Source of the DNA: Bigelowiella natans CCMP2755
Lineage: Eukaryota > Protista > Cercozoa
DNA: 64,000 nucleotides
Direction: 5' to 3'
NCBI GenBank assembly: GCA_000320545.1
Contig: ADNK01001329.1
Location: 1 to 64,000, forward strand
Both the position numbers and the translations under genes were made by a program. The first letter of the stretch is position 1. Each line of letters starts with the position of its first letter. Shown here piece by piece: positions 1 through 64,000 of this stretch. The notes under the pieces are model-generated. The model saw nothing but the letters and a program-made list of their open reading frames with translations. It was not told where the DNA came from and did no database searches.

Positions 1-96
1 CAAGTGAAGATCTGAGCAGGAGTAGCAAAACAAGTAAGAATAATAATCAAGTGTCCATTGCCTGATTTCTCTGAGCAAGTATGTTTGCAATATACA

Positions 97-167
<71 letters not shown>

Positions 168-210
168 ACTCACACACTCACACACACACACACACACACA
201 CTCACACACT

Positions 211-262
<52 letters not shown>

Positions 263-591
263 AAGATCGAGCTTCTTTATACTCATAAGGTTGTTATTGG
301 TAGTATCCGCGTTGTTGTGTTGTAGTACCAAAAGCCATATTTTAAAAAGCTTAAGCAGATTGCTGTGTCTCCGACGATCAGTCTCGCGATAGCACTATTT
401 CATAAGGAGGAAGAAGAACACACAAATTCCAATCAAGAGTATGGTGCTGCCATATAGAATCCGTCATGTTATCGGAATAATAATAATAATGATGAAAATA
501 ATATCGATGTGCTACTACCATCAGGCCGAATAAGAACATCCCAATGCGAAGTGCTGTGATTTATAATCAATGTTTGTTTATAGTGCAATAC

Positions 592-635
<44 letters not shown>

Positions 636-771
636 GAGATAATGTGTGCTTTCCAGAAATTGATGAGACATTTGGCACAGTTCTAAGGCTATGAGAACGA
701 ATGAGAGATTATGGGATGATATACTTTTAACTCTTGATTTCCCCTTCATCATCATCATCACCATCATTTGA

Positions 772-808
<37 letters not shown>

Positions 809-1448
809 TTGATATATATTATCATCATCCCAATTGATATCATCATCGCTCTCATCGTCATTTCAGTTCTTACCAACGAAGGGATGTAGTCCAAGATATC
901 TTTGAAAAAGAAGGAGAAGAAGAAGAAGAAGAAGAAGAAGAAGAAGAAGAAATATTTTTGCAAGATCAGGCACCGTGGCTTGTTGGCTATCATGACACAG
1001 ACCGCTTTTGTAAGTGGGGGCGCGGTCGTCGTTGGAAGAATACAAGCAAAATGCGCTGTGATGCACTCATATTGGAACGAAAGGGCATTACGTTTCCAAA
1101 TACTTCTCGCCACATTTTGTAATATCATCCTCATCACCATCATCGAATTCAGCACATTGCAGTCATTTCTTTTCTTCTTCTATTCTTCTTCTTCTTCTTC
1201 TTTCTTCTTTCTTCTGCCTCTTACGATTTCAACGCAAAGGGAATCCAGTTAACGATGATAACAGCCAGCAAAAGCGCTATATTCATCCCCCTGCAATTGT
1301 CATTATCATTATTGCATTCATCCCCATGCAATTGTCATTATCATTATTGCCTTCAAGATAACAAATGAGGAGGGTGTCGTACATCTCCTGTACCCCATGA
1401 GAAATGAGGACATATAATGTCCTCATCTTGACTTCTCACTCGTTTCTT

Positions 1449-1487
<39 letters not shown>

Positions 1488-1759
1488 AGAGGTGGCCGAC
1501 GAAACAAAAGCCGGGTTGAATATGCCCCCTTTCCCCCTATTTTCCATCTCTCTTCTCTCTTCTCTCTTCTCTCAAAAATGTCAATATACTCACACTGGCG
1601 CTAAAAGGCGTAATATCATCGGTTCTAAGAAACAGCAGATATGAATAAATGGCAATGATGATGATCACGAGGAGGAGAAGGAGGAGGGGGAGGAGAGAGA
1701 ATGACACTTAGTTGCCAGCTATGCTGTGAAAGGAAGAAAGTTGCTTATCCGGTATTCGT

Positions 1760-1803
<44 letters not shown>

Positions 1804-2078
1804 GAACGTATATCTTGACAACTCTCGACAGATAGCATTGTAACAAATAATAACAATAATAATACGATAAGACGACTACTACTACTGCTACTATAACTAC
1901 ACTACCGTTACGTAACATTGAGTATGAAGAGCGATCTCCTCGTTGTCTGAATATAGCCTATAGAGCAGAAAGAAGGATTAGGAGGAGGGATAAGACAAGC
2001 GGAGAGGTTGTGAATAGATAAATAGAGAGAGTCTTACATATATGAGAAAGAAACACAGGAGAAAAATAGAGGGGGGGG

Positions 2079-2112
<34 letters not shown>

Positions 2113-2430
2113 TTGACTAATTTAGCGTATCATTTGCTTCTGAATAAGATAGTATTCTTCTTCCTCTACTTCCCCCCCCTCCTCCTTACGTACGAAGTAT
2201 AATGTGAATCCAACATCAGCAAGGGCCCAGGCTTCAAAAGCGCTAAATGGTACTGTGGCGACGAAGAGTAGCGCCAACACAAAATGACATCAATAATGTT
2301 CACGACGAGAGATTTTTCATCGGCCAGCAAACCACATGCGAGTACTAATACGGCATATCTCTGCACTTGATCCACACCAGAATATATTGAAGCTACAGGG
2401 GGAAGCAGGTGCTCAGCGAAACTCATGTCT
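1..2430 (-). CDS. Probable coding exons of an unidentified hydrophobic protein region: either a C-terminal extension of the RBR gene or a separate gene running off the window
   Basis: Short complex segments between microsatellite introns translate to e.g. YAVLVLACGLLA, SIWKRNALSFQYECITAHFACILP, LRIGMFLFGLM and AIARLIVGDTAICLSFLKY. No family recognised. Confidence 0.4.
1281..1350. repeat. 35-bp tandem duplication (2 copies, 1 mismatch)
   Basis: attcatcccc(c/a)tgcaattgtcattatcattattgc x2. Confidence 0.9.
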
Positions 2431-2433
2431 TAC

Positions 2434-2486
<53 letters not shown>

Positions 2487-2493
2487 ATCTATC

Positions 2494-2538
<45 letters not shown>

Positions 2539-2724
2539 AGAAACACATATATGCCAAGTATGCGTGTAGTTGATGTAGTTAAGAATTACTCTGCGGAACT
2601 TCAACTGCGAGACTGCTATTCCCAACTCCAGCACTTTGTAACATCGATACCGCAGCAGGAGCAACGTTGTAGAGATCCACAGAGAATTTTACGAATAGCA
2701 CCTATCGAGTGCGGGCATGCGACT

Positions 2725-3994
2725 ATATTTGCTCCTGTGCATACGCCTCAATTTGTGAATAATGGTGTGGGCAAGCAGGTAGTAGGGTAGTTCCAAAATC
2801 CACTGCTGTATCTCCCTTTGATGGTGCGGCATGGTGTCATTACTACCAACTATCTGTTTACCAGAGTCGCCATCATTTTCATCATCGATCTATACCCCTG
2901 GCCATTTATGATGCCTCCGTACTGATAGCATAGAATGGAGGAGGAGGAGGATGTAGTAGCGGCAATAGTAGTAGTGATGAGCTGCTACTGCTATTGCTGC
3001 TATTGTGTTCTACCTGTGAGCATTGGCTGGAGATGGAGAAATGGTTTGCATTAGAAATTGCAGTGCCACATAAGAAGCAGAACTCATGACGGCAGCTCTG
3101 GCACGTCATGCGGTTGTTTCCTAGGGGTGGAGGGGGGGGGAGGGGGCGGTCATACATGTATCATCATCATCGCATTAATGTTTAAATGAATACAGAAGAA
3201 GAGGAGAAAGACATTTGGCCATCTTCCTTGCTAGTTTCTATCATTGTTGTCCCCATCGTGTGTTTGCATGTGCATGGTGTCAATAACAGGTGTGTTTGAA
3301 GATTTACTACTACTTCTACTACTACTACCAATAATAACAATAGCAATTAATAATGATAATTGTAATAACCGTTTTTTCGCTCGACAAACATGCCACATCT
3401 TGGGCAATCAGTGAGGTCCCGGCCCCTTGTCCATTGCTTGATATAACGCGCGACGATGCAGCGCACGGCGAGAACACAACAACACGATGAAAACCAGGAT
3501 TAGTAGTAATAATGCACCCCAGACAATACACACACACCAATTGTTGTTTGTTTTTGTTGTTGTATGTTGGCAGTCAGAAAGAGGAGAGCAGTAAAATGTA
3601 GAAGAGGAGGAGAGGGGGAAGAGGAAGAGGAATGATGAACTCTTCAAAGCAGAGATTCATTTATCATAAACATCCCCACAATCTGTTAAGACGCAAACTC
3701 TTTCTTTCTCTTTCTCTCTCTCTCTCTCTTTGACTCGCACACACACACACGCACACGCACACAGATGGGAGCGTCATCTACGACTAGAGAAGTAGGTGGT
3801 GTGTGCAAGCAGCACAGAAGGAGTGGCTGATGATGATGGTGATGATGATGACGTTGTGTAGCATGATCCACCTTTTCTTCCTTATCCCACGACTTACAGT
3901 CACTCCCTGATTGATAGTAGAGCATCATAGGAGAGAGGGAAAGGAGGATGGTGACGAGAGATGAATAGATCGATAGGCAGGTAAAGGAGAGAGT

Positions 3995-4047
<53 letters not shown>

Positions 4048-5087
4048 GCATCAACAATAAACGCAAACATTTCCACCATGACCTCACCGTAATAGCATAT
4101 CTCAAACTTGTTGTAAGAGTAGTAATACGCATTATCATCATCATCATCATTATCATCATTATCATGTGGCAGGTTGATGTGATGATGTGCTATTCCTCCC
4201 AACAAACAACCCAACCTGGATGATAAGGTAGACTGCAATCGAAACATACACTGCTCCTATATTATTCAGTATTCACAACACGACAACAGCAGCAGAAACC
4301 AACACATAAATCCACATCATGCAGAGGGGGCACACGTAAGGAGAGTGCATATTAGCACTTGATGATATCACCATCCACACACTTGCTTGGGTATTCATTG
4401 CGGGTATATACATAAATGTAATGTGGTAGAAGGAAGGAAAAGAATATCACGACATAACCATTACATTTGATGGATGATGCCATAACTATTTTGTTGTTTT
4501 TCCATCAAAAGTAGCCTTGGCTTCATGTAGCATATAATCACCAACGCCCCCCCCCCTCCCCCTCTCCGCATACACTTTTTCGTCTACTAATATGAGCTAC
4601 CAACACGAGGAGCAAACGGATTTCCGCTTTGGCGGCGACGAGGACAAAGCTGGTTAAAGTTTATGCATAAGAAAACAGAATAACAGCGAGGAATCAATGT
4701 ATAAATGCGGAAACAGACAAGATAATGTCCACGTTACTAAATCCGTTGGTGAACACGTGCACATGTGCGTATAACCCCCTCCACATGCATTATTTTCTTT
4801 CTGTATTTGATTTGATAAGTTTTTGCCGTTGTTATCTATCGTTTCCTCTTCAATGTTAGTTTCACGCATCCACATCATCCATCATCGTCATTAATAGACC
4901 CCCCCCCTTTGTCTTGGACAACAAACTACAAATAGCTCTAATTCTTCGCTCGAGTAGTATTGTCACCTTCTCCTAAGAGCTTTGGTAAAAGCAGAAATCC
5001 AATCCCAGAAGTTGCGAAATAGCCAACGCAGTTGCGAAGGCTATCACCCGAGAAGAGAAAGCTCTGAAGAGGTTGATATTGAGGGTC

Positions 5088-5124
<37 letters not shown>

Positions 5125-6029
5125 GCAGAAGGGGGGTTATAGCACATACGGATCTTCTCGTTTTAACTATTGTGTGAAGAACCGTATTTCTACTATCGTT
5201 TGAATCAATGGCGAGAGGATATATTGTCTAAATGTGGTTTTGTATAATTGCGGAAATTGCCCACCGTGAGCGGCACTATTGTACTCCAAATAACGTCAAG
5301 CACGGGGCCTTTAAGCACACCGAGATAGTCGTACTGGTACCTATTTTGCACGCAGATACATCCCATCATATCAAATGACAATAACAGATGTATACTCTTA
5401 TTTTTTGCGGGAAAAGGTATGCTTTTGTAGACGCATTTATCATCACCCTCACCCTCACCCTCACCATGACCACCACCATCACTGTCAGTTGTAGATGTAA
5501 GTGTTTCTTCTAAAGTTTACAGTTTCGAAATGAATGTTGCAATGAGTCGGCATTTTATGTAGGTATCTAGCCCCCTCCATCCCGCCCCCCCCCCCCCCCC
5601 CCCTTGCCAAGCTCTGCCAACTGCCGGCTTGCTCACTACCCATGAATCGGTTTGCTGCACTTTGGGTTTGGACACCATCGTACGTTCGGGTCCGCACGCA
5701 ACCTTTTGTTTGTTGTAGGAAGAAATATACTCATACTTGAGGATGGGGGGGAGAAGGACGACGAACGACGACGATAGATACCACCAACAGATTCTATAAT
5801 AATGATGATAATGATGATGATGATGATGATGATGATGGATGATGGGGGTGGTGGTGAAGATGATGACGCAGAAGGGAGGAATACGCGTGGTAATACTACT
5901 AATACTGCCACTGCTGCCACAACGGCAAATACAACCTTGCTTGTTTGACGAAGTTCTTGTACTTATCAAACATCTTATTGCCAACGTAGAGCTTAACATC
6001 GGAATCGGAAATCTATACGCATAGTGTAT

Positions 6030-6104
<75 letters not shown>

Positions 6105-7608
6105 GATAGCTGTTTCTGAATGTGTTTCTTCTAATTGTTGTTTTGTTTGTTATCATGAATCATCCTCTTCTTCATCATCCGCCGAGAGTATCTCAACTAC
6201 TACCTTGCGGTCGCAGTTGTTCATGATGCAAGTCACCTCTAACGGTAGTAAGTAAGTAAGTACGTCGTAATCGTGGCGGTGGTAAGGAGGAAGGAAGGAG
6301 AATGATAAGAGAGGAAGAGTTGCGGTATAGTAGTGATGATAGTAAACATATAAAAACAACACCTATGAAGAAGGAATACACCAACATCATATGTATAGCA
6401 TTATCTGGATTGATGAACTCCTACCTTTGGCGATTATTTGAGATTCAAGCTTGTCTTTGAGGTAGCCCCTCCAGCACTTTTTGTGGAAATAATGGCCGCA
6501 ACTTGGCAGCTCTGAATGAATTAGCGAGGATAATGTGAAGCATTTAGGTTGGGAGTGGTACTACTCCCAAGTGAAGATATTATCATGGGTTAATGTGTGT
6601 CGAGTAGCGGCGCAGGTGTATTAGTAGGTAGTAACCACCTGCTCTCATCCCGTTGGTAAACGTTTGATTGTCATCAACGCTTTTAATCTCCTCGAAACAC
6701 ACCTTGCACGTCTTTGGTTTTCCAGCATCATTATTCTGGTCTTTGCTCGATTTGGCTTCCCTATTATGATGAAGAATATAAACGGATGATGACGGGTGTT
6801 TCTTAGATGAGAATCGAGACCTACGGGGTTCTACCTGTGCTTGGTGTTCTGTTCAAGAATCTCCGACGATTTCTAAACATACATTTTTTTAAGAAAGAAA
6901 CTAGTTCGTTATCATTGCTTGTGATTCAAGCGAATGCAAACCTTTCTGATCAATTCTGGGGTTGGCTGAAAGATCTTATTGTCAGATCTTTCCTCAAGGC
7001 TTTTTCGTTCCCTCTCATCATGGACGCGTATTAGCTCGCCTAGAACAGTCTGTTAAATCAATAATTGTACTTTTCAGCTTAACTGCCGTCTCGGTCATTA
7101 TCTGAGCAACGATCTCTTACTACTACTACTACTACTACGTGCATGAATGACCTGGACTGTTGGATCTAGGTCGGGCACTTTGTTGATAGCCCGGCAAATA
7201 TCTTCCAATTTAAAACCCCTGCTCCATATTTTGATGTTTGATTCTCAATCTGATACAAAAAGGATACTTGAAGAATTTCTACGTACATGTGAATCAGCGG
7301 GCGAATAATCGTTGACTTCTGACGCATCAGAGTGGGACGGGACTGAAGAGAACACAGTCAGTGGCGAGCTGGCTGCCGACAGAAATATCAAACGCGGGGA
7401 CTATAACCACCAATCAGTATATGGATATTTTCATCATAGTGCACACTTAAAATAGGAGTGAATAGCTCACAATCGTCGACTTCGATTGTTGAACCCAAGT
7501 TTATCGATCGAACGACGGGAAAAATCGATATACCGGGCGCTTCTCTTTGATTTTCCCTCCGATCTTCTTATTTTTTCTGGGTTTTCGCGTGGACTTCACC
7601 CTCGCCAT
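2725..7608 (-). CDS. Multi-exon RBR (RING-IBR-RING, Ariadne-like) E3 ubiquitin ligase; ends approximate
   Basis: Minus-strand exons give RING1 (LPSCGHYFHKKCWRGYLKDKL ~6430-6510; VTCIMNNCDRKVV ~6200-6235), IBR (VRWCPNPKCSKPI ~5645-5685) and RING2 (NRMTCQSCRHEFCFLCG ~3060-3120). Putative ATG at 7608 (MARVKSTRKP). Confidence 0.8.
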
Positions 7609-8142
7609 TTTCCTACCCTGGACCGCTCCTGGAGTCTGTGATTTGGATGCCCTTCTGGAATGCCGATGTGTGCACCTTTTGTTATAATTTCTAAGAAGCA
7701 TCGGCAAGACGCAAGATGAGAATCGCATGCATCTTGGACAATAATTGATGTCTTCTGTGAGGCAAACGTTAAGTTAACCTCTTGCATTATATGGATGCGT
7801 CAACAAACCATGTTGTCGCATCTTAGGCAGGGCGTATCTATGATGAAGGAATCTCATAATCACTGAATTTCAAGTAGTTTGTATGTCTAAAACCCACCAT
7901 AAAAACTGCAATTACTACGCAGCGACAAGAACATATTGTACCCTGAGGAGTAAATTAGATACATTTCTGTTACATGAACTCAGTCAACCCTTTCTCGTGT
8001 TCTTAATATTGCGCGGCAGTGCGTTCCCTTTAGCTGTGGCGTGTGTGGCGTAGCTAGTTCTTTACTGCAGCCCCATCGCTTCTATTCATCCTTTTAGAAG
8101 AAGGGAGAACCCTTTGATAAACCAAAAGTAGAGACTCAACTC

Positions 8143-8963
8143 ATGCCAGAAAGAGTGGTCATCAGCAACAAGGAAAGGCCGCTCACCTTAAATGAGCGCT
8201 TTGCGACCCTCAACCCACAGCCAAGGGTTGCTGTCAAAAAGAAAGTATTGACTATCAAGCAAAACCCAAGGTATAATCTGTTCGGCGCTGCACCACTACT
8301 TCCTTGTGACTAAAGAGAGGGTGTTGTCAGGAAGATACTCATGGAGGAAAAGCAGAAGCAGGATCGACGGAGATTGATGGAACAGAAGCGGCAAGCGAGT
8401 GTAGCACGAGGGCGGGGAAGAGGCCGGGGACGCGGACGTGGACGAGGAAACAACCGTGCTGGACGAACACAGCAAGGGGGGCAGATGACCAACGTAAGAT
8501 TGGCTGAAAGATTTCCTCAACTATATGTCATTGTTACCTGATTAATTTGTTATCAACATGAAGAGAGGCAAGGGCAGGGGAACTACTGGTAGAGGCCAGC
8601 GAGGCCGTAAGGGGAGAGGTTCCAACCAAGGCCGTGGAAGAGGACAAAATAATAGTGTGAGAGGTAATGGCAGGGGAGGACGGGGTGGACGAGGACGCGG
8701 AGGACGAGGTGGCTCGCAGGGTAAAGCCAAACAGGCTAAGGCAAAGGCACAAAACCAAAAAAAGAAAACTGCCAAAGAATTACCTAAGATGAAGAGCAGG
8801 GAACAGTTGGATGAGGAGCTCGACAGGTCAATGCTCTGTCTCCATCGTAATGATGTGTACTAAGTGAGATTGTTGCAGGATGATGAAAAGGGACCCGCAA
8901 AAATGCAAACTAGATGATGCTTTAGAAGCATTCGTACAAGCCAAACAGAAGAAAGAGTCATGA
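8143..8963 (+). CDS. CHTOP: CHTOP/Fop-like RGG-rich mRNA export/chromatin protein (about 4 exons)
   Basis: N-terminal VVISNKERPLTLNERF resembles CHTOP KVVLKSTTKMSLNERF. Central RG/RGG repeats. C-terminal tandem UAP56-binding-type motifs SREQLDEELDR..KLDDALEAF. TGA at 8961-8963. Confidence 0.75.
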
Positions 8964-8984
8964 TCAGCAGAAACGGAAGCGTCA

Positions 8985-9018
8985 GATGGATTGAATTTTC
9001 CGATGGATTGAATTTTCC
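8985..9018. repeat. 17-bp exact tandem duplication just downstream of the CHTOP-like stop
   Basis: gatggattgaattttcc x2. Confidence 0.9.
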
Positions 9019-9369
9019 GAGGATCAGATTCAAAGCTTCATCATTGCACAGGAAATGTGACGCAACGAGTTTGATTCAGCAAACATGCTAGCATGCTGTG
9101 AAGCGAATTCAACTACCTGACACAATATAACAAATGTAATTGCTCTCGCAGCGCATGATGCACCAAAACCTCTAGACCTATAGATGTGGGTTGCAACAAG
9201 GGCGCTACATTGTGCAAATTTGAGCATCAATCATGATCGAAACAGATGAATGTGCGCAGCCCGCCTACAGAGCGATGCATGCACACATGCGGCAGTGTGA
9301 CATTGCTGCTAGATTGAATGGAAAGCGCACGGCGAACAGTCTAGTAGTGGCGGTACAGGTGCGCTAAAT

Positions 9370-10065
9370 GCAAAGCACATGTGCTTGTCAGCTAGCTAGA
9401 AGAGCACAGCAGAACGTGCTGCTGCCATGGGCTGGCGGCTGCATGACTCAGGACTGCACTGGCGGTTGCATGACTAGCTAGCTAGCTGGCGGGTGACGTG
9501 CGGCTAGTTGTCAAGATCAGCATGTGGACAATGACAATTTTTGGGAGAAAAACAAAAAAAAGTCAGGAATTGTTCCAGAATGCTGAATGAGCGATGCGGC
9601 AACCATGTGCATTGATTGTCAATTGGAGTTGCATTGAGCTAGCACGCTGGCATGTTGACACAATCAATCAATGAATTTGAACTTGCATCGCATCACAGGC
9701 CCACAACACTCGCTACGTCATCGCAACATTGAGATGACGCACCAAAAAAGTCGAGACAGGGCTAGGGGGGGCTAGCTAGCTAGCTAGCTAGCCCCCCATC
9801 TCGACTTTCCACATCAAGCTCGTTGTTCGAACTGATGGCGTTTCGAGTGCCATTGACAGGGCTCCCAGTGCGATGCAGACTTGGACGCGTGCTTTTGCAG
9901 CCAAGCGCACACGCAAGACACTTGCAGTGCACGAAGTGCAGTGCCTCGAACTAGCTTCAGTGAGGTCCAACTGACCAGCCTAGTCAAAACAGAAGGAATT
10001 CAAGAATGGCATTCTGGCCATTGTGAAGCGGCATGAATGGCAGCAATGTGGCGTGAACGCAAAGC
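9370..10065. other. TpA-depleted intergenic island 1
   Basis: About 16 TpA in ~700 bp, of which 15 are in CTAG and 1 in CTAC. Rich in TG/CA; CpG retained. Confidence 0.85.
9747..9808. repeat. Inverted repeat/hairpin with a perfect 32-bp palindromic core G6(CTAG)5C6
   Basis: aaagtcgaga...gggggg-ctagctagctagctagctag-cccccc-a-tctcgacttt; core at 9766-9797. Confidence 0.9.
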
Positions 10066-10410
10066 ATCTACTCTGAGTAGGAATTTCCTGAAGGCTACAA
10101 CGGACGGGTCGTCCGAGGGGGCACCAACCAAGACTGCAGTCTGAATGAATTGATGAATGAATTGAGCTTGAGTGTCCCTCAATCCAAGATTTCCCGCTTT
10201 GTCGCAGTTGTAAATTCCCATTGTTTTCTCTTGGAATTTGGTTCAGTTTCGCAGTTATGCCTCTGTAACGGGATTCTTCTCCGGTGAGTACTGCAGCTGG
10301 GGCGTTGAATGTCAGCAACCTCATAACAGCTCCTTGAGTAGCTTAGATGCTCTGCACTGCCTCAGCCTCATGAGTCTTCATCCCTTGTCTTGAAGGAGTT
10401 GCTGTAATGA

Positions 10411-12905
10411 ATGCAGGGGATGAGCATCCTACGGGAGATAAAGGTAACTTCAATGCGTCTTCCACTTGCTGGCCTTACTGATTTTCCTTCGTTGTTTGGT
10501 GTACCAGCAGACGATGGCAAGAAAGGATCCGCTGAAACAGTTGGAAACCAGAAGAAGAAGAAGAAGGAGACAACTTCGAGCCAATCAAATAGTCCAGTTT
10601 CAGGAAGTTTGAATCCACGAACCGTCCAAGTCGATGCAAAGTCACTCTCTTCTGCTGCGTCTTCAAAAAATCAAGCTTCAGATGCAGGGACGATGAGTGA
10701 TCTTCAAAAAGATATGCTGTCGTCACAAAATCCGTCAAGTAAGAGCAGGAGGACCAAAATATCCGGTTCCAATCTCTCTCCTCTCGACAAGTTTGTATCT
10801 CAGAAGGCCACAGACCGAAAAGATTTGGAAGGGAAAATTAATAAAAAGCTAAAAGACTTATCAGCTGTAGTAACACCAAGCATGGAAGAAGTGAAAGATG
10901 AGAAGTCAATAGACAATTTTAATCTTCAACCACCAGTCCTCATGGCATCCGCGTCAACAGGTATTCTGAGGCGCAGAAGGAGTAATGATCCGCCAGCAAT
11001 GGTTGGCTCAGTCCCGATTAACTCACTAATGCCGCCATCATTAGAGTATTCCCAATCAATCAACATTGAGGTAAGGAGGCGGAAGGGCTGGTCTGTGGAG
11101 AGAGAGAAAGCGAAGAGAGCTATAAGTCGAACACCCAGGAGCCCACTCGAATTGAAACATTCGCTCGAAGTTGAGTCGTGGACAAAAAGGCACAACATTA
11201 AGGATGGAGAGGCGTTGGACAGGTTTCTAAAAGTATTGATCGAAATGGAAGGTGTCGGCTCCAACAAAGGGAGGATCCGCTCCAAAAAAGCGTCGCCGCG
11301 CAAGCGCTTCAATTCCGTTCCCGACCAATTGAAAGATGTAGCACGGGGATTAGTGGATGATGGCCGTCCCCCACGACATGGCAGCGTAGACTTGAAATAC
11401 GAGAGCCAAGATGCTTCTCTTCCACCAGGCACAGAGACTACTGCTTCTACAGGATATTGTACAGAAGATGATTTTGAGCTAATCAACGCGGAACCGACGT
11501 TCCGTTGGCTGAGAAAGGTACGAGCAAAACCATCTACTGCAGATGAAAAGATGCGCCGTGCTATAGCTTATGTCAGAGACGCGCTATACTCGAGAGGGCA
11601 CAAATATAAGGAAGCTTACTCGGACAGTCAGGACGAGTTCACTCAACGTGTTTTGCGTATGAAACAATCAATTTGGTATCGGATGTTCCTTCAGGGAACT
11701 GTTGTCCTTCACATGGTTCTCATGTTAATAGAGCCTTCATGCGACCAACACATTGAAAACTCAACTCTTATTGCATTGGCTGTACTGGATACTATGTGTG
11801 TGACGATATACATAGCCCATATTGTGGTGGAATCTGCTGCAATTGGGATATGCGGCGTAGTTGGAAGTGGAAAGCGGCTCCCTGCTCTCTTCATTGTAGC
11901 CTGTCTGGCTGCAGACACAATTCAGAGTCTTTTAACGATATCTCGGTCCGATGGTACGGTGCCATTTCGATGGACAATGCCAATGCGGCCACTCTTATTA
12001 ATATCATGGAGGAGGGATTTATTTAGGGTGACAGTAACCGTGTTCTCGACTCTGGGAAACCTGGCAGGTCTCAGTGCAGTGGCGGCCTTGGTAATTATAT
12101 TTTACGCGTTCCTCGGAGTGAGACTATTTTCTGGATTATATCCGAAGAACTGGGAGGCTGGAGCAGACTTCGATTCTTTCGAACGTGCATGTATCTCTTT
12201 GTTCGTTTTACTTACGACAGAGAACTACCCAAACTGTCTCTACCCAGCGCTCAATTACAACCAGTGGTCTGTTGTCTACTTTTGGTCGTACTTTTCGATC
12301 ATGGTGCTTCTGATCATGTCAGCTGTGATTGGCGTTTTCATAGACTCATATCGAGAGACCATTTCAACCGCAGCGGTCATTGAAAGAAAGAAACAAATGA
12401 AAACATGTCTGGAGGCTTTTTACTTGTTGTCTGAGCCTGTAGTGGTATTAGATCAGAACCACAAGGGAGACGTAAGGACACAGAATATCATGGCGGTGAG
12501 ACGTAGCTGCGTGAAAGAGCTTGCCGAGGGGGTGGTTGATGAGAAACACAATTTTCAAATCCGAACTCTTTTGGATCTATGCTGTGATATATCCAATCCT
12601 GATGAAGCTGATAAGGTGAACGATATGCATGCTAGTGATGAGCAGTTCGTTAAGTTCTGCCGACACCTGGGCGCCCTATCAAAGAAAACGAGAGCAACAA
12701 CGTTACCAGGAGAAAATACTGTACAAGAGTCCAAGGGTGAAGCAGCCGTCAGTCAGGGAAGACTCATCCCCTTTTTGCGGAGATTATCTTCGCAACATCT
12801 CGTTGAATGGGAATCTTGCGAGTGCTGTGAGGACTACGATTGTAGTTGTGTCTCCAGATTGGCTGATTGGGTAGTTAAACCAAGTCGATGCGGAATAGTA
12901 CTACA

Positions 12906-12962
<57 letters not shown>

Positions 12963-14868
12963 AGAGGAAGGAGACGTGTAAAAGTTGCATGTACCTCGAT
13001 CTCACAAGACTATGCTTGGTGTCTGTCTTCCTTGGATACTACTCTGTTGTTGTTGTTATTCAAAGCGAGGGTTTCACATTATCAATATGATAGTGATATG
13101 CTGCAACGTATTATTCGTCGCCGTGTATAGAGAAGACCTCAAGCCGTCTCTCCCCAACAGCATGAGGTAGCTATTTGAACGGTATATCTTCTGTTTTTTA
13201 GCGGTATCTTGAGGTCATTTATTTGTTCTATTTGTCTCAATATTCTCAGATTTACAAATTGCGCGTTCGTGGCTTTTGGGATATTCTTCGTCATCATTAT
13301 GATGCTAGGGGAACAAAATGTAGATTTATCGACCAACGATGTCCATAACGTCAATTAGCAATATTATTGAAAGGGTGTTTTGTGTGTTCATTTCCAGATC
13401 AAAAAGCACGCATTTGATGCTGTACTAGTCGGCACATGTGCAATTCTCCAATCGGTGGTGATTACTCTCGATGCAAGAGGTCAAAACTTCTCTTACTTCC
13501 AAGAATAGCTTTCAGAATTTAACTTTGGTCCCACTACCGCAGGATACTATAGCGAACAATGGGAAAGCTGTGTTCATTTTTTAATGGCTTTCCGGTTACT
13601 TACATTGCCTGCAATTAAAAGTAAAAATCAAATAATGTTCCAAATATGAGTGATTCCCCTTCTGATTCGTGAATTGTGTGTTTGGGATCTACGTCCATGT
13701 CCGTTCTCAGCATGGCTGTACAGTCTGTACCAATTGAACAAAATGTTACTCAACACGTACTGGGCTATCATCTTCAACCTCATCCTTCTTATCACTCTCA
13801 TCTCTTACAGGTGTGCTCTAACGTTTCCGCAATAATATGTAAACTTTTTCCCCTTAATTTGTTGAGAAGGGACACGTGAAGAAATGCTCTTGTATTTTTT
13901 CTTAGTTTTGCATCGATCGGAAATCTGGCGTTTTGTGGGAAGTTAGACGGGGACCCCGATTACATAGATTCTGAAGCTACATTTGACACACTCACAAGGT
14001 CATAATAAGTCAATTGGCTATAACGTCAGTGATATGAGAGATTTCTTGCTGATCATTGTAAAGGAGCTCATCTCATTCGCATTGCAACATCTAAGCTACT
14101 TACCTGATTTCAGATCGATGGTGAGCATGTTTCAAATCTTCTCTACAAACAATTGGAACGACGTCATGTTCGGAGTTGCGAATAAGACTAATCTATGGTT
14201 GGGACAATCGATTATCTTGTTTTCTAATGAATGTATTTTTAAAATTACAGAATGGTTTTGTCATATAGGTCAACGGTATTCTTCATTACATATTTCATAG
14301 CCATAAACATTGTGGTGGTGAATCTCTTTGTCGCTTTGATATGCGACATGATATCAGCTCACTGGCGCCGGGTAACATATTATTATAATTTAATAATTTT
14401 CGTATATTGTTCCATTATTTCCTTTCTTCAGTTTGCTCCCAGATCGTTCGTATACATCATAATGATTTCTACACAGCAATGATTTCACTTTTCCATTCAG
14501 GGTAACGAGGGCGAGGAAAGTCGGCAAGATCTGATGGAAAAGCTAAGGCAAACTCAACGGGGGCAGGTCTCAGAAATATCTCTTGAAATGCCATTAAAAG
14601 ATTTTGACACCTGGCTGTTTTGTAAGGGATTTTTCGGTGGATTTGCACAAGTAGCAAAAGTTCTGATGGCTGAGAATGAGGTTCCAGAGTCTTAAAATTT
14701 GCATGGTTCAAATTATAACTATACATCTTTTTTTGGTGGCAGGAGAAGCAACCTTCTGGATTGACTTCAGCAGCTCCACCGCCACTCTCTGCAATGAAAA
14801 GACGATCACTAGTTAATTTGTTTGACAATCAAAATGAGGCTAATTTATCCACCAGGATTTCAACGTGA
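10411..14868 (+). CDS. Two-pore cation channel (TPC) paralogue A with a long low-complexity N-terminus
   Basis: The 856-aa ORF carries a 6TM domain I (S4-like MRPLLLISWRR; pore FVLLTTENYPNCLYP). Downstream small exons give the domain II pore MFQIFSTNNWNDVM and S6 FFITYFIAINIVVVNLFVALI. Probable stop TGA at 14866-14868. Confidence 0.85.
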
Positions 14869-15299
14869 ATCAAACAAACATAACCCAGGGATGAAATTCG
14901 AAGCATTCTATGTGCACTTTTGTTGCGTTTATTAGCGATTCGATAGCAAAATGTTCACATCGAATGCATGCAGCCAGCCATTGGTCAACGGCAGATGAAG
15001 GCCGAACACAATTTTGCTGCGCACATGGTCATGGCGACAGCCTACACAGGTAGCGCCACAGACTCGTCACTGCAGGCAGAGCATCAGTGTCTCACAGCGC
15101 ATGCACTAGTGCACATAGCTAGATGGTCGCGCCATGGCAGCCACGTTGCCTGCACTCAGTTGTTAGCTAACAACTACCATGTTACAGGCTGCGGCGGGTG
15201 CAGACCTAGCTGCCTGCATGACTACGACATCGCATCAGTGAAATCGATCAGCAATCACATGCACTAGAACTGGAGCTGCATAGTTGGGCACAAGTGATT

Positions 15300-16690
15300 T
15301 TTTTTGTTTGGAAATGTTTTTGTTTTTCCTGCACGCGCAAGTGTTCGATTTGAACAAACAATGCCCACACGTCGCGAAACTGGTGCTCGATTCGTTCAAA
15401 CAATGTTCGAACTCAGAGAAATGTCGTGAGGTTGCGCTGAGATCACGTGTTGGTGCACGTAGCACCATGTGTGCACGTGACATGCCCTTCGCAACGGCAA
15501 CGATCCAAGTCCATGAAACCACGGTGGCGTCAACATGCAGGTGACACGTTGGCTGCACATGGTCAAAAGCATCGTGTCAAGAGATGCGCACGCTGATCGA
15601 TCACAAGTCCGTCAAACCCGGTGACGACGGGGTTGTGAACAGTGCAGCGCTTTGCGACGCGCTTTGAAGCAGCAGGCAGTTGCAGTTAGTCAAAGAAAAG
15701 TCATCAGAACTTGTCCGATGGCCAAACCTGAAAAAATGACCGAAATGTTGACCAAAATGTCCATTTTCAAGGCCTCAAAGTGTGAAAATTCACACCCGCG
15801 TTGTGCAGCGGATGCACGCTGCGCGTTTGTTCTCTGCCACATTTTGAATGCTTTTGCGTGTGCGTTTGACCAAGTGTGACATGCACGAAAAATTTCAAAG
15901 AAATGCGAGCAAATCCAATGTCCATTGCATCACATGACGCGCTTGGTCGCGCGCAAAAGCTTCCAAATGCACATTCTGGCGATTGGTTACAGGTTTGACG
16001 GACTTGTGATGGAAGTGAGCGACTCTAGCGACTGCAAGCAGATGAGCCGTTCAAGCATGCTAGCATGCGACAGCAGAGGACGCGAAGCAGCATCAAGTCA
16101 GTTTTTGTGGCAGCAAGTGACGCACTTGTGTGTGTCAGGCGTGTGCCTGACACCAGCTTGCATGTGTGCGGCAGCACAAACAGAGCCAGCACATTCAAAT
16201 GATGATTTCGAAGTGGCCCGCTAGCCCGCCAAGCAGAGCGGTGAGTGTGGCATCTCACTTGCACACGTTTGCGTGAATGAAATCAATGTTTTCAATCATC
16301 ATCAGGTTTTTTGTCTAGTTTGTCCACTCTCTCGTGCCACCTGGCAATTGTGGCAGCGCCGGTTTTGCGCTCGCATCAATTTCGCTCGAATGTTTGCAAA
16401 CACTTTCCTGTGGAATTGTTTGCAAACAATTTGAAACGTTTTCGAATGCGTCACTGAAACAACTGACCAATCCCCTTCACCTTTGATTGGGGTTGCACGT
16501 GCAGGCTTTCATCGTTTGTGCAGCCTTGCATGCTTGTGCGCAACAAGTGCTTTGATCTTGCATGCTCGCATCGCGCGCTGCACTTGCACTTTGTCGTGCT
16601 CTGCATGCATGCATGTGCACACACGTGTGCATGACGCCGCTCATCACAAATGCAGAAGCAAGAGCTCGCACTGCGATGCTGTGCGCAAAG
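15300..16690. other. TpA-depleted intergenic island 2 (possibly a decayed repeat or non-autonomous element)
   Basis: About 7 TpA in ~1.39 kb (4 CTAG, GTAG, TTAG, TTAC). Partially depleted, CTAG-rich shoulders at ~14950-15300 and ~16690-17250. Confidence 0.9.
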
Positions 16691-17280
16691 CTACTATGCT
16701 AGCATGCTACATCAGGATGACCATTGAAAAGATTTAATCACTTCATTACATCATCCGTCTCACATATCGCTATCCAGATGTGCTTAGCTTGCTGTGACGC
16801 TTGGCGAGGCACAACATTGGCAGCCTAATCTAGTAATAATGTGCACATGCATGCGCACAGCTACGCTAGCGCATTAAGCAGATGTAGCATTGCATGATGA
16901 AGCTAAAAGGCGGTGCGAGCTAAAGTATAGCATGACCGTAGCACATCTCGCACCGCTCCACGTAGCACGTTTTGCTCATTTGTTTCAAAATATCTGGTCA
17001 ATCAAAGCTAAAGACATGCTTCCAAAAAAGTGGAAACTTAAATGCCCGTCTCAACCAACATTAGGGTTGTACACGCATAACCCATGATATAATCCAACAT
17101 GGATGCTATTCTGAGCTATGTACACAGCAACTTTGTCACCCATGTATCCATCCATGCACACGACTGCTTAGCACACTTGGACTTTGTTCACTGCGATTGA
17201 TTATCAATTCGACGAGTTGCATGTGTCGTCGTTAGAGGTAAGAAGCTTGACATGTCAAGTCTGTGCTGTTACTATCCTTC

Positions 17281-19134
17281 CTAGCACGGTCTCTCCCTGA
17301 TAACATCACGAAATGTGGAAAAATTTACCAAACCCCGATTGAATTAGGTGTTTCTAATATATGTATAAACATGCATCAACATGACAATCCTGGTACTATT
17401 ACGATGAAAACGATGTGCTACCAACGTTCTTGTTTATACGATGCTGTATTGCTTATTGCTGCTGCTGCGTAGTAGTAGTATCAAGAGATTCTGTTGTAGT
17501 ATCACTTTGATGATGCTCACGTGCAACAAACAGCAGCACCGACAAGAACGACAATGCTACTACTACCGTTGTTACAACAATATTTTCTTACTTACTACCA
17601 GCTTGTTGCCCCTGAAAGAGTGTTGACATAGTACGTAGTTCCTGAACCCTGATGATATTGATGATGATGATGATGATCATCATGATGATGATGATCATCA
17701 TCATGGACGATGGCCACGATTACACAAATACACCAATGCTTTACATAAATCATCAAACACCCGGGAAATATGATGGGAAACAGTCGCCAAGATTCGTGCT
17801 ACATATCAGCTAGGCGTATTTCCTCATCGATGAATTCGTGCTACATATCAGCTAGGCGTGCTACATATCAGCTAGGCGTATTTCCTCATCGATGTTCATC
17901 ATAAAGCCTCATCATCATCATCATCAATGACACCTAGTCCCCCTCCCCCCCCCCCCCTCTCCTCCTCCTCCTCCTCCTCCTATACCTCGTCCATTCTCTC
18001 CACCCAGTGTGGTGGTAGGGATCCTGCAATCTGTGATATACGGGTAATGAATTAGCACCAAGAGCATCGACTTTCAGGAAGTTAATTTAACATTCAAATA
18101 TGTCCTCCTCCTCCTCCTCCACCACCACCTCCTCCTCCTATCTATGACTTACCACCACCACCATCACAATCACCACAACCACAACCTGGGCTTTGGCTTG
18201 GGATACGACCGCATCTTTTACGGGATTCTAGAGGTTGATCACAGCATGATGAGGACGACGGACGATTATGATGATTATGATATAACCCGAACTCCAGGAT
18301 TCGATAGAGGTGGTTTGGCGAAACTGGACGCAACTACCATATTCATGACAACCGCCAGCAGGACAGCACAAGGTCCCGTCGTTATTTGTATCAACACCAT
18401 CATTATCAACACCATCATGAGAATGGGAAACACTGATGAAGCACGCACCTACTTCCCCATCGTTGTCGTCATCACTATCACCATCTCATCTCACAAAACT
18501 ACTCTCCTCCTCCTCCTCCTCCTCCTCCTCCTCCTTCTCTTACTACTACTACTACTACTACTAGTGCTGCCACCTGGGTCGAGGAGAGGTTCTTTGGAAT
18601 CTGCTTGACCTGCTATATTGTCCGTCTTAGTTTCGTACTTCCCTGCAGCGTGGTTCTCCTTCAACAACAGAAAGAAAATAGTCGTTCACACCATGATAAT
18701 TAGACAGCAGATAGCAGCAAAGGGAGGATGATGATGAGCTTAAGACACACCACCACCACCACCACAATAACAACAGCAATTACTGATATTAATACAAAAA
18801 ATACTGCCAATACCACCTGCTCTCCCTCGTACAATTTCGCGCATGTGCATGCCAAGATCAGGTAAAAAGCGCCCTAAGCAAAGGAGACGCCGTCATTTTC
18901 CCAATTCTTAAATGCAGAAAAGCCAGCAACTTGATCAATCATCGTCGTCATTTTAGATAATCATCGTCATTACATCATCATCATCATCATCTCATCATCA
19001 TTGTCGTCACCCCTACCGGGCCAAATGCGAGGATCATGATTATATATCCCCACCAGGGCCATCCTACGCAACACAGCCAATAATTACGTGGGAAAATAAC
19101 AACGTCATGGTCTTCCTCCTCCTCTCCTTATGTT

Positions 19135-19170
<36 letters not shown>

Positions 19171-19401
19171 CGAAAGCTCTCATTCCGACAAATATATAGG
19201 ATAGACCCAATCCCATTGGCGTCTTCAAGAATGAGAAATAATACAGAAACCTGAATGCAATGTTACCAATTATGATGAGCAGGGGATCATCATCACGCAT
19301 ACGAGTAGAGAGAGAAGAAAATGGTGAAATCATTCACAACATATATCGTACATCTAAGTAAAGCACGCGCACGCGCGCGGGAGAGAGATAGATAGAGAGA
19401 T

Positions 19402-19446
<45 letters not shown>

Positions 19447-20129
19447 ACTTAATATGTGATAATAATTTAGTGTCGCTATATCTTTACATTCCAATTCGAA
19501 TTTCTGCTGCGAGGAATAGAGCCCCTAAGAATGATAGACAGTGAAATGATTGAAAAAGAATAAGTTGAGCTTTAACCGTAAACTTCACTCGTTTATACCG
19601 AAGATGATATAGAAGAGGCTATCTGTCAGCTGCCGCAAACCAGGTGAACCGACAAGCCCAATAGCACCAACAATTATCAAGGATGTCGCGCATAGGGCCC
19701 CTTCAATAGTACACACAAGCATCGTAGGAAAGACAGCAAGTAATAACGGCGGTGGGTGATCATATGATATTTTGTGGGAGATTTTGGGAGGGGAGATGGA
19801 CTGATGGCATTCTTCTAGCCATCAATCGAAATAAATATGATCTGGTTCTAATTAATGGCCATCATCACTGCGTACCGATAATTCGTACAGCAATGATGCT
19901 TTTTTTTGCGCACCTGGAGAACACAATTGTTGGATGAGTGACTGTGTGTGACATTGTTTTGATCGACGAAAGAACGATTTTCTCCACATTCATAAGTTCA
20001 TTGTAGCGGCATTTTCTATCTTTCAATCAGCTTATTAAATATGCAAAAATATGATTGTTAATATGATCTTATAACTTCTTATAACTTTATATAAGTACTT
20101 GCTGCTGCCATCGCCGTCATGGCTTCCAT
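17281..20129 (-). CDS. COPI-associated/Tvp15-like multi-pass membrane protein with a C-terminal WW domain
   Basis: Spliced exons give SLIIVGAIGLVG...LFYIIFGALFLAAEIRIG-FLYYFSFLKTPMGLGLSYIFVG (COPI_assoc-like FxFL..GxG..YIFVG). The C-terminus LPPHWVERMDE/GSGTTYYVNTLSGATSW/ERPC* matches the WW consensus. Stop at 17281-17283; start approximate. Confidence 0.7.
17793..17894. repeat. Intronic compound tandem repeat (A-B-A-A-B)
   Basis: A=cgtgctacatatcagctagg, B=cgtatttcctcatcgatg. Confidence 0.85.
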
Positions 20130-20859
20130 CGGTAACCTCCTGATATTCTCTTCTCGCGCTCATATCTGGTCCCCCACTTTTCAAGGCCAATTTCTTGCTC
20201 TAAATAGTTGGAAGCATGTAAAGGAGGATGGAAGCTAACAATCGTATGTAACACCAAACGAAGGAAAGGCTGACCGTTCCGAAATCGTATCTTTGGCCGC
20301 TACGATTCGATATTAAGGGATAAAAGTTGCTTCCTTAACTGCACAACTACTGCGTATCTTTAGAGAATAACGCTTTTGATATTGTCTCAAGTGAATATTG
20401 CAGGTAAAAAGTAAACATTTTTGGGAGAAGTTTTATACTTTTTTTGGCTAACTTGTGATTGGTTTTTAGGGTAGGGTAATTTGGTTGGTAGTTTTTGTCG
20501 GAAGTCGCAAATCCTTGAATGGACTCAACGAAATGTAGATGATAGACGATGGGAAACTACTCCAGCTGTTTAGGATAAATAGTGCATAAATTATTTCCAG
20601 AATTATGGGTGAAATTTTAATGTAAATCAGTACGTAAAATATTGTCCGTAAGCCTACATCTGATTATTGTATGTGCAAAATAGGATCTAATTTTAAATAT
20701 GATTAATATACTAACAACACTAATTGCAAAAGCTTCAGAAAATCTCGATAACATCGTAGAAGTTTTGATCTACTCGTTTGCTGGCCCATCCCCCACCCAC
20801 CTGAGCCTCAGATAACTGTATCGGGGGGGACGGACGAAAAGGAGAACCAGCTTACGGAA

Positions 20860-21147
20860 ATGATGGCTACCCAAACTTCTCGTATGGCAAAATTCTAGTG
20901 AGGCATAATATTATCCGGCAGGTCCTCACCGTCAGAGCACAACAGCATGCAAGAGCACAAGCGCAAAGACATTCTGGATTTGGTGGGCAGAAGGACAAAA
21001 TGAGGCGGGGGCTGGTCCAAGCTCTGTGGCTCATCATACTCTTCATGTATTATCGTCGCATTTTACACCTCCTCGAGAAACACTTCATGTATTATCGTCG
21101 CATTTTACACATCCTCGAGAAACACTCGTTGGAGAAAAGAAAGAATG

Positions 21148-21181
<34 letters not shown>

Positions 21182-22199
21182 TCCTGAAAATAAACGTTTC
21201 AACACAGCTACAATTTTTTGTTGTACTAGGGTATCATATTTCGGAAATCAATACCCTAAGCGTGCATTGTTGCCACCACGAAATACGGGCCAGAAGCTGA
21301 AGATGTGCTTGGACTTTATTCGCAAATGTCGTGGTGGTGGTGGTGGTGGTTATAGCGAAGAGTTGTCTGGTCATTTGGGACATAAGCGTAGAAGGAGAGA
21401 AGAGGCACAAGAGCCCTCTTATGTCGTTGAGATGGAGACCGAGAATTCAGGAGATACGGTGGAAGTTGGATCCAAGAGCACGGTCGACGATGATGACTGC
21501 TACAATCATTATCCTTCCAGAAAGCCGCAAGTCGCCAAAGGCGAAGAGGAAAGTCAGAATAATGATGGATACAGTGATGCTTCCCTAGAGGTCGCTTTAG
21601 ATTCGGATGGATTTAAGATAATGGGTCCTAATTATGGGAGGACACCCAGTCCCTGCACATACTTCAAGTGCAACTGTGAAGGCAGCTGCTGCGAAAATGG
21701 TATGTGCATTATTATTATTAACTCTTTTCGTGGGGCCCATTGCATCATGCTACGTTCTCAACTAGGTTTCCCACAACGGAGAAGCAATCGACTGAAGAAA
21801 AGCGTGAAACACGTGGAAACCCTTATGGGAATGAAGGCCACTGTAATGATGACAGTCTAATAATTGCACTCCTTCGATGTTTCCTCAACTTCAGCTTTTT
21901 ATCCTACTTAGGGTTGGGATGATAGTGTGTCGTTGCATGGACTATCTTCATCTGACTCAGAAGCCTCTTTACAATGGCACCCAGCGGAATATAATATCTC
22001 TGATGGATCCGTCATTCGTCCTGGGTATACAGAGTTTGTGAACAGAACGTCAAGGAGGCTGGCGCGGAAGAACAAAATGGCGAGGCAAGCTGCTTGGTTG
22101 GACAGGGTATGGCCTCCTTCAACTGAATGGTTGGAAAAACGTGCAGCGGAATCAGCGCGTGGTAAGAAATCCTAGGGAAACAGATCGCTTGCAAATGCG

Positions 22200-22231
<32 letters not shown>

Positions 22232-23987
22232 TCGACAATATATGTTGTAGAGTGTGTTTAGTGTTGCATCGCCGTCGCTCCCTGTCTGTCTCTGAACAAC
22301 TACAATCTATGTTCTAGGGCCTCTATTACCGCTATTCTCGAAGTACCAAAAGAAGAGGCTTGAGGAAACAAAAGGCTACGGATTAAACTGTGATGGAGCA
22401 ACGATGGACCTAGCATGGACACCCAATTCTAGCGTGGTTCCGCGTATTGCTCTCCCAAAGCTGTTGTCCAGATACAACGGCGCTACCAACGCTTCACAAC
22501 CACCTGCTAGGATGCTGACTTGGAACACCGAAAACATGACATGCTGTGAAATGACAAGAATCTTGAAAGGATACATCAGTAATTCAACACTTGCTCGACG
22601 TCTCAACGTGACGTATGAATCGGTGGGACTATGCCTTGGAGCATAAAATTGTTGTATTCTTTCTGATTTATCTATGAATGCATTCTCTTATTTCTTGTCT
22701 GGAAGGTACTCGATACCATGGAAATGATGGCAGGACAGGAGAAGTCTGAATCCCGAAGAGCTGCGAGATTGGGGAAGGTGAGTCGATGCTGGTGTCTTGG
22801 TTTGCTGCCCTTTCTCTGGAAATGAATAGATGCATCGTTTTAACTGCAATATTTATGATTGTTGCAGAAATTCGTCTTGCCCCAAAATCTTGACGATATC
22901 TTGCTTGTACCCCCTAACTGGGAGCCTGGTAATTTTCTTCCGTAGAATTTAGCCCTTCCCTTAAACATCGTTTGCGCTTGTTCCCTCTGGACGCTAACAA
23001 TGCGCCATCTCTTATTTTGGAACTACTATCAGGCCCTAATGATTTGTGGGATTACAGATACCCCATTCCCTTACCACTTTTTAAAGGGAAGAAACTTCCA
23101 TATGTTGCCATCGCTCTGAAGCGCCCCCCCGTTCATATGGTATTCTAGACACTGTTGACGCATGATAGCGGTTTGAGGATGTTAACGACAATGCCTTCTT
23201 TCGCATTATTAGGTCGAAAACGTCTGGCCCGCTGAGGACTCAGAAGAGTAGTCTTCCTTTCACTTTAGCAATAGATTTAACAGGAATCTTATTATCTTGT
23301 TTTAACATGCACCTAAGGTACAAAAGCGGGGACTCTTCGGAATCTATGGAGGCGGAAGATGGCGACGTTGAAAGTGCCCTTATCAATCCTGTCAGGTAAG
23401 ATGCCTTCGATATAGTAACTGCTCGCCATGGTGAATAACGCCATTGGGAATTACACTAAGCATTGCGATGGAAAAAAGGAAATAACATAGCAGAGTTCAT
23501 CCCATCAATCTGTAAAATGAAATGGATATTATAAAGTTAGAGAGAGACTTGAAATAACTTAAAGTAGTTGAATATTAAAATTTATGTTGGACTACATCGG
23601 TGTATTGTGGTGTCATCATCAGGCTTGTGATTATCTATGTATGTACAACCCTTTCTAGGAAAAGGAGGGTACCGAAGAGACGCCCTTTTGATGCTGCTGC
23701 TGAAATTCAGGTTAGTTCAACATCTTCGTTCACATCATCGATTCATGAGATCCTACTATTTTTGTCAGAAATTGGAACGAAGACGGGAAATGACGAAAGC
23801 AGAGAGTAATACATTGCATGATAATTCGCCTGTGCATTCATATAAATTAATCTTCATCGCATGGATCGATGTGCTACAACATAAATTTCAGATTATAACT
23901 TCCTTTAATTGCATGTGGTACGCCTATATAGAGAGGGCTTTGAGGAATCCTATGAAGCTTAAGATGTCCACGAGAGAATATTGGTGA
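20860..23987 (+). CDS. Multi-exon hypothetical protein, no family recognised
   Basis: In-phase GT-AG exon chain MMATQTSR..TFWIW/VSYFGNQYPKRALLPPRNTG...LPKLLSRYN...KFVLPQNLDDILLVPPNWEP/GPNDLWDYRYPIPLPLFKGKKLP. 3' end approximate. Confidence 0.6.
21041..21124. repeat. 42-bp tandem duplication (1 mismatch), probably intronic
   Basis: cttcatgtattatcgtcgcattttacac(c/a)tcctcgagaaaca x2, followed by (TG)n and an AG acceptor at ~21228. Confidence 0.9.
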
Positions 23988-24803
23988 TGATTATCTTAGC
24001 ATTCTAAAAATTACAAAGTGCTAAACGGACGACGAGCAACGATGATTATAGAGAAGTATCACAAGAGATGTGCGCATTGTATGGCATCTTGGGCATAAGG
24101 TCCAGTAATGTCGGGTTATTATTGGGTTGCTTCTGATTTCTTTTAGCAGTAAGTTCTTCTGTAGGATGTTCTGCAGGCAGCTCAGCAGTGCGCCCCTATA
24201 CATGTACATATAGAAGCATTACATCACGTCATCAAGTCAGTACAGGCAACGCTCTCGCGAAAGTTTGATTATCTATAATATTCTCAATATATGCAGCTGC
24301 ACATCGTAGCACGAACAACTTTATTCATTGCCACATTCCCTACACCTGCATGCGATATGCTGTATATAACTTGTGTTCGCTCGATCTTCGCCGGGCCTTA
24401 CGCCACCGATGCATGTACCTGCATAGGCTTGGTATTGCGCGCGCCGCTATGTAGCTATGTGTTTCAGCGCTACGATACACAGCAATAAGCACCATCGAAT
24501 CGCAGCTAGTGTGTATGACCGTATAAATAACTTATTTGGAGTAGGCGCATCCTAGCTAGCTTGATGCACATATGTCAGCGTCGCACATGCCAACAGCTTA
24601 TTCTAGTATATATTGTGTCCATACAGCATGCAGAATGGTGCAGGTAATACAGGATACTTCGGCTAAATCTATGTAATTATACTAGTATAGCTGAACGCGC
24701 AAGCTTGCTATGCCATCGATCACACTACACCACACATGCCACAACAGCGATTGGATTGACCATAGCACATCACAGCGTTGTAAATGCGTGCAAAGGCAAG
24801 CTA

Positions 24804-24845
<42 letters not shown>

Positions 24846-24926
24846 GGGGGGATCGGAGAGAAGGCATCACGTACTTATTTTATTATTAATAAGGTGCTAC
24901 ACGTACATCATACGCACAAATCCCAT

Positions 24927-25399
24927 TCATTTGCCTTCAAGTTCTGCAATACGAGCTTCAAGTTCAGCTACCTTCGCGCTAAGGGTCTGGCCAGATAGTA
25001 TTATATCCTAAGATATTCATGAGATGTTCATAATGTAGTCAGTGACTTGCCGAAAGATTCTGGCAAAACATTTCTTACGTTGTGAAGAGATTGGATATTT
25101 GACTCGACTCCTTCAGCTGCCTCGAAAATATCACGTCTCAGTGTGACATATCCAAAAGTGGCCGTCAACGCCACTCCCGCCATAAAAGCCCCGAGGCGCT
25201 GGGAGAATGTGGAACCCTTTGGAGCCACACTCTGCTTGTATGCGAGATTACAATCAGTGAATTGGGAACGTGAAATATTACAACTGACGAACCTGTGATG
25301 CAGCAGCCTGGTTTATGGGAGCAATCTCTTTCGAAAAACTCTTTTTAATTTACAAAATTAAATCACTTCAATGTCTTGAGCCCCGCGACCAATTCTCAT
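24927..25399 (-). CDS. Small single-pass membrane protein with a C-terminal coiled coil (possibly mitochondrial)
   Basis: GSTFSQRLGAFMAGVALTATFGYVTLRRDIFEAAEGVESNIQSLHN/TLSAKVAELEARIAELEGK*. Start tentative. Confidence 0.65.
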
Positions 25400-25740
25400 G
25401 ATATTACCCTGATTGTCCTGCGAGAGATGATCTTCGGGGCACAACGTGAAAGGGAGGACCACATTTTTTTAAATATGTTGTTCTAGGAAGGCTCCACGCT
25501 GTGAGAGGGTGACTGTTGGGTTGGATCTACGCACGCACGAGGAAGCTATAGCAGACGTCCCTGCAAGCCAGCACTTTGGAAATTAGAAGATTTACTATCA
25601 CTCGCTGTTTTCCTGTAATTATGTTGTCGTAGAGGTTTAATTACAGGTAAATCGGAATCATCCCCAGTTTACTGACTGAATCCCCGTCACTGCCAGTTGG
25701 TTGACGGGGATTTGCGATAACTCATTCATCAACAAGCGCG

Positions 25741-26795
25741 ATGATGGATGCAGAGATGGGGGCGGAGAGGAAGTCCGAAGCCTCGATTCGGAAGGGCCGT
25801 TCAAAGATGGAGATACGATCTATGGAGTGCCAGCGCGGGGTTCTTCATCAAAACGATGGCTCTGTTCGCTACTCTCAAGGTTGCTACAGATTCTCTTCGC
25901 GCGTCTGTGAAGATCCTCCTCCCTGATGATGTGATGCCTCCCCCCTTACAACATAGGTAACAGCTGTGTCATCGTCGCAGTCCAGGGTCCAATGAGGGTT
26001 CCCAGGAGAGAGGAAAAGATCGACGAGGCTACTGTTGAAATTCTCTTTAAGCCCATATCAGGGGCACAGAGTAAGTAGTCCATCAACCACACATACAAAA
26101 GACAAAAGCTCAGGGGGGTGGTGCTGCCTCGGATTTCTTGCCATGCTTTTTAATGACTCGATCTCTTATCCAGACGCAGAGCATCGTAACTATGAAGCAA
26201 TGTTGGAAGGATGTTTTTCGACGATGATCCTCAGCCATTGCCATCCCTGCACGAAGATTGGAATAGTCGTTCAAGTGGTTGAGGATGATGGCTCGGTAGA
26301 AAGAAGACCTCAATGCATAATACCAGATACTGTCCTAAACCTTCCAATTGTGTTTACATAGATCTTGGCCGTTGCCATCAATGGAGTGTGTTGCGCCTTG
26401 GTCGATGCCGGGATCCAATGCTCATCGCTTATAAATGCGATTTGTGTTGCCATTGACAAGGAGGATGATGACAGCATGCTGCTCGATCCAACTGCCAAAG
26501 AATTGCAGTCGGTCAAGTCCACAATAACCCTTGCATTTAGTAGCAAATCACCGGGTATCATCTTGTCCCAGACAACTGGCCTCCTTTCTGACAAAAGCTA
26601 CAACGACGCTATAAACGCGTCGAGAACTGTATGTCTCACCTTTCTCCTTCAACGAAGTTTGTACACCATAGCTAAACCTTGATGAATTGATTAGGTTGTT
26701 CATAAGAAAGTGCAAAATTTTGTGAGGCGCTTCTTCGACGGCGTGTTTTTGCGTTCTTCTGCTCCAAAGAAGACAAAAGGAACCAAAAACGGGTG
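25741..26795 (+). CDS. RRP46: Exosome complex RNase PH-like subunit Rrp46/EXOSC5
   Basis: IRSMECQRGVLHQNDGSVRYSQGNSCVIVAVQGP; HPCTKIGIVVQVVEDDGS-ILAVAINGVCCALVDAGI; LLDPTAKE. Confidence 0.85.
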
Positions 26796-27690
26796 AGCGT
26801 TTTGGACAACATAATGATCAAATGAATGACTTCAGGACGTGAAATAATTGCGTTGCTGTAGTTAAGTGCATATTTATTATTAGTTGCAAATTGCAAAAAT
26901 GAAACTTTGCAGATATGATTAAAGTGATGGTGCATTCATGAAAGGAACCATCAAAGAAGTTGAGTGATGAGTGATTCTTAAACCATGAAGGTCATTTGCG
27001 TAGTATGAGCCGTCGCTACATTGTGTATGAGAAAAAAACGAACCATTTTCATTGCATACTAAGGCGTGTTAGTTATACGCACGTGGCCAAATGCATTCTT
27101 CATTGTTGATATACCCACTGCATTGTGCTTATTAGCAGCGCGTCTTAGCTAGCTAGGCCGTACGATACATTGTGTGTGGAGACAGATGTAATGCATTATT
27201 CAAGCCTTTAATTCAATTGTCATCCTTTTAATGTGGCTGTGCATGCAACATGGCAATCTGCAATGCTGTGGCTGCAGCGCTCATGTTGTATCTATATTTG
27301 TTTCCACTTTCGATCTAGCTTTTATGCACATGCATAGCATGTCTTTCACGCATGTATACGTAAAAGTTTTCATGTCGCCTGGCACGTCTAATATATGGGG
27401 CATAGGTGCGCGCACGATGCACTATGCGATGAGAGTATACGAGACGGATGCAATGAATTTAATTAAATCACTTATTCAATGGTCATCCTAATGTGCACAA
27501 TGCACTATAGAATATAGCATGTGATACCACAGCATGCAGGTGTATAATGAATAAGCCATCAACAAGCGCAGCTACTCCTCGTTATAGTGTCCATAATAGT
27601 GATGATATCTAAGAGTGCAATACTGCGAGCAAGCATGTTACGTACATCGCATCGCGAATAGCATAACTTGCTATACGTGCCAATAAAACG

Positions 27691-28835
27691 TTAGTCTACG
27701 TTGCTCGGGACGAGAGCTCTCGGTGTTACATCCATATGAGCTCTAGAGCTACCCAGAATGCAGGTATCGACTTCATTGGGCATGATCGCAAACAGAAAAG
27801 TAATATTTCTTTCTTTTGGAACCAAGTATCCACTGATCCGAGCAAGGAAAAGTCGTGATAAACTCTCGCTCAAGCAAGCTAGTGTCACGATGATACTGCT
27901 TTTCAAAATGACGGACATCACCAACCTAATCACTGAATTAGGTGGAGACTAACAACGTGCAACTCGACTAATGCCATCAATGGCGACCGCTTGTATCACT
28001 ACATGAATAATACTTAGCATGTTAAACACATGCTAGCAAATCTGCGATTCTGGATTGAGCACACAATAAACAACGACGAAAGAGCTGTATATCGACGAGA
28101 TCAATGCTCCGACTGCCAATATCCAGTTTAAACCGTACTAAACAATATCAAAAGCACCAGCAATAGCAGCAGCAGCAGCAACAAACCCAAATGTTGGCAC
28201 CAAATGCTATATTCTCATGCAGATGATGCAAATTACCTCTAGTTTCCCAACTCTTACATGTGCTATGTAACAGAGTGGTGGCAGCACGAATGACACAATA
28301 CCTAACATTTTATGACTGTTTCAAAACACATTGGCATGTGCGAGTGAGACTGAGGGATTTGGGAACCGTTGCTGAAAGCCCCGACAAACGATGTCACAAT
28401 CTCAAATGAAGGAATCATGATCGCGAAGAAAACCTGCAACGCAATAAAATCCCTGAATCAAGCTGCTGTCCAATGAATTAACACTGCTATTTACCGTGAA
28501 CATGACGAGGAAGACCCTGACGAGGAAGCTCCACACCACATGATTCCTTACTGTACCATGCATGTTGATATTCAGGTAACGTAAAGAGCTCAAATGACAG
28601 GTGACCTGCATGTACAAAATCACGTACTCTAGATCACCACCACCACCACCACCACCACCTTTTAGAAGATCCTCAAAGGTAACCGACGCTGGTAGCAAGG
28701 TGATGGGATACTGCACCTGTTTGTTGATCATGAGTAAGGGTAATAAATGATAATAAATAGCCATGCCCAAAAATAGGAAAACAATTGAATCGAATATCAC
28801 GCTCTACCTACCACTATATTGCATGTTTGCAGTTG

Positions 28836-28877
<42 letters not shown>

Positions 28878-28996
28878 GCGTGTATATGTCTATCTCTCAA
28901 ATTTTAGTAGAAACGACTGTTCGTATTGTAATCTCTTCTTTTGTTTAAAGTATTCCTTACAAGAAGGCAAACGCAGATGCAGATCTGACAAATATA

Positions 28997-29036
<40 letters not shown>

Positions 29037-29123
29037 ACTCGATCATGATTAGGCAGACACAATACATTGCAAAATGGAAAATTCCAAACGAATTTGAAAG
29101 AAGAATAGACGGGTTATCTTAAC

Positions 29124-29162
<39 letters not shown>

Positions 29163-30002
29163 TTATAAACCAAAAGGCAAGAAGAAACTACCACCTTTAC
29201 AAATATTACAAAAGAAGAAGCTCCAAGATTCTCGAAAATGATCTCATTAGTATCATCTCCAAAGAACATATAGCAGAGAGCACCTGAAAAATAGACACAA
29301 TGGCTCATGATGGCGCATGATTTACATCATCGTTCCCACTATGATATACACGTTTTTAATTACTCCACAGCATCTATCATTATCATTCATCCTTCTGCCA
29401 ATATTAGCACATATTTGATACTATTCAGAACAAGAAAATGACCCATCACAACGCTACCGCTACACTACTACTACTGCTACTGCTACTGCTATAACTAGTC
29501 CATCTCGGTTGCTACTATCATACTAAGCATCAGCCTTGTTATCATTACCAAAAGAAAGGTACAAGGTTGAGATAAACAGGAAGGCCCAGTTCAATATTGA
29601 CAAGAACTCCTCACGATTGTTCATATCTACAAACGACAACGGAAGTTGCAGCAAACGGATCAGCTGATCAGATGATCAGATGTTGTTGTTGTTGTTGTTG
29701 TCGTTGATGATGATGATGATGATGATGATGATAGGGTAACGAGACAGTACTCTATCGTAACAAATCTGGTAAAAGATAATCTCGACATATTGACTAAAAG
29801 GAAATTGAAACAGATGAAGCGCCAGCAGATACTACATCCTTCCCCCCCCCCCTTGCACCACTCTCTTCCATGATATCTATCAATTTGATTAAGGTTCCTC
29901 CATCAAAAGCCATAGTAAGGCATGCATGTAATACACGAGGACGGTCATGTGAGAGAGGGAGGACATTATATAGCATGATTTAATGAGGATTCAAATGAGT
30001 GT

Positions 30003-30039
<37 letters not shown>

Positions 30040-30528
30040 CGCGCGCGCGCGAGCGCGTAATACCTTGTTCTATGGACACCACCTCACAGTGCGCCGTAAA
30101 AGTATAAACCTGGTTCATATTACAACAATTCAAAAAAAAAGAAAGAAGAGGAAGAAGATGATGCTTTCAGATTAAAAAAATGTATAAATAACTTGCACAG
30201 GAGACTACTACCCCTATAGTAACAAGTGGTGACGGAGTATTCACTCGTTTCGAGTATCTACTCAAAGAGCACACGATGAGCATAGATAGTAAAGAAAATG
30301 ATATCACATACTCACTATCATGATCACCATCATGCATGCATGCATACCCCAATGCCAAAGAAGATTGGTAATCCCAAATAGCGAAATTGAGTATACGTCT
30401 CGAGACTTCTTGGTGGAGACTCACTAAAGCCGTACCTATTTGGGGGACAGCAGCAGCAGCAGCAGCACGTTAGGGATTTGGAACCGACGAGGTCGCTTAA
30501 TTTACCCCTTCCCCGCTGCCTCTGTCTG

Positions 30529-30578
<50 letters not shown>

Positions 30579-31126
30579 TCTCCCTCTCCCTCTCTATGTA
30601 TGTGAGTGTCTATACCAGAAGACGGTTGAAACAGCAAGTACAAGGGCAGCATTACCTAGATAGAGAGACCACAATCATACGACATGCACTCTCAAATAAT
30701 GGATGTAGCTTGTGATGATCAAATGGTGAGGACTCGGTTGCTACCAATCTCAGGGGCTATTGCCACCTACACTGTAATCTACATTGCATTCATACTACAT
30801 GTAGGCGATGATAATAATAAGTCTCATGATTGATTTCCTCACTAACTGATAACCAAGGTGAGATGTCGGCGCAAATAAAGACGCATCCCTGTTGATGTGG
30901 GTTATATTACGATATTCATCGTGTGAGCAATCGTCTGCAACGAGTAAGCGGGTCATTAGAGTACATGGCGTGTGTACAGTACTTGTGCGCGTGTGCATGC
31001 GTGCTGCCGTACTTTATAAGAGCAAGGATGATAAGAATCGGCACCAGTCCCAGTGTTATAATGCTTCCTGATGCTCCTAGTAAATGATATAAAGTTCATC
31101 TATTATCTCTAATGATGAGATCCAAC

Positions 31127-31161
<35 letters not shown>

Positions 31162-32821
31162 TAGTAGCCGCAGCAGGGGCTTACGAAGCCGAATAGCAGC
31201 AGTGATAACGGTAGCTATACTCTTTGTTCTATAAACAGGGGAGGGAATATAACCTGTGACGTCTGCCATGTTTTCTCCAATGAACACCAGAAAAGAGACA
31301 CAAGCTCCAAGCTGAATAAGTAACAAACCATTTGTTGCACGCACGCACGTAGTGGGACATAACGCATTTTGGTGTTAGGGTTCTTTTTCAGTGCTACGAT
31401 CAACAATTTAGTGCCCTGCTGCACTTCATCATGCAGACACATATCAGTGAAAATAATTATATTTGTATTCAATGATATGACGCACGATAAGGATGATAAC
31501 TACTACCTGCGTACTGATGGCAGCAAAAGCCGAAATACCCTCTCCAGCAGCACCAAACTAATAGCAGAGTAACCAATCAGCAAATATGCAGAATTCATTG
31601 ATACTTGTTTTGTGACGATATACTCACAGTGAGGCTGCTAAGCTCCTGATACTCAATTGCGCCGTCGGGGGGCCCCCTGAATGAAGAGAAAGTGGTAGAT
31701 AGACACATTCAAATTCAAAATAGAAAGTAAACTGTCGGCATGCATCAAGTAGAAGCGATCGATCATCAACAAACATTACCACCCCCCTTGTTGAATTCAT
31801 ATGTTCATGCGGATGAGGGGGTCGGTGAAAAGGAGACACGTTGATTTGATTTTTAGGTATGTCTTACTTCCCCTTCTTGCGTAGCTCCCGAATCGTCATG
31901 ATAATGATGCGATGTGAGTCTAGAGGGAGGGCGAAATGGAAATTTCCGATGGTTATATTGTAATGATTTGTGGACAAAGAAGCTCGGTCTACTCACATAA
32001 GCTCACGAATGCAAAGATGACGATCAAAATGGTTCCCAACGCGAGGCCCTATGTAAATAACCGCAAGTGAAGCCAAAAAGAGTTCCACGGTAAGCGAATA
32101 GTTTTTTTATGAAGTAGCGGCCCCCCAGGAGGACACCAACCAATTCAAGTGTAAATATTCGTCGTGTTGTCTTTCCGAATTTTGGTACAACGGCATGATG
32201 TTAGTAGTAACAGTAGCAGCAGCAACGACAGCGAACCAGAGCAAAAATAGCACTGGATTTAGTAGAGTAGTATAATGGGGTGGTAGCAAGTAGTATCAAT
32301 ACCGTCTCTTTGAATGCAACGGGCAGGGCCAGTATCCCAGACCCAACGACGCTCTATAAAGCGGTAGTAGCACAGCTCAACCTCAGTGTTGTTGATGCAG
32401 CAGCAGCAGCAACCACCATAAACACGTGCTGCTAATATGCTATCACTGTCATGCAGGAAATGCCCCATTTCGAAAATATTGGTGCCAGATGGCTGACGCT
32501 ATCAAGATGTCACAGATGCGATGTACCTTGACCACTGTGGAGAAACCTCCCCACCAGGAGGCGCCTTTCCTGGAAAATCTTACCATGGGTTCTTCACCCG
32601 CCGATAGAGCTCCATATTCCATTTCTTGTACGTCTCCCGATGGCATTCTCCTGAAGAAATAATCGCGAGTGGGGGTAGGGGGGGAGTGCTGCTTCTCTTG
32701 TTCCGGTCTGTTTAAAGGTCAGGCCGATGGTTTGTTCCGTTTTATCTCGATTCCTGTGAATATGCTTGTCGCACATAAAAAAACAAATGCGAAAATATGA
32801 CCATCGGAATCCAGCCTCCAT
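27691..32821 (-). CDS. Amino-acid transporter (AAAP/SLC36-like, Aa_trans family), many exons; ends approximate
   Basis: KGASWWGGFSTVVK; LLIQLGACVSFLVFIGENM; CYMFFGDDTNEIIFENLG; QYPITLLPA; FVTSFVGAFS..VLPPLCYI. Confidence 0.8.
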
Positions 32822-32999
32822 TCTTCTCGGAAGCCAGGAGGAGCGTCCCTCTCCCGCTAACTATCAGGATTCTTCTCCCCGGAGGAACTTCCTAGGATAG
32901 AGCAGAGCCAGCAGGAAAACGAGTGCGGAGCTGTTTTGTAATGGCCGACGCTGCGCATGTAATATATTAGAGCTTAAATAGTGAATCGTCAATAACGTT

Positions 33000-33679
33000 A
33001 TGGTTGACCAGTGCTGGGGGGTGTGGTTCGCATTTTGAGAAGTAAAAAGTTTATTCTTCCACTGGAAAAGACTCGAGAATGAAATCTGAGCATCGTGGCC
33101 TTCCATGTAGGCTGACAATAAAGAAAGCGCGAGTGCCTCCATCGCAAGGCTCAGCGAGGACAAGAAGGGTGAGTTCGTTTTTCACTTGAAACAACCTGAC
33201 CCAAGATAGGAGACGCCTGATTACATTCACAAAATATAATACCCACGTTTTCCTTCATTGATGTTTTATATATCCTTTTGTGAATAAAGTCACGGTAAAG
33301 CTAAGAGCGGTTGGAGGTGACACTCCAATATTAAAAAGGAAGAAGTTCAAAGTGAAGGGATCGCACCAGTTTTCTCACATCGTTGTCTTTCTCCGAAAAT
33401 CACTGAAAATTAAGCAAACGGATTCTCTGGTACATAAAAGATAAAGAAATTTGGCTTTGGGTGCACTTTATTTACACTGCAACTAAATTTAGTTCCTCTA
33501 CTGTGGGCAAGCATTCTCGCCTTCTCCTGAAGAAATCATTGGCGATTTGTTCAACGTATGTAAGAAGTTTCATTTCCATATATAGAAAGCTAATGCATAT
33601 TATGTTTATCTATACTCAGTGTTTTCAACTTAATAATGAGCTGGAAGTAAGTTATTGCACAACAAATTGCTGGGGTTGA
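33000..33679 (+). CDS. ATG12: Autophagy ubiquitin-like protein Atg12 (alternative ATG at 32941)
   Basis: Spliced KKV/TVKLRAVGGDTPILKRKKFKV...IVVFLRKSL..DSL/FLYCGQAFSPSPEEIIGDLFN/CFQLNNELEVSYCTTNCWG*, with the C-terminal Gly retained. Confidence 0.92.
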
Positions 33680-34669
33680 CATCGATTCCTCTACTATTAA
33701 ATAAGAAGTATTGACCTCCCTCGCTTCGCAACAAATAATATGATATGAAAAAATGGTTCCAATCGATTATCAGTTAAAGTGCTTTAGACTTTTACTCGAA
33801 TCACCATTTTATTACAATAATAATGTACATAAATTATTGAGTTATTACTGTCAACTGCATCGAATACATTACTAATGAACAGAAGGTTTATATATAGCAT
33901 AATAATTTGCTTCTGGATAAGCGTGCGGAATGTGTGCACAGTAGTTAGCTGCGAATTGCATTATTTATTCTACTAGACAGCTATGTATCGCTATGCCATA
34001 GCATGCATTGCACGATGTATCGATGTCCTCCATGCTAGCATGCTAGCATGCTCATGCACACGACTCTAGCTATACATACGTACTATGTACACATAGGCAA
34101 TAATGCTACAACAAGCATTGCCTCTAATAAGTGCTTATGGCGGTCGCTCTGAACAGCGTGGCTTTAGCCGCAGCATGTACTTCCATGGATTTGACTATTA
34201 CATTGCATGCTCTACTATATAGCTACGCTAGTGCTTGCTTAACTTTGGAACGCAGCCAACTCTCATTTCAGCCAGCATGCGCAAGCAGGCAATCTAGCCA
34301 TGTAACAGTGTAGCTGTTCGTATAATTCGTATATGTGCGTCTGGAGACGTAGTCGTCTATCTCTAAATCTATGTGTGCATCTACAGGCATCATCCAGCAT
34401 CACCAAGTTGCTCGGTTATTATTCTGCGATTACACAACTACGACGTGCTCTGACATAACGATCACAACGAACTTGTTCTAGTGTCACATAGTCAGGCAGT
34501 CAGGCTTTGCCGTGCCTCTACGTGAGCAAAGCTGCGTGCAAGCGACTTCGTACACGACATCAAGGTGCATGCTCTGGTCACTCTATCGGAAAAGCGGTAG
34601 AATATGAAGTAAATCAACCATAGGATGCCGCACGCATTCACAAGGTGTTTCTTGCATTGCTTTTCATTT

Positions 34670-35579
34670 GCTCAAGCAGGATTTATACTAGCAGACATTG
34701 AAAGAACTCGAGGAATAGCAGCCAAGCGTAGTCGCTCATGCCACTCGAGCTATGCAAAGCTCGGTTCTTGGGGGTGGCCTTCGCTAAAAAATATATTGAT
34801 GCCACACCAAACCACAATCGAGCAGGAGTACTTGGTACAGATTCTTACAGAAACTCTTGAGATCCTGCGGAGTGTGATTGCGATTGCGAAGTAGAACCAC
34901 ATAGAGATGATGCGTTGTTCTTTTCTAATGTTGGTAGAATTCAATTTCTCAAAGGAGAGCCGCGGAATCACGTCTGTATCAGTGCTTGGATGAGGTCCAA
35001 AACCTCTACAGCGTCCCTCTGGATACTAAAAACAGACATGAATCAAACTCAGGGTGATATTACGAATACTTCGTGGAATTGCACGGAGGCATCAATAATC
35101 TTACGGCTGCTTGCTGTATCCGGCGAGCGATGGCGAGAAATGGCTATGTCAACTATTTATTAATTAATTTGAACTTTCCCAACCTGGCATTCTTCGTAGA
35201 AAGAGCTTTTATATTTGGTTTTGCAGCAGCGAACCATCTTTACAAAAAAGTAAATGAATGAATCGCAACTTTGTGACCGGTATCAAAATTTCTTACTTCA
35301 AGCACTCCTTGCATCGCGTCCGCCGTTCCTCAAATTGGGGATTCACCAAACTCTGCATTTACACATCGGTTCAGATTATAGAAAATGCGCTTGGTGGTAG
35401 CTAATATGAAAAGGAATAGTAACTACCGATTTTCCTGTTGTCAATAATGTTGATTTAATCACTGGACTAAAACTCTTCAGAATGAAACGTAGATAGCTGA
35501 AGTCCCAAACAAAACAATAAGAATTAGGAAGGTACGATGCACGTGCATACATTTCAAGCATTTAAACATGCTCTCTCTC

Positions 35580-35627
<48 letters not shown>

Positions 35628-37558
35628 CAACCTGAGGGAGGTTTTGAGGTATCCTTCAAAAGGCATGGTAAGAAGGGACGTTAGAATAGGAAGCAATTCT
35701 CTGCTCATTTCTAGATTCAAGGCCGATTGCATCTGAAGAGATAATTCACAAATTACAGAATTTTTGGTGGACTCGATTGCTTTTATCTACCTGCTTTTCT
35801 GCATTCTTGAGAAAATCAGCCTGTACGCTTCTGTTATTCATGTCAATCTGATGTATATTTCGGACATCGCAATAAGTGCCGGTTTAAAGTAGATGCGTGT
35901 ATGCTCGTACCAATTTGTCAAGGGCGCCCTTCACGTCTCCCTTCACCCAATAACTTCGAACAAGTCGCAATTGATGAGTCCTACACACCAAAAACGCATT
36001 ATAACTGTTTTATTCAGCATAGCAAGAAAACACACTAGTAGTCAATTGTACGGCCAACCTTTCAATGAGTATGCCTTTGAACTTCACATGGTCTTTACTC
36101 AGGTCAGTTAACACCTTCATCACAACAATTTTTGCGGAGTATATTTTGGTGACTGTTACACAATATGCAGCACAAACGTCGTTCTACCTTATTTGTATCG
36201 AGCGTTTGCCGACAAGATAAGAAAGCACTCATATCCAGCCCTAAATAAAATAACTCTGAATGTTTGCTTCTTCTCTCGGGCTCTAGTTCTTTGGTACCGA
36301 TGGGCTTTTCAGATTTGTGCGGGATGACAACGGATTTCTTTTCTTTTACTTCCTGTGAGACTGCGGGGGTACTCTTTCGCCCGCATTAAAACAAATCGTT
36401 ATTATTAGAATTGCTACTCAACGAACCACAAGGCTCATGGTATATTACCTTTGTTGCGCTAACTGAGGTGCCTTTTATTGACATTTTCCTGCAAATTTAG
36501 CAGATTACCCCTCATCGAAACTAGATTATAGAGCGGTAACAAAGGGAGTAGGGGGAGGCGGGGAAATGATACTGCAACATATTTGTACCCTAAATCTTGC
36601 TCAATATGTCCGCTCGAAGATGAGCCTCCGTGTACTTTTGGTGATACATATCTTCCTCCCACTCTATGTGCAGCCCGAAACGGTTCCATCTAATGATATT
36701 TAAAGTACCACGCTGTAAGCAAACCTTTTGCAGTAGAACGTTTTCTTTTTTTTTTTACTTTGTACAATCTGACATCGGTAGTTTGAACCAAGTTCTCCTT
36801 GAACCCGACAGTGTATAGTACATCTGAAACAAATAGAAAATCCTCGTAAATATGAAAAAGATTAGAATATGAAAAAGATAAGGAACGTATTTGGTACCCG
36901 AGCTTGTAACGGTCATATCAGCGACATTCTGCCATTCAATTTCAACATGATCGTGCATTTTCATAGGATTCCATCCCCACGTCTTCAATCCCGAGGACGA
37001 GGCGGACAACAGTGTCTTCCCATCCTACGTGATAAAGTATACTCAGGAATGAAAGCAAAGTCAACGTTGAGCAAATATTTTACCTTGTGGAAAGCTATTG
37101 AGTGGATACGGGTTGGATTGACGGTTGTGCGTTCAAGAATGTCGAAGTTCTCCAGATCGAAAAAACTAATCAATTAACATTATCAGTGATATACCAAATA
37201 TCCAACTTCTCTGTAACTGGTCACCGAATGGTTTTTTTCTCCGTTGCACATGCCATAGTCTGCTCTGATGGGCAAAGAGCCATGGAAGTGACCCCTGATC
37301 CCATCTTCCATTGCGATAACACACTGCCCTTGGCGAGATCCCAGACCTTGACGTATCCCCCGGCGTCTCCTGAAATAATCCACTTTCCATCTGGACTATG
37401 TTTCAGAGCTGTCACGGGATCTTCATGCCCCTACACGATATGGACAACACACACTCTTATTTAAGCATATATGAGTTCAGAGACGTAAACCAACACACAA
37501 CCTTCAAAGTCATATAAGAGTTTCGCTTGCGTACGTCCCACACCTGCGATATGTGTCA

Positions 37559-37611
<53 letters not shown>

Positions 37612-38437
37612 TTTTTACAATCCAAAACAGGTTCGACATAAGAATTCCCACCTTAATATTCGTATCTACAGATGCGCTCGAAATTTTCGTCTCTGTGGGA
37701 TGAAAATCTATACAGGATATACTGGCTCTGTGCTCTGCAAATGTCGCCATAATTTTCTCTTTGGCAAGATCCCAAAGTCGGAGGGTTCCACTTCGAGAGC
37801 CAGACGCAATCGTTCTCTTCTTAGTATCAAAACCAGAGCCAAATTTCACAGAATCAATTGGCTTAGACCCTCCGACCAGCGCTTTGATCGGCTTTTGGTC
37901 ATTGTGGATTATCTTCCAAATATGGATCCGGCCATCGGATGCTAAAATGTAATTTGACAGGGTTCATCAATACAAACCAATAACGTATTTCGGAAATTAA
38001 ACGGACCCCCTGTTGCATAAACGAGATTATCAATGCAAGCGCAGTTGATTTTGGAGTTGTGCGCAAAGAACTCTGCATGTTTGTCGACGCGAGACATTGC
38101 CACTTCACTCTTTGCCCTCCTGTGTAATCAAATAGTATCTTGAGTCACAGAGAAGATCAAGTGAGCATAAATAGAAACTAGTGTTCCTTAGATCAGATAT
38201 ATGTACTTGCTGATGACTGAGAGTTCAGGCGTTCTTTGGACTCAGAAATAGATTACGAAATTCAAATCCGAGTTCTTGGATGGGGAGGCACAAGAAGTTG
38301 TTTTAAGGAGCAGCCACCACCTAAGCCATTGGGCAGGATATGGGGTGTGGAACGGTTAACTGCGAGGTACAAACTAAGTTATCAGCAGTGCTTGCTGGAG
38401 GACAAAATAGCATCCTTTTTTACCCTACGTCTTCCAT
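34670..38437 (-). CDS. KATNB1: Katanin p80 WD40 subunit; ends approximate
   Basis: EFFAHNSKINC; IASGSRSGTLRLWDLAKEKIMATFAEHRASISCIDFHP; GHEDPVTALKHSPDGKWIISG; GLKTWGWNP..HDHVEIEW; then a low-complexity linker and a helical C-terminal region. Confidence 0.85.
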
Positions 38438-38604
38438 GAATCCCATCACATAATTAATTCCGCCGGGAGTTGTCCTTTGATTAAAAAAAATAAATGCGCG
38501 GGAACTTTCTCTGGAAGCTGTAAATCAGCCAACAAACCAAACATGTCTGTGACATCACGGACCAAAACTTGATCAAACAACAACAAGAACAACAGTTCCT
38601 TCTT

Positions 38605-40040
38605 AGCAGACCACACTCAGTTTTCAGCTCGAGGCACCACGTTTCGTGCTTTGCAAGTGTGTCATGCACTTTGGCAATGCAGTTGATCACAAAGTTTCTT
38701 TCTTTCTCTCTTTCAGCAGTGCCAGTGGCACACTTCACTCACTCATTCATTCACTCATTCGTTCATTCATTCAGCTCGTTGGAGTGTCGATCATGCACGA
38801 ACACGATTCTTGAAGGAAGTTTGTTGGGCGCACGTGTGTGACACTCAGCGTGCGCACCTTGCACGCCACAAGTCTTGAGGTCTTTTCCCGTCGCAGACTT
38901 TGTTGATTGTGCGTTGGAACACTCAACGTTGTGGAGGGCAGACAAGTTGGCAGGTGGTCCTTTCAACTGCAACGCAAAACCACTTCGTTCGCTCGTGAAC
39001 TCGTGAACGAACGTGGGGTTCGTTCACGTGAAAGTGGCAATTCCTTTCACTCGTGCAACAGGCGCCAGTCTCAGTGCGATCCTGATTCGATTCGTCCGCC
39101 GGGTCCTCTTTGGAGCCGTTGACCATGGCCTTTGACGCAAAGGTCGTCACTTTTTCGGTTTGGTTCGCTGGTTCGCCCTTTTGAGAGTGCTGAAGTCATC
39201 GCACTCAGCGATGCAGACTAGCAGAAGCCAGAAGCCGTGCAACCTAGCTTCAAACAATTCTTTCTTTCTTTTTTTCTTTCTTCCTTTCTTCCAAGGTGAG
39301 TCTTTGTTCTTCTTCTTCAACTGCGCTGCTAGACTGGCCAGTCCAGCAGTGCACCATTGCGAATTGCTTCGTTCACTCGTTCGTGGGAAACCAGACCAGT
39401 GAAAACAAGCTGGCAGGCCAACAGTGAGGACGTCACAGGTCACATGCACGAACGGCATCACAACGGTGATGGCGTTGCAAGGCCATGAGAGTGCGGCTCA
39501 TTGCACACGACCCCAAGACCGACTGGACAACCCCAGAACCGTTCACATTCAACTTGTCTGCCAGACTGGTCCAGCACAGTGGCTGCCGGAACAACGTTCT
39601 CGCACGGTTGCACAGCGGCGTCACGGCGAACTTCAAAGCGCTTTGGTGCATTTGCAAGCCAACGTGCTGGCGTGCGACGACTCTCAGAACTGGCCGACCA
39701 TGCGACTGTCTGACGACCGCGCTCATCGCTGAACAGTGCTGGAGTGCGCATGGCGGTGTCCGCAAGCTAGCAAGAGTTGAGAGAAGCCGCGTGTGCTTTG
39801 CTTTTCCAAGTTTTTCCTGCCAAAGCTAAGGGGAACAAGTTTGTGTTGCACGACCTGCCCAGCTGCTAGCTAGTCGTGGAGCGAGTGCAGGTGCGCACCA
39901 GTGCGTGCACGACAGTGCCGCATGGTTTTGCTTTGGTGCTGCTGGGCGCATGCATGTGTGCGCTCTGCGAGTGGCGCGGTGCGATGCGCAACAGATGTGA
40001 TGCGGTGATGCATGACGTGATGACAGCTAGCGCAGATGGA
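38605..40040. other. TpA-depleted intergenic island 3, containing coding-like remnants (possible decayed mobile or foreign element)
   Basis: About 8 TpA in ~1.43 kb (7 CTAG, 1 CTAA), and none between ~38606 and 39217. ORFs within the island lack Tyr and are enriched in Cys/His. Confidence 0.9.
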
Positions 40041-40534
40041 GCGACTACAGGCGGGCTTGCTGTACTGATCGATGTGCGCAATCTGCACGATGCGACCAGC
40101 GCATGCCAATGTACCAACATTGCGCAGCGCTAGAGCGCACAGACGCGCATGTCGTGTTCATCCTGTGAGTGCATCGTGTGCCAAAAACTTGGCTGTTCAG
40201 TGTCAGAACATGAAAGTGTGCATCCACGAGATGCAGGCTCGCGGAGCCAGGGCGCGGAATGCCATGCTAGGACACAACGTGTGGTGAATCTTAGCTCTAG
40301 CTAGTTGTGCAACATGCAAGGGGTGTATCCATTTGTGATAAAAATCCTCTCACATGTAAATGAAACATGACGATATAAACTGTATGTCCATAAATTCAAT
40401 TTTTTAATGAGAATCCATTTAACTAACATCGGCCGCATATGTACAATTGTCTACGCAGAATGCTGTTTGTTGCACTCAAATAATTGAGTATCGCATCTCA
40501 TTCCTTAATTGCCCCCCATCTGATACACAATTAA

Positions 40535-41475
40535 TTATTGAGCCTTTGCTTTCTTTTCACTCATTTTACGAGAAAGAGAACGCCTTTTCTCCTTGTACGA
40601 CAGACGACGTTCGCGTTCCTCCTTGAGACGCTGAGCTACAAGAGCATTGTATTCCTTTGCTGCTGCTCTGGATTTTTCGTAACGTTGCCTCTTCTCAGCC
40701 TTCCACTTTAATTTACGCTGGATGCGATCAGGGGTGATAAGTCGCTGAATCTTTGGTGCCTTCGAGTAAGATTTTTTACCCTCCTTCTCGATAGCACGTC
40801 TAACAATCACGTCGCGTGGATCGTCGTTCTTGGTTAAGTTGAATAGTTTTCTGATGTTGTTTGCGCGCTTAGGCCCCAGGCGACGTGGCTTAGCCGACTT
40901 CTCATCCGTCAGACCTTCGACATCAGCCTCACCCTTCTTCACCACAGAAAGGTTAAGTACTGAAAGATCGTGGGAAACAATGCATCCGCGGACGGACTTG
41001 CGCTTGCGTTCTCCCTGCTTGCGTGGTCGGTAGCACTTTGAACCTGATAATTTTGATGCATTTTAAATTACAGATGGCTTCATGAAAGTTTAAAGATCTT
41101 TAGGTTTAGTTCATGCTATGAACCTTTCTTGAGTAGGAGCCGGGTACGGTTGCTGATGAGCACACCTTGCATCATAGGAAAGCCTTGCTTATCATTACCA
41201 CCCGTGATCTTGAAAACATATCCCTTGAACTCTTCGCCGAGGACATCTCCTTCAACCTCTTGCGAGATACGTTTATCCCAGAAAGCACGGCTGCAAGACA
41301 CCATTCTTCAATAATGTGTTCAAGTATTTTAGAGTTAATAATTAATTACAGCTTCTGCTCATCTTCGATCTCGATGGTCTTTTGGCACCCAGTACTGGGG
41401 CAGGCAATGTTGAGCTGATAATATTCATTTTCAGTATGGAATGGGAAAAGGGGGGGAGGGAGTGCTAACCTTCAT
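40535..41475 (-). CDS. RPS6: 40S ribosomal protein S6 (eS6), 4 exons
   Basis: [68 protein letters not shown]...[28 protein letters not shown]. Confidence 0.97.
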
Positions 41476-42378
41476 GCTGCGATTGCGCTGATCGGAGAAT
41501 TGCTACCAGAAGACGGTGTAATTCAGAAAAAATAATTAAGCGCATTGCACAAATATTCGTTTTAAGCCTTTAAGTAATTCATTTTCTAAATTTTTCACAA
41601 GAATTGTCATTTTTATATTACTTTTTTGGCATAAAGTAATACAAATGTGCCTTAAAGTCATCAAGAATATGATATAATTCTTAAACATAAATCTGAACTA
41701 ACATTTTAAGATAAAACTTCTCTACTTATGAGATCTAATATTCAACTTTTTGCCTCTCTAAAGATTCAAATTAATTTAATTCTTTGAATACGACTAATTT
41801 TATTTCATATTTTCCCCATTAAAGTCATTTATTTTTTCTATTTTATCACATATCATATCTGGAACAAGAAAGCCATTTCTCTAAGATGAGGAACGACATG
41901 CTTTTTAGTGTTGACGTTCTAGTAAAATATAGTATATTATGCATCCTTTAAGAGCCAAGATACATGCGTGCATGCATTTTCATCCTCAGAAAAATGATAT
42001 TTCGAAGTCATAAGGGACTTTGCGTTTTAAAACGACATTTAATGTGCCATATTTGCACGAAAACAAGGGAATGTGCTTCTCATTTGTGAACAATATTGAT
42101 GTATTTGGTCTTACATAGTCAACAGAGACAGATTTCCGGGCTTCAAATCTACTTTGCCCAGTTAGTACTGATAGCATCTTCATAAATTTTATACCACAAC
42201 AAAAAAATGCATACTTAACATAAAATAATAGTATATTTTCTCAGTTATTTCTATATTTTTGCATTTTTAAAGTCTTAACAAACGATCCGACTCATCGAAC
42301 TGCCAGCAGGTGGTGTCCTCATAATAGAATCAAGGGAAAGGATTAGAACCTACTCGGCCTATTCACCGACCTGCAAGT

Positions 42379-44061
<1,683 letters not shown>

Positions 44062-44534
44062 AGATGAAACGGCATTGTCGTTAGACATTGATAACACTAT
44101 GCGATATGAAGGCAAGATCATCATAATAAGCACTCTAGCACTCATGAAAATACATGCACTGTCGATCAGGATGCATGTCGACGCCATGAAGCCATCATGC
44201 TCTCATTTATTTCATGCCATGGCACCCATGCATGTCTAGATGTAATAGGCAGATTACGTTTGTGTAGACGTATCGCCTCTACATTGCAATGTGCTAGGCA
44301 AACACGCGTACTAGAGCCCTACTAGCCTAGATTACCTAATCATTACGGTGGAGTAGCACAATGACTGCTAGCATGCCCTCAACTCGCATCGATCTTCCTC
44401 CATTTCTAGTTCTCTTAGCTCCCCTTCGCGTGGCTAAATAAACGTTATTGATTTTATTCCATGCTCATTTGCTAGGATGCTAGGATAGTGTGAGCAATCT
44501 AGCAATGTCAAACTCATTTGGGCGTACGCACTGC

Positions 44535-44750
44535 TACTAGGCTCGCAGGTCACTAGTGCAATCTAGCTAGCAGTGCACACGCATGCGGTGCACACTTGTG
44601 CGCAAACTGCTCATGCGTGCGCACCGTGCATGTGTCCAGTCATTGCACAGTTGTGCATGGTTGGCCTGGAGCCGTGGCATGGCATGCTAGCATGGCATGC
44701 AAAGACCATCCAATGCGATGCTGACATGTCAGATGTCACTGTGCACGTAG
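44535..44750. other. Small TpA-depleted island between the convergent ARP3 and PSF2 3' ends
   Basis: The remaining TA are almost all CTAG/GTAG; dense TGCA/CATG/CACA. Confidence 0.7.
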
Positions 44751-44812
44751 TGATTTTATTTCATTCCTGAATAGTAAGTTTATGTTTTTAATTGCATTTA
44801 TGGCATGCGCGC

Positions 44813-45744
44813 CTAATCGTCATATTGAGAAGAGGCTTGAGTTTGTGATTGAGATTGTGACGCCTCATAAGTTGCCATTTGTTGAGATGGTTCGTAATTA
44901 GTCGCTTGAGAAATGGACTTAAACGCGCTGAGAGTTTTAACTGAAAATCCTCTCATGCTGTATAATTCCATAGCGGCGACGTTGTTGAGCTATGAGCATA
45001 AATATCAGTCAATGAACGATGAGGAATTTATATTGACATTTTACTCTGTGAGTCATTTTCATTTTTACTTTTATGAAGTCGATTTTCCCTTTGATAGTTC
45101 GCAAGCCTTGCTTTATTTTCGAAGAACGCAAATCGGAAATATTTTTCAAAGTTGTCTTGACTTTTCGTGAGTCCTTCATATCAGACTGTGCTCTGCAATT
45201 AATTATTTCGAATTTGAACAATGCATGAAATGTATACAAGATGATAATGCGAATATCCATCATACGTTTTCAATAGCAAGGAAGCAATCTCCTCGTAGTG
45301 GTAAGGCAGTTCTGTGAAGTTTTCCTCTTGCTCGCGTTCTTCATTTTCCTTCGCTTGAAGATTGTCTGAAAGAAAGAAACTCTTCATCTACGAGATTTTT
45401 TTAGAAGCAATAAAATCCTACCCAAATCCATCCACTCTGGAGGCATGATTCCACATTTTCCCTCTTTTCTGAGCTGGAGCGCTAGCCATAGCGGTACCAT
45501 TACAGGTTGCTGTGGTTGAAAGGGTCCTATTTTACCCTGATAAATATCCGAGGAATGTCAACGTTAAGTCGAGCTGAGAGTCAACAGCGAATCTCCATCT
45601 CCCTCCCCGCCTGGCGAAAACCTCCCTCTCTGCATTAGTTACCGCGATCAAACTTATTTCCGGCATCCTGAAGTTCGGTAGAATGGTAATGAGAGTGTCC
45701 TTTGCGACAAATTCGAGCTCTCGAACTGTTAGCCCCTGGCTCAT
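44813..45744 (-). CDS. PSF2: GINS complex subunit Psf2 (GINS2)
   Basis: MSQGLTVRELEFVAKDTLITILPNFRMPEISLIA/GKIGPFQPQQPVMVPLWLALQLRKEGKCGIMPPEWMD; FTELPYHYEEIASLLL; LKNISDLRSSKIKQGL. Confidence 0.93.
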
Positions 45745-45820
45745 CTTTTGGGAGGCGGTTTCCGTTCTCTCCCCTCCTCCTACTTCTTGGGTAAAAAAAA
45801 GGCGGGAAGCTGTGCAGGAA

Positions 45821-47462
45821 ATGACGCCACGGTCGTTCATAGTATTATCATGATCATTTTTTATGTCGTCCTTCTGATTTTTCCTCCAATTTCATTTATT
45901 TACTTCATTTTGCATCTAGGATAAACTCTACCCGGAAACTACCTAAGCACGAATCAGATATTCCCACCTCCGGCGGTACCCCTTCCCTCCTCCTCTCCCA
46001 TCCTCCACAAGCTTGGTGCGTTCGTTGGCGATATCAACGTGCGCATAAGTTCTATAGCTAGCTGTTGTGCGGATACAAGGTACGGTGACGGTGACGAGGA
46101 CGCGAACGACTCGCTGACGAGGAACTAGCTGACGAGGACGATAACGAGCGGGCGACGCTCAGCTTCGTACATTCATCAGTGGTCGAGCCTCAGCCCGGAC
46201 TGGTATCACTAGAGTTCAGCACAACCTTTTACGATGCGTGATATCTTTGCATGCCTATATTGCTTCGGACAGGCGACGTTCGTTCATCTACGGATAGTCA
46301 ATCACCCGCTGGAAAAGAAATTAGGGCTGTTCAAGACAAGGCGTCAATCAATACCCGTGTGCCCAGCCAGCTCGGAATCGCTGCTGTTAACTTATTGAGA
46401 ATACGTACAATGAATAGACCTTTGATCACGCGCAGAGATAGCCTTCTCGGCGACCTCTCTGCAGGACACACCGGATACGAGTAATCCCTTCTCATTGTAG
46501 GGCAGCATATGTTATGTCAAGACAATTATTCGAAGCATAGGAGTCCTTGATTTTCTATTAATATTGAGGTTGGTGCTGATGCCACTACTAACTTGAACTT
46601 TCACAGGTACTTATCTGAGGAGAGGAGCATACCCAAAGAAGCTGAAGATGCGAAGAAAATCCTACAAGATCTGGTCACCCTATTTTTCTTCCAAGTCGTA
46701 TTGTTAGCGTCTCCCGTGCTGTCGATTAACACCTTAATTCTTATCGAATGGTAGATCTTGCAAGAAATAAAGATCTGCAACCGGCTAACGGTAGAACACA
46801 TTACCAAGCAATACAACAAAACATCTAATTTGCCACTGGTTAATGTGGTAGGAGTATCTTGAATTTTGGCAGACGCAGGTATTATCTATTATATCCAACA
46901 CCCCTTGTTCCAAAGAATAGAGATGGAAGGGGAGGGGGGGAGCAACAGCCGATGTGCCATCGCTCGATAAACTTCACAAAATTCAAAATTCAGATGCGGC
47001 GCAGTCCATGGTTAGTAAGGCTTGAGTTCATGTCGCCATGGAACCCTGATGGAGTCGAACCGGAAGAATTAAAACAAAAGTAATTCTATACTGTGTGTAT
47101 GTGTTTTTTTTAATTACAACCAATTCTGAATCATCAAATCCTCCCACTCTTTGCAGTGCCCGGACTTGCGCAACATCGTTGATGTCTCGGCTTACGAGGC
47201 TTGGGGGAGATCTTCACGAGCACAATCTAATGGCTGGGTAGTAGTAGTAGTAGTAGTGGTGGTGGTGGTGGTGGTAATCGTAGTAGCTGAAGTAGTAGTA
47301 GCAGTGTGAAGAAAAAAGGAAATACGACTTTGTAAATTTTGGTGCATAATAATGTATCAATGTGACGGTGTATAATAATGCATCAATGTGATGTTGTTCA
47401 GACGCATCGATTCTAAGGCGGCGGGGGTATGGAGTCGACGCGCATGGACCTTAATTCATAGG

Positions 47463-47493
<31 letters not shown>

Positions 47494-47621
47494 AACTATT
47501 GTGCATGGACAGCAGCAGATATCGTTGTTTGGGTTATCTATCTATCTATCTATCTTCTTATCACCGATTAATAACAGAAATTGAGTCATGGAGGGTAGAA
47601 TGGAAGATGCGACAGGGAGAG

Positions 47622-47673
<52 letters not shown>

Positions 47674-48363
47674 TCCGATTTGCAATGTTTTGATTTGTTG
47701 CTGTTGAAAGTGTCTGGATAGCCCCATTCGCACCAGCCCGAAAAAAATGGATAGCCCTGCCGCAATTCAAAAACGTAAAACTAAAGCATGAGAAAGGGGA
47801 GGAGGAGGAGGAGGAGGGGAGGGGAATACTTCCAAGCTTCGTTTTTTGTTAGCGCAGAACAAATAGAGGATGCACGTTAACAGCCAGCTCTGCTGACTTT
47901 CAAGCACACTAAATATGATTACTACTACTACTACTACTACTTCTTGCTGTTGCTACACGATTAGGGTTAACCGTTCGAGGTGTAGAAGCTCAGCTAACAG
48001 AAAGGTGGCCTCTCTGCTGTCCTCCTCCTCCCCCTCTCCTTCCTTCTCCTACTCCTCTTCCTCTTATTTCGCAGCATCTCATCAGTGGAGGGCTTCATGT
48101 TTGTCGTTTATATTGTATTTCTTCATCATCACAAGCCGTGTTACAGCACGACTCATTGCTATTATTCGGCGTCCTTTTTCATTCTCCTAACCTTCTAAAA
48201 CATCAGGATAGAGGAGATGCACATGCAGATTGGTAGTAGTAGTAGTGGTAGTGGTAGCAGTAGTAGCAGCAGCGGAAGTAATCACATGTATGATTTCGTT
48301 TTAATATGTGTGCTCATAGAGGAGTGCAGATGTACGTAATCGATAGTTCCAGATGTAAACGTT

Positions 48364-48394
<31 letters not shown>

Positions 48395-48722
48395 TTTATA
48401 CTTTCGTTCATTATAATTTGACGTTGTTAATTGGGTACTTGTTGTCGAATTCATCATAAAATGCTTATTATCAGGGCATGCTGTGCCGCCATTTTGGTGG
48501 AGATGGGGCATACGAAAGTAGTGGCAGTAGTAGTAGCAGCAGCAGCAGCAGCAGCAAAGTGCTCATCACCGTTACCTATGCGATTATCATAGTTACTATT
48601 ATTATTATCATCATCATTATCATCATCATCATTACACAATTAGAGAATATATATGGAGAGAGAGGTAGAGAGAAGGGAGGTGATAAGATCCTAGATTAAG
48701 TAGAAGTAAATGTCTCTCTCCC

Positions 48723-48793
<71 letters not shown>

Positions 48794-49186
48794 TGTGTTT
48801 GTGTTGGCTACTTACTTGTGATTAAGATAGAATGAACTCACCTCAGCATCAACGCAAATTAGGTGGATGCTATTCCCATATAATACGATCTCTGTTCCAC
48901 TAGTACTCGGCACTGGGGTTAGTAGTTTCACGTATAAATTAAGATGTGATGATGAAGGCTGTGATGATGATGATAATGATGATGATGATGATGGAGGCTG
49001 TGGGTGATGTGACAGATATCTAACCTTCCATGTAGATTGTTCTGAGTTCATCGTCGCCCCCCTTGGCCAATCATCATATTTGTTGGAAGAAACATCACTG
49101 CGAGACTACTAACACCTATTTTTCAAACATATTTCAGTAACCATCATTCCTTCCCCTTCGATTGTGTATATCTGATAATTCGTTGT

Positions 49187-49232
<46 letters not shown>

Positions 49233-50824
49233 TACTACTCGCAGGTCTACGTAGTGACGAATTATGCTGGAATAATCCAAGGCTGCACGACATTCCTGCA
49301 AAGTAAAAAGGATGCATACTACTGTGCGTGTGCGTGTGCGTGTGAGTGTGCGTGTGAGTGTGAGTGGGGGGGGGAGGGGTGAAGAGTATTTCGTGTATCT
49401 AAACGCCACATGCAGTGTGGTGTGTGGGTTGTGTGCGCAGCCTGGTGGCATGTCAGTACCAAGTTGCTGCTGTACTTCATCCAATGTTTTAATGATATGC
49501 AGAGTGGTAATGATTATTATGATTATTGTTATTACTTTATCCATGCAGGTTTACGGGATTTCTTTCGCACGCATATCTATGAACCTTGCGAGGTGTTCCT
49601 GGCAGCTTGCACCCCACCCAACCCCCTCCCTTATGATAGTAGCCCGACTCTTTTCATCATCCATCTCCAATGCATACTAGTACATGTCGTGACCTATAGC
49701 GAGTAGCGAAGTAGATTTAACATTTTGAAGTAGTAGAAAGAAGAAGAAGACTTTTTTTTTAACTTTCTCACTGTTCTCAGGCTATTTGTGGCGAGATATT
49801 CTTCCGACATAACGAGTAGTCTTCACTACAAACGCAATCGCACATTTCCATGCCCAAGCGTTCAGTGCATGGAATGCTACATTTTCCCATAGATGCGTAA
49901 ATAATTTGTTTCTATTCTGGTTGATGCTGCTGCTGCTTTGTCGTTTCTCGTTGTTCAAGAAACATCGATATTCAAACGTGCTACTGTTGTGGGAAATTGG
50001 CGACGATGATTAATTCTAATACAGCCTCTTCATCACAACAACTTCGTTCTCTGATTATTCTGTTCTCGAATCCGCATTATTATTATTCTCGCAATAGACA
50101 AGTCATGGACAGGGAAGCTTTGAAGATGGTTGGTGATGCTATTGCAGTGTTACAGATCGTCGTGCATGTTAATAATACGCAAGTGGGAGATACTACTACA
50201 GCACAAACACGCAGTGGTAGGTCGTTACTTACATAAATTACTGGTGTGTGTGTTCAGTCAAGGGAGAGCCTTCAGAAGATGCTCAAATCGTACTTTGATG
50301 AGAAGTAAGTGTTAATATGGTGGCAGAAGAAGAAGAATCATCATAGTAATAATAATAAGAAGAAGAAGAAAAAGAAGAGAGGCTGGCCAGTGCCACTTCC
50401 AAGTAGGGGACACACACGCTTTGTTCTCCATAGATCATGTACAAAAATGGTGGTAGAGGGGAGGAGATTGTTATTCCCTGCTGCTGGTGGTGGTGGTGGT
50501 GTGTCATGAGTGAGTGTGTTTGTTAGTGGTGTATACTTTCTATACTTTGTAGAGTGTGTTTCTCCTCTTGTTAGAAGATATATCATCCATCATCCCCCAG
50601 GTTTTTCATCATCGAGTTGATTGTGTTTTTTTCCTTCTTCTTGTTAACATCGCTAGATTTCCCAGCCTTCCTGAAGATGAGCGCGTCAATATGGCTAAGA
50701 ACATGGACATGAAAGCTGTTAGCGAAGAGTCAGTCGTGTGAAAGAAGTTGTAGTAGTAGTAGTAGAAGCAGTAAGAATAATAATAACATTGGTTCGTTTA
50801 TTGTGGCATAATCCTCACCGTATT

Positions 50825-50860
<36 letters not shown>

Positions 50861-51035
50861 GGTTCTCTATCTGCCGCTACCACCTGATGATAATGCTAGT
50901 GCTACTGCTGCAGATGAAAAAAGTCACAATCTTGTGCATGTTAGTACCAAAACAGCGTTTGTATCATCTACAGAGATGGCCGCTTTCTTGACTTTGGTTC
51001 CGTTGTCGCAATTCTCACAGTCCCTGTCTCCACCA

Positions 51036-51077
<42 letters not shown>

Positions 51078-51546
51078 CCTCCCCACCTATACCTTGGTTA
51101 TTTATAGATACGCTCAGCTTGTTAACTACGCAGTGACGAATACGATCAGGGTTACCAAACACCTGTAGTAGTATTATTAGTAGTAGTAGTAGTAGTAGTA
51201 GTGATAGTAGTAGTCGTAGTAGTAGTAGTGTACGTCAAAAGTGTTTGTTTGTGTACTGTGTGAAGCAGTTGTGCTTTGATGTTGAGTTGCTTCACAGTTA
51301 TCTCCGTTGTTTTCTTTCATATCTTCTTCTTCTTCTTCTTCTTCTTCTTCCACCACTCACTCTCACCTGTAGGAGGTCCATGCTACTTTAGTTGCGTGTT
51401 GCTTTAGAACAGCCGGTCATCGGATATGAACTCTTACCTATTTGTTTGGCACAGGGGGATATTCCACGATTAGCGCTAATTCGTATGCAGTTCGTTGAGA
51501 AAGAGATGCTGGGACTGATGGACTCGGTAAAAACAACGATGAAAAC

Positions 51547-51581
<35 letters not shown>

Positions 51582-51734
51582 CGCATCTACGAAGGAGTGC
51601 GTCGTGAGGTGATGATAACTACTGCACGTCTCAGTATGATACGGTTGATTATTAGGTGGATCTCCTGTTAGATAAGAACGAAGTTAACATGCAATTCACG
51701 GCTACAGTGCCGGTTAGTGAGTAGCAGTAGTGGT

Positions 51735-51767
<33 letters not shown>

Positions 51768-51790
51768 TCTTCCCCCCTTCCCCCCCCCCC

Positions 51791-51834
<44 letters not shown>

Positions 51835-53170
51835 GTCTCTGTCTCTCTGCGTGTGTGTGTGTGTGTGTGTTTTGTAATCATTTTTTTGTAATCATTTAGG
51901 CAGTTGTACTTCTCTACTTTTGTTATCGGTTCTTGACGGTGATATTAAATCGCGTCACCGGGAAGAAGGTAGTAAACCATGTTGTGAGGGCGCTGCTATT
52001 CTCGTTATTACTCCTAACCCCCAATGCACAACGCTAAACAACTGCTATTCCGCTACTACCACCAGTCTCTACACGCGCTCTCACTCCATATGAGGAAGGA
52101 GATGCTCCGGCTCGACAGGTGGTAGCTTAAACTAGTAGTAGCGTTGTTGTTGTCACTGTGGGGGGGGCGCAGCAAGCAATATCGTATCTTCTCACATTGA
52201 GGCGACTGTGTATACAGCAATGCTGGAGAGATTGATGATGCAACCAATCACGCGATGATGATCATAATGATGATGATGATGAAAGGGTGGCTGAAAGAAT
52301 GGCATTATGATATATCCACATAACCCACCAGTAGTCTATTTTACACGCTATGGTGATGCCCTTTCTTCTCTCTCCTCCTCCTCACTTGATATGAACTACA
52401 TTCTCCACCGTATCATCAGATTGCTCAATTTGAAGGATGCGGATACAAAGACTAAGCTATCTGCATTAGGTTGTTCATATTCTTTATCGTAATCACAAAT
52501 AAGCAGAAAATTCACGCATGTGCTCAAATCGTCGTCGCCATCCATATCATGCTATGCAAGAGGGGGGGGGGGGGGCAGAAAACTTTTGTTGTCGAATATA
52601 ATTGATATGTTGACAGATATGGGAAAAGCCATCATCATAATCCACCGCCTTCGGTAGTGATAACTGGATATTTAGATATTGAATCCGATTTGCAGATTGA
52701 CAGTTTCCTAGCCACCATTGCCTTTTTCATCAAATAACGATTTAAGAGATCATCGTGCAAAGTTGTTACTATTGTTTTTCCTCTTCTTTAAAGGGAACAG
52801 TTGTCGATGAGAGAATCAAGGCTAGATGCACACGAAGTGGAAGCTATGCGAACTGACCTTAAAGTAGGCACTTGGATGCGAATGCCCCTCGTCTTCTTTC
52901 TTCCCTCATGATTTTAATAGCTCTGGCCTATATGGAATGAAGAGAAATGCATCATTGTTCGGAGAGTTATCAAAAAGTTGCAACGTCTGGATGCTAAAGA
53001 GCTACATGCATTTGGAGAGCAAGTGTCCCATTTTCTCTACTTGATTAAATATATCCTCATGTTTACATATTCATTAGGAAATCCTTGGAGCATTTGGTCC
53101 TGTTACTGTACGGCAACAGCTGGCAATTATAAGAAGGATGCAGTTGTCATACCGAACAGTGCAATCATGA
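45821..53170 (+). CDS. NCA2/DGS1-like mitochondrial membrane protein, many exons; 5' part tentative
   Basis: QGDIPRLALIRMQFVEKEMLGLMDS/VDLLLDKNEVNMQFTATVP/AVVLLYFCYRFL resembles the NCA2 core (G.L.R..LIQ.Q..K......D.LL..NE.N). C-terminus TDLK/EILGAFGPVTVRQQLAIIRRMQLSYRTVQS*. Confidence 0.7.
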
Positions 53171-54652
53171 CAAAGCAAACTCGAGTATTGATGCATCGGA
53201 AAATGCGGCTTACCTAGTGTTGGCAGATTAGCAAAGCAACTCTGTAGTTTTTCTTGGAGCAATAATAGGCACAGTAATATCATATATATATGGTATATAT
53301 TATATTACATGTCTATCATAGCAGAAACGAATTGCAAATTAAATTTCAGGGTAGCTGTTGGTTTTATAATGCCATTGCTTGTTGTGGGATAGATTTATCC
53401 TGCTAGTAACTTGCATTCTAGTAACATGTGGTGAGAATAATGATAATGCGAGTATCACACTCTATAAGCGCAGTTCCTGTATGTGGCATGAACATTGCAT
53501 TCCTACGATGCCAGTAAGCACAGCAGCACTTTGCGTGGTCCGCAAGCATGCGTAGAAGGTGGCAGCCATTGTCATGCGCAATCGATACACATATCTAGAT
53601 ATGTGTTACTCCCTATATCCTATCTAGCAGTATGCCGCCATGATCGAGGCTTCATTTTTTTGTGCAAGCTAAACGCTACTGCAAATAAGTTTTGCATGTG
53701 TGCAAATAAGTTTTGCGTGTGTGCATCAAGCCGCGCTAGCATAGCGCGCATAACTAGACAAGACGGGTGTACAATGAATAATGTGTAATTTTTTGCATTT
53801 CACATGAGATTGTCATCCTGACATGTATCGTAGCCCGCCATGCGCGCTGGCGCGGCTAGCTATGCGAACACAGTGCGCTGCGTTGCATGTGCACTTGTTT
53901 GTTTTTGCCATTGTCTTTGTCCTTCGATCATGCATGAGATATCTGCAATGTTTCGCACATGCCGTGCTGTTACACGCGCGCGTTACGTTAGCGCATCTCT
54001 GAGGCACGTGCATGGCGGGCGCGGCGCTTGCTAGCTTGTGCCGATGGCGGTGACATGCAGCGAAATCTTTGCAAGGCAATGCTGCACATGCATACTGCCA
54101 GAGCTAGCAGAATGATGTGTTGCGCACATCTAGACATGCTCTAGTTCTGTCAGCACGCTAGCTAAATGATGCTGTGAGCAGCAGGTGGGCGCCTTGTAGT
54201 GCGCCTAGATGCATACAGCTTCGCCTCGCACAATTATCACTTGCAATGTCCCCGACATAACAACGGCATATGTGCATGCACCGCAGATGGGGGTGTCATC
54301 CATCTGTCGATCGGCTGCAAGATTTACGTCTTGCTTGCTAGTTTACCACATCTAGATATGCATTATCATGTTTTAGTTAGTCCCCAAACAAGGTATGCTA
54401 AACCTACTTTAGTTACAATCTTACCGATCCAAACATCAAATAAAAGTCGGTCGCATTTGAGGCATGCACACACTCATGCTATTGATCCTCGATGGATTCT
54501 TGCCAATTTCAACAACGCCGTCCTGAACATTGTAGATGTATAAAAGGTTATCCCCGATGATGAAATTGACTATGACAACGACGACGACGGCTCAGAAATT
54601 TCAGATTAAGAAGTAGCTTTCAAAGGAAGATTGATGCTGTGCAACAGCGTAT

Positions 54653-55817
54653 TTATCTCACACAGACCGACTGGATTTCTTTCACAACTGAAAAAAACAG
54701 TCCCAAATCGTTCATTATTATGTTATTTGCAGTCCACCTCTTCGATGAGTCGCTAATACTCGATTTCCTGATGACACCACACATGTATTTATATAAATTA
54801 AAAAATATATGTACATCAACATTTAATGAACGCGCATGTGCTGCGTGCTTCTTTTATTAGTAGAAAACTAGTTGTGTACCTGGGAACGAACTCATCGAAA
54901 GCTCCGACAGACCGAGGTTTTGCAACATTTTTGGGTTCTGTTTGTTCCGATTGTTTCGCGACCTTTTCCAGATTATCACCCCTACGTGCCATCCAACGCA
55001 CAATTCGTACCAATATCTCAATCAAAACCACATAGTAGTCATCCAAAACGGATTATCATAGTAAAAACTTGTTGATCCATACGTCGATTCTTGGAACATT
55101 TCTCCGAGAACCAAGTCCTGAAAAGAGAGCGAGGAAAGCAGAAATAAATCACACGTGAGCAGAGACCACGTGAGGAGGTCAATTCTTCTTGTTGTACTCA
55201 CCATACTGTGATGAAGATGCAGTTCCACATCATACCCCTCAAGCTTGCATGCATCCTTACTGATGGATTCCACCTATTGAGTAATATCAGACAAAATGTT
55301 ATGGCTCTCTTTTTACCTACAGGGACCACCAGGCCCTGTCTTTTCCTCTTCCCCCACCAACAATGACGTGCCGTCGCCAACCATGATTACTGCTGCTACT
55401 ACCTGCTTGATCAGCTGCTTGTACTCCTCCTAACGAATGGTTCAGGATATGATAGTAGTAGTCATATATTCAGTCGAAACAACCCAAGCTGCTCTCTATC
55501 AAGGTGAAGGAGGGAACAATCGCACGTGCTCACCTCCCTATCAGGAAACGCCCGCACAAACATCACGGTGTCAAGGATGAAAGCTGTAATCACGTTCAAA
55601 GCTACAAGAACGCCTGTGTGTAGAGAGATAGAAGAAGAAGAAGAAGAAGAAGAAGAAGAAGAAGAATAGGCCGTAGAGAGATGCATTCGTAATTGTGGAC
55701 CGAGCTGTCGGTGAATCGATATATCGTTGACGCGCTCGTTACAGTTAGAGACGTATGAAAAGGAACAACCACGATAACCGTAGTTTACAGCGATTGATTC
55801 GTAAGTAGCGAAGGAGG

Positions 55818-55849
<32 letters not shown>

Positions 55850-58800
55850 CAGAGAGAGTAGTAGATGGTGGTACACTCACCCAGAATGTAGAAGAGGATG
55901 AAAAAAGCCCTCATTCCCTCGTTTGAAACACTGCATGCTGCGTCCGCAACAATGAACCAGTTGTTGACCACTTTAAGCACACACACACACACACACACAC
56001 ACGCGCGCACACGCACACAGGCAGCACACTTTCAGATGATGAGCAACAAACCCATCCCCACTGCCATATGATTCAAATCTCACCGAGTAAATTGAATTGC
56101 ACGATCAGCCCGTTCACAAGCGAGTCATAGTTCAGCCCTGAAAAGGAGAGAAGTGTTATTTCCATATTTGAGGGGAAATTAAATTCAAGTAGAGGAGCAT
56201 AGTATTATCTAAAAAGTAGTATAGCAGTAGTACAGTAGTGTTGGACAAGTTCTGACCGAAGTAATCATTTGTATGATAGGCGAGGTTCTCAGGGACATTT
56301 TCTCGAGTTAATTTTCCTGAATCGCGCGATAAAAACAAACAACCTCAACCACATGGTGGGGGGGGAGGAGGGTGCCAAAGGGAGCGAGCTACTGCACTAC
56401 AAATCTTTCATCCCTTCCTACTACCTTCCAACAAATCCATGCCAACAACTGCGAAGAAATACCTGAGGGTGGTAGTTTCACGCAATGAGTACATGCATCT
56501 ATGGTGCTGTTTCATAGGAGGAATATAAATTCGGGTGAGGAGGGATGTGTCTCCACTTATCACCCCACAGGTTTCTCTATGATTTTGCATCCTGCAACTA
56601 TTATTACATGAACTGAAGTAAAACACAGAATAAGGCCGTCAGCACGGGCGCTGATCTCACTATAGCTTGGTACAAAATCTCAAACCCCTGGTTGTATCTC
56701 AGTAAGCGCAACAAACGAATCTGATTTAAGGGTACGCAACACAACATTGGTGGAAATACAACAATAACATCTACGCTCAGTGTTTTTTATAGCTCCAATC
56801 AGATAAAAGTAGTTGGTGAGCAGCGTCATCAACATCAGCACCATTATCACTATTTATAACCGATCTAAGCGCGGCTAGGTCTCCGCCCTGTCCTTTAATT
56901 ATCCACTCGAGTATTGCAACTGAGGGACGGGGGGGGGAGGGGGGGGATTCGATCAGTCGCAGCAAGAGGTAGGCAAAGCTTATGGAATAGCCCGTTACAA
57001 CCAACAGCAATGCTTACGTCTATTACTCATATAAGTGTGACTGACTAATCGTATATCTCATGATGGTAGAAATCTTGAAGTGATAATAATACCCAGAAGC
57101 ACGGTGAGATCCAGAATGTTAAAATACTCATTGAAGACCCTCTCGTGACTTGCGATCAAAACTGCGGCCTGTAGCAAGGATGATATCATTATGACTGGAG
57201 TATAATAACAACCAAGGAAAGTCATATGATTTTTGCTGCAGCTTTACCATCTCAGTGCTGTGTATCACAAGAATGACGCTCAAGAACGTGTAAATGTTGT
57301 CCGCGTCTTGTCTGGATAGAAATAGTATGGATGAATCGTTAAGAAAGTGTTCATACATAAAAAAAAAAATGAGATGAAAAAAAAAGAACGATAATGCAGT
57401 TTACCTGTCAATATAGTCCGTCGCTATTAACAAAAACTGAAAACAGTAACGAGGGCACTTAATTCCTTGCTTCGTGATCGATGTGTCAGTGAAGAAAGGA
57501 GTTATATATTATTTATCACCAAGTTGATGACCACGCTAATGTCAATGAATGTCTCCACAGCGAGGAGGTTGGTGTGTGGAATCTTGACGGCCAGAACCTC
57601 ACTATATGATGATGACGACGACGATGATGATGATGGTGATGCCTTTAATGTATCTCTATATAGATGCTAAAGTAGTAAAGCTGGATGATTTTTTAATATA
57701 TTTCGAGCCTTAGCAGATTTGTTAATTTACCGTATTTTGTCCCGAAATTGCTGCCATCTTAATTTAGCCGTCCTGTATGTATGCAGTAGCAAGTAATGAC
57801 GTACAAAATAGATGAAACGGATCTGCAACGATAACAACCGTGTGAATACTCCTTCCGTCGAGTTAATTGCTTCACTCCTTCTCATAGCCTCTTCCTTCTG
57901 AGGAGCATAATAACAGAAACACCGTCTGTACCACGGCGCCCTACTACCAACCATTTATTCTGAGAAAGCGTTCAATGCTACCACCTCGAAGTGTAAGTTG
58001 TAGAGGACCACAATGATGCCAAAATCTTCATGTTCTATCTTATTTGTCTTATCCCTAATCCGAAAACAATAGTAACACATTACATCAACGATCACTCGCT
58101 CTCTCCTTATTTCCAATGAACGTATTCGATGCGTATTATTTGTGTGTTTGTTGTCATGTGGGGTGGAGATGAATGTTGTACTGCTGGCGTTGGGATAATG
58201 GGAGTTGGCAATGATGATGTCAAACTTACACGTCTGCAATGAGGAAACACGATTCCCGCTCCTTAGCAGTGAAATCTAAATACAATGGTTCAGATCGTCA
58301 TAAGCACACGCATCTCACAACTCACAAACCCGCACATTCAGCCCATCAATATCGTTATCATCATCAGCAGCAGGAGTAGCAGCATCATCATCGTCAATGC
58401 CGTCGCATTTTCATCTCGGAATTAGTAAATAAACACCCGGTCTGAGATGCTTCAGAACTTCGAGAAAATGTGCCTTGTCGATCGCTCCCGTCCCTTTAAC
58501 GTCACAAAGCTGGAAAGCTGCCTGGAATGCAAGTTTCGCGCGATTTCGATACACCTAAACAACGCGAATGCAATGAGACTTTGCTAGGAGGATACAGCTG
58601 GTCACGAAGAAGCAGCAGTGTTTCAATCGGCATCTATTCCAGCACCTCTAGATCATGCTCGAGCCTTTCCTTGTATGAATTGAAGACAGTAGCGAGAACC
58701 AAGTTGAGGAATATGAACAAGCCAACCACCTTGGATGAAATAACAAAGGAAGAGGAGAAGGAGGAGAAGGAGGAGGAGGAGGAGGGAGGACGGATAAAGG

Positions 58801-59692
58801 AACTTTTAGGTAAAACTCGATGCTATGTTTTTATCATTTCTTACCAGAAATATGATGAAGAAGATAACGTTATAAATCGATGCATGCATCGCGTGTATCA
58901 TCACGTCGGGATAGTTTGCCTGAAGATCATATGCCTCACCGTTACAATTAACATATATTATTTCAATCAGAGCTCGATATGTAGCGGCCTATGCTACAAG
59001 CTGCTCGTTACCGTTGTGAGCAATGTGAATAGGCTGATGCAAGAACGGTAAAATGTCCCGAACTCCTTCGGAGAGATCTCGGCATAGAACTAAGAAATAA
59101 TGAAGATCATCATAAGATGCATAAATTGTGTGGTACAGGCAGTGACAGCGTGCAAGTATGCCCAAGTTTCAATATATGCAGAAACGGATAACTACGAATG
59201 TTGTGAAACGGTGATGGCCGCAAAATAAATCCATCGGTTGTTACGTTTACAAATGTGTCAGTTGTCACCTTTGTCCCCACAATGGCGAAAATCACGAGAT
59301 GGAACACCACCAGCGTGCCAATGTAGGTGATAGCAACCATGCCCTAGTTATCATAGGGTTGAAGACAATGATCAACATAATTGCAATGCTACAATATTAC
59401 TGTATACCTGGAACATACTGTTCATGACTTTCCGTAGATTGTGCGCATAAGCTAGAGCAAAAAAGGGTCGCAGCATTCTGCATAGACGATTGTCAAACAT
59501 ACATCATATTACCGCATGGTTTGGGAAATTTGATCAAAGCTGCCATTTTAAAAAGACTTCTAGGAAGCATTATTCTTCACATAAAGTAGCTATAATTCCT
59601 ACCTTTGAATTCTCAACTCATGGGGCAGAAATACCCATATCCAGGAAAACAGCAGAATGGGAATCTGAACGGAAATGCCATTTTTTGAATGC

Positions 59693-59733
<41 letters not shown>

Positions 59734-60912
59734 CAGAAGGCAACTGTCACGGAAATGAAAAGGGATTATCCCCCCCTTACTTTGGCTTTGTTCCATCCAG
59801 AAGCAAAAAAATGCGTGGAACCCCGAGCATATAACTCCAAAATTGTATCCACAGAATATACCATAAGGCAAATTGCTTCAATCGTTAACAGCAAGGGTAC
59901 TGGTGCACACAGTGCGTCCATGCATGGAGATTCAAAGAATGCTAAGCACAGATTGACTATTGAAACTGCAACAATAGTTCGTCGCCACGAACGATTGTGC
60001 GTTATCTTGTACATCTGAAAATTGCGAAACAAAGTGTGAATCGTCTCCAATCTAAAGCAGAGCAGATTATCCAAAGATCACTGGTGTGGCAAACAGCAGT
60101 ACCTTCAGAGGTTGCAAATCCAAAAGATGATACAAATCCCGGCCATGTATTCCATCATTTATTAGTACAGCTGCAATATCGCATCGATCTGGAGTGTAAA
60201 TTGTACAATGTCATTGATCAGAGATCACCATAATGGGTATATGACTAATTAAAATTGCCTTCCATTGAGACATCATCCCAGCTTTCACCGTACGGCGGCT
60301 TCAAATCCTATTGGACCACATCATGCACTCTCACTCAATAGTCGCATTGTAGTGGCTCCCCACAACAAGAGACACATAAAAATGGTGGCGGGGATACAGA
60401 GCAAAGATCGTCCTCTGTGTTAATTTTCTAAGAGTTTTCCATAAAGATCGTCCTCTGCGTCATTTTTCTCTGCGTATTTAATTATTCATTGAAACGGAGG
60501 CACACATACACACACACACCTTCAAATTTAGCTCGTTTTCCGACAATTCTATTCTCATATAGGTCGGAAGGCTCATCGACTGTGAAGAATATAGATCATC
60601 GTAACATTCATTCTCAAGGTGGTGTAATAAGTGTATGACCTGCTCCTGAATCATTTTCTCATCAAGATCATGTTTTTTCTCCTCGGGCAGCAAAGGCAGA
60701 GCAAGGTTATTGCTGGATATCGTGGCCGCGCTTACCGTTTTTTTGGTAGAGACCTCATCTAGTGATATTAAATTTGTAGATACTACACGTGCCGAAGTAA
60801 TGGGGCCTCCAGAATTTATGGAGAGCCCTCTTCCTCCTTTTCCGTCTGTTTGTATCACTGGGTTCATTGCCAGGGGATTCTTGCCGTCGTTCTCTTCATT
60901 GATACTACTCAT
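54653..60912 (-). CDS. Two-pore cation channel (TPC) paralogue B, intron-rich; 3' end approximate
   Basis: WRRTIVAVSIVNLCLAFFESP; S4 RMLRPFFALA; pore I CISLFTLLTT/ANYPDVM; EF-hand-like AFQLCDVKGTGAIDKAHF; pore II QFNLLV/VNNWFIVADA; S6 VLVALNVITAFILD. Confidence 0.85.
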
Positions 60913-61555
60913 TGTTTGAAATCCACCCGTTTCAATTAAGATCCATCATACCGCTATACCGCTGCGTTCTAGATTTATGGTTTGGTGATCGTGGGGGGGG
61001 TCAACTTGAGCAAATACGTTTACTGATCCTTCTTGGTTGTTTTATGATATAAATGTTTACAAGATCGCAACACATCGCATAACACTTTCATTAGATCTAA
61101 CCGAAACTGTTGAATTTCTTTTCTTGAACTGAAATGAAAATCGAAACGCTTCCACGAGAATCTCCGCAAAATCTCTCCTTCGAGTCGGATTCAGAAAATG
61201 TAAAAATCCCAATGGCCAAGAATTGTTAACGGGAAAAAGATATTTTAATTGGATCATCGTCCCTATTTTTTCATAAAAAGGCCAATTATAATGTATATTC
61301 TCTGTCTACTTTGGGTCACCCAAGGGCTTAATAAATTTAGCTGGTGTCGTCACTCAAATGTTCAAGAAGGGACAGACTCAGATTTTATCTTGCGACTTTA
61401 AATTTCTGATGTCGTATCCCGAGAAGGATCTTTATTTTCGGTTTTCGTATCATTCCTTGCTCAGGGAAAGTTGCGGATTGTGCATTCTACGACCCCCCCC
61501 GTGCCCTGTATTCCACCTCACTTGAATCGTAATACAGCAATCGAAACGTCGCACC

Positions 61556-64000
61556 ATGGTAAACTGTTTAAAAATATTTAATAGTCATGGTTTAGCGGTA
61601 CTTTTCAAGCGTGTGAGAGGACAGCCAGAACCCCATCTAATTGACCGCGCATGCGGATCTCTATAACGTGTTCTTAGCCTCTGCGACTAGACGTTCAAAA
61701 GGTGATGTCGGTGGCGTCGGAGCGCGTAAAGTGCTGCGACATTCATCCTACAGAGCCGTGGGTTCTCTCCGCCCTTTATTCCGGGCATGTCTTTATTTGG
61801 AACTACGAGACACAGGCATTGGTCAAAAGTTTCGAAGTATGTGATCTTCCAGTGCGTTGTGCGAAATTCATCGCCAAAAAGCAATGGTTCGTCTGTGGGA
61901 CAGATGTGAGTTACTTATCATAATATATTTTAAAGCTGCAACTATATCGTAAGACCCGCTGTTATTGTAAATTAAATTAGGATATGAAAATCCAAGTTTA
62001 CAATTACAACACAATGGAGAGAGTGCATTCCTTTGAAGCGCACTCAGATTACATAAGGTTACCTTGAATTTCAATTCGATTTATGCATATGGGTCTAAAA
62101 CATTCAACAACAGATGCTTGGCCGTTCATCCGAGTCTACCAGTAGTACTGTCTTCCTCTGATGACATGTTCATCAAACTATGGGATTGGGAAAAAGGTGA
62201 TTCAGCCAGTCTTTTGATACAACTCTAGTCGAGACGTATTTGCACCTTTATGGAATCTTACATCGATATTATTAGGTTGGGAGTGCTACCGGGTGTATGA
62301 GGGTCATTCCCACTACGTCATGCAAGTGGAGTTCAATCCAAAGGATACGAATACGTTCGCCAGTGCCTCACTGGACCATACAATCAAAATCTGGGGCCTG
62401 ACATCTTCCACGCCACACTTTAGCTTAGAGGGCCATGAAAGGGGTATCAACTGCGTCAGTTATTTTCAGGTGATAATCTTAAAACATGTTTTGCAGCAGT
62501 ACAGAACAGAATCCTGATTTGGTTATTGATTAGGGTGGAGATAAGCCTTACTTGGTCTCTGGAGCAGATGATTGCACTGTAATACATAATCTAATTATAT
62601 TCTAATATGGCGGTGCAATTAAAACACCCTTTCTTTTTTTCTCTTTGCAGGTGAAAATCTGGGATTACCAGACCAAAACATGCATAAAAACCCTGCAAGG
62701 CCATCAGGTATAAAGTTACTATCGTTTTTCTCGAGTACTGGAAAAGATATGCTGTCTTTCTGTTTAAAGGCAAACGTATCAGCTGTGTGCTTCCATCCTG
62801 AGCTTCCAATCATTCTGTCGGGGTCTGAGGATGGGACAGTCCGTCTGTGGCACTCTCTCACATTCACGCTCGAGAACACATTTAACTACGCCATGGTACG
62901 ACGACATTGAGTACGAGTGCTTCTGGGGCTAGTCTTAGTCTTAGTAATAATTGACACTGGTGCTACTTTCGCAGGAACGTGTATGGGCGCTCTCTTACAT
63001 GAAAGGGTCAAACAAGGTGGCCATCGGTTTCGACGAGGGTACGGTCATGGTCCAGATAGGCCAAGAAGAGCCTGTTGTTAGTATGGATACCAGTGGTAAA
63101 GTCGTTTTTGCCCGAATCCATGAGATTGTGCAGAAAAATGTGCGCCAGGCCGATAAGAAGGTATCTTCCGTGCATTTTTTGAGTAATGATAACAGTAGTA
63201 ATTATATGTTGTATTGCGCAGCTTGCTGACGGGGAACGACTGGAACTCGCGCAGAAGGAGTTGGGGACGTGTGACCTTTACCCCCAATCCCTTCAGCACA
63301 ACAAGAATGGACGTCTCATATGCGCTTGTGGCGATGGGGAATATGTTATTTATACCTCACTTCGTTTGAAGAACAAAAGCTACGGGCAAGCTATCGAGTT
63401 TTGCTGGTCGGGGCACGACTCGGGCACTTACGCCATCCGAGAAACAACGTCGAAGCTAAAAGTTTTCAAGAATTTCAAGAAGCATCGAGATTTTCGACCA
63501 CGATTCTCGGTTGAGGGTATCTATGGGGGTTCGCTGTTAGGAGCAAGAGGCTCTAAGCACGTGGATTTTTACGATTGGGAAGAATGCAGGCTAATCAGAC
63601 GCATACGAGTTATACCAAAGAAGATATACTGGTCGGAAACGGGAGACCTCTGTGTTATTGCTTGCAAAGCTTCCTTCTATGTGCTCCGTTACAATCGCGA
63701 TCTTGTCGGTAAATATCTCAATGAAGGAGTCGAGATAGGCGATAATGGCATCGAGAAATCGTTTGACTTTGAGCAATCGGTTCAAGAGTCTGTTGTTACT
63801 GGCCACTTCGTTGGAGATTGCTTTATTTACACAAATGCCTCGCAGCGACTCTGTTACTTCATCGGAGGGCAAACTATTATTCTTGCGCATTTGGATAGGC
63901 CAATGTTCCTGCTCGGATACCTAACCAGGGAGAACCGGGTTTACTTGATGGACAAGCAGTATAACGTGGTCAGCTTCAATCTCCTCATGTCGGTTTTGAT
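61556..64000 (+). CDS. COPB2: Coatomer subunit beta' (Sec27), 3'-truncated by the window end
   Basis: [56 protein letters not shown]; [27 protein letters not shown]; [11 protein letters not shown]. Confidence 0.97.

Follow-up and report, generated by a model that had tools for sequence, protein, structure and literature searches.

The closest described system comes from Bigelowiella natans itself. Mettrop et al. (2026; bioRxiv 10.64898/2026.01.13.699255) reported a hypermutation of TpA to TpG or CpA in mutation-accumulation lines of this organism; A>G and T>C changes made up 230 of the 231 mutations of two regions and were located at TpA almost without exception, and the rate was about 4-6e-7 per site per generation. 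The hypermutation in those lines fell almost exclusively on viral inserts and was on in some lines and off in others. The same preprint mapped TpA-depleted clusters, tied the signature to viral (NCLDV, virophage) and transposon sequences, and suggested adenine deamination by ADAT-type deaminases. The process itself is therefore already known and is not new, and the first-pass annotation of the DNA analysed here, which had framed the pattern as a candidate system, was anticipated by that preprint, to which the credit for the discovery belongs. What the present locus adds is that small spacers without viral homology are targeted, that the purging is not triggered by repetition and that CTAG is converted more slowly than any other context.

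Other known systems resemble the B. natans process in part. Fungal RIP likewise leaves a heavy load of dinucleotide-specific transitions in bounded stretches, with a skewed dinucleotide signature; however, it turns CpA into TpA, whereas the B. natans process destroys TpA, and it is triggered by duplication, whereas purging in B. natans proceeds without such a trigger. For the B. natans process we are aware of no connection with a sexual cycle, in contrast to RIP. Vertebrate CpG decay also acts on a palindromic dinucleotide that is hypermutable on both strands, gives TG and CA as products and leaves depleted domains interspersed with non-depleted ones. It differs in that the source dinucleotide in B. 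natans is TpA and the G+C content rises, and in that the depleted state is rare in this organism (12 patches of the purged type in 264 kb sampled, 3-6% of the DNA) and does not make up the bulk. We know of no base modification associated with the TpA process. Hypermutation by APOBEC3 (on DNA) and ADAR (on RNA) shares the clustering of transitions and the preference for certain neighbour bases, ADARs favouring a 5' U, but in B. natans it is chromosomal DNA that is altered, by A>G instead of C>T, and on both strands without strand-coordinated runs.

The stretch analysed (hereafter named the window) comprises 64,000 nucleotides of contig ADNK01001329.1 from B. natans CCMP2755. Three islands poor in TpA had been marked in it at 9370-10065, 15300-16690 and 38605-40040, and the counts given by eye were reproduced exactly: 31 TA dinucleotides in all, 26 of them within CTAG, where about 6 per 100 bp are expected from composition. 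Island 1 held 16 TA (15 embedded in CTAG), island 2 seven (four in CTAG) and island 3 eight (seven in CTAG), with TpA observed/expected ratios (o/e) of 0.40, 0.08 and 0.11, respectively, against 0.79 for the whole window; the 5th percentile of 300-bp windows was 0.35. No islands were obtained after shuffling the window. The reported enrichment in TG/CA, TGCA and CATG with retained CpG was also confirmed, since the CA/TG o/e in the islands was 1.3-1.7, the densities of TGCA and CATG were about 2-3 times those of the window, and the CpG o/e (0.66-1.04) was normal. The pure (TA)n tracts noted at 596-631, 6033-6072 and 37560-37609 are present as described, and all six tracts of at least eight units in the window lie outside the islands. 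G+C-biased gene conversion was ruled out by the undepleted ApT, ApA and TpT.

The edges of the islands, which measure 0.6-1.8 kb, were sharp in 100-bp profiles of TA counts outside CTAG. Island 1 (9400-10000) lies upstream of an ion-channel ORF and contains one non-CTAG TA in 600 bp. Island 2 (15290-16685), downstream of the same ORF, contains three in 1.4 kb, and rightward of 16690 the TA count passes abruptly to 6-11 per 100 bp. Island 3 (38510-40300), slightly longer than first marked according to the non-CTAG TA counts, has the 3' end of the RPS6 gene on one side and the 5' side of a WD40 gene on the other; it shows 0-1 non-CTAG TA per 100 bp over 1.8 kb, versus 6-8 per 100 bp in both flanks.

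Comparison with the preprint was made on its own scales. Our samples of the genome gave a G+C content of 43-45% and a TpA share of 5.8-6.4% of dinucleotides (44.9% and 6.0% in the preprint), and a single NCLDV capsid locus gave 3.4% TpA and a rho of 0.50 (3.3% and 0.45 in the preprint). The thresholds set there are a rho TpA of at most 0.43 and a rho CpA+TpG of at least 1.52, a cluster being three consecutive 1-kb windows (at least 3 kb). Against these thresholds the islands stood at 0.40/1.63, 0.08/1.71 and 0.11/1.51, the last being borderline; the ranges over the limits used were 1.57-1.63 for rho CA+TG in island 1, and 0.11-0.17 for rho TpA and 1.51-1.54 for rho CA+TG in island 3. Application of the cluster rule to this window yielded one qualifying 1-kb window and no cluster, the islands being shorter than 3 kb. 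As in the preprint, the spectrum is exclusively TpA to TpG/CpA, the change is restricted regionally and has run at a rate far above background, and its long-term signature combines low TpA with high CpA+TpG. Unlike the targets described there, those found here are spacers of 0.6-1.8 kb between ordinary genes, mostly single-copy, and show no viral or transposon protein homology. Flanking context, CTAG, MITEs and domain edges are not treated in the preprint. The three islands were very probably generated by the regional TpA>TpG/CpA hypermutation known from B. natans.

A natural experiment was provided by a 407-bp MITE (15602-16008, plus strand) in island 2, which is bounded by 17-bp terminal inverted repeats (CACAAGTCCGTCAAACC) and by target duplications of 2-3 bp. 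From 173 first-look candidates, more than 40 genome copies with identities of 92-98% were recognised. In 30 copies, each of five sites appeared as TA, TG or CA in independent combinations; TA is the sole state from which the other two are reached in one step and is hence the ancestral one. This supports the T:A>C:G direction at TpA proposed in the first-pass annotation, and the alignment to other genomic copies that it had recommended showed the differences concentrated at TA>TG/CA. The 15 copies devoid of TA represented 11 distinct TG/CA haplotypes, and the CpG count remained steady at about 27 across copies. The copy of the window retains two of the five ancestral TA sites. In copies with TA-poor flanks only 2 of 65 TA sites were kept (63 lost) with 1.5% change elsewhere, whereas copies in normal DNA kept 39 of 50 with 1.1% change elsewhere. 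TA retention was correlated (Spearman 0.79, p = 3e-7) with the TpA o/e of the 300-bp flanks and did not follow the overall identity of the copy, indicating that TA loss is governed by the flanks and not by the age of the copy, in agreement with the locus targeting suggested earlier. The loss rate in the islands calculated from these copies was roughly at least 100-fold higher per base than that of other sites.

One important question is whether repetition could trigger the purging, as duplication does in RIP. The islands are mostly single-copy in the 91-Mb genome, apart from the MITE and a dispersed repeat of about 95 bp at the start of island 3, and this single-copy DNA is purged, whereas multi-copy MITE and LTR sequences outside islands are not. 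An LTR retrotransposon family with at least 23 copies of about 100% identity, located outside islands, had a rho TpA of 1.13. The description of the pattern as an 'inverse-RIP' acting on non-genic or repeat DNA therefore held for the opposite direction and the non-genic location, but not for the repeats, since repetition is not the trigger and unique DNA is purged.

Two further features would be remnants of conversion in place. The tract at 16602-16623 in island 2 is a scrambled (TG|CA)11 with seven switches between the two units; it is the only mixed tract in the window, the other 13 consisting throughout of either TG or CA units, and it is read as a former (TA)n microsatellite probably converted one unit at a time. 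The inverted repeat at 9747-9808, which surrounds a (CTAG)5 tract, has arms that differ at one dinucleotide (GTCGAGA-CA-GGG versus the reverse complement GTCGAGA-TG-GGG). A single ancestral TA with two independent outcomes would give this difference.

The base located 3' of the A modulates the rate of change, in the order T > A > C > G. Neighbour rates from the mutation-accumulation lines, tallied by hand from Table S2 of the preprint and normalised for context with 3.5 kb of viral region, predicted the retention of nine NTAN words in the islands (r = 0.86, p = 0.003). The TAG/CTA class received 23 of 226 events of the preprint, versus about 21% of the available sites (p about 1e-5). CTAG decays slowest, at about 0.4 times per strand, because the least favourable neighbour is present on each of its strands. 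It had been proposed that the islands spare CTAG, and most of the remaining TpA is indeed found there, but CTAG is not immune: 54 of its insertion sites in the islands are intact and about 27-30 were apparently converted to CTGG or CCAG. Moreover, the density of CTAG is 2.3 times that outside the islands, so that sparing alone is insufficient. CTAG is replenished by 8-bp insertions that leave the arrangement N4-CTAG-N4, with identical 4-mers on both sides, as in CATG-CTAG-CATG at 16056-16067; others are located at 16217-16228, 39214-39225, 39763-39774 and 40126-40137. Identical 4-mers flanked 131 of 995 CTAG (13%) in 322 kb, whereas for other tetramers the median was 0.7%, and the same insertions were found as post-insertion events in three MITE copies (L038, L037 and L005). 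A point against this reading is that the TG/CA biases of two MITE sites lying in TAG contexts were opposite.

The sequence content of the islands and their neighbours was also analysed. None of the eight island ORFs gave a Pfam match at a cut-off of E < 0.01; long ORFs are expected by chance in these regions, because two of the three stop codons cannot occur where TA is absent. The Rfam search of the window gave no match. Between islands 1 and 2, an ORF of 856 codons (10411-12981, plus strand) encodes an ion-transport domain (PF00520, E = 1.4e-20); for this ORF, both the search for homologous proteins and the search for contigs encoding them were empty. To the right of island 3, the two final exons of the gene for ribosomal protein S6e (40538-41307, minus strand) were searched one by one without a joined gene model, and each matched PF01092 separately (profile 23-79, E = 2e-23; profile 77-125, E = 6e-18); the stop codon is placed about 240 bp from the island edge. 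To the left, a WD40 exon (37559-37963, minus strand; PF00400, E = 1.7e-14) belongs to the neighbour that harbours the intact (TA)25 tract at 37560-37609.

In the mechanism that we propose, the A of TpA on either strand would be changed to G within sharply bounded spacer patches of 0.3-1.8 kb. The top strand would then read TG or CA, each site being altered independently at a rate exceeding that of other sites at least 100-fold, and the process would run until TA is nearly gone, while a separate process would re-supply CTAG by inserting it together with a copy of the adjacent four bases. The chemistry is most likely enzymatic, with a polynucleotide adenosine deaminase converting adenine to hypoxanthine, and most probably it is a chromatin or epigenetic state, and not the sequence, that defines the patches. 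A>G change with a preference for a 5' T/U fits TadA/ADAT/ADAR-like editing, and T>C on the other strand gives an identical outcome. Six CDA-fold loci (PF00383/PF14437) and one A_deamin locus of the ADAR/ADAT1 type (PF02137, C2414:14438-15741) were identified, all of which may be housekeeping enzymes; the expansion of deaminases that the first-pass annotation had suggested looking for was not found in a six-frame, exon-by-exon search of the genome with limited sensitivity. A chromodomain in the LTR element would have pointed to targeting of heterochromatin, but a search for it found none.

The same regional TpA hypermutation might start from a lesion on thymine, although we regard this as unlikely: a modified or oxidised T (of the hydroxymethyl- or formyl-uracil type, or with another mark that is maintained on both strands, as CpG methylation is) would pair wrongly with G and so produce T>C. 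In favour of this, TpA is a palindrome and the two strands are changed about equally, without strand-coordinated runs; the order of TG and CA is random in the (TA)n remnant and in the MITE copies, and the sharp domain edges, together with the switching between lines seen in the preprint, resemble an epigenetic mark. Against this, the six-frame search for TET/JBP, MT-A70 and Dam-type enzymes (PF12851, PF05063 and PF02086), which had also been suggested as a check, gave no match; its sensitivity was low, and for the first two families the control genomes gave no match either.

It is highly improbable that the islands arrived as foreign or repeat DNA already poor in TA, or that they were mutated by a repeat-triggered, RIP-like mechanism. 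The MITE in island 2, the dispersed repeat that opens island 3 and the association of the signature with viral and transposon sequences in the preprint are consistent with such an origin, and degraded non-coding foreign DNA could conceivably underlie the unique parts. However, these unique parts lack protein-family matches, the same MITE keeps its TA sites in normal DNA, the abundant LTR retrotransposon is undepleted, and the conversion remnants point to change in place. Selection against TA (to keep UpA out of transcripts, or to escape TA-targeting transposases or a TA-cutting nuclease) is scarcely credible and close to refuted, since, despite the mild under-representation of TpA genome-wide (o/e 0.79) and the position of the islands next to gene ends, it would have had to purge each of five TA sites independently in 13 MITE copies that show 1.5% neutral change, transposable elements are denser and not rarer in the islands, and in the bottlenecked lines of the preprint the same change was measured directly as mutation.

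Returning to the hypermutation itself, we tentatively read its targets, the insertions and its sequence rule jointly. What the process recognises may be a chromatin or positional state of many small, sharply bounded spacer patches and not foreign DNA as such; these patches may at the same time be the places where MITEs, LTR elements and CTAG insertions land, and the 3'-neighbour rule may leave CTAG as the residual TA word. Ordinary short spacers are among the targets, and 'foreign DNA' may thus be the wrong definition of the target. The rewriting by a eukaryote of stretches of its own chromosomes through A:T>G:C change at one dinucleotide is unusual, and might reflect a natural DNA adenine editor. 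The window lends the preprint independent comparative support of a different kind, with transposon copies as internal clocks. If true, the 3'-neighbour rule would be a usable fingerprint for finding the enzyme, and the flanking-base preference a yardstick for candidates. The orientation of the genes around the 12 islands sampled was assessed by means of a home-made hexamer score; apart from those that remained unclear, one pair was possibly divergent, three were convergent and three were head-to-tail.

In the three intergenic islands purged of TpA, 16, 7 and 8 TpA dinucleotides were counted in islands 1, 2 and 3, respectively, of which 15, 4 and 7 lay inside CTAG. These numbers match exactly the estimate of about 31 TpA, about 26 of them in CTAG, made by eye in the first-pass annotation. 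The observed/expected ratio (o/e) of TpA was 0.40 in island 1, 0.08 in island 2 and 0.11 in island 3, against 0.79 for the whole window. Only 5% of 300-bp windows fell below 0.35, and a shuffled window, used as control, yielded zero islands. CA/TG reached 1.3–1.7 times expectation, the densities of TGCA and CATG were 2–3 times those of the window and CpG o/e was normal (0.66–1.04), as had been described from the sequence. No depletion of ApT, ApA or TpT was found in the islands, which indicates that TpA is affected specifically, as opposed to a general shift in G+C. Profiling of non-CTAG TA in 100-bp steps placed the islands at about 9400–10000 (island 1), 15290–16685 (island 2) and 38510–40300 (island 3), with abrupt edges (0–1 non-CTAG TA per 100 bp inside vs 5–11 outside). 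Six tracts in the window are pure (TA)n of at least eight units; all of them, among them the three pointed out earlier, lie outside the islands. The observation was therefore confirmed.

Unique DNA bears two fossils of the same conversion. One is the window's sole mixed (TG|CA)n tract (16602–16623, island 2; 11 units, seven switches), interpreted as a (TA)n tract that has been converted, and the alternation of TG and CA without runs indicates that both strands were struck independently. In the inverted repeat at 9747–9808, which encloses a (CTAG)5 tract and carries an extra CTAG in one arm, the arms differ solely by CA vs TG at one dinucleotide.

The direction of the change was established with a 407-bp MITE located at 15602–16008, in island 2, which has 17-bp terminal inverted repeats and target duplications of 2–3 bp. 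More than 40 copies with 92–98% identity are present in the genome (173 first-look candidates). Alignment of 30 copies revealed five sites, each mixing TA, TG and CA but never CG; since TA is the sole state one step from both TG and CA, it is ancestral. Fifteen copies have lost TA at all five sites in 11 distinct TG/CA combinations, indicating that the losses were independent and occurred after insertion, and the CpG count of the copies is steady (about 27). The number of TA sites kept by each copy tracks TpA o/e in the 300-bp flanks of that copy (Spearman 0.79, p = 3e-7) and shows no dependence on overall copy identity. TA was kept at 2 of 65 sites in the 13 copies with TA-poor flanks vs 39 of 50 in the 10 copies lying in normal DNA, with 1.5% and 1.1% of other sites changed, respectively, which amounts to an at least 100-fold, island-confined excess of the per-base rate at TpA. 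The locus-targeted T:A>C:G change at TpA put forward in the first-pass annotation, and the substitution spectrum expected between homologous copies, were thus both supported. Outside the five sites, A>G/T>C made up 35 of 77 changes in island copies and 10 of 43 in non-island copies, a surplus that may reflect off-target activity or more ancestral TA sites masked by the majority consensus.

In the 91-Mb assembly each island is single-copy, except for the MITE and a dispersed repeat of ~95 bp, and no protein-family match was found for their ORFs, which speaks against intact foreign DNA that is natively TA-poor. The dispersed repeat occupies 38620–38715, at the left end of island 3, and has more than 40 diverged copies (72–95% identity). 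Repetition is not the trigger, because both the MITE outside islands and a multi-copy LTR retrotransposon are untouched. This 5.7-kb element, which encodes RT and RNase H between identical LTRs of 326 bp each, is found on C2862, another contig of the same genome, at L048:1479–7193 (= C2862:71479–77193) and C2862:142131–147846. The genome contains at least 23 full-length copies of about 100% identity (507 first-look candidates), and the TpA o/e of the element, 1.13, indicates that this very recent burst was left untouched by hypermutation. Both C2862 copies of the element adjoin islands; taken with the MITE in island 2 and the insertions of CTAG described below, this suggests that mobile DNA lands preferentially in islands.

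Island 3 is flanked by a ribosomal protein S6e gene (minus strand, exons searched one by one), whose last exon faces the island and has its stop codon about 240 bp from the edge, and by a WD40 gene that shares this strand. Islands 1 and 2 flank a plus-strand ion-channel ORF. According to a crude coding score, the three spacers of the window are head-to-tail; on C2862, three islands appear convergent and one may be divergent.

The interpretation as regional TpA hypermutation is supported, and it has already been published for B. natans as a preprint (bioRxiv 10.64898/2026.01.13.699255). In mutation-accumulation lines, 231 of 302 nuclear mutations fell in one integrated NCLDV region and one virophage region, 230 of them A>G or T>C and nearly all on TpA, at about 4–6e-7 per site per generation (some 1000-fold the rate elsewhere in the genome) and in some lines only; the targets were read as foreign DNA and an ADAT2/ADAT3 pair was proposed. 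A few TpA events in its Table S2 are also on scaffolds without viral ORFs. CTAG, tetranucleotide context and MITEs are absent from the preprint text, and our search found no other literature on TpA hypermutation. Our sampled genome has a G+C content of 43–45% and 5.8–6.4% TpA among dinucleotides (6.0% in the preprint), and the surroundings of the single NCLDV capsid locus have 3.4% TpA with an o/e (rho) of 0.50 (3.3% and 0.45 in the preprint). Individually, the islands pass the preprint's thresholds (rho TpA 0.08–0.40, rho CA+TG 1.51–1.71); applied to the window, its rule of three consecutive 1-kb windows gave one qualifying window and no cluster. Twelve such patches of 0.3–1.55 kb were present in 264 kb of unselected sequence (3–6% of the DNA). 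The increments over the preprint are useful but modest: small targets without viral homology, no repeat trigger, a context rule and the bookkeeping of CTAG.

For the context rule, the trinucleotides of Table S2 were tallied by hand. In 23 of 226 events the mutated A is followed by G (A>G at TAG, T>C at CTA). This class represents ~21% of TpA strand-sites both in a 322-kb sample and in 3.5 kb of viral region, which gives it a relative rate near 0.4 (p about 1e-5). Normalised rates by 3' neighbour were 1.85 (T), 1.17 (A), 0.75 (C) and 0.46 (G). Added up over the two strands, these rates predict the long-term island retention of the nine non-CTAG NTAN words (r = 0.86, p = 0.003), and for CTAG, with the worst neighbour on both strands, a retention of about 0.37. 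On the reference strand the TAG/CTA events are strongly asymmetric (4 A>G at TAG vs 19 T>C at CTA, p = 0.003), an asymmetry confined to this context.

CTAG is 2.3 times denser in the islands than outside, which is impossible for a TpA-destroying process alone, so CTAG must be replenished. Identical 4-mers flank 131 of 995 CTAG (13%), whereas the median among other tetramers is 0.7%. These 8-bp N4-CTAG-N4 insertions (16056–16067, 16217–16228, 39214–39225, 39763–39774, 40126–40137 and 20 more) are about 11 times denser in islands, and in the MITE copies L038, L037 and L005 they arose after insertion of the MITE. They resemble the footprints left by an element that duplicates 4 bp of its target; no earlier description of them was found in a literature search. 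The islands contain 54 intact N4-CTAG-N4, 16 N4-CTGG-N4 and 14 N4-CCAG-N4, with a chance expectation of about 1.5 for each of the latter two, vs 77, 6 and 2 in the background. This surplus indicates that CTAG is converted in islands, with a retention of about 0.67. The sparing of CTAG claimed initially therefore stands as slower loss, but not as exemption, since CTAG is both converted and replenished.

The change is a strand-symmetric A:T>G:C at TpA that acts within sharp-edged domains, with a 3'-neighbour preference and independently of copy number. It most likely results from adenine deamination by a polynucleotide deaminase, in a patch that would be defined by chromatin or RNA guidance; a thymine-directed or modification-based chemistry is a live rival. 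Six-frame searches, of limited weight in an intron-rich genome, detected six loci with a CDA fold and a single ADAR/ADAT1-type locus, with no sign of the deaminase expansion that the first-pass annotation proposed to look for, and no TET/JBP, MT-A70 or Dam homologues.

Table S2 lists several short insertions that arose de novo in the mutation-accumulation lines and have ACA as their final bases. Among these, TTACGCGCAACA (scaffold_8:334281) matches exactly the terminal 12 bases, at the 3' end, of the LTR element at L048:1479–7193, and by this match short LTR-end fragments seem to be inserted de novo.
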